A stretch of 27,445 nucleotides of DNA, from positions 1 through 27,445 of the forward strand of contig CAYLSJ010000003.1 of the NCBI GenBank assembly GCA_964386655.1, in the 5' to 3' direction. Positions within the stretch are counted from its first letter, which is position 1, and every line of letters starts with the position of its first letter. The notes under the pieces were generated by a model that worked only from the letters and a program-made list of their open reading frames with translations, was not told the DNA's origin and made no database searches. This document shows positions 1 to 27,445 of this stretch, piece after piece. A program made the position numbers and the translations under genes. Origin of the DNA: an uncultured Candidatus Bathyarchaeia archaeon (GTDB lineage Archaea > Thermoproteota > Bathyarchaeia > Bathyarchaeales > Bathyarchaeaceae).

Positions 1-97
1 TGCGAATGGCAGCCTTGTTTTCTACATGAACTCTCAGATACGCCTGTTTGCAGCCACAGCCCTTCAACTGCTCCAAAGCAAACTGCACGAGCGCGCG
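1..97 (-). pseudogene. 5'-truncated GNAT acetyltransferase remnant (3' end runs off the window)
   Basis: Minus frame 97->2 reads RALVQFALEQLKGCGCKQAYLRVHVENKAAIR. Residues VQF...AIR are 25/29 identical to the GNAT at the right end of the window. There is an in-frame TAG at 98-100 and no room for an N-terminal half before the MFS stop at 125. Confidence 0.75.
4..90 (+). repeat. Direct repeat, left copy (partner 27338-27424)
   Basis: Manual ungapped alignment gives 76/87 nt identical. Confidence 0.95.
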
Positions 98-100
98 CTA
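90..100. repeat. (GC)n palindrome copy 1, AGCGCGCGCTA
   Basis: Seen directly. The GNAT homology ends here. Confidence 0.85.
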
Positions 101-124
101 TACCCGTACCTTCCAGAATAGGTT

Positions 125-1255
125 TCAACGTTCTTGTTTTAGGGTATACAAAGAGAGCACCGAGAAAACCGTGAAGAAAATCCCTGACGCAGCGAATATT
201 GGCATATATCCTAAGGATTGGGCGACAAATCCGGCACCCAACACGGAAGAGAACTCAGCAAGCCTCACGGGTATGTGGAGCAATCCTATATCAACAGAGA
301 CAGTCACTCTATTGTCCGTGGCTCTAGCAATTATAGACTCGAAGAAGCCTAGTCCAAGGCCACTTGCGACAGCCAGTGATAAGAAAAGCGCAGGAAAGAA
401 GAAGCCTGAGCTTGCCAACAAAAATGTTGCAAACAAGGCGATTAGACTCTGAACTGCAACTCGTCCAATTTCTAACGGGACCTTTAAGGTGCAGATTGCC
501 ACCAAAAAAGAAACCACATTGAAAAGCATAAAGGCCATCCCTATTGAAATATAACCATATCCCAGTTTTTGAGCCATAAAAACTGGCAGGAGCAACGCTT
601 CAAGAGGATATAGCGCAAGGCTATAAAATAACATAGCACATGAGACAAGCCAGAATGTTTTACTCCTACCTCTCGGATCGAGCAAGGCGATTGCATTTAG
701 AATCTTTGGCTTCGAATTCCTTTTATTAGCGCGCCAAAGCAGCGCAGCAGGAATCCCTATGATAGATGACGCTACAATCAAAATGCCCAGCGTAAATGAA
801 AACCCAAGGTAAGCAATCCCAAGGCCCGATACGGCGCTACCGATAGCAAAGGACAACACTATGACAGCAGATATCCTTGTCGCTTCCTTTCCTTTTTGTT
901 TGGGTGACAATGAAAAGACTGCAGTTCTGTTCACTGCCCAATAGGAAGATTCTTTCACTGCTTCTACGATCTTTCCAAGAAGAAAGACAAAAGTGGAGTT
1001 TGCGAGAAAATATATTGTAGTCGAAAGAAGAGTTCCAGGCCAGTTCAATAGGATAAAGAAAGGAGCCCATCCCAGCTGATCTGCAACTGCGGCAAACAAT
1101 AACCGGACAAAAAGGAATACTAGAGGTAGAATAGATATGACGAGGCCAATCTCTGCCAAATTGACGTTTCTCTCCAAAAGCAACAATGGGATTGTTAATG
1201 CAAGTCCTCCTGATACGAAATAGTTGAGGAATGTTATTACAACTATTCTCTTCAT
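125..1255 (-). CDS. MFS transporter (376 aa)
   Basis: About 12 hydrophobic segments in a 6+6 arrangement, a degenerate motif A (AAVADQLGW), and a GGAAGG SD-like site upstream of the ATG. Confidence 0.85.
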   Translation of the reverse strand: MKRIVVITFLNYFVSGGLALTIPLLLLERNVNLAEIGLVISILPLVFLFVRLLFAAVADQLGWAPFFILLNWPGTLLSTTIYFLANSTFVFLLGKIVEAVKESSYWAVNRTAVFSLSPKQKGKEATRISAVIVLSFAIGSAVSGLGIAYLGFSFTLGILIVASSIIGIPAALLWRANKRNSKPKILNAIALLDPRGRSKTFWLVSCAMLFYSLALYPLEALLLPVFMAQKLGYGYISIGMAFMLFNVVSFLVAICTLKVPLEIGRVAVQSLIALFATFLLASSGFFFPALFLSLAVASGLGLGFFESIIARATDNRVTVSVDIGLLHIPVRLAEFSSVLGAGFVAQSLGYMPIFAASGIFFTVFSVLSLYTLKQER

Positions 1256-1336
1256 CTACCCTTCCGCCAACATATAGTGGAGTGATATAGATCTATTTTT
1301 GATTGCCTTTTAGATTTGGCAGCGTCTTGAAATTAG

Positions 1337-1346
1337 TAGCGCGCTA
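1337..1346. repeat. (GC)n palindrome copy 2, TAGCGCGCTA
   Basis: Perfect 10-bp palindrome in the divergent intergenic region between the two MFS genes. Confidence 0.75.
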
Positions 1347-1501
1347 GTGAGATTTCGATATGTCAAGGCGCCCACACTCAAACGAAGCTTAACTCATCCA
1401 CATGATAAGACAGAATACCCTGTGTTGATGTGATGGAAGATAAGCAAGCGTCATATAGAGTTTCTTTAAATCATTAAGACTAAGCTAAGAAGGGTTTGAC
1501 T

Positions 1502-2713
1502 ATGTTAAGGCACGTCGGCAATTGGCTGAAAAAGGTTTTGGCGTTTAAAGGCAACATTCGAACCCTATCCATAACCTCATTGGTAGGAGGAACATCCCTT
1601 ATCCTGCTGAGAGTCACACTGCAACCCTTTGTCTTAAGCTTAGGAGTCTCCATGGCCTTCGTTGGGCTTCTTGAAACTTTTGGAGGTCGAGGCGGAGTGA
1701 TTACATCGCTTATACAACCTTTTGCTGGCTGGCTTTCCGATAGAAAAGGAAGAAGATTATTCGTCATTCTAGGAAGCGCCTTTTCATTCATAGCCTTGAC
1801 CTTTAGTGTTTTTGCAAGTCATTTTCAGATGTGGATATGGCTGGCTCCTGCCCTAATGGCGTTGGGGTTATCTGGAATAAGTCTGCCAGCGGCTGACTCA
1901 ACTGCAGCAGAATCTGTGGAGATAAACGAAAGAAGCATGGCATTTAGTGTCATAATGTTTTTTTCGTTACTTCCTGGAATATTCGCCTCTGTCCTTGGGG
2001 GTTTCATCGCAGATAAATTCGGCTTCACCTCTGTGTTTCTGTTAGGAGCAGTTCTGCAAGTTTTCAATTTTATCTTGATTTGGTTTCTTGTTAAAGAAAC
2101 ATTGCAAACCTATTCCAGAATAAACTTTTCAGAGCTAGTAAAATCTTTCAAATCGCTTTTGACTCCAATCAAGAATTTGAGAGGCTTCTATATTGCAATC
2201 ACTTCTGACTCATTCTTTTGGGCGATAGGCGCCGCAATACTCTCTGGGCTTCTTCGCAAAACATATAATTTCTCGAATTTTCAGCTGGGTATGATGTCAA
2301 GCATATTGTTTGTTTCCTCAGCCTGCTCTCAGCTACCAATGGGCCTATTAGTTAATAGGTATGGATGCAAGAAGCTGTTGCTGCTTTCAGAAATTATCGG
2401 AATTCTAATGATGGCAGGATGGTTGACGTTTTCCAGTTTCGAAGCCTTCGCCTTTCTTCAGATTCTCATGGGCTTGGTCGTCACAACATGGGTTCCTGCA
2501 ATAAAAACATTTTTGGCGAATAGCGTTCCAGAAGAGAGTAGAGCAGAGGCTTTAGGGAAGCTAGCAGCTTTTAGGGGTTTAGTTGGATTTCCTGCGCCTT
2601 ATTTAGGAGGCTTGCTCTATGACACGATGGGGTTCGCGGCGCCGATAACAGCTGGTCTCATTGGCGTAATATTCACGCTGATCCTCATTTTCCTACTTGT
2701 GCATGATCCGTAA
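1502..2713 (+). CDS. MFS transporter (about 403 aa; ATG 1502 preferred over TTG 1496)
   Basis: Motif A GWLSDRKGRR, its C-half repeat GLLVNRYGCK, and about 12 TM segments. Confidence 0.9.
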   Translation: MLRHVGNWLKKVLAFKGNIRTLSITSLVGGTSLILLRVTLQPFVLSLGVSMAFVGLLETFGGRGGVITSLIQPFAGWLSDRKGRRLFVILGSAFSFIALTFSVFASHFQMWIWLAPALMALGLSGISLPAADSTAAESVEINERSMAFSVIMFFSLLPGIFASVLGGFIADKFGFTSVFLLGAVLQVFNFILIWFLVKETLQTYSRINFSELVKSFKSLLTPIKNLRGFYIAITSDSFFWAIGAAILSGLLRKTYNFSNFQLGMMSSILFVSSACSQLPMGLLVNRYGCKKLLLLSEIIGILMMAGWLTFSSFEAFAFLQILMGLVVTTWVPAIKTFLANSVPEESRAEALGKLAAFRGLVGFPAPYLGGLLYDTMGFAAPITAGLIGVIFTLILIFLLVHDP

Positions 2714-2793
2714 GAACCCTTTCTTGAAGCGTGCGAAGAGATCAGTGTCATCGGGGCTTGAGGTGCGCGAGGCAGACTCTCTAAGCCCTGTTC

Positions 2794-4581
2794 TTAAGCT
2801 TCACTGAGCTTCATGTACTTCTTGAAGAATTCCATCATCCTCTTGTATGAGTCAATACGATTTTCAAGTCGCCTAAACATATGACCTTCGTCTGGGTATA
2901 TCTTGTATTCAAACGTTTTTCCATGCTTCTTAAGAAGATCGATTACTTGATAAGCCTCTGTGACAGGGCATCTTGGATCTTTAGCTCCATGAAGTATGAG
3001 GACGGGAGCCTTAATTCTATCAAGGAAGTAAATTGGCGATCTGTCATGATAGAACTCTGGATTGCTTTCAGGTGTGCCCACTTTCTGAGCGTCAGAGAAC
3101 TTGAGGTATTCCCTTTCTGTCTCGTACTCGGTTTTCCAGTTGAAGAAGCCAACCATAGTGACTCCTGCAGCCCAAACATCAGGATACTTTGTCAAGGCAA
3201 TCATAGCCATGAAGCCGCCGTAGCTTCCGCCATATATCCCTATTCTATCAGGGTCTGCAAGTCCCGAGTCTTTCAGATAGTTAGTTGCTGCCACAACATC
3301 CATGAGGTCTCCTCCGCCAAGGTCTTTGTCGCTCATGCGCAGAAACCTGCGACCATAGCCCGTGCTGCCCCTGAAGTTTGGAGATATAACTACGAATCCA
3401 TTAGAAACCAAGAACTGAAAGTACGGGTTCCAAATGTTCATGACTTGAGCCTCAGGTCCTCCATGAGGTACAACTAAAGCAGGCGCTTTTCTTGCTCCAA
3501 CTCTTATGGGCGTATAAATCCAAGCTGGAACCTCTAATCCATCTAGTGACTTGTATCTGACGACTTTAGGTTCTGCAAGCTCTTTTCTGTCAACCTCATT
3601 CCATAGAGACACAGTTATTTGTTCAAGCTTTCCAGTCAAATCCACTGTCCAGATATCTGGCGGGTTTTTCGGACCTGAATAGAGAAAGAAAGCCTTGTCG
3701 CCTTTTAGGCTCCATGCTGGGAATGTACAGACTCCTTCATTGAAACCTAATTGTTGCGTTTTAGCACCCTTTAGAGGTTTAACCTTCAGCAGCAGATTTC
3801 CTTCGATGTTTTCCGTGAAGGCCATCTTAGAAGCATCTGGCGACCACGTGGGAGAACTCTTCTCAAAAGATGTTTTCTCAAACCATTGCTCCTTTTCATT
3901 TTCCAGATTGTATACACAGACATTGTGGAAGTTGTCGACGTTTGATGTAAACGCCAGTTTTGCGCCATCTGGAGACCATGGATCTTGTCCGATTCCGATT
4001 TCGCCTCTTGGATGACTCACAATTTTCTTCGACACTTTATCTTTCATGTCCAGTAACCAGAGGCTTCGATTTATGAAGCCTCGAAGGAAAGCAGCGTATC
4101 TACCGTTGGGTGATAACGAATGCAATAATGCTGGTTCTTCGCCTTCGGTCAATCTTTCGATTTCGCCTGTTTCCGCGGAAAGCCTAAATAGATTCAGGTT
4201 GTCTCCGCCTCTGTTGGATATAAAAACAATCCACTTGCCGTCGGGAGTCCACCTTGGGCTGTGATTGTCGTGAGGGTCATTTGTTAACCTAGAGGGTTTG
4301 CCACCGTCTGCGTGAATAGTGAAAATGTCGAAATTTTCATCACCAGCTCTGTCAGAAACATAGGCAATTTGCTTGCCGTTCGGCGACCATCTCGGTTCTA
4401 AAGCTGACTCTGGTCCTTCTGTAAGTTTGCGGACTTCTTCGCTTCTAAGATCCTTTATGTATATGTCCCATTTGCCCTCTTTATTCCACGAAAACGCTAC
4501 TTTATTTCCATCAGAGGATACATCAAATTGGAAAACCTGTGGTACTCGAGTTAAGGCTTCAAGAGAAAGAACTTTAGTCAT
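2794..4581 (-). CDS. S9 family serine peptidase (acylaminoacyl/dipeptidyl-peptidase-like, S9C-type) with N-terminal PD40/TolB-like beta-propeller
   Basis: Repeats of P.WSPDG/WSPNG, nucleophile GGSYGG, Asp in HGAKDPRC, His in DEGHMF. No signal peptide. SD GAGGTGAGG at 4584-4592 (minus). Confidence 0.93.
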   Translation of the reverse strand: MTKVLSLEALTRVPQVFQFDVSSDGNKVAFSWNKEGKWDIYIKDLRSEEVRKLTEGPESALEPRWSPNGKQIAYVSDRAGDENFDIFTIHADGGKPSRLTNDPHDNHSPRWTPDGKWIVFISNRGGDNLNLFRLSAETGEIERLTEGEEPALLHSLSPNGRYAAFLRGFINRSLWLLDMKDKVSKKIVSHPRGEIGIGQDPWSPDGAKLAFTSNVDNFHNVCVYNLENEKEQWFEKTSFEKSSPTWSPDASKMAFTENIEGNLLLKVKPLKGAKTQQLGFNEGVCTFPAWSLKGDKAFFLYSGPKNPPDIWTVDLTGKLEQITVSLWNEVDRKELAEPKVVRYKSLDGLEVPAWIYTPIRVGARKAPALVVPHGGPEAQVMNIWNPYFQFLVSNGFVVISPNFRGSTGYGRRFLRMSDKDLGGGDLMDVVAATNYLKDSGLADPDRIGIYGGSYGGFMAMIALTKYPDVWAAGVTMVGFFNWKTEYETEREYLKFSDAQKVGTPESNPEFYHDRSPIYFLDRIKAPVLILHGAKDPRCPVTEAYQVIDLLKKHGKTFEYKIYPDEGHMFRRLENRIDSYKRMMEFFKKYMKLSEA

Positions 4582-4715
4582 TTCCTCACCTCATGCGTGT
4601 TTACTTACAGCCTAGGCTTTAAAAGTCTTTATTTGGGTTCTTGCTCCGGGTAGCAAGAAAGATTTATCCACAAAAATCGTGGCTATATGATTGATTGTTA
4701 AAGGTGAGCTTTCAA
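4582..4715. promoter_or_regulatory. Divergent promoter region for the S9 and M14 peptidase genes
   Basis: Minus-strand AAAGACTTTTAAAG (about 4617-4630), plus-strand AAGAAAGATTTAT (4655-4667), and SD sites on both sides (GAGGTGAGG; AGGTGA at 4702-4707). Confidence 0.55.
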
Positions 4716-6425
4716 ATGAGTGAAGAAAACGAGTTTGATTTCAACCACTACTTCAAATACGAAGAATTGACTTTGTTTCTCAAAAAAATGGAGGAAAAAC
4801 ACGCGGGTATTGCCAAGCTACACAGCCTTTGCAAAAGTAGTACGGGCAGAGATGTATGGCTCCTTGAAATAACTAACTTTGAAACTGGACTTGGAAGAGA
4901 CAAGCCCGGTTACTACATTGATGGAAACACTCACGCCAGCGAGGTCGCGGGCTCCATGGTTTGTCTTTACACGATTCGGCACCTGCTAACAACATATGGG
5001 AAAGACGACTTTGTGAAAGAGCTTCTGAACTCTAAAGTTATATACGTTCTACCCAGAATCGATGTAGACGGAGCCGAAGTATTTCTCACAACACCTCAAG
5101 TCTGGTTAGGAACTGCGAAATTCTACCCCTTCGCTGAAGAGGAATGGGGAAGAAGAGAGGGGCTTTATGGAGAAGACGTGAATGGAGACGGCTACATTAC
5201 CCAAATGAGAATTAAAGATCCAAATGGCGACTGGAAAATCTCAGACAAGGATCCAAGGCTCATGATTAAGCGGCGTCCAGAGGAAACTGGAGGCTCCTAT
5301 TATAAGGTCTATTTGGAAGGGTTGATACTCAATTATAGAGGAGATGAAATCAAGATAGCCCCAGCAAAGTATGGAATGAACTTGAACAGAAATTTTCCCG
5401 GCGATTGGGTTCCTGAGAACGTTCAACCTGGAAGCGGGCTTGTCCCCATCTCAGAACCAGAGGTAAGGGCTGTTGTGGATTTCTGGCTTAGCCATCCTAA
5501 CATTGGAGGCATGGTGACTTATCACACTCATGGAGGAGTGATTGTTAGAGCGTTTGACAACAAGCCTGATTCAGAGTTTATCGAGAAAGATCTTGTTCTC
5601 TTCAAGACAATTGGTGCAATGGGTACCGAGATTACTGGTTACCCAGATGTTTCTAGTTTCGAAGAGTTCACCCGTGATAAGAAGAAGCCTCGGCACGGAT
5701 GCACAGATGGCTGGACCTATCTAAGCCGAGGCATTCCAGGTTTTTGCTTGGAACTTTGGGACCTAGCAAAACATTCCGGTCTAGGTGGCTTCAAGGAGAG
5801 GGGAGGAGTCTATTTCAGATTGGATGCGTTGAAAGAGGAAGATGCCCTTAAGCCTCTTCTTTGGTTGGACAAAGAGCTGAACGGACAAGGTTTCAGCAAC
5901 TGGCATTCGTTCAAGCATCCTCAACTTGGAGATGTGGAGATAGGTGGTTGGAGTATGAAGTTTACTTGGAGGAATCCTCCGGAGAGGTTCTTAGGAGAAG
6001 AATGTAAAAGAGTATTTATGTTTCCTCTAAGACATGCGTCTCTACTACCCCTAGTTAAGATAACGAGTTCAAAAGCAATCAAAGTTGCTCAAGAAGTCTT
6101 CAGAATAGAGATGATAGTAGAAAATCTAGGCTTCCTTCCAACAAACATTTCCGAACAAGCTGTTCAAGCTAATGCAGTCAAGCCCGTTGTTGCCTATATC
6201 GGATTAAACGAAGACGCGAGTCTTCTCATCGGTCGAGAATGGGTTGAAATAGGACATTTGAAAGGCTTGTTTGATAAGCTTCCAGAACTGCCAGCGCCAA
6301 CAATGGAAGAGGGTTCAAAAAAGAAAATCGAATGGATAGTGAAGGCGGTGAAATCTAAGAAAGTTAAGTTGACTGTGCAGTCGGAAAAAGGAGGCACAGA
6401 CACCAAAGAGGTGCAATTAGAGTAA
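4716..6425 (+). CDS. M14 zinc carboxypeptidase family protein (start likely ATG 4716)
   Basis: Zn motif GNTHASE (HxxE), NLNRNF, YHTHG third ligand, candidate catalytic Glu in LELW. No signal peptide. Confidence 0.9.
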   Translation: MSEENEFDFNHYFKYEELTLFLKKMEEKHAGIAKLHSLCKSSTGRDVWLLEITNFETGLGRDKPGYYIDGNTHASEVAGSMVCLYTIRHLLTTYGKDDFVKELLNSKVIYVLPRIDVDGAEVFLTTPQVWLGTAKFYPFAEEEWGRREGLYGEDVNGDGYITQMRIKDPNGDWKISDKDPRLMIKRRPEETGGSYYKVYLEGLILNYRGDEIKIAPAKYGMNLNRNFPGDWVPENVQPGSGLVPISEPEVRAVVDFWLSHPNIGGMVTYHTHGGVIVRAFDNKPDSEFIEKDLVLFKTIGAMGTEITGYPDVSSFEEFTRDKKKPRHGCTDGWTYLSRGIPGFCLELWDLAKHSGLGGFKERGGVYFRLDALKEEDALKPLLWLDKELNGQGFSNWHSFKHPQLGDVEIGGWSMKFTWRNPPERFLGEECKRVFMFPLRHASLLPLVKITSSKAIKVAQEVFRIEMIVENLGFLPTNISEQAVQANAVKPVVAYIGLNEDASLLIGREWVEIGHLKGLFDKLPELPAPTMEEGSKKKIEWIVKAVKSKKVKLTVQSEKGGTDTKEVQLE

Positions 6426-6589
6426 ACCCCCTCTTGTTCTTCTACAAAGTTCTAGAGAGTTTGTTCAACTGCTCCCGTTTATAAACATACATCTGCGAAT
6501 TGAATATTCTGCAATCTGCTAAATGAGATGTTGCTCCGAATTTCCTACCGTCCTAGAAATATCTTCATTCGGAATAGTTATCCCCATCC

Positions 6590-6603
6590 AAAAACCTTTA
6601 AAA
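6590..6603 (+). promoter_or_regulatory. BRE/TATA-like box
   Basis: AAAAACCTTTAAAA about 30 nt upstream of ATG 6633. Confidence 0.55.
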
Positions 6604-6632
6604 CCTGTTTCCAATCCTAATTGTCGGGAACC

Positions 6633-7106
6633 ATGCAAAAGAGCTCACTTTGGTCTCTTGGAAGAATTTTTCTGAGAGTGTGCGCCTTTGGAGTTGTCAT
6701 ATTCATAATCTTGAATTTAGCTGCGCGCACTTCTGGGGTAGGCTACACTACTCAGTACAGACTCGTATCTGGAGAAGCTTTGGTGTATGGAAAAAGTGGG
6801 GGACCACGTACAGCTGAGATGAATGTCATTTCCTTAGAAATCTATTACAACCCTCTACTCTTTCCAATGAGCCACTTGTCAGGAAATGGCAAATATTCTG
6901 GCATAACCTGGACACTTCAATATCCTGAGGAAAATGTGGAAGAAGTCGCAGCATTGATAAGAGTATTTCGGGAATTGCCAATTAATCTGCCTTATCTTTT
7001 CACGGTTAGTTTTGTATCTGGTTTAATCCTAGAAGAACTAGCGTTCCATTTATCAAAAGGGCGGCTTGAAAGGAAAGGAGTTATGAGTAAAGGAGAGCTT
7101 GTCTAG
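6633..7106 (+). CDS. Hypothetical membrane protein (two TM segments; start likely ATG 6633)
   Basis: Hydrophobic segments near the N- and C-termini, a promoter-like box upstream, and no competing ORF. Confidence 0.7.
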   Translation: MQKSSLWSLGRIFLRVCAFGVVIFIILNLAARTSGVGYTTQYRLVSGEALVYGKSGGPRTAEMNVISLEIYYNPLLFPMSHLSGNGKYSGITWTLQYPEENVEEVAALIRVFRELPINLPYLFTVSFVSGLILEELAFHLSKGRLERKGVMSKGELV

Positions 7107-7317
7107 CACTCCTTAGGACCATGTTCAATAATTAGTTACCAAACGATCGTCTTTTAAGAAAACCTTTGGAGCAACCACTTGCATAAGAAGGTTTATAGTG
7201 AGAATTATCTGCTAGGACGGATTCTCCATTATAAAGATTAAGATTCTGATGGTTGAATTTAACCGATCATAAGGTCGAAAGGTTGATAAAATCGCAGAGC
7301 CTATATTTTTCTTAGCA

Positions 7318-8001
7318 TTGTTAAGACGCAGTGTGGTTTCTTCTTTGAACAAGCGTTTCTTGGCTTTCGGAATAATTCTTCTATTTCTAGGGGTTGTTCT
7401 CGCCTCGAACTTCAACTTGCCCGTAGAGAAGCCCCCTCGAAACGTTACGGTTGATAGTGTCTCACAAGCTTGGGCATTTTCTAAGAAAAGCAGTTTTGAA
7501 GCAGGGGATATCGTGGTCGTGCGTCTCGTAGCTGGAGAAGGCTGGTGGACGCTTTTTGCAAGAGCTCCTCCTGGATACGCCCACCCTGTTAATATGACAG
7601 TAGTCGGTCCCACAGAACATGAAACTACCTTCATGGTTTTCTTTGCAGCGATGTCGCAGCCTGAACCTGACCCAGAGACCGGAGAGATTCCATTATATGT
7701 GTATAACATTACATACGCCAAGCCTTTGAGTGAAGATTTGGAGTTTAGAGAACCTCGTGAAATAGGAGGAATCGTTAAACGTGCTGGTGAATACTTCGTT
7801 CGTTGTGACAGGGGAACGTACTGGCCACGCTCTCCGCCATCTGAGCTCGTATTATATAAGGAGGTTCATGAAAAGGAATATCCCTACGCCTTTCTTCTTC
7901 CCGTAGGAACAGTATTCGGTGTCTCAGGTGTTGCCGTATCAATGTGGGGAGCCAAGGGTGAAAGACATAAAATGAGAACTAAGCGGAAAGCAAAGCGCTG
8001 A
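7318..8001 (+). CDS. Hypothetical membrane protein with N- and C-terminal TM and an extracellular beta-rich domain (true start may be TTG 7345)
   Basis: KRFLAFGIILLFLGVVLA N-terminal helix, C-terminal LLPVGTVFGVSGVAVSMWG followed by a basic tail, co-oriented with its neighbours. Confidence 0.75.
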   Translation: MLRRSVVSSLNKRFLAFGIILLFLGVVLASNFNLPVEKPPRNVTVDSVSQAWAFSKKSSFEAGDIVVVRLVAGEGWWTLFARAPPGYAHPVNMTVVGPTEHETTFMVFFAAMSQPEPDPETGEIPLYVYNITYAKPLSEDLEFREPREIGGIVKRAGEYFVRCDRGTYWPRSPPSELVLYKEVHEKEYPYAFLLPVGTVFGVSGVAVSMWGAKGERHKMRTKRKAKR

Positions 8002-8147
8002 ATATTAAGCTGAACAAAGGCTGTATGTGCGAAGCCTTGATTCTTGATTTTCAGCTTCAACTAGGTCTGAATCTGTCAAATAGTAAGGTATAAAAAGATA
8101 TATTTCATATATGATGCCTCACATTCGAGATATGGCGGAGAAGGTTT

Positions 8148-10202
8148 ATGAAGAAAGATACAGTCACGATCTTAATTGTTACATTGATTCTCATGGACAC
8201 CCTCACTTTTTTTGCCGACTTATCACCTTACGTATACGCTAATAGCACGAGTTTTCCAACGGTCGGTCCATCAGTCTTTGTGGACCCATCAAACATTACG
8301 AAATTTTTTGGCGAGACTTTTACTGTTGCTGTGAAAGTCTTCAACCTCACAGGGGTGTCTATCTCTCAACCTGGCTTGCCTGAGTTCAAGATTCCTTTGG
8401 GTAATCTATATGGCTTAAGCATTCAATTGTTTTGGGAGCCAACAATCATAGAGTATGTCAGCCATACTGTGACTATCCCTGTGGAAACCTATCCCGAGGG
8501 CATACTGCATGACCCGGTTATGGAAGTCATAAATGAGGTGAATCCCTCAGCTGGAACATACCGCATTGATTGTGCCTCTGTGGCTCCAGACGCTTCACCG
8601 TTCAATAATCCAGGCGCCAATAGCACAGTTTTCACCATGACTTTCAGAGTCATAGGGAAGGGAGCAACCCTTCTGCGCCTACCAATAGAAGAAATTGAAC
8701 TTGTTGACAACACAGGCAAACACCTTGGGTGGGACAGCACTGGCAGTCCACGTTATCTCTACAGTTTTGACGGTTACGTTAGTGTTGTAGGCGCGCCCAA
8801 CGCAGACTTTACCTATTGGCCCTCAGACGCAGCAGTTGTAAACAAGCAAGTGACCTTCAACGCATCAGCCAGCTATGACACTGCCCCTGGAGGTGCTATC
8901 ACTCTTTATATGTGGGATTTTGGAGATGGAACTAAACAGAACACAACCGATCCTATTATAACTCACAGCTTCACTCAGACTGGAGAATATTACGTGAAGC
9001 TCAGGGTTCTGGATAATGAAGTGCCTCCGTCAATAAGTGCGCCAAAGACGAAAGTCGTATATGTGGTAAACCGTCGTGATATAGCCATCACTAGCATTGC
9101 GGTTACGCCACCACAAATATTACAGAATTCAAATGTAACCATCGACGTCTCTGTTCGAAATGAAGGTGACGTGAAGGAAAACTCTACGCTCTCAGCATAT
9201 TACAACAAAACAGCAGTCGACACTACCACTGAATGGGTAGAGTTCGGCAGGAGAAGCGTGGTCAATCTCCAAAGCGGCGCCATTACCTCGCTGACCCTCA
9301 AATGGAACACAACTGGAGTAACCCCTGAAACTTACTATTTTATAAAGGTGAATGCAAGCAGAGTTCCGCAAGAAGAGGATGTCGACGACAACAATAGGGT
9401 AAGTACCCAGTCAGTGTTCGTCACTCTGGTGGAAACTCACGACATAGCGGTGGTTGCCATGGACATTGTAGCAAGTGAAGGTGAAGAAGAGTTCCCGGCT
9501 CCGTTTATCTTAGGTGAAACTGCATACATTGCCTTTGATGTAAAGGCAAATGGAACGGTTGATGAGACCTTCAATGCTACTCTTTCGGTTCTTGCCCCCA
9601 ACGGCACTTTATTGTTCACGAAAGACTGGACAAGTCAGAGCTTAGAGGTAGGCAAAACTAGTCCGCTGAATCATACTTTCAGCACAAGTGGTTATGTTTC
9701 GGGTAACTACGAGTTCAGCGTAAATGCTACAATCATCAAAAAAGACGACCGCCTAGGCAACAACTATGTGGAAAAAACGTTCATGATTATTAGGCCTCCT
9801 GTGATTGAAATCACTCCGTTGCCTAGCCCAATACATGCGGGCGAAACAATAGCCTTCGACGCCAGAGCCAGCAGTCACGCTGATGGTCAAATAACAAAGT
9901 ATGAATGGACGTTTTCGGAGGCGGGGACTGTCCGGTTCACCAAGTCTGGATCATTGGTTGACGCTACTTTTGATACTGCTGGTGATTGGGAATTTACATT
10001 GAAAATAACAGACAACTATGGTATCACATTCTCTGAACTTAGGGTGAGAACAAGCGCTTACAGGAGGAAGGAGAGAATTGTGGTTGAGGCCGGGGCATCA
10101 GAATTTCCTCTGTGGGCGGTTTATGGAGCAATGGCCATCATAGCGGTTGCGATTATAGCCTTATTGTTGTTCTTACGATTGAAGAGGTCTAAACCAAAGT
10201 AG
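8148..10202 (+). CDS. Membrane-anchored surface protein: signal - cohesin-like - PKD - CARDB x2 - PKD - TM
   Basis: Cohesin-like domain at about 8257-8785 (VFVDP..GETFTVAVKV..NLYGLSIQLFWEPTII..VFTMTFRV). PKD YMWDFGDG..ITHSF. CARDB DIAITSI..VRNEG and HDIAVV. C-terminal hydrophobic helix + KRSKPK. More than a dozen N-x-S/T sequons. Confidence 0.85.
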   Translation: MKKDTVTILIVTLILMDTLTFFADLSPYVYANSTSFPTVGPSVFVDPSNITKFFGETFTVAVKVFNLTGVSISQPGLPEFKIPLGNLYGLSIQLFWEPTIIEYVSHTVTIPVETYPEGILHDPVMEVINEVNPSAGTYRIDCASVAPDASPFNNPGANSTVFTMTFRVIGKGATLLRLPIEEIELVDNTGKHLGWDSTGSPRYLYSFDGYVSVVGAPNADFTYWPSDAAVVNKQVTFNASASYDTAPGGAITLYMWDFGDGTKQNTTDPIITHSFTQTGEYYVKLRVLDNEVPPSISAPKTKVVYVVNRRDIAITSIAVTPPQILQNSNVTIDVSVRNEGDVKENSTLSAYYNKTAVDTTTEWVEFGRRSVVNLQSGAITSLTLKWNTTGVTPETYYFIKVNASRVPQEEDVDDNNRVSTQSVFVTLVETHDIAVVAMDIVASEGEEEFPAPFILGETAYIAFDVKANGTVDETFNATLSVLAPNGTLLFTKDWTSQSLEVGKTSPLNHTFSTSGYVSGNYEFSVNATIIKKDDRLGNNYVEKTFMIIRPPVIEITPLPSPIHAGETIAFDARASSHADGQITKYEWTFSEAGTVRFTKSGSLVDATFDTAGDWEFTLKITDNYGITFSELRVRTSAYRRKERIVVEAGASEFPLWAVYGAMAIIAVAIIALLLFLRLKRSKPK

Positions 10203-10350
10203 TTAGTTGCCTATCATAGCTTCTTTGAAGCGGGATAATAGATTTTAGAGTTGCCATGGCGAACAGCATTCTAAGCTGTTTTCAGTGGTAAAGTGCGTGT
10301 ATGAGGAGGCTGACTTTAGCTTTTGACCAAATGCCAGACACCTAGAGAAT

Positions 10351-10370
10351 AGTTCCAGAAAGTTTAAAAT
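10351..10370 (+). promoter_or_regulatory. AGTTCCAGAAAG motif + TATA
   Basis: AGTTCCAGAAAG-TTTAAAAT. The 12-mer is identical at 16229-16240. Confidence 0.6.
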
Positions 10371-10419
10371 CTCTGATGATTAATATTAGGTGATGAAAAA
10401 GGAGAAAGGAGAGGTTTTC

Positions 10420-11697
10420 GTGAACATTAAGATAGTGAAACCAAAAAGCTACCTATTGGTCTTGATGCTTCTCATGAGCTTCTCGACGATTGGCATGTTA
10501 GGTTTGATAGCACCTGTGAAGGCACAATCTCACCCGCTTCCCTTGCTAAAAGTGGAAAACCCATCTCCGGCATTGTATCAGGTTTGGTTGACGAGCGAAG
10601 GCGAGCCACCTGCCGGCGTGGATCCATACTGGGACATCCAAGGAATCGACGTTTACATGTACTTCAATAAAGATGCCCTGACAGCAGTCCCATACAGTCC
10701 CAGTTCTCCTCTTAACCTCAACAAAGCTGGATGGAAAGTCTTCTGGCCAAACCCGCTTACACTTGCTCCTACGACTACGCTTGTAAATGAAATCAACAAC
10801 GCTAAAGGGTATGTAAGAGCTGCCTTTGTTGGGCTTCCTCTTACGGGTGGTGCGCACACTCCTCCAAATGGCAAAATACTCATGTTCTCGGCGATTTTCA
10901 CAGTCGACGATCCATTGCTGCCACCAGACGTAAAACTGAAAAATCCAGATCCTCGACCTGTAGTTCCTCCTTGGGGACAGGAATCTTTTCCAGTGGCTGT
11001 TTCAGGGTTTGCACACCCAGAGCGCCCTGAATCTCCATGGAACGGAGCTCCATGGGCGGTGCCAATTCCACATTTCGTGAGCAACCCAAATGCACGATTC
11101 TTGGTTTCAGACGCCATTCCAAAGAAGGATAAGATAGTCTACTTTGATGCTTCCATTAGTCATCACCCAAGCTTTATTGAGAGCTACGAGTGGGACTTGA
11201 ATGGTGATGGCACGGTCGACGCTACAGGCATGACTCCAACCTATTCTTATTCCACACGAGGAATGTACAAAGTGACTCTTAAAGTCACAGACCTCACAGG
11301 ATTGACTGACACAGCGTCACGCACGATCGCGGTAGAGGTATTCCGGGTCGCCAAGGCTGAACACACTGTGCAAGATATGTCAGATGACCCTGACAACACT
11401 ATCACTATTACAATGGTAAACAATGGGATCATCACAGGATTAGTTAAGCTCAAGGTCGACATATTCAACCGAAGAACTGGGATGAGGCCGATGCCTCCAC
11501 TTGAAGCAATTGGCGCACTGCCTGTTTCAACTCCGCCTGAAACCACTGATCTAAGCGTAGTGTTTACACCCCCAGACCCGGCTACGTATGACTTAACTGT
11601 GGAATGCTTCTATTTCGATGATTACACCGAGACGTGGGAACCGTTAAGAGAGTACAAGCTCGGAACATTGAAGCTCGTCATAAAAGCCGTACCATAA
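10420..11697 (+). CDS. Secreted protein: signal - divergent cohesin-like - PKD - Ig-like, no anchor (start likely GTG 10420)
   Basis: SD GGAGAGG before the GTG, hydrophobic signal ending VKA|Q, IQGIDVYMYFN..NEINNAKGYVRAAF..MFSAIFTV, PKD YEWDLNGDG..YSYSTRGMYKVTLKVTD. No C-terminal TM or dockerin. Confidence 0.75.
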   Translation: MNIKIVKPKSYLLVLMLLMSFSTIGMLGLIAPVKAQSHPLPLLKVENPSPALYQVWLTSEGEPPAGVDPYWDIQGIDVYMYFNKDALTAVPYSPSSPLNLNKAGWKVFWPNPLTLAPTTTLVNEINNAKGYVRAAFVGLPLTGGAHTPPNGKILMFSAIFTVDDPLLPPDVKLKNPDPRPVVPPWGQESFPVAVSGFAHPERPESPWNGAPWAVPIPHFVSNPNARFLVSDAIPKKDKIVYFDASISHHPSFIESYEWDLNGDGTVDATGMTPTYSYSTRGMYKVTLKVTDLTGLTDTASRTIAVEVFRVAKAEHTVQDMSDDPDNTITITMVNNGIITGLVKLKVDIFNRRTGMRPMPPLEAIGALPVSTPPETTDLSVVFTPPDPATYDLTVECFYFDDYTETWEPLREYKLGTLKLVIKAVP

Positions 11698-11726
11698 GCG
11701 ACAAGAGCCAGTAACAAGACACAAAA

Positions 11727-11757
11727 GCGCACGAATGTGCGCCTATCCCCCTTTTTT
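11727..11757 (+). terminator. Hairpin + oligo-T candidate terminator
   Basis: GCGCAC-GAAT-GTGCGC (11727-11742) followed by T6 at 11752-11757. Confidence 0.5.
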
Positions 11758-11794
11758 ATGTTTAGTTCGGTAGTGTGGAAAAGGAGATGGATCA

Positions 11795-13630
11795 ATGCCC
11801 AACAAGCGAGTTCATCTGGTTGCACTGACGCTGTTGGTGATTCTATTTTCTGTTATCATTGTATCCAGTGGCTTCACAATGGCTTGGTCACTTGACATGA
11901 GGTTAACATGGGATGAAGAATATGACGCTATGCCATCCGTAATCCAAACGACAGACGAAAAAATATGGGTTTTTTGGCATTCATACAGAACGAATGATGC
12001 GGAAATCTTCTATAAGGTTTATGACGGAAGTCAAGTGCATCCTTGGTCGCTGGAAATGAGGCTAACTAATAATCAAAGCGAGGACGGAACTCCAAGCGCC
12101 ATGCAAGCTGCAGATGGGAAAATGTGGGTTGTATGGATGAGTAATAGGGTTGGAAACTATGAGATCTTCTACAAAATTCGCGACGGCATATCATGGTCAC
12201 CGGATTTTAGACTCACCTTTGACGCTGCTGTTGACGAACTCCCTTCAATCATGCAAACAGAAGACGGCAAGATTTGGGTTTTCTGGGACTCTGGAAGAAA
12301 TGGAAACTATGATATATTTTACAAGACTACGCTTGACAGTGGACAAAACTGGTCTCCTGATTCTAGGCTTTCCATTTCGTCTACAAGTGCCGACGACTGG
12401 GACCCATCAGTTATGCAGGCTAAGGACAACAAAATTTGGCTTACTTGGGTAAGGAACGATCATGTTTACTACAGTGTTTTTGACGGATCTTTGTGGTCAT
12501 CTGCTTCGAAAGTAACTTCGGGCGGACTCGACAATTGGCATCCTTCCATTATGCAAACTCAAGACAGCAAAATCTGGGTTGTGTGGGATGCAGGGAAGGT
12601 CTCAGCAACGCAACCTGTTCCAACAGACATTTACTATAGTGTTTTTGATGGGTCGTGGTCTTCTCCTTTGCAGATAACAACAGACTCGGCTGAGGATTTC
12701 ATGCCATCAGCCATTCAGGATAATGGTGGAACTATCTGGGTAGTTTGGACTTCTGACCGAAGTCCTTTTACTGATTTGTACTACCGACTAAACTCCACAT
12801 CTCCCGCTCACGATGTCGAGATATTTAGTGTCATCCCGTCTAATCCATCGGTTGTTTTAGATGAAAGCGTTTCCATTGAAGTTGTGGCTAGAAATCTTGG
12901 AACGAACAACGAGACATTTGAGGTTCAACTCTACGCTAACTCAACTTTGATAGGATTTCAGATGGTTTGGGATCTGTTTCCCGGGCAACTTTACCCGATT
13001 GACTTTATTTGGGACACAATGGGCTTTGATCTGGGTAAATACATTATCAGCGCTAACGCTACAATTATCGCTGAAGAGACGAACACAGATAACAACTTTT
13101 TTACCGATGGGGTCGTCAGCGTTGATTGGCGTGATGTCGCAGTGACTGAGTTGACACCTTTTAAAACTGTTGTTGGGCAAGGTTTCACTCTCAATGTAAG
13201 AACGATTGTGGAAAATCAGGGCACTTGCACTGAAACCTTTGATCTAATAGTCTACTACGACGTAACTCCGTTTGGTAGGCAGACCCTTACCTTGGAACCT
13301 GGAAATTCCGCTACAGTTAGTTTTGCTTGGAACACCGCAAGTATAGCTAAGGGCAATTACTTCTTAAGTGCAGAAGCAACTGTAGTGCCTTTCGAAAAGG
13401 ATACAAATGACAACTTCGGCACCGACGGCATAGCCACTGTTACGATTCCAGGTGATGTCAATGGCGATAGAGTTGTTGACCTGCTGGACTTGAATGCCCT
13501 GTGCAGAGCTTACGGGTCTGCCCCGGGAAGTTCAAGGTGGGATTCAAACTGTGCTATCAACGACGACTCCATAATTGATGGTGTTGATCTTGCAATAGTC
13601 GGCAAAAACTTTGGAAAGACAGACTTGTGA
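11795..13630 (+). CDS. Secreted protein: 6-repeat BNR/Asp-box-like beta-propeller - CARDB x2 - dockerin
   Basis: Six repeats of about 50 aa (WS...RLT....D..PS.MQ..DGKIWV.W.S.R.GNY.IFYK), one Asp-box TTLDSGQNWS, CARDBs HDVEI.. and RDVAV.., and dockerin GDVNGDRVVDLLD..AYGS..W..AINDDSIIDGVD..KNFG at 13451-13630. Confidence 0.85.
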   Translation: MPNKRVHLVALTLLVILFSVIIVSSGFTMAWSLDMRLTWDEEYDAMPSVIQTTDEKIWVFWHSYRTNDAEIFYKVYDGSQVHPWSLEMRLTNNQSEDGTPSAMQAADGKMWVVWMSNRVGNYEIFYKIRDGISWSPDFRLTFDAAVDELPSIMQTEDGKIWVFWDSGRNGNYDIFYKTTLDSGQNWSPDSRLSISSTSADDWDPSVMQAKDNKIWLTWVRNDHVYYSVFDGSLWSSASKVTSGGLDNWHPSIMQTQDSKIWVVWDAGKVSATQPVPTDIYYSVFDGSWSSPLQITTDSAEDFMPSAIQDNGGTIWVVWTSDRSPFTDLYYRLNSTSPAHDVEIFSVIPSNPSVVLDESVSIEVVARNLGTNNETFEVQLYANSTLIGFQMVWDLFPGQLYPIDFIWDTMGFDLGKYIISANATIIAEETNTDNNFFTDGVVSVDWRDVAVTELTPFKTVVGQGFTLNVRTIVENQGTCTETFDLIVYYDVTPFGRQTLTLEPGNSATVSFAWNTASIAKGNYFLSAEATVVPFEKDTNDNFGTDGIATVTIPGDVNGDRVVDLLDLNALCRAYGSAPGSSRWDSNCAINDDSIIDGVDLAIVGKNFGKTDL

Positions 13631-13736
13631 TTGATACTGAACTTTGTTGAATTCACCAGGTGTTTTGACGCGTTTCTGAGAGGAGTTTTAGGAGTGAAAA
13701 GCGTATGTTGTTTTTTAGACACATTTTTTTGTGGAT

Positions 13737-13752
13737 AAGAAAGTTTAAGAAT
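13737..13752 (+). promoter_or_regulatory. BRE/TATA-like box
   Basis: AAGAAAGTTTAAGAAT about 35-45 nt upstream of ATG 13785. Confidence 0.55.
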
Positions 13753-13784
13753 ATACCTCATTATATAAGGATTGAGGGAAGAGA

Positions 13785-16052
13785 ATGGAAAGGAAACGCC
13801 ATATGAAAGTTTTGGTTTTTACGTGGCTTCTCTTGGGCTTCTTCGTTTCAAGTTTTATAGATATTCGAACAGGCAATTCGCTCCCTGGAACAACAATTCT
13901 TGTGGCTCCTTCAGAAGTTACAAAAGCTGTTGGTGAAACCTTCGACATTAAGGTAAATATCTCTGATGTAACTAATCTTTATGGCTTGGACATTCAATTT
14001 TGGTGGGACTCAACCCTTTTAAAATACATTAGCAAGAATGTTAGGATTCCTAAAAGTACTTACTCTGACGGTGTTCTCTGGTCTCCATTCTTGAAATACA
14101 AGGACGTGGTCGATGCGGCAGCTGGTACGTACTGGCTTGCAGCATCCTCTTTCGGGGTCGCCAAGTCATTTAATGGTTCGGGAACAGCGTTCATCATGAC
14201 CTTCGAAGTCTTAAGAGAGGGCGCCTGTTATCTACACTTTACAAGTACTGGTCTAGGGGACAAGCCTGCTTCACCAGGTGAACCTTCAGAGCCAATTCCC
14301 CATGAACGCGTAGACGGTAAGTTCAGCACAGCTGGGGCTGGCTTGGCGCCTTTTGCAAGTTTTACTTTTGAGCCAGCGAAAGTCTTTGTGAACAAGACAA
14401 CCGTCACTTTCAACGCAACGGATAGTTATGATCTTGACCCGAGTGGAAACGTAACCCTCTATATGTGGAATTTTGGAGACGGAAATAAAACAAACACGCC
14501 GGATCCCATAATAACCCATGTTTACACTCTGGGCGGGATAGATTATTCAGCTGCCTTACAGGTTAAAGATAACAACAACAGCTTAAGCTTTCCCTACGTT
14601 AAATCCGTGCTTGTAATAGACTATTCCGATGTAAAAATAGATGAAGTCGAAGCTTCGCCACTCTCTGTGTCTAGAGGCTCAAATGTGACAATCGACGTCA
14701 CAGTCAGCAACATCGGCATCACAAGCCCACCCACCTTCAACGTCACAACCTACTACAACAAAACAGCAACAGAATGGATAAAAATCGATACACGACGTGT
14801 GGAAATTCTAACCAAAGGCACCACTACGACTTTGACATTCAATTGGACAACTCGAGTCACCCCCGACGCTTATTATAAGATAAAGGCAAACACAACCATA
14901 ATCGAAAACGACTATGACCTCAGCAACAACGCTGCGGAGAGCGACACATTAGTATATGTAATGCCAGGTTATCCTGTAGCCAGCTTCATCTATGCACCAG
15001 ATATTCCAGTACCCAGAGAACAAGTGACTTTTGATGCTCGAGCCAGCTCTGATCCAGATGGAAAAATTACCGAATACAGATGGAATTTCGGAGATGGAGC
15101 TAAAGAGAACACTGCCAACCCAATTGTAACTCATGCTTACGAGACTCCGGGCACCTACAATGTGACCTTAACAGTTGTTGACGATGATGTAGAACAACTA
15201 AAAGGGTCTTCCACTATGTGGGTGCAAGTATCCGTATACTATTCATTAGACGTCACAATTGATGTTGGATCAATACACTTCGCAGGTGAGGCAGCTGAAT
15301 TTTACATCAAGACATCAAGGTTAGGCAAACTCTTCAACGCCACGGAAATCACGGCAGTTCTTTATTATTCATACGGAACCAAATATTTGGACCTAAGTGA
15401 AAACATACGAATCATAAAAACTGGGGTCTACAGGTTACCGTACGTTCTGCCGTCAGACGCTTTAACGGGCACATACACACTTGTTGTCCAAGCAAGCTAT
15501 CTTAACCTTGAAGGAACCGCTCTCAAGAGCTTTCTGGTAAGCCAAACGTTAACTGGTTGGAACCCACTGCTGCTCAGCATCAACGGAACTGTGGCAACAA
15601 TAAAAACCGACGTAGGTCTGGTTCAGATGAAACTGGAAGACATCAACGCAACATTAATCGAGATTATTGTTGATAGCGAGGGCGAAATCCTTGCGAAGAT
15701 AGACTCGGCAGTTGGAACAATAATGGCAGAATTGAGCACAATTAACGCAACTCTAACCGATATAATTGTTGATAGCGAGGGCGAAATCCTTGCGGAGATA
15801 GACACTGCGCTGGGAACGGTAACGGCACAACTGGATACAATCAATTCTAGGGTCGTTGCCATTGACGGCAATGTTATCACTATAAAGACTGATCTTGGCA
15901 CAATCAAAACCACAACAAGCGATGTACAAACCTCTGTTGCAGGCGTCCAAACAACCGCCTCAACTTCTCTCTATGTGACTTCAGCGTTTTCGGCTATTGC
16001 AGCAGTGGTTGCAACCGTAGTTTTACTTCTATTGAGAAAAAAGCCTAAATAA
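13785..16052 (+). CDS. Membrane-anchored surface protein: signal - cohesin-like - PKD - CARDB - PKD - Ig-like - helical repeat stalk - TM
   Basis: Cohesin-like domain at about 13890-14330 (GETFDIKVNISDVTNLYGLDIQFWWDSTLL..FNGSGTAFIMTFEV), two PKD motifs W(N)FGDG, a 33-aa repeat stalk, and C-terminal TM + RKKPK. Confidence 0.85.
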   Translation: MERKRHMKVLVFTWLLLGFFVSSFIDIRTGNSLPGTTILVAPSEVTKAVGETFDIKVNISDVTNLYGLDIQFWWDSTLLKYISKNVRIPKSTYSDGVLWSPFLKYKDVVDAAAGTYWLAASSFGVAKSFNGSGTAFIMTFEVLREGACYLHFTSTGLGDKPASPGEPSEPIPHERVDGKFSTAGAGLAPFASFTFEPAKVFVNKTTVTFNATDSYDLDPSGNVTLYMWNFGDGNKTNTPDPIITHVYTLGGIDYSAALQVKDNNNSLSFPYVKSVLVIDYSDVKIDEVEASPLSVSRGSNVTIDVTVSNIGITSPPTFNVTTYYNKTATEWIKIDTRRVEILTKGTTTTLTFNWTTRVTPDAYYKIKANTTIIENDYDLSNNAAESDTLVYVMPGYPVASFIYAPDIPVPREQVTFDARASSDPDGKITEYRWNFGDGAKENTANPIVTHAYETPGTYNVTLTVVDDDVEQLKGSSTMWVQVSVYYSLDVTIDVGSIHFAGEAAEFYIKTSRLGKLFNATEITAVLYYSYGTKYLDLSENIRIIKTGVYRLPYVLPSDALTGTYTLVVQASYLNLEGTALKSFLVSQTLTGWNPLLLSINGTVATIKTDVGLVQMKLEDINATLIEIIVDSEGEILAKIDSAVGTIMAELSTINATLTDIIVDSEGEILAEIDTALGTVTAQLDTINSRVVAIDGNVITIKTDLGTIKTTTSDVQTSVAGVQTTASTSLYVTSAFSAIAAVVATVVLLLLRKKPK
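15642..15839 (+). repeat. Intragenic 99-bp (33-aa) tandem repeat x2
   Basis: The 30-mer ATTGTTGATAGCGAGGGCGAAATCCTTGCG is identical at 15666 and 15765. Units are INATL.(E/D)IIVDSEGEILA.ID.A.GT..A.L.T. Confidence 0.92.
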
Positions 16053-16065
16053 ACTCTGCACTTCC

Positions 16066-16076
16066 AACCCTTTTTT
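16066..16076 (+). terminator. Oligo-T candidate terminator
   Basis: T6 at 16071-16076, about 20 nt after the stop. Confidence 0.45.
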
Positions 16077-16228
16077 GTTACCGAGCAAAGCCTATTCAAC
16101 TTTACAGTTAGACTCCCTGGATAGTGCACTTTTGCGTGCATTTCCACAAATTCACCAGCCAGCTTGTCTTTGCATGACTTTTAGCTTTCACCATCTAATA
16201 CTATTGCGTTTCCTTTGCTATAGAGAAA

Positions 16229-16250
16229 AGTTCCAGAAAGCCTTAAATTA
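16229..16250 (+). promoter_or_regulatory. AGTTCCAGAAAG motif + TATA upstream of the substrate-binding protein
   Basis: AGTTCCAGAAAG-CCTTAAATTA, with SD GGGGAG before ATG 16303. Confidence 0.6.
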
Positions 16251-16302
16251 TCAATATACGACATTTACATGACGAACAAAACAGAAGAGAAAGGGGAGAG
16301 TT

Positions 16303-18720
16303 ATGAAGATAAAATGCTCGTCCATAGTGCTAATTACGACTTTGGCTCTTTTGACCACACTTGTATCAACGCCAGCACCAGCGAAAGCAGCAGGGACTGG
16401 TGGTCCACGGGCTCCTGGATTGAAGATTTACTTCTATGCTTCAACTGACGCGGCATTTGGCGCTATAGTGGCAGACCCGCCCGAGATTGACCTCTATGGT
16501 GGTATGCTCCTAAAGCCCCAATATGACCAAGCAATAACAGATTCCGACTTGACACTGTCGCAGTTCACAACTACTTTCACCATCACGAACCATGCATTCA
16601 TGAGTTCCGACGAAGATTGGGTGTTTGCATGGCTTGGAGAACGCAACCCGATAAGCGAAGTACACTTCAGAAAAGCCATGGAACATTTGGCAAACAGAGA
16701 TGCATGGATAGAGACCATCCTTGAAGGAATGGGAAAAAGAATCGATGTGCCAGTTGCAGCTCCATCTGTAGCTTGGATGAACGAGAGCATAATCGGCTCA
16801 AACTATCCATACCCATACAGTCACGCACTTGCTAAGGCTGAACTGCTTGCGGGCGGCTGGGAAGACTACGACAACAACGGAATAATCAACTATCCATTAG
16901 ACTGGCCTGGCAAAGCTGGAGTGATAGGCGTCAGAGACGAACCCGACATGGACGCACTTATATACTATGCCTACAACACACCTGCCACAAGATATGCCAT
17001 GGCTCTAGACCACGCAACCCAAATCCAAAACATAGACTGGGGAGGCGGTGTCAAAAAGAAGATTCCTGTAACCCTAACCGCTCAATCTTATGACTTCTTT
17101 GATACAGTCGTGTGGACCGACTACAAGTATCAAATTGCCACAGACGGTTGGAGCGTAGGAAGATACCCAACATATCTTAGAAGCTTCTTCGGCAGCGGAT
17201 ACTGGTGGCCTGGAGAGGGTGGAGTTAACGCCTACACCCCAGGATATCCAGAACTCGATGCAGCTCTTGACAATATGTTCTTCGCTCCAGACTTGGGTAC
17301 AGCCATTACTAATGCCAAACTCGCTCAAAGCATAATCATGGACAAATACGCCCTCTGGATCCCAATATGGTCAGGCGCGGGCTTCTACGCCTACAGAAAC
17401 TTGTTAGGCGTCGTGTCAACACCCAACACAGGACCATTCAACTACTTCACTGAAATGAACGCCATTCGCTCAGACGATGCAACACAGCCCATCAGAGTTG
17501 GCATAGTTCCAGCACCAATGGCACTCAACCCAATAACCTCAATGTGGGTGGTCGACGTAACCGTCATGCAGGAACCTTGGGACGGTGTCATTAACACCAA
17601 CCCGTACGACGTGCTGATAGACCAGCCAAACTTAGCTAGGGACTGGAGTGTCACAACCTGGAGTGGGGGTGGAGTTACTGGCACACTGGTCAAATATTGG
17701 CTCGACACCCGTTATAATTGGATCAAGCCAGGAACGGGACCAGACGCTGGCACAATAATTGGACCGCACGACACCAGTAACCAAGAATTCGTTGCTTGGT
17801 ATCACTTCCACACTCCATCTTGGGTTCGCGCTTCCTACCGAGACATACACCACATCAGAGTTATTGATAACGATGAGATTGAGTACTACTTCAACAAGAT
17901 CGGTGTCTTCTACGGCGCCAACTTCTATCCATGGGCAAGGGTGTTCTATGTACCACCAGGCGAGAACAAGGGAGGATGGAAGACATATCCACTTGTTCAA
18001 GATGGAGATCCTGGCACACCTGTGGGACCTGACGGCGTCACAGGACTTGACCCATCACAGAAAACACTCATCTCAGGCACGATATCTAACGCAACCCATG
18101 TGGCAACCCCACCGTATGGAACGGGAAGGGTGGCAGCGACAGCCCTACCATTCCGAGCGGCAGGCGCAGCTGTAGAAATACTATCAGTGACGGCTGGAGG
18201 CTCACCGCTAACAAAATACACTGACTACGAGATAGAATCGGGCTACGTCACAATTCACGCGTCAGTAGCGCTCGGTACACCAATTACCATCAGATACTGG
18301 GCTAGAGGCAGCTACGCTGGGGACCTACCAGGCGGCTTACCATTCGAAAAGACCCTGATGGGCACAGGCATCTGGTACATGACAGAATACATCCCAGGAA
18401 GCTGGGCAGTCTACAAACCTAACAGATTACACCCATGGACAACTCCACCACTAGGAGAAACCGACTGGTTGTGGATGTGGACAAGCTCAGTCAAACCAAG
18501 AACTGGTAACATGGAAATCACCATCGCTGACTTCGTCAAGGGCACAACAGCATACGCAAGCCACGCTAACAAGGTACCGAAGCCAACCTGGAACCCAAGT
18601 GCAGACCTAGCTAAAGTGGTTACTGGAAATGCACCTAACGGAATAGGTGAAATCACCGTAGAAGACATAAACACCATAGGCGGACCTGCCTACGATACAA
18701 CATTCTGGGAACTACCATAA
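16303..18720 (+). CDS. Family-5 (Dpp/Opp-type) ABC substrate-binding protein, apparently circularly permuted, with C-terminal dockerin-like tail
   Basis: Recognisable SBP5 segments: HFRKAMEHLANRD, YSHALAKAELLAGGW, IRVGIVPAPMALNP, QPNLARDW, MGTGIWY. It is the first gene of the dppBCDF cluster. Sec signal ends AKA|A. No lipobox or TM. Confidence 0.8.
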   Translation: MKIKCSSIVLITTLALLTTLVSTPAPAKAAGTGGPRAPGLKIYFYASTDAAFGAIVADPPEIDLYGGMLLKPQYDQAITDSDLTLSQFTTTFTITNHAFMSSDEDWVFAWLGERNPISEVHFRKAMEHLANRDAWIETILEGMGKRIDVPVAAPSVAWMNESIIGSNYPYPYSHALAKAELLAGGWEDYDNNGIINYPLDWPGKAGVIGVRDEPDMDALIYYAYNTPATRYAMALDHATQIQNIDWGGGVKKKIPVTLTAQSYDFFDTVVWTDYKYQIATDGWSVGRYPTYLRSFFGSGYWWPGEGGVNAYTPGYPELDAALDNMFFAPDLGTAITNAKLAQSIIMDKYALWIPIWSGAGFYAYRNLLGVVSTPNTGPFNYFTEMNAIRSDDATQPIRVGIVPAPMALNPITSMWVVDVTVMQEPWDGVINTNPYDVLIDQPNLARDWSVTTWSGGGVTGTLVKYWLDTRYNWIKPGTGPDAGTIIGPHDTSNQEFVAWYHFHTPSWVRASYRDIHHIRVIDNDEIEYYFNKIGVFYGANFYPWARVFYVPPGENKGGWKTYPLVQDGDPGTPVGPDGVTGLDPSQKTLISGTISNATHVATPPYGTGRVAATALPFRAAGAAVEILSVTAGGSPLTKYTDYEIESGYVTIHASVALGTPITIRYWARGSYAGDLPGGLPFEKTLMGTGIWYMTEYIPGSWAVYKPNRLHPWTTPPLGETDWLWMWTSSVKPRTGNMEITIADFVKGTTAYASHANKVPKPTWNPSADLAKVVTGNAPNGIGEITVEDINTIGGPAYDTTFWELP

Positions 18721-18751
18721 AACAGATGAACCAGCAAGCCAAACACTCTAT

Positions 18752-18765
18752 TTCCTCTTTTTTTT
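18752..18765 (+). terminator. Oligo-T terminator after the SBP gene
   Basis: TTCCTC + T8 (18758-18765). Confidence 0.6.
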
Positions 18766-18785
18766 GTGTATTTCTGCAAGAATTT

Positions 18786-18799
18786 AAACCTTAAATACC
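18786..18799 (+). promoter_or_regulatory. Candidate internal promoter for dppB
   Basis: AAACCTTAAATACC about 55-65 nt upstream of ATG 18852. Confidence 0.5.
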
Positions 18800-18851
18800 T
18801 CTTGTCTTAAAAGGCTTCACAGACCATCAAAGGAAAAGGTTGAGAGAGAAG

Positions 18852-19847
18852 ATGGGTCTTAGAGGCTATATTGCTAAAAGAGTTGTTTATAGTCTGATCC
18901 TCCTATGGGCCATTATGACCCTAAACTTCATAATTTTCGTAATGATGCCTGGAGACCCCATCTCCAGATACATCAAGGCACAAGAAGGAAGAGAAACATC
19001 TAAGGAAGACCTAGAGGTACTTAAAAAAGTATACGGCGTAGATGTGCCCTTACAAGAAAGGTACTTTCTGTACATTAAAAACATGCTAACATGGAATTTC
19101 GGAAGAACCCGATACATAGAAAACCCAATAGCCCTAGAAATCACACGCAGATTAGGAAACACCTTGCTGCTGACGAGCACAGCCGCATTTTTCTCCATAA
19201 GCGTTGGTACATTACTCGGTGTACTCATTGCGTCAAGAAGAGGAACTAAAACAGACACAGGAACAGTCACTGGCGCATTGGTCCTTTCCAGTTTACCCGT
19301 GTTCTGGATAGGCTGGTTAATCCTTTTCGTTTTTGCAATACAGCTGGGCTGGTTTCCAGTTGGTGGAACTTACCCGAAATGGTGGGCGGGCAATTGGCCA
19401 ACCGACCCTCTGGTGTACCTTTCAGGGCGAATCCTGACCTTAGTCTTGCCAGTACTCACTCTCTTCATCTTAACTTTTGATGGATGGATGCTTTTAACGA
19501 GAGCATGCGTACTTGAAACCATCACTGAAGACTTTGTCGTGACTGCTAAAGCAAAGGGATTGAGACAGAGATCGGTCTTGCTAAAACATGTACTAAAAAC
19601 TGCATCACTTCCTTTAGTTACTGCAATAGCCCTAACTATTTCTGGGCTTTGGGGAGGCGCCATAATAACTGAAACATTGTACAGTTACGATGGACTGGGC
19701 AGATGGGTATATCAAGCAATAACACAACAAGATATTCCAGTTTTGTACGTCATTTTCTACATAGACGCACTCATGATAATCATTGCAAACTTCGCAGTAG
19801 ACTTGGTTTATGGGTTCATAGATCCACGAATAAAGGTTGGTAAATAG
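18852..19847 (+). CDS. dppB: Peptide ABC transporter permease, DppB/OppB-type (start likely ATG 18852)
   Basis: YIAKRVV..MPGDP N-terminus, RLGNTLLL, and EAA-like loop EDFVVTAKAKGL..VLLKHVLK. Confidence 0.92.
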   Translation: MGLRGYIAKRVVYSLILLWAIMTLNFIIFVMMPGDPISRYIKAQEGRETSKEDLEVLKKVYGVDVPLQERYFLYIKNMLTWNFGRTRYIENPIALEITRRLGNTLLLTSTAAFFSISVGTLLGVLIASRRGTKTDTGTVTGALVLSSLPVFWIGWLILFVFAIQLGWFPVGGTYPKWWAGNWPTDPLVYLSGRILTLVLPVLTLFILTFDGWMLLTRACVLETITEDFVVTAKAKGLRQRSVLLKHVLKTASLPLVTAIALTISGLWGGAIITETLYSYDGLGRWVYQAITQQDIPVLYVIFYIDALMIIIANFAVDLVYGFIDPRIKVGK

Positions 19848-19850
19848 CTG

Positions 19851-21461
19851 ATGTCAACATACAAAGAACGAGTCGTTTTCACACTGAAAGGGCTCAAGCA
19901 CTTTTGGACAGAGTATAAACAAACCAAGCGAGGAGTAGTAGGATTCGCAATCATTTGCATTTACATCGCACTTGGCATTCTAGGACCTATTCTGTCGCCA
20001 CACGACGCTTTAAACCCATCATGGCCCGGATATTACCCTGCAGGCAGAGCTCTCATTGCAGACTACTTAACTTTGCCAGGCTGGTACAGATACTTGCCTG
20101 GAGGAGGCGGTTTGTCAGAAAACACAAAACTAATACAAGATCACGAATTCTCAACGGAGCAAGCTATGAATGCATGGAAATGGGAAACCAACGCTCCCAA
20201 CTTTGCTAACCTGAAATATAATCCTGTGAAGGGAGACCGTAACGAAGGAGCCATGGAAGTAACCTACCTACGTGAAACTGGAGCTACTCCCTTGAACAAA
20301 ACCTACGTGCGAATAACCCATGATTTCAGATGGCCGTACAGAAGTCATCCGAGGCAATTTTGGCTACATGCATCCACCCTTGTCAACGGCACAGTTTCCT
20401 TACCTAACTATGTTGAAATAGAATTCATGTTTCACAGAACACAAGCTCCTCCACCTTTAGCTGATTACGAATACCCACTTGTGTCCACTGAAGATTCTTT
20501 AGTTGTCTATACCTATCCACTCATCACAGAGACCATCAGCAGTCCGAGCATAGCTTGGTACCATCAATGGATAAGGTCGAAAACAGAGAAAATCAACCTT
20601 GACCCAAAGTATTATCTTCAACCAGAAACAGTCATATTCCCAGCCCCAGGCAATTACACCTACGAAATCAAAGTAAGTTTTCAAGACAGTGGAGGTCTCC
20701 AAAAAAACATAACAGTATACTTAGATAACCTAGATGTGCTGCTTTACGGAGAGACATACGGCATCCTTGGCACAGATCGGAACTTGGGTTATCCACGAGA
20801 CATAGCCACATCATTAATGTACGGGGCAAGAATCTCCATCGCTGTAGGCTTAATAGCCGCCTCAATATCCGTGTCCCTCGGTCTACTTTTGGGCTTAATT
20901 GCAGGATACATTGGCGGTGTCACAGATGAAGCTGTAATGAGAATAGCAGATCTTCTCATAGCTCTTCCAGGCTTGCCACTAATAATAATTTTGACTGTGG
21001 TGCTCTCAAGCTCTATATGGAATGTTATAGTGATCTTATCCTTCTTAGGATGGATGGGATTCTCACGCAATGTAAGATCAATGACACTATCCCTGCGTGA
21101 AAGAGCCTTTATTGAAGCTGCCAAAGCTGCTGGAGCCGGCAGATTCCACATAATATTTAAGCATATTCTTCCTAACGTGTTTGCCCTAGTCTATCTTGCG
21201 CTTGCAGTGTCGGTTCCGGGAATCATTGTTGCAGAAGCTACGTTGAGTTGGCTTGGATTATTTGATCCATATCAGATATCTTGGGGAAGAATGCTCGGTG
21301 AATTTTCCAACTCTGGAGTTGCGGTTTCGAAAGGATTCGCTGAATACTGGTTCTGGGTAATGCCACCGGGCTTAGCAATATCCATGTTAGCCATTGCATT
21401 CATACTAACAGGCTATTCTCTGGATGAAATACTAAACCCAAAACTTAGAGCCAGACGCTGA
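19851..21461 (+). CDS. dppC: Peptide ABC transporter permease, DppC/OppC-type, with large extracytoplasmic insertion
   Basis: GILGTD..RDI..LMYGARISI, MRIADLLIALP, EAA loop FIEAAKAAGA..IIFKHILPN, WWVMPPG-like end. An insert of about 240 aa follows TM1. Confidence 0.92.
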   Translation: MSTYKERVVFTLKGLKHFWTEYKQTKRGVVGFAIICIYIALGILGPILSPHDALNPSWPGYYPAGRALIADYLTLPGWYRYLPGGGGLSENTKLIQDHEFSTEQAMNAWKWETNAPNFANLKYNPVKGDRNEGAMEVTYLRETGATPLNKTYVRITHDFRWPYRSHPRQFWLHASTLVNGTVSLPNYVEIEFMFHRTQAPPPLADYEYPLVSTEDSLVVYTYPLITETISSPSIAWYHQWIRSKTEKINLDPKYYLQPETVIFPAPGNYTYEIKVSFQDSGGLQKNITVYLDNLDVLLYGETYGILGTDRNLGYPRDIATSLMYGARISIAVGLIAASISVSLGLLLGLIAGYIGGVTDEAVMRIADLLIALPGLPLIIILTVVLSSSIWNVIVILSFLGWMGFSRNVRSMTLSLRERAFIEAAKAAGAGRFHIIFKHILPNVFALVYLALAVSVPGIIVAEATLSWLGLFDPYQISWGRMLGEFSNSGVAVSKGFAEYWFWVMPPGLAISMLAIAFILTGYSLDEILNPKLRARR

Positions 21462-21638
21462 CAACTGTAGCGCTTGTCATCCCTAACTCAAAAGACCGAT
21501 TCTGTCATGTAGAAACCACCAATATCCTTTCTGTCAATTCATGATGCTTGAACGGCAGGTCACCAAAAACTTATTTAGCGAAATGTATTTCAACATATGT
21601 TCCAACTATTAACAAAACCATAACCCAAGGTAAATAGA

Positions 21639-22607
21639 ATGGCACTGCTTGAGGTCAACGATCTAGTAACTCATTATATTACGCTTAGGGGCTCAGTAAA
21701 AGCAGTTGACAAGATCAGTTTCCAAATAGAGAAAGGAGAAGCAATGGGATTAGTTGGAGAATCAGGTTGCGGCAAAACCACTGTTGCCTTGTCTCTCCTT
21801 AAAATTCTGCCTTCAGGTGGAAGAATCATCAATGGCAAAATTCTCTTCAAAGGCGTAGACATAGTCCAACTTGAAGAAGAAGAAATGCGAAAGAGCATCA
21901 GGTGGAAAGGAATATCACTTATATTCCAAGGAGCCATGAACGCGCTCACTCCCGTTTACAAAATTGGATATCAAATTATCGAAGCGATTAGAATACACGA
22001 ACCCGATGTGGACAAGAAAGAGGCCACAGAGAGAGCGAAAAAACTTCTCGAAATGGTCGGAGTCGAACCTAAAAGAATTGACAACTACCCCCACGAATTT
22101 AGTGGCGGAATGAAACAACGCGCAATGATCGCTATGGCCCTAGCATGCCATCCTGATCTTTTGATTGCAGATGAACCCGCAACAGCCTTAGACGTAGTTG
22201 TTCAAGCGCAGGTTCTTGAACTTATCAAAGCGCTTAAGGACAAGTTGCACTTATCAATGATGTTGATAACACACGACTTGTCAATTGTTGCTGAGACGTG
22301 TGAAAAGATTGCCGTTATGTATGCTGGAAAAATCGCGGAATACGGAGATATAATCACTATTTTTAAGGAACCTTTGCATCCGTATGCTCAAGGTTTACTG
22401 GAAGTATTCCCAAATATTAAGGCGCAGAGAAGTCGTGCTATGTCCATACCAGGTTCTCCACCAGATTTATTATCACCTCCCAGTGGCTGTCGATTTCATC
22501 CGCGTTGCAAGTACAGAATGGAAATTTGCAGTAAGAAGGAGCCAGCAGTCACTGAAGTCAAAAGAGGGCTACATTATGCCGCCTGCCACCTCTTATACAA
22601 AGCCTGA
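21639..22607 (+). CDS. dppD: Peptide ABC transporter ATPase, DppD/OppD-type
   Basis: Walker [10 protein letters not shown], signature FSGGMKQR, Walker B LLIADEP, HPY, and C-terminal GCRFHPRC Cys cluster. Confidence 0.95.
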
Positions 22608-22620
22608 TGAAGGTATAAAA

Positions 22621-23616
22621 ATGCAAGAAACAGTTGTAAAAGCCGTTGAATTAACAAAATGGTTTCCCGTGAGAATGGGCTTTTTTGGAAGCTTGTTTTT
22701 CAAACAAGAGCAGTATGTCCGAGCAGTAGATGGAATAGACCTAGAAATCAAAAGAGGCGAGATTTTTGGACTTGCGGGAGAAAGCGGTAGCGGAAAAACG
22801 ACTACTGGAAGGCTGCTTGTCAAACTTATTGAACCTACTCAAGGGAAAATTTTTTTCCATGGGCAAGATATAACGGCTCTCTCAGAAAGCTCGTTTAAAC
22901 CTCTACGTCGAAAAATCCAGATAGTATTCCAAGACCCTTACGAGTCACTTAACCCTAGAATGACTGTCTTCAACATTATCGCTGAACCATTGCTACTGCA
23001 ACAGATTGCTAGCGGGGCTCAAGTTGAAGAGAGAGTTCATAAAGTTCTGGAAGAGGTGGAATTAACTCCCGCTCGGGAATTTCTCTACCGATACCCTCAC
23101 GAGCTCAGTGGAGGCCAAAGGCAACGTGTAGCGACAGCAAGAGCCTTAGCTTTGAACCCAGAGTTTATTGTTGCCGATGAACCTGTTTCCATGTTAGATG
23201 TTTCTGTGAGAGCAGAAGTTCTAAACCTGATGTTTCATTTAATGGAAAAATATAATGTGTCATTCTTGTACATCACCCACGACTTGGCATTAGCCCGTCA
23301 CATCTGCAATTCGATAGCCATTATGTATTTGGGCAGAATTATGGAAAAAGCTCCTACAGAAAAGATTGTGTACGAACCCCTGCATCCCTATACAAAAGTG
23401 CTTATCGCAGCGGTTCCAGTTCCTGATCCTACGGTAAGGCGTGTAAGAGCCATGGTTAAAGGGGAAATCCCAAGTTCAGTGAACCCCCCGTCTGGATGCA
23501 GGTTCCACACTAGGTGCCCAGAGTTCATTGGAGATATTTGCAAAACAAAAGAGCCGGTGTTAACCGATGTTGGCAGTGGACAATGTGTTGCATGCCACTT
23601 GTACTCTAAGCGATGA
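22621..23616 (+). CDS. dppF: Peptide ABC transporter ATPase, DppF/OppF-type (start ATG 22621, not 22384)
   Basis: Walker A GESGSGKTT, LSGGQRQR, IVADEP, HPY, GCRFHTRC. The ATG lies 13 nt after the dppD stop. Confidence 0.95.
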   Translation: MQETVVKAVELTKWFPVRMGFFGSLFFKQEQYVRAVDGIDLEIKRGEIFGLAGESGSGKTTTGRLLVKLIEPTQGKIFFHGQDITALSESSFKPLRRKIQIVFQDPYESLNPRMTVFNIIAEPLLLQQIASGAQVEERVHKVLEEVELTPAREFLYRYPHELSGGQRQRVATARALALNPEFIVADEPVSMLDVSVRAEVLNLMFHLMEKYNVSFLYITHDLALARHICNSIAIMYLGRIMEKAPTEKIVYEPLHPYTKVLIAAVPVPDPTVRRVRAMVKGEIPSSVNPPSGCRFHTRCPEFIGDICKTKEPVLTDVGSGQCVACHLYSKR

Positions 23617-23802
23617 AAGAACTATTCTTATCCTAAAGGAAGGAGCATCGAACGGAATCGGGAGTTACTGTAACATTCTGAACTTCTCTTAATGACTACA
23701 CATTTTTGAGTATGCCTTGATTTTGCGCTTTAGACGAGGCAGCTGGGTTTTTTCCTCTCTTTCTGATTCCATATGTCTTTGTGGTATTTAACCCTCGAAG
23801 AT

Positions 23803-23824
23803 AGTTCCATAAGTTTTAATTAAT
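23803..23824 (+). promoter_or_regulatory. AGTTCCATAAG motif variant + TATA
   Basis: AGTTCCATAAG-TTTTAATTAA about 35-45 nt upstream of ATG 23859. Confidence 0.5.
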
Positions 23825-23858
23825 TGTATTCCGAAAGTCTTCTTGGTCGTCGATTGAG

Positions 23859-24965
23859 ATGTTTCGGAAACTTACCTTAATCTGCGTCTTGTTACTGGCA
23901 GTAACACTATTGTTTAACGTAGGAGTCCAGGTGTGTATAAGCCAAGTCCCGAGAAATATCATGGTTTCTTTCGACGCTAAACTTGACGTATTCAGCCCTC
24001 AGCCTCCGCTGGACATATCTGTATGGTTCGAAGCTGAGGTTCTCTACGACGGTGAGCCAACGCATCCGACGCTGCCCGCAAACACAGTGACGTTGCAACT
24101 GCTAGTCAACGGTTCACTCGTGAATTCCTACCTGTATCCATACTCGTTACCAGTTGGTTCAAAATTCACTTACACTTACAAATGGGTTCCCACGGCGGAG
24201 GGTAAGTATAATCTTACGGCCTACGTGCCTCCACTGGCTTGGGAGACAATACGGGATGATAACGTTGAATGGGACGTTGTGCCAATATTCGAGCCGATTG
24301 TGAACCCTCGTGTTTATGTTGATCCGCCAAGCATTACGGTATACAAGGGCGAAATCTTCACAGCTAGAGTAAATATTGCCAATCTCTCTGACCTTTACGT
24401 TCGCGACCAGACCATGTACGATATTCCTCTTGGAAATTTCTACGGCGCTGATTTCTACTTCTATTACGACTCTTCAAAATTAGCTGTTCTTGATTTCACT
24501 ATGCCTATCTGGTGGATTTTTGCGGACAATTCAACCGCTGGAACCTTCTATGTCCTGGGAACATCGTATCCTCCTGAGCCACCATTGAACAACTATCCTT
24601 ATCCTGGAAGCACCACTGTTTTAGAGATAACGTTCAGGGCAACCGCTACAGGAATTGTTTCTCTAAGCCTTCCCATCGGAAACATGATGCTTGTAGATAA
24701 AGACGGAAGATACATCGGAAGAGACGCAATATGGGAACCAACCTATCTGTCTGCTACCTATGGATCTGTGAGGATTAAGATAGTAGGCGATGTGAACGGC
24801 GATGGCATCGTAGATTTCCGTGATCTGTATGCACTCGGTAGAGCTTATGGAAGTGTGTCAGGCTCAGGGGACAACTGGAACAGAGAATGCGACTTTAACA
24901 GAGACAACAAAGTGGATTATCTTGATCTATCAGCCTTACTTAAGAACTACGGCAAAACAGAGTAA
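23859..24965 (+). CDS. Secreted protein: signal - CARDB/Ig-like - cohesin-like - dockerin
   Basis: Cohesin-like domain at about 24303-24780 (VYVDPPSIT..GEIFTARVNIANL..IPLGNFYGADFYFYYDSSKL..VLEITFRA). Dockerin from 24786 has two intact Ca loops, DVNGDGIVDFRD and DFNRDNKVDYLD. Confidence 0.85.
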   Translation: MFRKLTLICVLLLAVTLLFNVGVQVCISQVPRNIMVSFDAKLDVFSPQPPLDISVWFEAEVLYDGEPTHPTLPANTVTLQLLVNGSLVNSYLYPYSLPVGSKFTYTYKWVPTAEGKYNLTAYVPPLAWETIRDDNVEWDVVPIFEPIVNPRVYVDPPSITVYKGEIFTARVNIANLSDLYVRDQTMYDIPLGNFYGADFYFYYDSSKLAVLDFTMPIWWIFADNSTAGTFYVLGTSYPPEPPLNNYPYPGSTTVLEITFRATATGIVSLSLPIGNMMLVDKDGRYIGRDAIWEPTYLSATYGSVRIKIVGDVNGDGIVDFRDLYALGRAYGSVSGSGDNWNRECDFNRDNKVDYLDLSALLKNYGKTE

Positions 24966-24973
24966 CACCACAG

Positions 24974-24984
24974 TTCCTCTTTTT
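24974..24984 (+). terminator. Oligo-T candidate terminator
   Basis: TTCCTCTTTTT, the same context as after the SBP gene. Confidence 0.45.
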
Positions 24985-25084
24985 CTAATATAATCCTTAG
25001 ATTGATAAGTAGAAAAATGCAGCTTACATGGGATACTGAGTAAAGCTTAGGCTTAAGAAACGAATCGATCAGAATCAGCCAAAT

Positions 25085-25216
25085 CTATAGAGCAATCTTT
25101 CTGCTGTCGAGGCCCCTTGTAAAATACCCAAACTCGTTTCCAACTTCTCTTAACTGTTCTGCTGTAAAAACTGGTCCATCTTTGCAAACACGATATCTAC
25201 CTACGACACATGTTCC
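25085..25216 (-). pseudogene. pyrK: 3' remnant of a PyrK-like (dihydroorotate dehydrogenase electron-transfer subunit / hydrogenase gamma family) gene
   Basis: Minus frame GTCVVGRYRVCKDGPVFTAEQLREVGNEFGYFTRGLDSRKIAL*. CKDGPVF is the hallmark of the DHODB Fe-S domain. The upstream Cys ligands and FAD/NAD domains are absent. This remnant is not in the ORF track. Confidence 0.75.
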
Positions 25217-25221
25217 ACGAG

Positions 25222-25233
25222 TAGCGCGCGCTA
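25222..25233. repeat. (GC)n palindrome copy 3, TAGCGCGCGCTA
   Basis: Perfect 12-bp palindrome between the pyrK-like remnant and the peptidase stop codon. Confidence 0.9.
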
Positions 25234-25239
25234 TAGCAT

Positions 25240-27120
25240 CTATGGTTTCATGGCAAGCGCTTTGTAAACGAACGCCATTATGTCTGAATATTCCTTTATC
25301 TTTGTTGTTGGCGTTGCACCCGAGTGTCCACTTTTTGTTTCAACTCTCAGAAGTGGAGATGTTCCTTTCTCTTCAAGTTTTGCAGTGAACTTGAAGGCGT
25401 GTGCTGGATGAACGCGGTCATCGTGTGCCCCTGTATACAGCATCGTTTTGGGATAGCCTCTTCTAGTGATGTTGTGATACGGCGAGTACTTCAGGAGAAA
25501 CTCTCTGTCCTTTGGATTTTCCGGGTCACCATATTCCGACATCCAAGCTTTTCCGATGTGAAGTTTATGATACCTGAGCATGTCGAGCACGGGATATCCA
25601 ATCAGTGCACCGTCGAGTAGCTCAGGATGCTGGGTCAGGACTGCTCCGATTAGCAGACCGCCGTTGCTAACACCGAAACCCACAGTCTTCGACCCTTTAT
25701 TCCTGTAATATTCAAGGACCGCCATGAAATCGTCGAACACATTCTGTTTCTTCTCTCGCATTCCTTTTCTGTGCCATGCCTCACCATATTCTGTGCCTCC
25801 CCTGAGATTCGCTACTGCAAAGGTTCCACCGTTCTCTAAGAATGGAATGACATAAGAAAAGTATCTAGGCGTCAGAGAGAAAGCAAACCCACCGTACCCC
25901 CAGACTAAAACTCGGCTTGCTGTTCTGCCCTTCTTCCCAACGTTAAACACATGAATTCTGGTCGAGTCCTTCGATTTAACCCACATGTCTTTCACTTCGA
26001 AGGCACCGCGAATCTCCCTCGAGTCTACAGTTGTTAACGCATCTCTTTCCAAGCAGTAGATCCTGTAGGGGATAAGGAAAGACTCATAAATGAATACACA
26101 TTTTTCACCATCGGAATCAAGAGACCCAATAGTTCCAGCGGGCTCAGGCTTCAGTTCGCTGTGTTTTCTGCCACTTAGATCATAAGTTCTTAAGATTGAA
26201 GCTGCGTCAACTAGGTATGTGGCAGCTATTTTTTCATTTGCAATAACTGCTTCCTGCAGCGGATAAGGCTGTTCGCCAACGATTTCGTCGATCTCGCCGT
26301 TGTTGCTTAGGCCCAGTATTCGCCCCATTCCCTTCTTGTCAAATGACGTCGCATAATACTTGCCATGAACGTAGTCAATTGGCCATGTCATGAAGTCTCC
26401 TTTGCCATAAACCAGACTCCAGCCTTCGGGCTTCTTGATGTGCCCTGCGTAGATGTCGCTTCTTGTCCAACCATAAGCGACCATCAGCAGTGCTCTTGAG
26501 CTTTCTCGGCTCTTCTTAAGCGAAATGAAATAGGATGTTGGAAGACCTCGACCAAAAACTAGCTCATCTGTGCCGTTCTCTCTTAGATGAATCCTCATTG
26601 CAGGGGAAGCAACGCCGTCAGGAGTCTTGTCTTTCTGATAGAATCTTCCGTAGAGATATTTCTCTTCCTCAAGCCATACCAAGTCGCCGAACATGCCTTT
26701 CATTTCATCCAGAGTCTCTTTAGACTCTGTTTTCATTATCTTCAAGATTCCCTCATCTGAACCGCCAAGAGAATAGGTGAAAGCGAATAGATCTCCTTCT
26801 TCTGAAGCATAGAACTGCTGTATTACTGCGTCTTTGCCCAGTTCTGCGGAGTTCACTAATTCCGTGATGTCGCCCTTCTGGTGCAATAAGTTGAGCTTGA
26901 AGTTCCTGCTGTCTCGTAGAAGTACGAAGTGTCCACTAGGTCTGGTCTTCGCCATCAAAACGTAGGGAATCGCATAGCACCTCCTGATTCTGCTCTCCAG
27001 CTTCTTAGAAATCGGTGAAAGGAGCTTCCGTGTGGCATCATTCCTCTTGGAAAACCATTTCACCACTTTCGGGTCTTCAAGATTCTCCAACCACAGGTAA
27101 GGGTCATGGTCTTCAGTCAT
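25240..27120 (-). CDS. Prolyl oligopeptidase (S9A); start likely ATG 27120
   Basis: N-terminal DPYLWLE, nucleophile GVSNGGLL, Asp in HDDRVHP, His in SGHSG, NLRGGTEYGEAWH. No signal peptide. GGGGTTGA SD-like site upstream. Confidence 0.95.
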   Translation of the reverse strand: MTEDHDPYLWLENLEDPKVVKWFSKRNDATRKLLSPISKKLESRIRRCYAIPYVLMAKTRPSGHFVLLRDSRNFKLNLLHQKGDITELVNSAELGKDAVIQQFYASEEGDLFAFTYSLGGSDEGILKIMKTESKETLDEMKGMFGDLVWLEEEKYLYGRFYQKDKTPDGVASPAMRIHLRENGTDELVFGRGLPTSYFISLKKSRESSRALLMVAYGWTRSDIYAGHIKKPEGWSLVYGKGDFMTWPIDYVHGKYYATSFDKKGMGRILGLSNNGEIDEIVGEQPYPLQEAVIANEKIAATYLVDAASILRTYDLSGRKHSELKPEPAGTIGSLDSDGEKCVFIYESFLIPYRIYCLERDALTTVDSREIRGAFEVKDMWVKSKDSTRIHVFNVGKKGRTASRVLVWGYGGFAFSLTPRYFSYVIPFLENGGTFAVANLRGGTEYGEAWHRKGMREKKQNVFDDFMAVLEYYRNKGSKTVGFGVSNGGLLIGAVLTQHPELLDGALIGYPVLDMLRYHKLHIGKAWMSEYGDPENPKDREFLLKYSPYHNITRRGYPKTMLYTGAHDDRVHPAHAFKFTAKLEEKGTSPLLRVETKSGHSGATPTTKIKEYSDIMAFVYKALAMKP

Positions 27121-27219
27121 ACAGGTCAACCCCAAATCTAGGAAGCCTGAGCCTTTAAGAGTTGTTCAGGAACGTTTGCGACGCATAGTACACTTTTGGA
27201 GAGCACAAACGCGTTGTAA

Positions 27220-27231
27220 TAGCGCGCGCTA
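27220..27231. repeat. (GC)n palindrome copy 4, TAGCGCGCGCTA
   Basis: Perfect 12-bp palindrome between the GNAT stop and the peptidase promoter. A near-variant TAGCGCGGCTTA lies at 27250-27261. Confidence 0.9.
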
Positions 27232-27272
27232 AGAAAAACTGTGAAATCATAGCGCGGCTTAATCGATGCTTG

Positions 27273-27445
27273 TCATCTGGTCCACATGAGAGTCTTGTAT
27301 CGCTCTGCTTTTGAAAAACCACGTGACTCATACACGTGAATGGCAGCTCGATTCTCTACATGAACTCTTAGATACGCCTGCTTGCAGCCACTGTTCTTCA
27401 ATTGCTCCAAAGCAAACTGCACGATTTGCTTACCATAACCCTTGC
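27273..27445 (-). CDS. GNAT acetyltransferase, C-terminal part (5' end beyond the window)
   Basis: KGYGKQIVQFALEQLKNSGCKQAYLRVHVENRAAIHVYESRGFSKAERYKTLMWTR* contains the end of motif A (KGYGK) and motif B (V..EN.AAI..YE..GF). Confidence 0.85.
   Translation of the reverse strand, partial: KGYGKQIVQFALEQLKNSGCKQAYLRVHVENRAAIHVYESRGFSKAERYKTLMWTR
27338..27424 (+). repeat. Direct repeat, right copy (partner 4-90)
   Basis: 76/87 nt identical to 4-90. Confidence 0.95.

Follow-up and report, generated by a model that had tools for sequence, protein, structure and literature searches.

Alternating CG or CA/TG tracts (Z-DNA or non-B sequences) provoke double-strand breaks and deletions (PMC6957503). 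The palindromes considered here, found in the window (the whole 27,445-nt stretch of archaeal DNA that was analysed), resemble such fragile sequences in being alternating purine-pyrimidine and GC-dominated, and in adjoining deletions that run from the tract to an arbitrary position and show little microhomology. They differ in length, as the tracts of this clade are only 6-10 bp and thus shorter than those studied experimentally. Prokaryotes generally suppress GC6 and GC8 runs, and it is therefore unusual that alternating-GC tracts have accumulated in this clade instead of being purged (PMC4060949).

As short GC-rich palindromes that are strongly over-represented in one lineage, the tracts also recall cyanobacterial HIP1 (GCGATCGC) and the REP/BIME elements. 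However, HIP1 is abundant inside genes, whereas the tract motif is not. The tracts are intergenic and often lie just past stop codons, as REP elements do, but REP/BIME elements are imperfect palindromes of 20-40 nt that have a GTAG head and stable hairpins and are mobilised by RAYT transposases, while the tract unit measures 10-14 nt, its hairpin is weak and it has no conserved head, and no RAYT-like gene was seen. Integron cassettes offer a further parallel, namely single genes bounded by a recombination-associated palindrome (attC) immediately past the stop codon, with the same gene found in different contexts in different lineages. Unlike integrons, this locus lacks an integrase, an attC architecture of 55-140 nt and a GTTRRRY core; its genes bring their own upstream regions, and one junction is demonstrably a deletion. 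Tc1/mariner and IS630 footprints likewise present a TA-flanked perfect palindrome where DNA has been locally damaged, but here the core is longer and variable, the flanks in relatives are non-TA, an orthologous site is conserved and no transposase was found in the contig. No earlier description of the tract class was found in the literature.

Palindromes and gene remnants in the window

The original prediction had reported four TA(GC)nTA palindromes, and all four were confirmed at a chance expectation of about 0.01. The sequence AGCGCGCGCT is present at 90-99, 25223-25232 and 27221-27230, and three or more matches to it were reached in 0 of 100 dinucleotide shuffles of the window (shuffle mean 0.01); TAGCGCGCTA occurs once, at 1337-1346 (expected 0.01). 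The shared flanks that had been listed were also found, with CACGAG...CTATA common to copies 1 and 3 and AGTAGCGCG common to copies 2 and 3. The reported absence of copies from coding sequence held for the full TA(GC)nTA motif (0 in window coding sequence) but not for shorter GCGCGC runs, which occur in coding sequence at 729, 6723 and 8791. From left to right, the palindromes and their neighbours are as follows.

1-89 (1-90 is also given), minus strand: GNAT-L, the first 89 nt, in the window, of a 3' fragment of a GNAT acetyltransferase gene; its last 49 codons run past the left end of the contig
90-100, no strand: copy 1, AGCGCGCGCTA, a (GC)4 tract 26 nt past the MFS1 stop codon, joined directly to the 5'-truncated GNAT fragment
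125-1255, minus strand: MFS1, an intact major-facilitator transporter gene (Pfam MFS_1) between copies 1 and 2
1337-1346, no strand: copy 2, TAGCGCGCTA, a (GC)3 tract 82 nt upstream of the MFS1 start codon
25085-25219, minus strand: pyrK remnant, the last 44 codons and stop of a dihydroorotate dehydrogenase electron-transfer subunit gene
25222-25233, no strand: copy 3, TAGCGCGCGCTA, 6 nt past the S9b peptidase stop codon, at the deletion junction with the pyrK remnant
25240-27120, minus strand: S9b, an intact prolyl oligopeptidase gene (Pfam Peptidase_S9_N and Peptidase_S9) between copies 3 and 4
27219-27244, plus strand: methyltransferase remnant, the last 4-5 codons and stop of a convergent gene, overlapping copy 4 and recognised by alignment of the GNAT-R and GNAT-L contexts
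27220-27231, no strand: copy 4, TAGCGCGCGCTA, 85-96 nt upstream of the S9b start, at the fusion of the GNAT/methyltransferase locus with the S9b promoter
27235-27445, minus strand: 3' end and flank of GNAT-R, an intact gene with its stop codon at 27273-27275

We examined the junctions at both ends of S9b against related contigs. The pyrK remnant matches Pfam PF10418 (DHODB_Fe-S_bind; profile positions 15-40 of 41, E = 1.4e-5) and aligns with the PyrK C-terminus of the related contig L163 with 17 of 40 residues identical and an equal tail length. In L163/L164, where S9b is 77% identical, the gene is followed after about 1.3 kb by intact pyrD and pyrK, all on one strand; in the window only the last 44 pyrK codons remain, directly past copy 3. 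Because the relative keeps the S9 peptidase, pyrD and pyrK intact, copy 3 marks a deletion of about 3 kb. An identical S9b protein is encoded on L001 and L089. Relatives at 87% and 77% identity share only the open reading frame and about 80 nt upstream; the tracts are absent altogether from these orthologues, and none follows S9b in L161-L165. At copy 4 the S9b promoter is fused to the final codons of a methyltransferase gene. The homology to the GNAT-L context reaches into copy 4 (ATAGCGGCAAG vs ATAGCGCGCGCTAAG) and ends at the far edge of the tract, and upstream of S9b the homology with L161 ends 19 nt beyond the other side of the copy.

At copy 1, the 3' flank of MFS1 meets GNAT codon ~235. 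The junction, TATAGCGCGCGC followed by TCGTGCAG, was found in six independent contigs (L166-L171), and the GNAT homology begins at TCGTGCAG. GNAT-L is 87% identical to 27338-27424, within the intact paralogue at the opposite contig end. An imperfect direct repeat of about 190 nt has its left copy starting at copy 1 and its right copy at 27235-27424, with 87% identity between L166:1350-1539 and window 27424-27235. The full GNAT-R (282 aa) lies on L089:205-1053. The contig L166 carries the rest of the GNAT-L fragment, its stop codon, a 43-nt flank and then, beside the fragment, an intact convergent Methyltransf_11 gene (L166:1530-2447).

Orthologues of MFS1 at 80-87% identity lie in different genomic contexts. 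At the orthologous loci L172 and L173 (84-86% identical), a (GC)3 run occupies the same position past the gene while the downstream neighbours differ, and the tract position 3' of MFS1 is kept across three diverged lineages. This shared position despite different neighbours suggests that the tract past MFS1 was pre-existing and was reused. Copy 2 is polymorphic, reading TAGCGTGCTA in 11 of 14 population contigs and TAGCGCGCTA only in the window, L084 and L085. It sits in a promoter/upstream region that can be aligned with L172 and L173, and because this region is conserved with the orthologous loci, copy 2 is not a breakpoint. The predicted link between motif and gene breakpoints thus holds for copies 1, 3 and 4 and fails for copy 2; the count of two copies at truncation points was right and even understated, as these three each adjoin a gene remnant.

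Alternating-GC tracts across the clade

The TA(GC)nTA palindrome is one form of a WW(GC)3-5WW class that is lineage-specific, intergenic and found in one Bathyarchaeia clade. The source genome is covered by the 27-kb contig and about 2 kb of flanks only. In the clade intergenic sample, which comprises only ~34-38 kb under crude ORF calls, GCGCGC is the most over-represented hexamer (57 observed vs 5.2 expected, 11-fold), and CGCGCG is also in excess (31 vs 4.0). Observed/expected ratios in clade coding DNA are 0.84 and 0.54, respectively, and control loci lacked the GCGCGC enrichment (1.1 in 1.3 Mb of bacterial loci and 0.6 in other metagenome loci). The 38 kb of intergenic DNA contain 37 GC runs and the 185 kb of coding DNA contain 19 (Fisher p = 6e-16). 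In these clade contigs (GC)n is enriched in intergenic DNA, with coding DNA at or below expectation. Other over-represented intergenic hexamers are also alternating (CGCGCA, GCGCAC, CACACG and ACACGC), while other dinucleotide repeats and other GC-only palindromes were not enriched in clade intergenic DNA.

Tracts typically lie just past stop codons (approximately 7 of 34 intergenic tracts are within 10 nt of one) or, in many other instances, 50-150 nt upstream of start codons, and they were found in divergent, convergent and tandem intergenic regions alike. The GC run varies from 6 to 10 nt, and no conservation was seen outside it beyond two A/T bases per side. TA on both sides is restricted to the window copies, the tracts of relatives having AT, GT, AA, GA or CA flanks.

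Three window copies and one tract of a relative coincide exactly with gene-truncating junctions. The latter is an independent fourth case (L092:9321, TAGCGCGCGCGC followed by ACACATTCTCAAATAA), in which the tract adjoins the last 5 codons of a Cys-rich small ORF; L089, L094 and L097 carry this ORF intact. Across contig pairs of at least 80% identity, a tract is found within 10 nt of 14 of the 76 homology-block ends (8 unique sites), compared to an estimated ~5% of random intergenic positions, a null that is uncertain because gene ends, near which the tracts lie, are places where homology often breaks off in any case. Most homology ends are not at tracts, such as one just past the GNAT stop codon. 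No tract of (GC)≥4 had homology on both sides; only (GC)3 runs were spanned, and these vary by point mutation.

Competing explanations

Persistent alternating-GC tracts at gene boundaries may be hotspots of illegitimate recombination, a reading that we favour tentatively and with slightly less than even confidence. A rather unlikely alternative is that the tracts are functional cis-elements, such as a binding site for an abundant protein, a boundary or insulator, or a 3'-end signal, and overlap breakpoints only since selection leaves just those rearrangements that end at gene boundaries; such a role would be compatible with fragility. The strong position bias near stops and starts, the constant position past MFS1 in three lineages, the compact palindrome with A/T flanks and the freedom of coding sequence from tracts are all consistent with such a role. 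However, a 6-10 nt run with variable flanks is odd for a sequence-specific dimeric binding site, and all three kinds of intergenic region carry tracts. Copy 2 is freely polymorphic in the population, the S9b orthologues do without tracts, and both the T-run and the stable hairpin needed by a terminator are absent. The nucleotide-exact adjoining of gene remnants to tracts would also be left unexplained.

It is unlikely that the tracts are repair scars, in which alternating-GC filler would be made or expanded as a double-strand break is rejoined, one per rearrangement, through fold-back priming or by a polymerase capable of slippage or terminal-transferase activity. At both S9b ends and in L092 no lineage but the rearranged one has the tract, which fits a repair-deposited scar equally well. 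Copy 4 resembles the native ATAGCGGCAAG grown by 4 nt to ATAGCGCGCGCTAAG exactly at the junction, homology never spans long tracts, and the window junction copies are near-identical to one another. Against this, the tract past MFS1 lies in the same place in three lineages whose neighbours all differ, a pattern better explained by a single old tract than by three fillers, and many tracts stand in ordinary intergenic regions with no remnant visible alongside. We know of no archaeal enzyme that adds alternating GC.

We regard as improbable an unrecognised site-specific system for which the tracts would be crossover sites, shuffling single-gene cassettes in integron-like fashion with MFS1 and S9b as two-site cassettes. 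Both genes are bracketed alike (one copy 82-85 nt ahead of the ATG, the other 6-26 nt past the stop), GC runs also bracket MFS1 in L172 and L173 with neighbours that differ in every lineage, S9b shares little beyond its reading frame with relatives, and the tracts keep close to stop codons in the manner of attC sites. But the search for recombinases and transposases suggested in the original prediction found no recombinase, integrase or transposase gene encoded in the 27-kb contig, and the variable run, with no recombinase-binding arms and nothing conserved past WW, does not suit the recombinase core site that it had offered. In addition, copy 3 is a deletion and not an insertion, because the S9b-pyrK linkage is common to L163; partner breakpoints fall at arbitrary coding positions with no proto-site in pyrK, and the copy 2 region is conserved across the supposed cassette boundary.

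The related proposal that the palindromes are IS630/Tc1-mariner-type excision footprints, composed of a TA target duplication and a few bases of each inverted terminal repeat, is very improbable. Three of the four window copies read TA-(GC)n-TA, a perfect palindrome like joined inverted ends, and insertion-sequence activity is known to produce adjacent deletions. The usual footprint is 2-4 nt per end, however, and 8-10 element-derived bases would be longer. The restriction of double TA flanks to the window, the changes of tract length in GC steps as in microsatellites, the retention of the tract past MFS1 across lineages and the lack of a transposase in the contig all argue against a footprint.

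Chance coincidence or an assembly or amplification chimera, which the short motif and the single occurrence of each copy on a metagenomic contig might suggest, is refuted for practical purposes by the shuffles, by enrichment that recurs in related contigs and is absent in controls, by assembler k-mer sizes that far exceed the 12-nt repeat, and by identical junctions in at least 14 independent contigs from more than 10 samples. The spanning contigs (L001 and L089 for copies 3 and 4, L082-L088 for copy 2, L166-L171 for copies 1 and 2) represent different samples, centres and assemblers, and they match the window collinearly with 99.4-99.9% identity.

Proposed illegitimate recombination at gene boundaries

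The tracts look like hotspots of breakage and rejoining, not transposon scars, and the comparison of related contigs supported the general idea of a recombination hotspot or Z-DNA-prone fragile site at breakpoints. We infer that the tract causes the breaks, and the data equally allow it to be a mere marker. Candidate causes of fragility would be a non-B/Z-DNA propensity, the self-complementary and slippage-prone nature of the tract, or a tract-specific nuclease. The hairpin-prone site that had also been put forward, and likewise a cruciform, are not supported: the hairpin of the 12-mer is weak, and its -1.2 kcal/mol does not improve on shuffled sequences. For a B-to-Z transition at ordinary supercoiling, 6-10 bp is a short tract.

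In the recombination reading, tracts would persist at gene boundaries and serve as preferred end-points of illegitimate recombination. A DNA break, replication stall or template switch would occur at the tract, one flank would be lost or exchanged, and the ends would be rejoined with little or no microhomology, so that the tract survives at the junction. Repeated use of such sites would leave a tract on each side of an intact gene and, immediately alongside, 5'-truncated pieces of the genes that used to be its neighbours.

Palindrome copies in the window and the genes beside them

The TA(GC)nTA palindromes at 90-100, 1337-1346, 25222-25233 and 27220-27231 (copies 1 to 4) were found, with their flanks, as the original prediction had placed them. 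The decamer AGCGCGCGCT starts at 90, 25223 and 27221, and three occurrences were reached by none of 100 dinucleotide-preserving shuffles (mean 0.01); TAGCGCGCTA occurs once in the window, at 1337. Bare GCGCGC was observed 10 times against 2.35 expected, and three of these lie within open reading frames (729, 6723 and 8791), but the full TA(GC)nTA palindrome stays outside coding sequence. Copies 3 and 4 were spanned by two other contigs (L001 and L089, JGI), copy 2 by L082-L088 (Logan and JGI), and copies 1 and 2 by L166-L171 (JGI and ENA). All spanning contigs were collinear with the window at 99.4-99.9% identity. Assembly chimeras were excluded, since there are multiple collinear contigs and a 12-nt repeat is far shorter than assembler k-mer sizes.

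The window, a complete contig of 27,445 bp, derives from an uncultured bathyarchaeon. It was noted that every copy flanks one of two intact minus-strand genes, a transporter gene (MFS1) or a prolyl oligopeptidase gene (S9b).

Features adjoining the palindrome copies
125-1255, minus strand: MFS1 (Pfam MFS_1), between copies 1 and 2
25240-27120, minus strand: S9b, prolyl oligopeptidase, between copies 3 and 4
1-90 and 27235-27424 (L166:1350-1539, L089:902-1091): direct repeat, 87% identical, comprising the last 150 nt of a GNAT acetyltransferase gene and its 3' flank

For both genes, the upstream copy precedes the ATG by 82-85 nt and the downstream one follows the stop codon by 6-26 nt. Beyond each downstream copy we found a co-oriented gene remnant from which the 5' part is gone. 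The remnant after copy 1 consists of the last 49 codons of a GNAT gene and shares 87% identity with the intact GNAT at the opposite contig end. After copy 3, what is left is pyrK reduced to its last 44 codons (PF10418, profile positions 15-40 of 41). When S9b was used to scan GTDB genomes, the best relatives were Bathyarchaeia MAGs at 60-67% identity, and neither the motif nor shared synteny was found in them.

The window ORFs scanned against Pfam comprised two MFS proteins, two S9 peptidases, an M14 carboxypeptidase, five PKD/CARDB/cohesin/dockerin proteins, an Opp-type solute-binding protein and two without a match; four Opp permease/ATPase ORFs were named from their sequences and from Pfam tags on the collinear contig L082. 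A recombinase or IS630-family transposase, for which the original prediction had proposed a search, was not among the scanned ORFs, in which no recombinase, integrase or transposase domain was found. No integrase or recombinase domain was detected in the flanking contigs L089 and L166 either, and the window contained no Rfam families and no tRNA genes.

The interval 2794-24965 forms a peptide-scavenging island with a second S9 peptidase (Tricorn/PD40-type), the M14 carboxypeptidase, the Opp-type ABC transporter, whose solute-binding protein is unusually large (805 aa), and five secreted PKD/CARDB proteins. Because three of these five carry cohesin or dockerin domains, their sequences suggest a cellulosome-like cohesin-dockerin assembly in a Bathyarchaeon. 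Within the gene of a 755-aa cohesin/PKD protein, a 99-nt tandem duplication (15642-15839, 80% identical) encodes two 33-residue repeats near the C-terminus. A 20-27 nt motif, TAGAGAAWAGTTCCAGAAAG, occurs at 10343-10362 and 16221-16240 (two exact matches against 0.01 expected) and in weaker form at 23793-23819, in each case 40-60 nt upstream of a gene (those of a PKD protein, the Opp binding protein and a dockerin protein). The motif is a candidate for a promoter or operator common to secreted-protein and peptide-uptake genes.

Sequence context of the four copies

Contig L166 reaches 1 kb to the left of the window, where the GNAT fragment runs to its stop codon and is succeeded by a 43-nt flank and then a Methyltransf_11 gene, intact and convergent. 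Over 190 nt, this sequence matches at 87% identity the region that extends from within the intact right-end GNAT to copy 4, and it follows that copy 4 overlies the last codons of a second, destroyed methyltransferase copy. The comparison at copy 4 sets native ATAGCGGCAAGAAAACTGTGA against ATAGCGCGCGCTAAGAAAAACTGTGA, with homology stopping at the far edge of the alternating-GC run (tract); on the S9b side, homology with an 87% relative (L161) stops 19 nt from the tract. Imperfect direct repeats of approximately 190 nt therefore bound the 27-kb segment from copy 4 to copy 1, and the two tracts are their inner ends. Both contig ends lie inside this repeat, which probably accounts for the assembly stopping there. 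An intact GNAT occupies one contig end and a displaced 3' GNAT fragment the opposite one, the arrangement of an integrated island, although no integrase turned up among the scanned ORFs. The repeat could have arisen from a circular element integrated via homologous recombination, from an old duplicative insertion, or from an integrative island that has since lost its integrase.

At copy 3, the comparison was made with L163/L164, a lineage in which S9b is 77% identical and is followed on one strand by approximately 1.3 kb, pyrD and a 293-aa pyrK. The pyrK remnant of the window aligns with the C-terminal end of the L163 PyrK with equal tail length. On this gene order and alignment, copy 3 is the mark of a deletion of approximately 3 kb and not of an insertion into pyrK. 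Native pyrK sequence restarts at GTGGAACATGT past the copy, and no tract-like proto-site was found at the breakpoint in the L163 DNA. No pyrD or pyrK was found near S9b in the other S9b loci and relatives examined, and the ancestral S9b-pyrDK linkage is drawn from one lineage (L163/L164) and the window remnant. A tblastn comparison of the window ORFs with four distant relatives matched S9b only. Simple cassette insertion into GNAT or pyrK was rejected, because L163 shows the S9b-pyrDK linkage to be ancestral and because the missing gene halves are absent from the far side of the supposed cassettes; no GNAT similarity was seen by eye to the right of copy 2.

Copy 2 reads TAGCGTGCTA in 11 of 14 population contigs, and the region around it, upstream of MFS1, is still alignable with L172 and L173, which are orthologous loci. 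Rather than a breakpoint, copy 2 is a short tract that is either decaying or improved by chance. The idea that the palindrome marks gene breakpoints was thus borne out at copies 1, 3 and 4, which lie at gene-truncating junctions, and failed at copy 2 in its conserved upstream region. The difference between TAGCGCGCTA and TAGCGTGCTA at 1341/1342 (L082-L088 and L166-L171) is a CpG-to-TpG change and the sole population polymorphism seen within a tract. Such a change is the expected outcome of 5-methylcytosine deamination, and at copy 2 it hints that GCGC or CGCG sites may be methylated.

Alternating-GC tracts across related lineages

We retrieved related Bathyarchaeia contigs through the GNAT, S9b and MFS1 proteins and found many alternating-GC runs of 6-10 nt, reaching (GC)5 in the relatives compared with (GC)3-4 at the window copies. 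Under crude ORF calls (at least 90 aa, greedy, non-overlapping), the intergenic DNA (38 kb) contained 37 runs and the coding DNA (185 kb) 19 (Fisher p = 6e-16); approximately 34 kb of intergenic sequence from a handful of related populations underlies the statistics. All over-represented intergenic hexamers were alternating, led by GCGCGC (57 versus 5.2 expected, 11-fold; first-order Markov) and CGCGCG (31 versus 4.0); the observed/expected ratios in coding DNA were 0.84 and 0.54, respectively. No enrichment of (AT)3, (AC)3, (AG)3 or other GC-only palindromes was found in the intergenic DNA of the clade, and control loci showed no effect, the ratio being 1.1 for bacterial loci (1.3 Mb) and 0.6 for other loci from metagenomes. 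Runs of GC6 and GC8 are generally suppressed in prokaryotes (PMC4060949), which makes their accumulation in this clade notable. Literature searches turned up no account of such tracts for Bathyarchaeota or any other archaea.

Base composition around the runs was biased at the first two outside positions only (80% and 69% A/T), and the unit is therefore WW(GC)3-5WW, where W is A or T. A larger conserved element such as a MITE, small RNA or set of binding arms was rejected on the flat flank profile beyond 2 nt and the lack of any Rfam match or tRNA. The tracts occur alike in tandem, convergent and divergent intergenic regions; of 34 tracts, approximately 7 are no more than 10 nt from a stop codon, and many of the rest are found 50-150 nt ahead of a start codon. 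A double tract, GCGCGCATGCGCGC, sits at a stop codon in two lineages (L091:3208-3221 and L097:8653-8665) that differ by a 2-nt GG indel, and these sequences show that tracts can be compound and vary by small slippage steps. It was also noted that three other Bathyarchaeia lineages (L002, L003 and L163/L164) have zero GCGCGC or CGCGCG in approximately 48 kb, against coding expectations of 4.7 and 3.2. Close relatives thus either hoard alternating-GC runs between genes or avoid them completely, a contrast that may reflect a restriction-modification difference.

Links between tracts and rearrangement were also seen outside the window. The tract TAGCGCGCGCGC of L092 runs straight into the 3' end of a small Cys-rich ORF, of which five codons are left; L089, L094 and L097 have this ORF intact upstream of GNAT. 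By sequence comparison, L092 adds a fourth and independent example of a 3' remnant following a tract. The small ORF is kept directly upstream of a 282-289-aa GNAT-domain protein in several lineages (L089:1-110, L094:9107-9347 and L173:7009-7473); the 154-aa gene resembling it in L173 is tagged DUF3795. The MFS1 orthologues of L172 and L173 have a (GC)3 run at the equivalent spot, just past or within the gene end, and the downstream DNA differs across all three lineages. The shared position despite differing downstream DNA favours an old tract that would have served as a pivot more than once.

Among contig pairs of at least 80% identity, 14 of 76 internal homology ends (8 unique sites) fell within 10 nt of a tract, against a roughly estimated random intergenic expectation of about 5%, although tracts sit where homology tends to end anyway. 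No tract of (GC)4 or longer was spanned by homology on both sides; the spanned runs were (GC)3 only and differed by point substitutions. Many homology ends lay away from tracts, for example just past the GNAT stop codon.

Origin of the tracts and their meaning

The best-supported reading is that short alternating-GC tracts at gene boundaries are preferred end-points of illegitimate recombination in this clade. The tracts would persist at gene boundaries and would survive the deletion or exchange of one flank. Such a process accounts for intact genes with a tract on either side and 3' remnants alongside, the differing neighbours of one gene across lineages, and the length-dependent link with homology breaks.

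Z-DNA formation is classically associated with alternating GC, and CG repeats flip from B to Z at physiological superhelicity from roughly 10-12 bp. The Z-DNA-prone fragile site among the original proposals drew support from the uninterrupted alternating purine-pyrimidine run, seen at all copies and in the relatives' tracts, and from rearrangements with one end at a tract (copies 1, 3 and 4 and L092:9321). At 6-10 bp, the tracts are borderline or short for the transition. Z-DNA-forming tracts induce breaks and deletions in eukaryotic cells (PMC6957503). The physical cause of breakage is our inference, and equally good candidates for it are template switching, replication slippage and a nuclease specific to the tracts. 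The hairpin also proposed was not upheld: the 12-mer folds at -1.2 kcal/mol, 193 of 200 shuffles fold equally well or better, and a cruciform was rejected on the same weak folds. Intrinsic terminators have a stable GC-rich stem and a T-run, but here the fold is weak and no T-run directly follows copies 1 or 3. REP/BIME elements mobilised by RAYT are imperfect palindromes of 20-40 nt with a GTAG/GGAG head and a stable hairpin; the tracts have no conserved head.

Two rivals to recombination end-points are serious. The position bias of the tracts and their conservation at MFS1 speak for functional boundary elements that merely coincide with viable breakpoints. Alternatively, the tracts may be filler written at repair junctions, as their restriction to the rearranged lineage at S9b and L092 suggests, and as does copy 4, which resembles an in-situ expansion of native GCGGC.

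A dedicated cassette-recombination system is poorly supported, since no enzyme gene was found among the contig's scanned ORFs, the tracts have variable core length and no conserved arms, and one junction is demonstrably a deletion. The recombinase core site of the original prediction likewise found no support: lox/dif/att-type cores have a conserved spacer and inverted arms of about 11-13 bp, whereas here the core is 6-10 nt and base frequencies are at background from the third flank position. Integron attC sites are 55-140 nt long, with paired R''/L'' and L'/R' boxes, a GTTRRRY core and an adjacent tyrosine recombinase, IntI; the unit here is 10-14 nt with only two A/T positions conserved, and no integrase was found in the scanned window ORFs, L089 or L166. 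Excision footprints of IS630/Tc1-mariner elements, also proposed, are poorly supported: such footprints carry the TA target-site duplication on both sides plus a few element-end bases, but TA flanks both sides of window copies 2-4 only, copy 1 and the related-contig tracts have GA, AT, GT, AA or CA, core length varies, and no transposase domain was found among the scanned window ORFs.

We consider it improbable that an archaeal system uses WW(GC)nWW tracts as its working sites for cutting DNA at gene boundaries and joining it again, whether by a tract-specific nuclease or recombinase or by an end-joining polymerase writing alternating GC. In that case, single genes and their promoters would be swapped like cassettes, each event leaving its record in the tracts.

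Bathyarchaeia are abundant uncultured sediment archaea in which accessory gene content varies greatly between close lineages. A compact class of tracts with 11-fold intergenic enrichment, placed nucleotide-exact at deletion and fusion junctions, offers a testable handle on the reshuffling of gene order in these organisms. In practice, tracts could mark rearrangement scars and pseudogene remnants in MAG annotation, and they would represent a rare natural archaeal case of non-B-DNA-type instability shaping a genome.

What the first reader, a model, noticed from the sequence alone, without database searches (positions are those of the whole stretch)
8148..24965. Candidate archaeal cohesin-dockerin surface complex built around a peptide ABC importer
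Seen: four cohesin-like domains (in 8148, 10420, 13785, 23859) and three dockerin or dockerin-like C-termini (11795, 16303, 23859), all on proteins with signal peptides, all on one strand, surrounding dppBCDF. Only the two cohesin stalk proteins have C-terminal TM anchors, and no dockerin-bearing protein has one. No glycoside hydrolase catalytic domain is evident. Known: cohesin-dockerin pairs tether enzymes to anchored scaffoldins in clostridial cellulosomes, and archaeal examples (Archaeoglobus fulgidus) bind but have no established role. Inference: a cellulosome-like plug-and-socket system repurposed to display a peptide-binding protein and other cargo on the cell surface for detrital protein or peptide scavenging.
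Basis: partly seen in the sequence, partly recalled or inferred. Interest (0 to 1): 0.88.

Follow-up and report, generated by a model that had tools for sequence, protein, structure and literature searches.

The report
Archaeal plug-and-socket proteins beside nutrient importer
A probable Bathyarchaeia contig carries a conserved gene cluster in which membrane-anchored "socket" (cohesin) proteins and secreted "plug" (dockerin) proteins surround an Opp/Dpp-type ABC importer whose anchor-less binding protein ends in a degenerate plug, which makes the long-unknown role of archaeal cohesin-dockerin pairs testable.

Summary
Four cohesin domains are real. P1, P4 and P10 are paralogues. AlphaFold models of the P1 and P2 domains match only cohesins at the top of a PDB fold search. 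Two C-terminal dockerins (P3, P10) pass Pfam's cut-off. The third (P5, the solute-binding protein) gets no Pfam hit, but it is a clear dockerin derivative with a degenerate first calcium loop (hhalign 97.5%).

Only P1 and P4 have C-terminal membrane anchors. No glycoside hydrolase is present. DppBCDF is complete, and cytoplasmic S9 and M14 peptidases flank the cluster.

The twelve-gene cluster is collinear in a distant relative (38-77% identity). All 11 genome loci found for this binding-protein family are Bathyarchaeota MAGs. Cohesin genes lie next to the binding-protein-plus-dppBCDF operon in 7 of 9 further loci, against 1 of 9 orphan binding-protein genes.

The best reading is a non-cellulosomal cohesin-dockerin surface assembly genetically coupled to an ABC importer. 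It probably tethers the anchor-less binding protein. Binding, partner specificity and the peptide substrate are all untested.

It is not wholly new: dockerin-bearing OppA/NikA binding proteins were already noted in ANME archaea. I rate it a new variant of a known kind.

The parts
6621..7106 (+). orfA, a 161-aa membrane protein of unknown function, conserved upstream of the cluster
   Evidence: TM segments. No Pfam hit. 51% identical orthologue at the same position in L002.
7318..8001 (+). orfB, a 227-aa protein with N- and C-terminal TM segments and a basic tail; it recurs beside related loci
   Evidence: orfB-like genes occur in L002, L006, L008, L013, L016, L017 and L038.
8148..10202 (+). 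P1 anchored stalk: signal peptide, cohesin (aa 37-215, nt 8256-8792), PKD, CARDB, Ig-like domain, PKD, C-terminal TM (aa 651-682)
   Evidence: Pfam PKD/CARDB. Cohesin fold: AF2 pLDDT 86, top 17 PDB hits are cohesins. TM.
10390..11697 (+). P2: signal peptide, divergent cohesin (type 'COH-b', aa ~46-236), PKD, C-terminal Ig-like domain. No anchor and no dockerin.
   Evidence: 57 relatives, 26 of which match Pfam Cohesin. hhalign against the P1 family 97.4%. AF2 pLDDT 92, top 43 PDB hits are cohesins. A single N-terminal hydrophobic segment.
11795..13630 (+). P3 cargo: signal peptide, six-repeat propeller-like domain, 2x CARDB, canonical dockerin (aa 552-605, nt 13448-13609)
   Evidence: Pfam Dockerin_1 24.2 bits against cut-off 22.9, and CARDB. 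Six repeats. No catalytic family found.
13785..16052 (+). P4 anchored stalk: signal peptide, cohesin (aa ~33-185), PKD, CARDB, PKD, repeat/coiled-coil stalk, C-terminal TM (aa 727-753)
   Evidence: Pfam Cohesin 23.3 bits (cut-off 24.1), PKD and CARDB. 43% identical to the P1 cohesin. Weak coiled-coil-type hits. TM.
16303..18720 (+). P5, a family-5 solute-binding protein with a signal peptide, no lipobox and no TM. It ends in a dockerin-derived module (aa 718-805, nt 18454-18717).
   Evidence: SBP_bac_5 41.9 bits over half of the model. Module against dockerins: hhalign 97.5% and PDB X-dockerin E 0.004. No Pfam dockerin hit.
18840..19847 (+). dppB/oppB permease
   Evidence: BPD_transp_1 6.6e-33 and BPD_transp_1_N.
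19851..21461 (+). dppC/oppC permease with a ~270-aa extracytoplasmic insert between TM1 and TM2
   Evidence: OppC_N and BPD_transp_1. TM map. The insert has no Pfam hit.
21639..22607 (+). dppD ATPase
   Evidence: ABC_tran and oligo_HPY.
22576..23616 (+). dppF ATPase (start inferred from the L002 orthologue)
   Evidence: ABC_tran and oligo_HPY. Translation. 77% identical to the L002 dppF.
23859..24965 (+). P10 adaptor: signal peptide, CARDB-like domain, cohesin (aa ~146-305), canonical dockerin (aa 310-360)
   Evidence: Dockerin_1 31.7 bits. Its cohesin against P1: BLASTP 7e-25. Relatives P0001-P0003 are 270-aa cohesin+dockerin proteins.
2794..4581 (-). Context: S9 peptidase with PD40 propeller and no signal peptide
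   Evidence: An orthologue sits beside the L002 cluster.
4695..6425 (+). Context: M14 zinc carboxypeptidase with no signal peptide
25240..27135 (-). Context: S9 prolyl oligopeptidase with no signal peptide

Best explanation
This is a conserved, apparently Bathyarchaeial (all 11 genome loci recovered), non-cellulosomal cohesin-dockerin surface assembly that is genetically coupled to an Opp/Dpp-type ABC importer.

Shown:
- Two proteins (P1, P4) are held in the membrane by a C-terminal helix. Each carries one cohesin at the far end of a stalk of PKD/CARDB Ig-like domains. P4 also has a repeat/coiled-coil segment.
- Four secreted proteins have no anchor:
  - P3: a six-repeat propeller with a canonical dockerin.
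  - P10: a cohesin-plus-dockerin adaptor.
  - P2: a divergent cohesin only.
  - P5: the importer's solute-binding protein, ending in a dockerin-derived module.

Inferred:
- The dockerins plug into the cohesins. P10 adds a further socket, so the anchor-less proteins are kept at the cell surface.
- For the binding protein, the dockerin-derived module replaces the lipid or TM anchor that binding proteins normally need in cells without an outer membrane.
- The ligand is probably oligopeptide. After DppBCDF import it would be degraded by the flanking cytoplasmic S9 and M14 peptidases.
- The P2-type cohesin (COH-b) is the best candidate partner of the binding-protein module, because it accompanies the operon in every cohesin-bearing locus.
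For: - Four cohesin folds and two canonical dockerins are present.
- The binding-protein module is homologous to dockerins. Evidence: hhalign 97.5%, E 7e-12; PDB X-dockerin E 0.004; reciprocal HMM cross-hits. Canonical dockerins in L008 and L016 share the module's second half, 'WNPxADLAP..G.IDIYDV..YG'.
- All 13 binding-protein relatives have a signal peptide and none ends in a TM.
- The anchors sit only on cohesin proteins.
- A twelve-gene collinear orthologous cluster exists in L002 at 38-77% identity.
- Cohesin ORFs lie within the fetched flanks (up to 10 kb each side) of 7 of 9 other operon-type loci against 1 of 9 orphan loci, Fisher p 0.0076.
- COH-b is present in all eight cohesin-bearing operon loci, including a truncated start in L011.
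- Reciprocal test: 10 of 37 COH-b-seeded metagenome loci carry this binding protein or dpp genes, and 5 of the 13 loci of at least 9 kb do.
- Peptide link: S9 and M14 peptidases flank the window cluster. Dockerin-bearing S8 proteases sit beside the binding-protein genes in L005 and L006. P0014 is an M10 peptidase fused to the binding protein.
Against:
- The first loop of the P5 module reads PRTGNMEITIAD, so only the last Asp of the DxNxDxxxDxxD pattern survives. Pfam does not score it.
- Among strains ~98% identical, 8 of 14 and 11 of 15 substitutions fall in the last 94 residues (p 5e-5 and 5e-8). This could mean relaxed constraint rather than specificity tuning.
- Relative P0016 has the module internally, followed by an extra canonical dockerin. 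The module alone may therefore not be the docking device.
- Eight of nine orphan binding-protein genes with the module have no cohesin nearby.
- The cohesin/dockerin cassette also stands without the operon in 8 of 13 long metagenome loci.
- Geometry: the cohesins sit at the membrane-distal ends of stalks 450-570 residues long. That is an awkward place for a binding protein that must reach the permease.
- Family-5 binding proteins also carry sugars, nickel and haem.
Confidence: 0.55

Rival explanations
1. The cohesin-dockerin proteins form a general surface scaffold or adhesion system (cell-cell, cell-particle or envelope architecture). Its clients are P3, P10 and similar proteins. The ABC importer is only a frequent neighbour, and the binding protein's C-terminal module is a fossil dockerin that now serves as a structural cap or has some other function.
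For: - The same cassette (COH-a anchor, COH-a+COH-b proteins, a ~335-aa dockerin protein, a COH-a+dockerin adaptor) stands without a binding-protein operon in L031, L032, L050 and others.
- The P5 module has degenerate Ca loops and no Pfam hit.
- The module shows fast substitution.
- P0016 has an extra canonical dockerin.
- PKD and CARDB domains are typical of adhesins. ANME authors proposed adhesion roles for such proteins (PMC5244752).
Against: - The module is conserved at the C-terminus of every family member, including invariant Asp residues at the loop ends.
- The binding proteins have no other visible means of retention.
- Linkage to the operon is significantly above that of orphan loci.
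- L011, L014 and L017 have cohesins but no canonical dockerin in the flanks. The binding-protein module is then the only local plug.
Confidence: 0.25
2. The binding protein is retained or positioned through DppC's ~270-residue extracytoplasmic domain, or through orfB-type membrane proteins, rather than through cohesins. The dockerin-derived module is the handle for that contact. The cohesins bind only the canonical dockerins.
For: - A large, conserved extracytoplasmic insert in DppC has no assigned function.
- orfB-like anchored proteins recur next to these operons.
- This would solve the geometric problem of delivering ligand from a distal stalk tip.
Against: - Orphan binding proteins keep the module without an adjacent DppC.
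- Dockerins are known to bind cohesins, not permease domains (established knowledge of the family).
- Nothing links the DppC insert to cohesin-like folds.
Confidence: 0.1
3. The same tethering architecture applies, but the importer takes up oligosaccharides or a metal/metallophore rather than peptides. The system would then be closer to a true glycan-harvesting cellulosome analogue.
For: - Profile hits to solved family-5 binding proteins include chitin-oligosaccharide, mannoside and alpha-galactoside binders as well as nickel and haem binders.
- Many archaeal and Thermotoga 'Opp' systems carry sugars (my own knowledge).
- There is a weak CBM_X2-like stretch in P5.
Against: - No GH, CBM or other carbohydrate-active domain reaches threshold in the window.
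- Three peptidases flank the window cluster, and an S9 peptidase flanks the L002 cluster.
- Dockerin-bearing S8 proteases and an M10 fusion occur in relatives.
- The best PDB hit is the oligopeptide binder AppA.
Confidence: 0.1

Closest known systems
Dockerin-bearing ABC substrate-binding proteins (NikA/OppA, TroA types) and cohesin proteins of ANME archaea (Chadwick et al. 2022, PMC9012536)
   Same: Both are archaeal and non-cellulosomal. In both, Opp/Nik-type binding proteins carry dockerins, cohesin proteins are encoded in the same genomes, and the function is inferred only from domains.
   Different: - Here the binding protein's dockerin is so derived that Pfam misses it, so domain surveys would not list it.
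- The cohesin anchors, adaptor, cargo and importer form one conserved collinear cluster.
- The lineage is Bathyarchaeia.
- Each window protein has a single cohesin, whereas ANME scaffoldin-like proteins have up to five.
Archaeoglobus fulgidus cohesin/dockerin proteins (Bayer 1999; Haimovitz 2008; cited in PMC9012536)
   Same: Both are archaeal cohesin and dockerin modules outside any cellulose context. P10, like the A. fulgidus proteins as I recall them, combines a cohesin and a dockerin in one polypeptide.
   Different: The A. fulgidus modules were shown to bind in vitro but have no functional context. Here there is a conserved genomic context (ABC importer, peptidases) but no binding data.
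Clostridial cellulosome (anchoring scaffoldins such as SdbA/ScaB plus dockerin-bearing enzymes)
   Same: - Both have a cell-anchored cohesin protein, anchor-less secreted dockerin proteins and a cohesin-plus-dockerin adaptor.
- The best structural matches of both modelled cohesins are cellulosomal cohesins of type I, II and R. flavefaciens type.
   Different: - There are no glycoside hydrolases and no CBM.
- There is no multi-cohesin primary scaffoldin.
- Anchoring is by a C-terminal TM helix rather than SLH domains or sortase.
- The clients are a transport binding protein and a non-catalytic propeller.
Cellulosome-like complex inferred for Ca. Stygibacter (Cloacimonadota) with dockerin-bearing S8/C25 peptidases (PMC8542988)
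   Same: Cohesin-dockerin assembly is proposed for polypeptide as well as polysaccharide degradation. Dockerin-bearing S8 proteases also occur in the Bathyarchaeial relatives L005 and L006.
   Different: That case is bacterial, with a giant tandem-cohesin scaffoldin, CBMs and GH enzymes, and no link to an ABC binding protein.
Canonical anchoring of binding proteins in archaea and Gram-positives (lipobox lipid anchor, N- or C-terminal TM, or fusion to the permease)
   Same: It addresses the same functional need: keeping the binding protein near its permease in a cell without an outer membrane.
   Different: Here none of those anchors is present. A protein-protein plug is proposed to do the job instead.

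Membership tests
Cohesin domain (Pfam PF00963; cohesin beta-sandwich fold) | Fold matches solved cohesins (flattened jelly-roll beta-sandwich) | tested here: met
   P1 domain: pLDDT 86, top 17 PDB hits all cohesins, E down to 5.8e-9. P2 domain: pLDDT 92, top 43 hits all cohesin or cohesin-like. P4 and P10 qualify by 34-43% identity to P1.
Cohesin domain (Pfam PF00963; cohesin beta-sandwich fold) | Sequence match to the curated family model above its gathering score | tested here: inconclusive
   P4 scores 23.3 bits against a 24.1 cut-off. P1, P2 and P10 have no hit. Relatives P0005 and P0006 carry PF00963, and 26 of 57 P2 relatives match it. The family profile hits PDB cohesins at E 1.3e-5.
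Cohesin domain (Pfam PF00963; cohesin beta-sandwich fold) | Binds a cognate dockerin | not testable with these tools
   Needs recombinant modules or multimer modelling.
Dockerin type I (Pfam PF00404) | Duplicated ~22-residue segments, each with a Ca-binding loop (DxNxDxxxDxxD) followed by a helix; match above the gathering score | tested here: met
   This row covers P3 and P10. P3 scores 24.2 and P10 31.7 bits against a 22.9 cut-off. Loops read from the sequence: P10 has DVNGDGIVDFRD and DFNRDNKVDYLD. P3 has DVNGDRVVDLLD and AINDDSIIDGVD, where the first ligand of loop 2 is Ala.
Dockerin type I (Pfam PF00404) | The same features, in the P5 binding-protein C-terminus | tested here: not met
   No Pfam hit even at E 10. 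Loop 1 reads PRTGNMEITIAD and loop 2 carries an insertion. Homology to dockerins is nevertheless supported (hhalign 97.5%; PDB E 0.004). I therefore file it as dockerin-derived, not as a canonical dockerin.
Dockerin type I (Pfam PF00404) | Ca2+-dependent folding and cohesin binding | not testable with these tools
   Needs experiment.
Cellulosome | Dockerin-bearing glycoside hydrolases or other carbohydrate-active enzymes | tested here: not met
   No GH, PL or CE catalytic domain in any window protein.
Cellulosome | Primary scaffoldin with multiple cohesins and a CBM | tested here: not met
   Each window protein has one cohesin. The only CBM signal is a sub-threshold CBM_X2 stretch. Relatives have at most two cohesins, COH-a plus COH-b.
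Cellulosome | Cell-surface anchoring scaffoldin carrying a cohesin | tested here: met
   P1 and P4 each have a cohesin plus a C-terminal TM helix. The anchor type differs from the SLH domains or sortase of cellulosomes.
Opp/Dpp (PepT-family) ABC importer | Two BPD_transp_1 permeases and two ABC ATPases with the oligo_HPY C-terminal region | tested here: met
Opp/Dpp (PepT-family) ABC importer | Cluster-C (SBP_bac_5) binding protein encoded with the permeases | tested here: met
   41.9 bits against a 32.4 cut-off, but only model positions 192-361 are matched. The family profile hits AppA, DppA, NikA and others in the PDB. The domain order may be permuted.
Opp/Dpp (PepT-family) ABC importer | Peptide as the transported ligand | not testable with these tools
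   Only contextual evidence exists: flanking S9 and M14 peptidases and protease-linked relatives.

The most novel reading that the evidence does not exclude
Bathyarchaeia may tether their ABC binding proteins by a derived dockerin, possibly independent of the first Ca site. This dockerin would plug into a dedicated divergent cohesin (the P2/COH-b type). That would be a further general way of anchoring binding proteins in cells without an outer membrane. The same scaffold would also hold dockerin-bearing S8 proteases, so that proteolysis, peptide capture and import are organised in one surface 'peptidosome'. The family's binding protein may in addition be a circular permutant of the classical cluster-C fold.
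Probability: 0.3. Interest if true: 0.8.

Novelty: new variant of a known kind. Interest (0 to 1): 0.62.

Why it matters
Archaeal cohesin-dockerin pairs have been called enigmatic since 1999. They bind in vitro, but nobody knows what they are for. This cluster supplies a defined and conserved parts list:
- two anchors;
- one adaptor;
- one orphan cohesin;
- one propeller cargo;
- one transport binding protein with a cryptic dockerin.

It sits next to an importer and peptidases, in a lineage thought to live on detrital protein in sediments. That turns the question into a 4 x 3 binding matrix plus a ligand screen.

If the binding protein is docked, three things follow:
- It explains how an anchor-less binding protein is retained.
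- It shows that Pfam-based surveys undercount dockerins.
- It extends the cellulosome principle from enzyme display to nutrient capture.

Tried and rejected
- A single-sequence PDB search of the P1 domain found nothing relevant. This was solved with family profiles and models.
- The single P2 domain against the cohesin profile was not significant (hhalign probability 0.4%). The search for homologous proteins found only the window's own protein. This was solved by the representative search and a family profile.
- A Pfam scan of ten binding-protein C-terminal modules gave no dockerin hit. The one exception was 0.56 for P0016's separate canonical dockerin.
- NCBIfam gave nothing for the surface proteins.
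- The search for related loci failed twice because the alignments were too diverse.
- PDB sequence searches gave nothing for the P3 propeller, full-length P5 and the P5 middle segment.
- The Peer et al. 2009 review (PMC3035643) is not held.
- Literature searches for cohesin/dockerin with Bathyarchaeota/Bathyarchaeia found no description of this cluster.
- Strain variants of P10 and P3 showed no informative substitution pattern.
- I considered and rejected a true cellulosome, because there is no GH, no CBM and no multi-cohesin scaffoldin.
- I considered and rejected chance co-location, because of the collinear conservation in L002 and the enrichment against orphan loci.

Full report
**What is in the window**

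The window is a complete 27,445-bp NCBI contig. The closest named relatives of its proteins are from Candidatus Bathyarchaeota/Bathyarchaeia MAGs. All 11 genome loci recovered with the binding-protein family are Bathyarchaeota/Bathyarchaeia. The taxonomic assignment is therefore an inference from relatives.

Twelve collinear genes lie on the + strand between 6621 and 24965: orfA, orfB, P1, P2, P3, P4, P5 (the binding protein), dppB, dppC, dppD, dppF and P10.

The flanks hold two MFS transporters, an S9 peptidase with a PD40 propeller, an M14 carboxypeptidase and an S9 prolyl oligopeptidase. None of the three peptidases has a signal peptide.

**Checking the cohesins**

- Pfam alone gives only a near-threshold Cohesin hit in P4 (23.3 bits against 24.1).
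- The N-terminal domains of P1 and P4 and the middle domain of P10 are clear paralogues: 43%, 36% and 34% identity, with BLASTP 7e-25 for P1 against P10.
- Eight database relatives were found. Two carry PF00963, and one is named 'cohesin domain-containing protein' from Bathyarchaeia.
- A profile of these 11 sequences hits the type II cohesins of A. cellulolyticus ScaB in the PDB at E 1.3e-5.
- An AlphaFold2 model of the P1 domain (pLDDT 86, pTM 0.84) returns cohesins as its top 17 Foldseek/PDB hits, with E 5.8e-9 to 6.1e-6 and TM up to 0.79 on the target.

The P2 domain was the doubtful one.
- As a single sequence it does not match the cohesin profile.
- It has 57 relatives in the representative library, of which 26 match Pfam Cohesin.
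- Its family profile aligns to the P1-family profile at 97.4% probability, E 1e-11.
- Its model (pLDDT 92) returns cohesins as its top 43 PDB hits.
- It is a distinct subtype, which I call COH-b. It carries a conserved extension, 'AGFPHPER..PW..VPIPH.VENATY'.

All four cohesin calls are therefore correct.

**Checking the dockerins**

P3 and P10 pass Pfam Dockerin_1 (24.2 and 31.7 bits against a 22.9 cut-off). Read from the sequence, they show the duplicated DxNxDxxxDxxD loops. In P3 the first ligand of the second loop is Ala.

The P5 C-terminus gets no Pfam hit. However, all 13 relatives of P5 share a conserved ~85-residue C-terminal module, 'GE(I/T)DWxWxW..PRxGyyxIxlYDxv....AYGS.G..P..WxPgADl....G.IdIYDv.....YG..F..PP'.

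Evidence that this module derives from a dockerin:
- The module profile aligns to the local canonical dockerins at 97.5% probability, E 7.4e-12.
- It hits the X-dockerin of A. cellulolyticus ScaA in the PDB at E 0.004.
- It cross-hits canonical dockerins in related loci, and those dockerins cross-hit it.
- Canonical dockerins in L008 and L016 combine a normal first loop with exactly the module's second half, 'WNPNADLAPEFGIIDIYDV..YG'. They are intermediates between the two forms.

The module is therefore a true dockerin derivative whose first Ca loop has degenerated. In P5 that loop reads PRTGNMEITIAD.

**Anchors**

A hydropathy scan finds an N-terminal signal-type segment in P1, P2, P3, P4, P5 and P10. 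It finds a C-terminal TM helix followed by a basic tail only in P1 (aa 651-682) and P4 (aa 727-753).

P5 and its relatives have no lipobox cysteine after the signal peptide and no terminal TM. By established knowledge, binding proteins of archaea and Gram-positives are normally lipid- or TM-anchored or fused to the permease. This family therefore lacks any usual means of retention.

**Linkage beyond the window**

Locus L002 is a 145-kb JGI contig. Its orthologues, in the same order from orfA to P10, are 51, 41, 46, 39, 52, 55, 38, 62, 62, 77, 77 and 40% identical. An S9 peptidase and an MFS gene follow.

I mapped cohesin, dockerin, binding-protein and dpp profiles over 17 binding-protein-seeded loci.
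- Nine loci besides the window have the binding protein next to dppBCDF.
- Seven of the nine have cohesin ORFs within the fetched flanks. The two exceptions are cut by contig ends.
- Of nine orphan binding-protein genes, which sit next to housekeeping genes, one has a cohesin nearby.
- Fisher one-sided p is 0.0076.
- COH-b is present in every cohesin-bearing operon locus, often fused behind a COH-a cohesin.
- In L011, L014 and L017 no canonical dockerin lies in the flanks. The binding-protein module is then the only local plug.

The reciprocal scan started from COH-b in metagenomes and gave 37 loci, many of them short.
- Ten of the 37 hold this binding protein or dpp genes.
- Five of the 13 loci of at least 9 kb do.
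- The other eight show a recurrent self-standing cassette: an anchored COH-a protein, two COH-a+COH-b proteins, a ~335-aa dockerin protein and a COH-a+dockerin adaptor.

The cohesin-dockerin system is thus a unit in its own right. It is frequently, but not obligatorily, placed beside the importer.

**Link to proteolysis**

- Three cytoplasmic peptidases flank the window cluster.
- L005 and L006 encode S8 proteases ending in dockerins next to the binding-protein gene.
- P0014 is a Peptidase_M10 fused to the binding protein.
- The best solved relative of the binding-protein family is the oligopeptide binder AppA. Sugar, nickel and haem binders of family 5 also score.

**Mechanism proposed**

Shown: the parts, their topology signals, their homologies and their conserved linkage.

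Inferred:
- P1 and P4 are membrane-anchored stalks that present one socket each.
- P10 plugs in and adds a further socket.
- P3 is a non-catalytic propeller client.
- P5 is retained at the surface through its derived dockerin, and COH-b (P2) is the most likely partner.
- Captured oligopeptides pass through DppBCDF and are trimmed by the S9 and M14 enzymes.

By my recollection of type I complexes, positions 10 and 11 of each dockerin loop determine specificity. The three plugs differ there: LL/GV in P3, FR/YL in P10 and IA/VE in P5. This fits distinct partners.

**Reasons for caution**

- There are no binding data and no complex model.
- P0016 carries the module internally and adds a canonical dockerin.
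- Among ~98%-identical strains, 8 of 14 and 11 of 15 substitutions in P5 fall in its last 94 residues (p 5e-5 and 5e-8). Several of these substitutions in the other strains restore consensus residues, for example AYAS to AYGS. The window's copy may therefore be decaying, or the surface may be under diversifying selection.
- The cohesins sit at the distal ends of long stalks, far from the permease.
- P2 has a cohesin but neither an anchor nor a plug, and nothing explains how it stays on the cell.

**Comparison with what is known**

- It is not a cellulosome. There is no GH, no CBM and no multi-cohesin scaffoldin.
- It works like the anchoring tier of one.
- The closest precedent is in ANME archaea. 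Chadwick et al. [quoted passage not shown]
- A cellulosome-like assembly for polypeptides was inferred in Cloacimonadota (PMC8542988).
- I found no paper describing cohesin-dockerin clusters in Bathyarchaeia.

New here are the conserved operon-level coupling, the cryptic dockerin on the binding protein, the COH-b cohesin subtype and the lineage.

**Verdict**

- Observation: confirmed.
- Interpretation: partly supported.
- Novelty: a new variant of a known kind.
- Interest: 0.62.

Noticed in passing
window 16303-18720 (P5) and relatives P0010-P0021: The binding-protein family may be a circular permutant of the classical SBP_bac_5 fold. P5 residues 84-296 match Pfam model positions 192-361, and PDB binders align by their C-terminal halves. 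In relative P0013 a later segment matches model positions 3-85 (E 1e-6). Only 1 of 7 members shows the second hit.
   Followed up: partly
window 19851-21461 (dppC), residues ~55-320: There is a ~270-residue extracytoplasmic insert between TM1 and TM2 of the permease with no Pfam match. It is conserved in relatives, where dppC is 508-621 aa. It could be a docking platform for the binding protein.
   Followed up: partly
window 6621-7106 and 7318-8001: Two small membrane proteins (orfA, orfB) have no known family. They are conserved at the head of the cluster in L002. orfB-like genes recur beside binding-protein/cohesin loci in L006, L008, L013, L016, L017 and L038.
   Followed up: partly
window 18436-18717 (P5 residues 712-805): This stretch is a substitution hot spot among ~98%-identical strain variants. 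It holds 8 of 14 and 11 of 15 amino-acid differences in 12% of the protein (p 5e-5 and 5e-8). Several changes in the other strains restore family-consensus residues.
   Followed up: partly
L031, L032, L034, L038, L041, L050 (metagenome loci): A self-standing Bathyarchaeial cassette recurs: an anchored COH-a protein on the opposite strand, a ~1000-aa COH-a+COH-b protein, a ~335-aa dockerin protein, a ~630-aa COH-a+dockerin adaptor and a ~800-aa COH-a+COH-b protein. It occurs with or without an adjacent binding-protein-dppBCDF operon.
   Followed up: partly
L005 2213-6202; L006 19881-21495; P0014 (L007 10001-12754): Subtilisin-like S8 proteases ending in dockerins sit next to binding-protein genes. 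One family member is a Peptidase_M10 fused to the binding protein.
   Followed up: partly
L006, L011, L012, L014, L016, L017, L038: gap between dppC and dppD: In many relatives a 109-160-aa minus-strand ORF occupies a 400-600-nt gap between dppC and dppD. In L008 a 329-aa plus-strand ORF with a weak cohesin hit and two TM segments sits there. The window has only a 177-nt AT-rich gap.
   Followed up: no
window 11795-12800 (P3 residues 30-335): There are six ~50-residue repeats with the motif D.K(I/M)W(V/L).W...(I/L)(F/Y)Y. They resemble Asp-box propeller blades but have no Pfam or PDB sequence relative. No catalytic function can be assigned.
   Followed up: partly
window 10390-11697 (P2): P2 has a cohesin but neither a membrane anchor nor a dockerin. 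In many relatives the same cohesin type is fused behind a COH-a cohesin, in both anchored and unanchored proteins. Nothing explains how P2 would stay at the cell surface.
   Followed up: partly

Follow-up and report, generated by a model that had tools for sequence, protein, structure and literature searches.

Circular permutation in an Opp/Dpp-type substrate-binding protein of Bathyarchaeia that carries a dockerin-like C-terminal module

Results

The window, i.e. the whole stretch of DNA that was analysed, comprises 27,445 nucleotides from an uncultured Candidatus Bathyarchaeia archaeon (contig CAYLSJ010000003.1 of GenBank assembly GCA_964386655.1). On its forward strand, an open reading frame at positions 16303-18720 encodes a substrate-binding protein (SBP) of 805 amino acids that belongs to family 5 (cluster C, PF00496). 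It is followed on the same strand by genes for an OppB/DppB-type permease (18840..19847; PF00528, E 6.6e-33, and PF19300), the presumed partner of the binding protein, an OppC/DppC-type permease (19851..21461; OppC_N at aa 16-52, BPD_transp_1 at aa 344-533) with an unusual insertion of ~290 aa between its first transmembrane segment and the permease core, an OppD-type ATPase (21639..22607; PF00005 and PF08352) and an OppF-type ATPase (22384..23616; PF00005 at aa 116-268 and PF08352). The true start of OppF is probably located further downstream, because the listed reading frame overlaps oppD. Upstream of the SBP, and also on the forward strand, a secreted protein with cohesin-PKD-CARDB-PKD architecture is encoded (13785..16052), which ends in a hydrophobic segment followed by RKKPK, a predicted C-terminal membrane anchor. 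The PKD and CARDB matches of this protein are strong, and its Pfam Cohesin match (aa 44-83, E 8.1e-5) reaches 23.3 bits, just under the cut-off of 24.1. Three peptidase genes in the window (S9, S9 and M14) flank the operon.

The SBP starts with a predicted N-terminal signal peptide (MKIKCSSIVLITTLALLTTLVSTPAPAKA|AGTG; 16303..16401 including the start codon), which would be cleaved after AKA; the hydrophobic segment may instead represent an uncleaved signal anchor. Hydrophobic N-termini of similar length precede the GPR motif in the homologues, and at most 45 residues are located in front of the core in 88 of the 107 members with an intact start. The first half of the core (aa 34-392, 16402..17478) corresponds to the C-terminal ~300 residues of a canonical protein and comprises the domain I strand located behind the GTGP...YW hairpin, the whole of domain III and the stretch by which the chain returns to domain I at its C-terminal end. 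This part contains the motifs GPRAPGLKIYF (aa 34-44, from nt 16402), FRKAMEHLANRD (aa 122-133), AKAELLAGGW (aa 177-186), ELDAAL (aa 317-322), AQSII (aa 341-345) and WIPIW (aa 352-356). At the seam (...MNAIRS / DDATQ / PIRVGI...; 17467..17490), the old C-terminus is joined to the old N-terminus through ~5 residues: ...NAIRS aligns with the last residues of Escherichia coli DppA (to 535), and QPIRVG with DppA 29, the first mature residue. The second half (aa 393-712, 17479..18438) represents the canonical N-terminal part, DppA precursor 29-235, and starts with the N-terminal strand of domain I, continues with domain II and ends with the GTGxxY...W hairpin, which now closes the core; its motifs are IRVGIVPAPMALNP (aa 397-410, from nt 17491), QPNLARDW (aa 441-448) and MGTGIWYMTEYIPGSWAVYKPNRLHPW (aa 686-712, nt 18358-18438). 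The initial annotation of this DNA, which was made from the sequence alone, had quoted these motifs, and every one of them was found in the order claimed there; two of the starts had to be shifted by up to 6 nt (17491 instead of 17485 or aa 395, and 18358 instead of 18361). Between domain II and the GTG hairpin resides a beta-rich insertion of ~130 aa (aa ~540-676, approximately 17920..18330), which is placed against DppA 177-205, is absent from canonical DppA and is variable within the family. A CBM_X2 match within this insertion (aa 620-654) is weak and below the cut-off (E 0.02-0.05).

The main proposal of the initial annotation was that the protein is circularly permuted relative to OppA/DppA, and this was borne out by profile alignments. 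Residues 34-392 are the equivalent of DppA precursor 236-535 and residues 397-712 that of 29-235. In its native order, the protein aligned with DppA over 293 columns only (E 1.4e-16), with aa 34-392 falling onto DppA 237-535. When the halves were swapped, a single colinear alignment covered DppA 29-535 end to end (486 columns, E 2.5e-20), and the score rose from 137 to 165; the canonical references used for the swapped-halves alignment were E. coli DppA, OppA, NikA, GsiB, SapA and MppA, and a colinear full-length alignment was obtained. Taken separately, the first half scored 134.6 in hhalign against the canonical C-terminal part and 10.5 against the N-terminal part, while the second half scored 41.4 (E 3.8e-5) against the canonical N-terminal part (29-234) and 11.0 against the C-terminal part. 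Column-shuffled versions of the second half (n=30) reached 14.1 +/- 2.7 with a maximum of 22.9, so that the cross-controls as well as the shuffles remained at noise level; the observed pattern lies far beyond chance. The halves complement each other exactly, no part of the canonical protein being lost or duplicated, and the new termini correspond to DppA 235 and 236 (a cut at precursor 235/236, mature 207/208). The canonical N-to-C order of domains Ia, II, Ib, III and Ic is not the order found in this reading frame.

Two partial PF00496 matches in reversed order had also been expected, and these were observed in members of the family, whereas in the window protein itself only the first half was matched (aa 84-296 to profile positions 192-361 of 368; 41.9 bits at a cut-off of 32.4, E 9.3e-11). 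In its second half, Pfam did not detect PF00496 and returned only the weak CBM_X2 match, and in the swapped construct the match merely extended across the junction (profile 110-361, 49.4 versus 41.9 bits). Since only the first half is detected, the permutation is not apparent from Pfam when the window protein is considered by itself. When compared to PDB profiles, the first half matched AppA 224-477, and the only match of the second half was to the family 5 SBP 4oet_A (residues 78-184, E 0.0025). The second half is too diverged for Pfam, and its assignment thus relies on the profile-profile scores (E ~1e-4 to 1e-5), together with its homology to relatives in which Pfam strongly detects the second half. 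Less diverged relatives gave two strong PF00496 matches in reversed order, to profile 146-356 and then 1-141. An example is the family member P0121, in which the upstream half matched 146-356 with E 1.6e-19 and the downstream half 1-141 with E 5e-24; five further downstream halves matched ~2-141, and E-values for the 1-141 matches were as low as 5.5e-29.

A structural model of the protein obtained with AF2 from 119 sequences predicted a single compact fold (pLDDT 90.5, pTM 0.91); an earlier model based on 14 sequences was of insufficient quality in its second half (pLDDT 56.5). The seam was modelled with a pLDDT of 92-97. Within the insertion, the beta strands at aa ~620-680 reached 88-98, and the initial part, which is particular to the window protein, was poorly modelled (below 70 for aa ~545-610). 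In a Foldseek search against the PDB, the 50 matches listed all represented SBPs of cluster C (probability 1.0, lowest E 1.9e-14), and the model accordingly predicts the bilobed three-domain fold of the solved cluster C structures. The alignments covered 320-360 of ~500 residues, with target-normalised TM-scores of 0.43-0.51 for the top matches; this ceiling in coverage is, indirectly, what a permuted chain would be predicted to give.

The permuted family comprises ~400 clusters at 50% identity. In all of the 157 sequences analysed (the 13 first homologues and the 50%-identity representatives listed), which share 21-50% identity, the order of the halves was permuted, and the canonical order occurred in none. 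The length of the seam varied by only -2 to +8 residues among 116 members. The variability of the beta-rich insertion is seen in P0096, P0046 and P0101, among others, in which profile positions ~161-244 are missing. P0095 is an odd member with an ...A-B-T-A arrangement. Some members are fused to M14 carboxypeptidase or M10 peptidase domains, and some relatives to LamG or beta-propeller domains. Related loci were sought with five closer sequences as query, and all of the 15 genome loci obtained for the permuted SBP belong to Bathyarchaeia and stem from independent assemblies. In 11 of these, oppBCDF is located directly downstream of the SBP gene. Relatives of the protein encoded at 13785..16052 were found near the SBP at 7 of the 15 loci, matches which may stem from the PKD and CARDB parts.

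The core is followed by a conserved connector (TTPPLGETDWLWMW, 18439..18489; family consensus ETPPLGEIDWxWxW), which joins it to a dockerin-like module and in nearly all members starts 0-3 residues after the core. P715, G718, E719, D721 and W722 show no or almost no variation among 14 sequences. The module itself (aa ~730-802; 18490..18720 including the stop codon) was assigned by hhalign, PDB profiles and the model as a degenerate dockerin homologue. It is predicted to consist of two repeats with a helix each (pLDDT mostly 94-97). The tail matched Bathyarchaeial dockerins with an hhalign probability of 98% (E 1.6e-13, 60 of 62 columns), its top three matches among PDB profiles were dockerin modules (E 0.02-0.3), and its best non-self matches within the window were the two canonical Pfam dockerins encoded at 11795-13630 and 23859-24965. 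These comparisons point to homology to dockerins over both repeats. The dockerin that had been proposed at the new C-terminus was thus recovered by profile-profile comparison, but not as a Pfam domain: Dockerin_1 (PF00404) was absent from the window tail and from 13 family tails even at E-values up to 10, and the calcium loops are degenerate. In loop 1, GDVNGD is replaced by KPRTGN, and in loop 2 D768 and D788 are kept and an insertion is present; the two-loop calcium pattern D-x-[ND]-x-D...D does not occur in the tail. The degenerate tail may no longer bind cohesin. The segment KPRxGYxxIxIYD within the tail was also considered as a relic of a duplicated N-terminal strand (GPRxxGLxIxFY), which was ruled out by an hhalign probability of 0.1%. 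In a survey of the permuted family alone, a dockerin-type C-terminal module was present in 131 of 142 two-half members; this co-occurrence of permutation and dockerin is high, but it concerns one lineage and so effectively one evolutionary event. In 21 members a canonical-type dockerin replaces the degenerate one, and 11 carry a second, canonical dockerin downstream of it. When a database was searched with the profile of the tail, within the limits of the word index used, nothing but 10 short C-terminal fragments was obtained, all from the permuted family.

Discussion

The alignments strongly support that the reading frame at 16303-18720 encodes a genuine, naturally occurring circular permutant with the OppA/DppA fold (cluster C, PF00496). 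Taking all parts together, we regard it as very probable that the protein is a circularly permuted extracellular SBP of the Opp/Dpp type, with a function as Venus-flytrap binder, tethering by a dockerin-type module and a single origin as likely further elements of this reading. The ancestral N- and C-termini, both located in domain I, are fused through the short seam, and the chain is opened at a new site of domain I, where the GTGxxY...W beta-hairpin is separated from the strand behind it. The resulting chain leads from the signal peptide through the domain I strand, domain III and the return to domain I to the old N-terminal strand, which continues into domain II, and ends with domain II and its beta-rich insertion, the GTG hairpin, the conserved PLGExDW connector and the dockerin-derived module. 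As both inter-lobe crossovers are unchanged, the protein is expected to be still a Venus-flytrap binder. The bound ligand, most likely oligopeptides as judged from the context, would be handed to OppBC, and import would be powered by OppDF. In archaea, which lack an outer membrane, a soluble binding protein would not be kept at the cell by such a barrier, and the dockerin-type module thus probably holds the SBP at the cell surface, where it could dock on a membrane-anchored cohesin protein; the protein encoded just upstream at 13785..16052 is a candidate for this anchoring partner. The permutation most likely arose once, in an ancestor within the Bathyarchaeia, through a tandem duplication or a fusion and a subsequent truncation.

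According to textbooks, such permutations originate from a fusion or from a deletion between tandem genes, here two SBP genes of which the first would have contributed its 3' part and the second its 5' part, and a misassembly or a dead, non-functional fusion of this kind would look alike at first sight; the arrangement of P0095 might be taken as a case in point. However, the identical order and the tight seam in each of the 157 diverged sequences, and the occurrence in 15 independent assemblies, where the gene usually heads an intact oppBCDF operon, are difficult to reconcile with a dead gene. Together with the exactly complementary halves, the signal peptide immediately in front of the new N-terminus and the single compact fold of the model, they render this origin of the reading frame extremely improbable, and because of the conservation we regard it as effectively refuted. 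Equally remote is the chance that a permutation is only simulated by the pseudo-symmetry of the two lobes, both of which are similar alpha/beta domains, so that the protein would be an SBP in canonical order with a diverged N-terminal lobe and an unrelated C-terminal extension. The modest hhalign score of the second half, on which Pfam is silent, might be read in this way, but the cross-controls rule out such mimicry, the second halves of the relatives match the N-terminal part of the PF00496 profile, and an N-terminal lobe could not be accommodated, because only the ~33 residues of the signal peptide precede the equivalent of DppA 236.

Greater weight has to be given to two explanations that accept the permutation. 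The tail might be a structural cap that is packed against the SBP and stabilises the new termini, with retention at the surface being provided by an uncleaved N-terminal segment or, in part of the relatives, by a second, canonical dockerin. C-terminal tethering would indeed be unnecessary in this case, as the N-terminal hydrophobic segment, if uncleaved, would anchor the protein. The loss of calcium loop 1 in a module that escapes Pfam, the restriction of the degenerate tail to permuted SBPs (within the word-index-limited search), the 11 members with an added canonical dockerin and the high confidence at which the tail is modelled together with the core are all in line with a cap. On the other hand, the canonical-type dockerins at the same position in 21 members suggest that cohesin binding is ancestral there, and cohesin-bearing, membrane-anchored proteins are encoded beside the gene; on balance, we consider a purely structural role a substantial but less probable option. 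Somewhat less probable still, though far from negligible, is that oligosaccharides or some other ligand that is not a peptide are imported by the transporter. Many archaeal and Thermotoga binding proteins of the Opp type take such ligands, and the top structural matches include chitin-oligosaccharide and mannoside binders beside peptide and nickel binders. D436 of the DppA precursor, the Asp by which the amino group of the peptide is anchored, falls into an alignment gap and is not conserved at the aligned position, and ligand and binding mode are therefore uncertain; the relatives fused to LamG or beta-propeller domains point in the same direction. Against this stand the three peptidase genes flanking the operon, the relatives that have M14 carboxypeptidase or M10 peptidase domains as fusion partners and the fact that Bathyarchaeia are known to degrade detrital protein.

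Accepting the tethered permutant, it might be speculated that the permutation itself is an adaptation to tethering, as was suggested in the initial annotation, where the new C-terminus was supposed to lie on the hinge-side surface. The change in topology would then be coupled to cohesin-dockerin scaffolding in a 'peptide-harvesting' complex at the surface, in which dockerin-bearing peptidases and the SBP sit on membrane-anchored cohesin scaffolds, and termini at the GTG hairpin would allow the tethered SBP to open, to close and to dock on OppBC, the OppC of which has the unusual and presumably extracellular insertion of ~290 aa. We regard such a coupling as rather unlikely.

The protein is homologous in sequence to the cluster C SBPs, such as E. 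coli DppA, OppA and NikA, AppA of Bacillus subtilis (1xoc) and the chitin-oligosaccharide binding protein of Vibrio (1zu0), with which it has in common the predicted three-domain bilobed fold (Foldseek probability 1.0, E ~1e-14) and OppB, C, D and F as partners. It differs from them by its permuted segments, the order of which is swapped relative to every characterised relative of OppA/DppA, by the beta-rich insertion and by the C-terminal dockerin-derived module. With Dockerin_1 modules (4wi0, 4u3s, 5k39) the tail shares the duplicated ~22-residue repeat with a helix and the position at the C-terminus of a secreted protein; unlike these, it has largely lost the calcium-loop residues and is preceded by the family-specific PLGEIDWxWxW connector. 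In the open-access literature, neither a permuted SBP of cluster C nor an archaeal SBP with a dockerin was found to be described, and the only natural precedent found is a cluster B protein, Tp0684 (TpMglB-2) of Treponema pallidum, a natural circular permutant for which the designation 'Type Ic / Cluster Bc' has been proposed (PMC4990184). In TpMglB-2 the fold is still bilobed, ligand is bound and the operon context is preserved, and its authors speculated on an adaptation to anchoring (PMC4990184). Both are permuted binding proteins of ABC transporters, from organisms in which binding proteins are tethered or, for Bathyarchaeia, probably so. In contrast to the cluster C protein of Bathyarchaeia, with its dockerin at the C-terminus, TpMglB-2 belongs to the MglB-like sugar binders of cluster B and to a lineage of spirochaetes and Gram-positive bacteria, and carries its lipid anchor at the N-terminus. 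There is no sequence relationship between the two families, and no homology to MglB or cluster B was seen among the sequence and structure matches, all of which belong to cluster C.

Substrate-binding proteins are a textbook system for the evolution of folds and a main scaffold for biosensors, and their classification into clusters A-G and types I-III rests on chain topology. The present family, which is at present annotated simply as 'family 5 SBP' and matched by Pfam in part only, would be the cluster C counterpart of the permuted cluster B proteins, being large, conserved and archaeal. It also reveals a specific new chain break that is tolerated by the OppA/DppA fold, which is useful for engineering split or inserted sensors, and provides a second, independent case for asking whether permutation goes along with tethering. 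For Bathyarchaeia, abundant uncultured archaea of sediments, the finding bears on how peptides may be captured at the cell surface. If the coupling to scaffolding should be true, chain topology would be an evolved solution to the geometry of tethering, in parallel to the independent cluster B case in Treponema.

Segment order of the binding protein

The open reading frame at 16303-18720 (plus strand; 805 aa) encodes, after a hydrophobic, signal-peptide-like segment (aa 1-30; ...PAPAKA followed by AG), a substrate-binding protein (SBP) which the initial annotation had read as circularly permuted relative to OppA/DppA, with a dockerin at its new C-terminus. The motifs cited for that reading were all found, in the order described and with offsets of at most 6 nt, and our analysis leaves little doubt that the product is a circularly permuted family-5 SBP. 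PF00496 (SBP_bac_5) matched the protein with 41.9 bits (cut-off 32.4), aligning aa 84-296 to positions 192-361 of the 368-position profile only. Since no more than about 50 mature residues lie upstream of this match, the first half of the family-5 domain cannot occupy its usual place. Matches from NCBIfam and from a single-sequence search of the PDB were likewise partial. When the second half (aa 393-712) was placed ahead of the first half (aa 34-392), the match crossed the artificial junction and covered profile positions 110-361 (49.4 bits); this gain is supportive though small, the second half of this protein being too diverged for Pfam. Thus, of the two partial matches in reversed order expected for a permuted protein, only that of the first half was obtained in the window protein itself, but both occur in relatives. 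The less diverged family member P0121 has two PF00496 stretches, and its halves, scanned apart, matched profile positions 146-356 (upstream; E 1.6e-19) and 1-141 (downstream; E 5e-24). Similarly, the downstream halves of members P0096, P0046, P0101, P0103 and P0106 matched positions ~2-141 (E 5.9e-6 to 5.5e-29); no PF00496 match was found in the second half of P0077. From the relatives, the cut lies at profile position ~141-146.

The family alignment comprised 13 homologues with 27-45% identity apart from one near-identical copy (98%), mostly colinear with the permuted SBP across >90% of its length; one of them carries the label Candidatus Bathyarchaeota. Common to them are a signal peptide followed by GPRxxGLxIxFY..., a family-5 C-terminal motif that abuts a family-5 N-terminal motif, and GTGPYY...ANR...LETPPLGEIDW ahead of the tail. 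The family profile, compared with all PDB sequences, aligned strongly over one stretch (profile 43-326 to B. subtilis AppA 224-477) and weakly over three others (profile 417-483 to chain positions 30-96, 452-539 to 68-150 and 640-673 to 183-214), which come in the order that permutation predicts. The second-half profile alone had a single match, to residues 78-147 and 152-184 of the family-5 protein 4oet_A (E 0.0025), and the match of the first half to this protein begins at residue 194. Six E. coli family-5 proteins (DppA, OppA, NikA, GsiB, SapA and MppA) served as canonical reference for hhalign. In native order, only columns 2-357 aligned, to DppA precursor residues 237-535 (293 columns, score 136.8, E 1.4e-16). 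In swapped order, as suggested in the initial annotation, a single colinear alignment of columns 3-677 to DppA 29-535 was obtained, which spans mature DppA in full (486 columns, score 165.3, E 2.5e-20). Internal pseudo-symmetry of the SBP lobes might be thought to produce such a pattern, an explanation that is ruled out by the controls: the first half scored 134.6 against the canonical part after the cut and 10.5 against the part before it, while the second half scored 41.4 against the part before the cut (E 3.8e-5, DppA 29-234), 11.0 against the part after it, 16.1 when reversed and 14.1 +/- 2.7 (maximum 22.9) in 30 column-shuffles.

In this alignment, no segment is lost or duplicated relative to DppA. 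The old C-terminus ...MNAIRS, aligned to the last DppA residues, leads via about five residues (DDATQ) into PIRVGIVPAPMALNP, whose alignment starts at DppA residue 29, where the mature protein begins. At its new C-terminal end, ...GTGIWYMTEYIPGSWAVYKPNRLHPW, the core corresponds to DppA ...GTGPFQLQQYQKDSRIRYKAFDGYW, and the new mature N-terminus GPRAPGLKIYFYAS to the next DppA residues, GTKPQIDTLVFSIT. The cut thus falls at DppA precursor 235/236 (mature 207/208). By the published domain boundaries of DppA, this would be within segment 2 of domain I, some 55 residues ahead of the first crossover to domain III, so that both hinge crossovers would be unchanged. In place of DppA 177-205 there is a beta-rich insertion of ~130 residues (aa ~540-676), part of which is missing from several relatives. 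Between the old termini, the seam differs in length by only -2 to +8 residues across 116 members; in nearly all members, the tail begins 0-3 residues after the core.

Structural modeling points in the same direction. An AF2 model built from 14 sequences was poor (pLDDT 56.5; second half 30-60); one of aa 34-805 built from 119 family sequences had a mean pLDDT of 90.5 and a pTM of 0.91 and was confident at the seam (pLDDT 92-97) and in the tail. All 50 PDB matches listed for the latter (probability 1.0, E down to 1.9e-14) are SBPs of cluster C, with 302-362 columns (mostly 320-360) of the ~500-residue targets aligned and target-normalised TM-scores of 0.41-0.51. A relative of canonical topology modeled at such confidence should align over nearly its full length. 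The ceiling, also seen with the poor model, approximates the size of the first half, as a sequential aligner would yield on a permutant, and in this indirect way the model favors permutation.

Distribution of the permuted family

An exhaustive hmmsearch of 1.84 billion cluster representatives returned 426 proteins at E <= 1e-30. Segment order was classified with half-profiles for 157 sequences (the 13 homologues and 144 new representatives among the matches listed); all 157 carry the first-half type, the second-half type and, where present, the tail in this order, and canonical order was found in none of them. 'A-A' and 'B-B' cases are single halves interrupted by insertions, and sequences with one half only look like fragments. 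A scan of one genome per GTDB species with two short peptide patterns, which gives a lower bound, identified at least 15 loci, all in Candidatus Bathyarchaeota/Bathyarchaeia MAGs, two of which have two copies. Of the 15 loci, 11 have homologues of oppB, oppC, oppD and oppF (E 1e-105 to 1e-229) directly after the SBP gene, and seven encode a PKD/cohesin-type surface protein nearby. A misassembly or dead chimera is therefore ruled out by the recurring order across the family and the conserved operon.

Several members have additional features. N-terminal fusions include an M14 carboxypeptidase (P0039), an M10 peptidase-like domain (P0006), a PQQ-type beta-propeller (P0073) and LamG plus FG-GAP repeats (P0121, which also has a cohesin and a CARDB domain downstream of the tail). 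P0012 has an extra insertion of about 250 residues in the domain III part (alignment columns ~535-790), and P0009 has one of ~80 residues where the beta-rich insert lies. P0095 (797 aa), without signal peptide, consists of a first-half-type end, the second half, the tail and, five residues on, another first-half-type start; a tandem fusion, read-through into an adjacent paralogue or an assembly chimera could account for it.

The dockerin-type tail

Pfam detected no dockerin in the 93-residue tail or in the 13 family tails, and in a database search, the tail profile retrieved C-terminal fragments of the permuted family only. Among all ORFs of the window, the best non-self matches of this profile were the Pfam-confirmed dockerins of 11795-13630 and 23859-24965, at the dockerin positions; among 177,635 PDB sequences, the top three were dockerin modules (4wi0_B, 4u3s_B and 5k39_B; E 0.02-0.3). 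Against an alignment of eight canonical Bathyarchaeial dockerins, six picked via weak tail-profile matches and all with a plain GDxNGD motif, two being the window's Pfam-confirmed modules, hhalign gave a probability of 98% (E 1.6e-13, 60 of 62 columns). In the tail, GDVNGD of loop 1 is replaced by KPRTGN, and loop 2 keeps two Asp residues and has an insertion. Judged by sequence, the proposed dockerin is thus right in essence, but the module is a degenerate one.

A dockerin-type module follows the permuted core in 131 of the 142 members with both halves (92%): the degenerate module only in 99, together with a canonical dockerin farther downstream in 11, and replaced by a canonical-type dockerin in 21. 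None was detected in the other 11, of which four are truncated and at least one of the remainder is dockerin-like by eye. The initial annotation speculated that the permutation places the new C-terminus, with its dockerin, at the hinge-side surface, possibly as an adaptation to tethering. Permutation and dockerin tails do co-occur at high frequency, but this counts as about one event, as all members are from one lineage.

Locus and proposed function

The gene codes for the binding protein of an Opp/Dpp-type ABC importer and belongs to its operon, since it is followed on the plus strand by genes for an OppB-type permease (18840-19847), an OppC-type permease (19851-21461; 536 aa) and two OppD/F-type ATPases with oligo_HPY C-terminal domains, oppD (21639-22607) and oppF (about 22384-23616). 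As listed, oppF and oppD share about 220 nt, and the ABC domain of OppF begins only at aa 116; the true oppF start codon is probably near the oppD end. In OppC, an insertion of ~290 aa without Pfam match separates the OppC_N TM segment (aa 16-52) from the permease core (aa 344-533). The OppC ORFs of 11 related Bathyarchaeia operons are comparably long (1.5-1.9 kb), and the insertion may form an extracellular domain that became adapted together with the unusual binding protein.

On either side of the operon lies a plus-strand gene for a secreted protein with a C-terminal canonical type I dockerin (GDVNGD...), 11795-13630, which also has CARDB domains, and 23859-24965. A secreted protein with cohesin-like, PKD, CARDB and PKD domains (13785-16052, plus strand) ends in a hydrophobic segment and RKKPK; its N-terminal cohesin-like domain scores 23.3 bits, just under the cut-off of 24.1, and the protein may serve as a membrane-anchored scaffold to which proteins with dockerins attach. 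The anchor, similar to that of the 8148-10202 product (...RLKRSKPK), is preceded by IIVDSEGEILA[KE]ID[ST]A[VL]GT...TIN, a near-exact internal repeat. The surface-protein and transporter cluster is bordered by two S9 prolyl-oligopeptidase-family genes and an M14 zinc carboxypeptidase gene (2794-4581, minus; 4695-6425, plus; 25240-27135, minus); together with two MFS transporter genes (125-1255, minus; 1496-2713, plus), these fit a peptide-scavenging locus.

Most likely, the permuted SBP is exported, folds as the usual bilobed binder with both hinge crossovers unchanged, catches its ligand in the cleft and then docks on OppBC. Oligopeptides are the probable ligand, given the flanking S9 and M14 peptidase genes and the relatives fused to M14/M10 peptidase domains, although oligosaccharides might be bound instead. 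DppA anchors the amino group of the peptide through an Asp that is not conserved at the aligned position of the permuted SBP, whose mode of binding may therefore be different. The dockerin-type module would retain the SBP by binding a membrane-anchored cohesin protein, for which the upstream 13785-16052 product is a candidate; alternatively, an uncleaved N-terminal anchor may retain it, or the degenerate tail may be purely structural.

Full-text searches of open-access literature turned up neither a permuted OppA/DppA-type protein nor an archaeal SBP bearing a dockerin; the one natural circularly permuted SBP found was the cluster B sugar binder Tp0684 (TpMglB-2) of T. pallidum (PMC4990184). 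Its authors proposed the label 'Cluster Bc' and speculated that the topology could be an anchoring adaptation (PMC4990184). The present family is unrelated to it in sequence and belongs with cluster C: it is homologous to the cluster C/PF00496 SBPs but differs from them in how the chain segments are ordered, one of the features that define their classification. By analogy, it might be termed a 'Cluster Cc', of interest for protein evolution, SBP engineering and archaeal cell surfaces.

What the first reader, a model, noticed from the sequence alone, without database searches (positions are those of the whole stretch)
18451..18720. ABC substrate-binding protein is anchored by neither lipid nor TM but ends in a cryptic dockerin
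Seen: cleavable signal (..PAKA|A), no lipobox, no C-terminal hydrophobic helix. The tail LGETDW..GNMEITIADFVKGTTAYAS..PTWNPSADLA..GIGEITVEDINTIGGPAYDTTF keeps the register of the two clear dockerins in this window (GD..D..VD..D....AYGS..W...D.N.D..(I/V)D..D.....N(Y/F)G), with both Ca loops expanded by insertions. Known: archaeal SBPs are normally retained by a lipid or TM anchor. Inference: this SBP is held at the cell by docking on the neighbouring TM-anchored cohesins, a different way to tether a transporter's binding protein. A standard HMM may miss it.
Basis: partly seen in the sequence, partly recalled or inferred. Interest (0 to 1): 0.82.

Follow-up and report, generated by a model that had tools for sequence, protein, structure and literature searches.

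The report
Cryptic dockerin tail on archaeal SBP
The last 90 residues of this Bathyarchaeia peptide-transporter binding protein are a diverged dockerin that standard domain models miss. It probably clips the protein onto membrane-anchored cohesin proteins encoded next door; that kind of tether has been noted from genome annotation in other archaea but never tested.

Summary
ORF 16303..18720 encodes an 805-aa family-5 (Opp/Dpp/Nik-type) substrate-binding protein (SBP). It has a Sec-type signal peptide, no lipobox and no later hydrophobic helix.

Its tail (aa 713-805) is homologous to dockerins:
- Profile-profile probability is 99.2% (E 7e-20) against dockerins of the same lineage.
- The best PDB sequence hits are dockerins.
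- An AF2 model (pLDDT 88.5) has dockerins as its top ten Foldseek hits.
- Pfam Dockerin_1 misses all 112 family tails tested.

The module defines a large family: 499 clusters, and every genome hit is Bathyarchaeia. In that family it always follows the SBP core without a linker. A conserved Trp-rich hairpin is inserted in Ca loop 1.

The acidic loop positions 1 and 12 are nearly invariant. In 8 of 8 loci where such an SBP heads an ABC operon, cohesin genes lie within 10 kb. In 8 orphan loci there are none.

Docking onto the neighbouring cohesins is therefore plausible but unproven. Some paralogues add a canonical dockerin after the tail, and the window's own tail is among the most divergent. 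Dockerin-bearing SBPs were already noted in ANME archaea in 2022.

Verdict: a new variant of a known kind, of moderate interest.

The parts
16303..18720 (+). Gene for the 805-aa family-5 (Opp/Dpp/Nik-type) substrate-binding protein with a dockerin-like tail
   Evidence: ORF list; Pfam SBP_bac_5; PDB profile hits AppA/NikA/CBP; Foldseek
16303..16389 (+). Sec-type signal peptide (aa 1-29, MKIK...PAPAKA|AG). No lipobox Cys after the h-region, no twin arginine
   Evidence: Read from the sequence; hydropathy 1.94. Cleavage is inferred, since no signal-peptide predictor was available
16390..18438 (+). SBP core (aa 30-712). No hydrophobic helix
   Evidence: Core HMM covers aa 7-711 of the 98%-identical P0001; maximum KD19 is 1.36
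18439..18717 (+). Dockerin-like tail (aa 713-805). It follows the core without a linker
   Evidence: hhalign 99.2%; AF2 pLDDT 88.5; Foldseek top 10 are dockerins; tail HMM aa 714-805, 5e-29
18457..18465 (+). E719-T-D721. By position and by the preceding P-x-G these match positions 1-3 of Ca loop 1 (canonical PGD-V-D/N)
   Evidence: E 108/112 and D 109/112 in the family; the correspondence itself is inferred
18466..18504 (+). Insertion in loop 1 (aa 722-734, WLWMWTSSVKPRT), a Trp-rich beta-hairpin
   Evidence: Strands at tail residues 12-14 and 23-26 in the model. W/F at 722, W at 724 and 726, P732 and R733 are conserved. Insert length varies widely across the family, from a few residues to over 20
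18505..18561 (+). End of loop 1 (G735...T740...D743) and helix 1 up to AYAS
   Evidence: G735 109/112, D743 112/112; helix at tail residues 29-37; aligned to dockerin columns 6-30
18601..18666 (+). Ca loop 2 (A767-D768 ... D788), with an 8-residue insertion (aa 773-780, 18619..18642) found only in the closest relatives
   Evidence: D768 110/112, D788 109/112; insertion columns are occupied in 4-14% of sequences
18658..18693 (+). Helix 3 and the conserved Tyr (VEDINTIGGPAY)
   Evidence: Helix at tail residues 74-81; Y797 104/112
18840..19847 (+). ABC permease 1 (OppB/NikB type)
   Evidence: Pfam BPD_transp_1; NCBIfam
19851..21461 (+). ABC permease 2 (OppC type), with an extracytoplasmic insert of about 260 aa
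   Evidence: Pfam OppC_N 16-52 and BPD_transp_1 344-533. The insert has no Pfam hit and is not cohesin-like (hhalign 1.2%)
21639..22607 (+). ABC ATPase 1 (OppD type)
   Evidence: NCBIfam
22600..23616 (+). ABC ATPase 2 (OppF type). The listed ORF starts at 22384; the true start is probably near 22600
   Evidence: Pfam ABC_tran + oligo_HPY
8148..10202 (+). Candidate docking partner: signal peptide, N-terminal cohesin, PKD/CARDB stalk, C-terminal TM helix
   Evidence: Cohesin related to ORF 13785's, 2.8e-23; cohesin profile hits type II cohesins in the PDB, 9.5e-14; Pfam PKD/CARDB; C-terminal KD19 2.82
13785..16052 (+). Candidate docking partner: N-terminal cohesin, PKD/CARDB stalk, coiled-coil repeats, C-terminal TM helix
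   Evidence: PDB 3l8q (ScaB cohesin) 8.6e-7; Pfam; C-terminal KD19 2.41
23859..24965 (+). Cohesin + canonical dockerin protein (adaptor-like), directly after the ABC genes
   Evidence: Pfam Dockerin_1 1.7e-7; cohesin HMM 7e-33
11795..13630 (+). Secreted repeat/CARDB protein ending in a canonical dockerin
   Evidence: Pfam CARDB and Dockerin_1, 4e-5

Best explanation
The gene encodes the substrate-binding protein of an Opp/Dpp-type ABC importer of a Bathyarchaeia archaeon. It is exported through Sec, and its signal peptide is probably cut after PAPAKA.

Its last 93 residues are a diverged dockerin: two EF-hand-like calcium loops, each followed by a helix. A conserved tryptophan-rich beta-hairpin is inserted in the first loop. 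This protein also has an extra 8 residues in the second loop.

The protein has no lipid or membrane anchor of its own. The tail most likely binds, calcium-dependently, a cohesin domain on one of the surface proteins encoded around the transporter genes. Two of these, ORFs 8148 and 13785, are held in the membrane by a C-terminal helix. That would keep the binding protein tethered near its permease.

Shown: homology and predicted fold of the tail, absence of other detectable anchors, cohesin identity and TM anchors of the neighbours, and conserved gene linkage. Inferred: signal-peptide cleavage, calcium binding, cohesin binding, and which cohesin is the partner.
For: Dockerin homology:
- hhalign 99.2%, E 7e-20 against lineage dockerins, with controls at 0.3% and 1.2%.
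- PDB top sequence hits are dockerins.
- AF2 pLDDT 88.5 and Foldseek top 10 are dockerins.
- An HMM of 16 canonical dockerins hits the tails of most relatives at 1e-4 to 2e-8.
- One relative has a fully canonical second loop, ADLNGDCLIDIVD.

Loop positions 1 and 12 are nearly invariant in both loops: E719 108/112, D743 112/112, D768 110/112, D788 109/112.

No other anchor:
- In 68 full-length relatives there is an N-terminal signal-like segment and no TM-grade hydrophobic stretch afterwards (maximum 1.99).
- 51 of them end within 12 residues of the tail.

The partners exist. There are three cohesin domains in the window, two of them on TM-anchored stalks.

Linkage:
- Cohesin ORFs lie within 10 kb in 8/8 ABC-linked tail-SBP loci and in 0/8 orphan loci. 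My own one-sided Fisher test on these counts gives p about 8e-5, but the loci are not independent.
- The full gene order is conserved in L002 at 38% SBP identity.
- In the window and in L002, counting the tail gives 3 cohesins to 3 dockerins.

Relatives that add a canonical dockerin show that this SBP family does use cohesin-dockerin display.
Against:
- The tail was never seen apart from the SBP core. It joins the core through a conserved, linker-less junction (ETPPLGEIDW), so it may pack on the core.
- Sixteen of 68 relatives carry C-terminal extensions of 73-784 residues, and several of those tested end in a canonical dockerin. That would be redundant if the tail already docks.
- Orphan family members keep the tail with no cohesin or ABC genes nearby.
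- Loop position 5 of loop 1 is usually Tyr, not Asp.
- The window's tail is unusual. It has Thr at position 9 of both loops (5/112 and 3/112), AYAS for AYGS, and an 8-residue insert. The canonical-dockerin HMM does not reach it.
- The cohesins sit at the far end of stalks of about five Ig-like domains. Delivery to the permease would therefore need a flexible stalk.
- The full-length AF2 model gives pLDDT <50 for the tail, so its position relative to the core is unknown.
Confidence: 0.55

Rival explanations
1. The tail is dockerin-derived but no longer a docking module. It would be a built-in calcium-binding subdomain that stabilises this unusually large SBP, or that contacts something other than a cohesin, for example the roughly 260-residue extracytoplasmic insert of permease 2.
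For: - It is always fused to the core without a linker.
- Some paralogues add a canonical dockerin after it.
- Orphans keep it without cohesin neighbours.
- All eight ABC-linked loci have an OppC-type permease enlarged to 492-648 aa.
- Loop 1 is heavily remodelled.
Against: - The permease insert shows no cohesin likeness (hhalign 1.2%; no PDB or Pfam hit).
- Exposed helix positions vary while Ca-ligand positions stay fixed, as in docking modules.
- This reading offers no alternative retention mechanism.
- The cohesin linkage of the ABC operons is 8/8.
Confidence: 0.27
2. The SBP is retained by other means and the tail plays no part in localisation. The means could be an uncleaved N-terminal signal anchor, or simple trapping of an 85-kDa protein under the S-layer.
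For: - The h-region is long (about 18 residues, KD19 1.94).
- No signal-peptide predictor was available.
- The envelope of Bathyarchaeia is not characterised (own knowledge).
Against: - A good A-x-A site (AKA|A) follows the h-region.
- Crenarchaeal oligopeptide SBPs with SPase I signals are described as needing a separate C-terminal TM anchor (PMC3387779).
- Conservation of the tail's Ca-ligand positions across 112 sequences calls for a function.
Confidence: 0.13
3. The dockerin resemblance is chance or a composition effect, and the tail is an unrelated C-terminal extension.
For: Pfam Dockerin_1 finds nothing. PDB sequence and Foldseek E-values are individually weak, 0.02-0.2.
Against: Three independent methods converge on dockerins:
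- hhalign E 7e-20, with negative controls.
- Top PDB sequence hits.
- Top 10 structural hits.

In addition, intermediates with short loop-1 inserts and a canonical loop 2 exist.
Confidence: 0.03

Closest known systems
Canonical dockerin modules (Pfam PF00404 Dockerin_1; type I/II dockerins of cellulosomes, e.g. PDB 4u3s_B, 2y3n_B)
   Same: - Two tandem segments, each a Ca loop plus helix.
- Conserved acidic residues at loop positions 1 and 12.
- AYGS-like end of helix 1 and YG after helix 3.
- C-terminal position in a secreted protein.
- Cohesin genes nearby.
- The neighbours' cohesins and the tail both match type II pairs best.
   Different: - Not detected by the Pfam model.
- An insert in loop 1, varying widely in length and reaching over 20 residues, forms a Trp-rich hairpin.
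- Position 5 of loop 1 is usually Tyr.
- One or more extra residues in loop 2.
- No flexible linker, and never seen apart from one particular catalytic or binding domain.
Dockerin-bearing SBPs of ABC transporters in ANME archaea (Chadwick et al. 2022, PMC9012536)
   Same: Archaeal NikA/OppA-type SBPs carrying a dockerin, in genomes rich in cohesins. The implied mechanism is surface tethering.
   Different: - Those were found by standard domain libraries, so they are canonical dockerins in Halobacteriota.
- Here the dockerin is cryptic, in Bathyarchaeia (Thermoproteota).
- Here it is linked in one gene cluster with TM-anchored cohesins.
- Neither case has been tested experimentally.
Known archaeal SBP anchors: C-terminal TM helix after an S/T-rich linker (Sulfolobus, Aeropyrum OppA), lipobox lipidation, archaeosortase, class III signal peptide/bindosome (review PMC3387779)
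   Same: The same need: keeping an exported binding protein at the cell surface. An SPase I-type signal peptide as in crenarchaeal oligopeptide SBPs.
   Different: None of these signals is present here. There is no C-terminal TM, no lipobox, no PGF/PEF-CTERM and no [KR][GA] prepilin site.
Non-cellulosomal archaeal cohesin-dockerin pairs (Archaeoglobus fulgidus; cited in PMC9012536 as refs 166-168)
   Same: Archaeal cohesin-dockerin binding has been verified experimentally for canonical modules, according to that paper.
   Different: Those have no link to transport and are canonical dockerin sequences.

Membership tests
Dockerin domain (PF00404 / dockerin fold) | Match to the curated family model (Pfam Dockerin_1 above gathering score) | tested here: not met
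   No hit for the window tail, even at E<=10. 0/14 and 0/112 relatives hit. The window's two canonical dockerins pass.
Dockerin domain (PF00404 / dockerin fold) | Detectable homology to bona fide dockerins by profile-profile comparison | tested here: met
   hhalign 99.2%, E 7.3e-20, 55 aligned columns; controls 0.3% and 1.2%. PDB top sequence hits are dockerins.
Dockerin domain (PF00404 / dockerin fold) | Fold: two loop-helix segments packed as a pair of helices | tested here: met
   AF2 pLDDT 88.5, helices at tail residues 29-37 and 74-81. Foldseek top 10 are all dockerins, probability up to 0.94, rmsd 3.0 A over 62 columns, although E is only 0.2. This is a prediction, not an experiment.
Dockerin domain (PF00404 / dockerin fold) | Two 12-residue EF-hand-like Ca loops with Asp/Asn at positions 1, 3, 5, 9, 12 | tested here: inconclusive
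   Positions 1 and 12 are nearly invariant in both loops and position 3 of loop 1 is D in 109/112. However, loop 1 is split by a variable-length insert, position 5 is mostly Tyr, position 3 of loop 2 is A or D, and the window has Thr at position 9 twice.
Dockerin domain (PF00404 / dockerin fold) | Ca2+-dependent binding to a cohesin | not testable with these tools
   No complex prediction or experiment was available. The only evidence is indirect: gene linkage, 8/8 against 0/8.
Dockerin domain (PF00404 / dockerin fold) | Modular: occurs on different carrier proteins, usually behind a linker | tested here: not met
   In the 150 best of 499 hits, every protein with enough N-terminal sequence has the SBP core ending exactly where the tail begins.
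Family-5 / cluster C substrate-binding protein of an Opp/Dpp/Nik ABC importer | SBP_bac_5 sequence and fold | tested here: met
   Pfam 9.3e-11, above cutoff; PDB AppA 4e-14; Foldseek E about 1e-13 to CBP/AppA/NikA. Caveat: only aa ~43-352 align, and they align to the C-terminal half of known SBPs. Aa 355-712 give no PDB sequence hit on their own.
Family-5 / cluster C substrate-binding protein of an Opp/Dpp/Nik ABC importer | Encoded with two permeases and two ATPases of the same transporter class | tested here: met
   OppB/OppC/OppD/OppF-type genes lie directly downstream. The same holds in L001, L002, L009, L015, L016, L017 and L019.
Archaeal SBP anchors (lipobox, C-terminal TM, archaeosortase signal, class III signal peptide) | Presence of any of these sorting signals | tested here: not met
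   No Cys after the h-region. The C-terminus is ...YDTTFWELP, with KD19 <=1.36. There is no [KR][GA] prepilin site. These were checked by eye and hydropathy only.

The most novel reading that the evidence does not exclude
Bathyarchaeia have a lineage-specific dockerin variant with a hairpin in loop 1 that is invisible to Pfam. It is built into hundreds of Opp-type binding proteins, some of them fused to peptidases or beta-helix domains. Through it, and through TM-anchored cohesin stalks encoded in the same operon region, they would assemble a surface complex that captures peptides or oligomers and hands them to the importer. This would be a transport-coupled counterpart of the cellulosome and a fifth way of anchoring archaeal binding proteins.
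Probability: 0.4. Interest if true: 0.7.

Novelty: new variant of a known kind. Interest (0 to 1): 0.55.

Why it matters
Reviews list four ways in which archaea hold binding proteins at the surface (PMC3387779). Cohesin-dockerin tethering is not among them. It has been mentioned only once, from domain annotation in ANME archaea.

This family would extend the idea to Bathyarchaeia, an abundant, uncultured sediment lineage thought to live on detrital protein. It also shows that domain-model surveys undercount dockerins: none of the 112 tails tested is seen by Pfam.

The operon-level linkage of transporter, TM-anchored cohesins and dockerin proteins gives a small, defined set of partners. These can be tested in vitro without cultivating the organism.

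Tried and rejected
- Pfam on the tail alone and on 14 and 112 relatives found no dockerin.
- Full-length AF2 with 14 sequences gave a tail pLDDT <50, so it says nothing about how the tail sits on the core.
It worked only with a tighter tail alignment.
- I tested whether the large extracytoplasmic insert of permease 2 is a hidden cohesin. It is not: hhalign 1.2%, and no PDB or Pfam hit.
- I tested whether aa 355-712 of the SBP match any solved structure by sequence. They do not, so a circular permutation of the SBP fold stays an open guess.
- phmmer of the ORF 8148 cohesin alone against the PDB failed. Its identity rests on homology to ORF 13785 and on the cohesin profile.
- Peer et al. 2009 could not be read.
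- I rejected a class III signal peptide, archaeosortase signals and a Tat motif by inspection.
- I give little weight to the 3:3 cohesin:dockerin count, because L015 does not follow it.
Full report
**1. What is there**

ORF 16303..18720 (+) encodes 805 aa. The finding's interval 18451..18720 is codon 717 (L of LGETDW) through the TAA stop.

The protein is a family-5 substrate-binding protein (SBP):
- Pfam SBP_bac_5 9.3e-11, above the cutoff.
- The 14-sequence family profile hits AppA (4e-14), NikA, chitin-oligosaccharide and dipeptide SBPs in the PDB.
- The AF2 model hits the same fold, E about 1e-13.

It is followed by OppB-, OppC-, OppD- and OppF-type genes. The cluster is flanked by two S9 peptidases, an M14 carboxypeptidase and two MFS transporters. 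This fits peptide uptake.

The N-terminus (MKIK, about 18 hydrophobic residues, PAPAKA|AG) looks like an SPase I signal. No Cys follows the h-region. After aa 45 the highest 19-residue hydropathy is 1.36. The C-terminal TM helices of ORFs 8148 and 13785 score 2.82 and 2.41.

**2. Is the tail a dockerin?**

Pfam says no, for this tail and for every relative tested. Three other approaches say yes.

(a) Sequence profiles.
- Thirteen homologues (27-98% identity) all keep the tail. The consensus is PLGEIDWxWxW..G.KPR.GYxxIxIYDxV....AYGS.G...P.P.W.PGAD.A....G.I.IYD..T..G.YG..F..PPP.
- A profile of these tails puts dockerins at the top of the PDB: 4wi0_B and 4u3s_B at E 0.02-0.03, and 5k39_B. The deeper profile does the same.

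(b) Profile-profile comparison.
- 112 tails (A3) against 16 canonical archaeal dockerins (A4) give hhalign probability 99.2%, E 7.3e-20.
- A4 holds the window's two dockerins plus terminal dockerins of family members, several of them confirmed by Pfam.
- The match covers tail columns 22-80 and dockerin columns 6-60.
- Controls from the same lineage are negative: tail against cohesin 0.3%, permease insert against cohesin 1.2%.

(c) Structure.
- AF2 on the tail with A3 gives pLDDT 88.5 and pTM 0.77. It shows a hairpin (strands at tail residues 12-14 and 23-26) and helices at tail residues 29-37 and 74-81.
- Foldseek's first ten PDB hits are all dockerins. The best has probability 0.94. The rmsd is 3.0 A over 62 columns, and the TM-score normalised to the 60-residue dockerin 2y3n_B is 0.62. 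E-values are only 0.2-2.5.

Further support:
- An HMM of the 16 canonical dockerins hits the tails of most relatives at 1e-4 to 2e-8. It does not reach the window's own tail.
- Relatives with short loop-1 inserts exist, for example GDIDFVKTGGVYKVDIFD. One has a canonical loop 2, ADLNGDCLIDIVD. These bridge to ordinary dockerins.

**3. Anatomy of the variant**

Canonical: P-G-D1-V-D/N3-G-D5-x-x-V8-D9-x-x-D12-helix.

Tail, loop 1: P-L-G-E1-I-D3-W-[hairpin W.W..G.KPR.]-G-Y-Y-x-I8-D9-I-Y-D12.
- E719 is E in 108/112 sequences, D721 is D in 109/112, G735 is G in 109/112 and D743 is D in 112/112.
- Position 9 is D or N in 82/112.
- Position 5 is mostly Tyr.

Tail, loop 2:
- D768 is D in 110/112 and D788 is D in 109/112.
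- Position 3 is A (59) or D (39).
- Position 9 is D (48), G (46) or N (10).

The window's protein is an outlier:
- Thr at position 9 in both loops.
- AYAS instead of AYGS.
- An 8-residue insert in loop 2 that very few family members share, most clearly its 98%-identical relative.

The two halves of its tail resemble each other (G.MEITIAD... and GIGEITVED...), as dockerin repeats do.

**4. Distribution**

- The tail profile finds 499 clusters (at 50% identity) at E<=1e-3, and 161 at <=1e-10.
- All ten genome hits are Bathyarchaeia MAGs, some with two or three copies. P0002 is named Bathyarchaeota.
- In the 150 best hits, the tail begins exactly where the SBP core HMM ends whenever enough N-terminal sequence is present. 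It was never seen on another carrier.
- Of 68 full-length members, all start with a signal-like segment and none has a TM-grade stretch later (maximum 1.99).
- 51 of them end within 12 residues of the tail. Sixteen have extensions of 73-784 residues.
- Several extensions are CARDB-type domains ending in a Pfam-detectable dockerin: P0058 9e-6, P0063 6e-5, P0142 3e-5.

**5. Surroundings**

The window holds three cohesin domains:
- ORF 13785: PDB ScaB type II cohesin, 8.6e-7.
- ORF 8148: 2.8e-23 to the ORF 13785 cohesin.
- ORF 23859: cohesin HMM 7e-33.
- A profile of 11 cluster cohesins hits type II cohesins at 9.5e-14. These include 4u3s_A and 2y3n_A, the partners of the dockerins that best match the tail.

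ORFs 8148 and 13785 are built as signal peptide, cohesin, PKD/CARDB stalk and C-terminal TM. ORF 23859 is cohesin plus dockerin. ORF 11795 ends in a dockerin.

The whole gene order recurs in L002, where the SBP is only 38% identical.

Across all fetched loci:
- Tail-SBPs that head an ABC operon have a cohesin ORF within 10 kb in 8 of 8 cases: window, L002, L007, L009, L015, L016, L017/18 and L019/20.
- L001 is cut 475 bp upstream and cannot be judged.
- Eight orphan loci, without ABC genes, have none.
- The loci are related by descent, so the one-sided Fisher p of about 8e-5, my own arithmetic, overstates independence. The contrast is nevertheless clear.

**6. Mechanism and its limits**

The most economical reading has three steps. 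The SBP is exported and loses its signal peptide. It is then held at the surface because its dockerin-like tail binds a cohesin of the cluster. Two of those cohesins are membrane-anchored.

Shown:
- Homology and predicted fold of the tail.
- Conserved Ca-ligand positions.
- Absence of other detectable anchors.
- Cohesin identity and anchoring of the neighbours.
- Gene linkage.

Inferred:
- Signal-peptide cleavage.
- Ca binding.
- Cohesin binding and the choice of partner.

Against:
- The tail is welded to the core and might pack on it.
- Some paralogues add a normal dockerin.
- Orphans keep the tail without cohesin neighbours.
- Clusters also contain canonical dockerin proteins that could occupy the cohesins.
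- The window's tail is the least canonical of the family.

The main rival is a dockerin-derived structural or Ca-binding subdomain. I tested one concrete version of it, that the enlarged OppC-type permease offers a cohesin-like receptor. I found no support.

**7. Comparison with what is known**

- The review of archaeal secreted proteins lists four anchors for SBPs: C-terminal TM, lipobox, archaeosortase and class III/bindosome. It does not mention cohesin or dockerin (PMC3387779).
- Chadwick et al. [quoted passage not shown]
- I found no paper linking Bathyarchaeia SBPs to dockerins.
- The concept is therefore known at the annotation level. New here are the cryptic variant, its size and lineage, and the operon linkage with TM-anchored cohesins.

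**8. Verdict**

- Observation: confirmed.
- Interpretation: partly supported.
- Dockerin homology: about 0.95.
- Functional cohesin docking: about 0.55.
- Novelty: a new variant of a known kind.
- Interest: 0.55.

Noticed in passing
window 18436..18630: Against the 98%-identical relative (L023), nucleotide differences pile up in the first two thirds of the tail: 14 in about 200 nt, against about 1 per 200 nt elsewhere. In the tail dS is 0.064 and dN 0.038; in the core they are 0.011 and 0.0046. This points to a local hot spot, recombination, or strain-chimeric assembly in the docking module.
   Followed up: partly
window 19851..21461 (about aa 58-320): The OppC-type permease carries an extracytoplasmic insert of about 260 residues with no Pfam or PDB match. 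Enlarged permeases (492-648 aa) accompany every ABC-linked tail-SBP. The insert is not cohesin-like by hhalign.
   Followed up: partly
window 16303..18438: The SBP core aligns oddly. Aa ~43-352 match residues ~224-495 of known cluster C SBPs (Pfam 84-296 to model positions 192-361). Aa 355-712 match nothing in the PDB by sequence. The SBP may be circularly permuted or heavily remodelled.
   Followed up: partly
window 15645..15841: A 99-bp tandem repeat (2 copies, 80% matches) encodes a 33-residue coiled-coil-like repeat. It lies just before the TM helix of the cohesin protein ORF 13785 (weak Pfam DUF7310 hit).
   Followed up: no
L005 10001..12754 (P0006); P0130: Family members exist with other domains fused N-terminally to the SBP+tail: Peptidase_M10 in P0006 and NosD/beta-helix in P0130. 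P0006 sits among housekeeping genes, without ABC or cohesin genes nearby.
   Followed up: no
window 10390..11697: This is a secreted PKD protein with no TM, dockerin or cohesin hit. Its N-terminal domain (aa 49-233) recurs directly after the cohesin in long stalk proteins of L015, L007 and L009. It is conserved in synteny in L002.
   Followed up: partly
window 7318..8001 and L002 783..1496: A small protein (227 aa) with hydrophobic segments at both ends and no Pfam hit lies upstream of the first cohesin gene. A 237-residue gene occupies the same position in L002; I did not test whether the two are homologous.
   Followed up: no
window 8148..24965 and L002 1557..18348: If the SBP tail is counted, both clusters hold three cohesin domains and three dockerins. 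L015 does not follow this count.
   Followed up: partly
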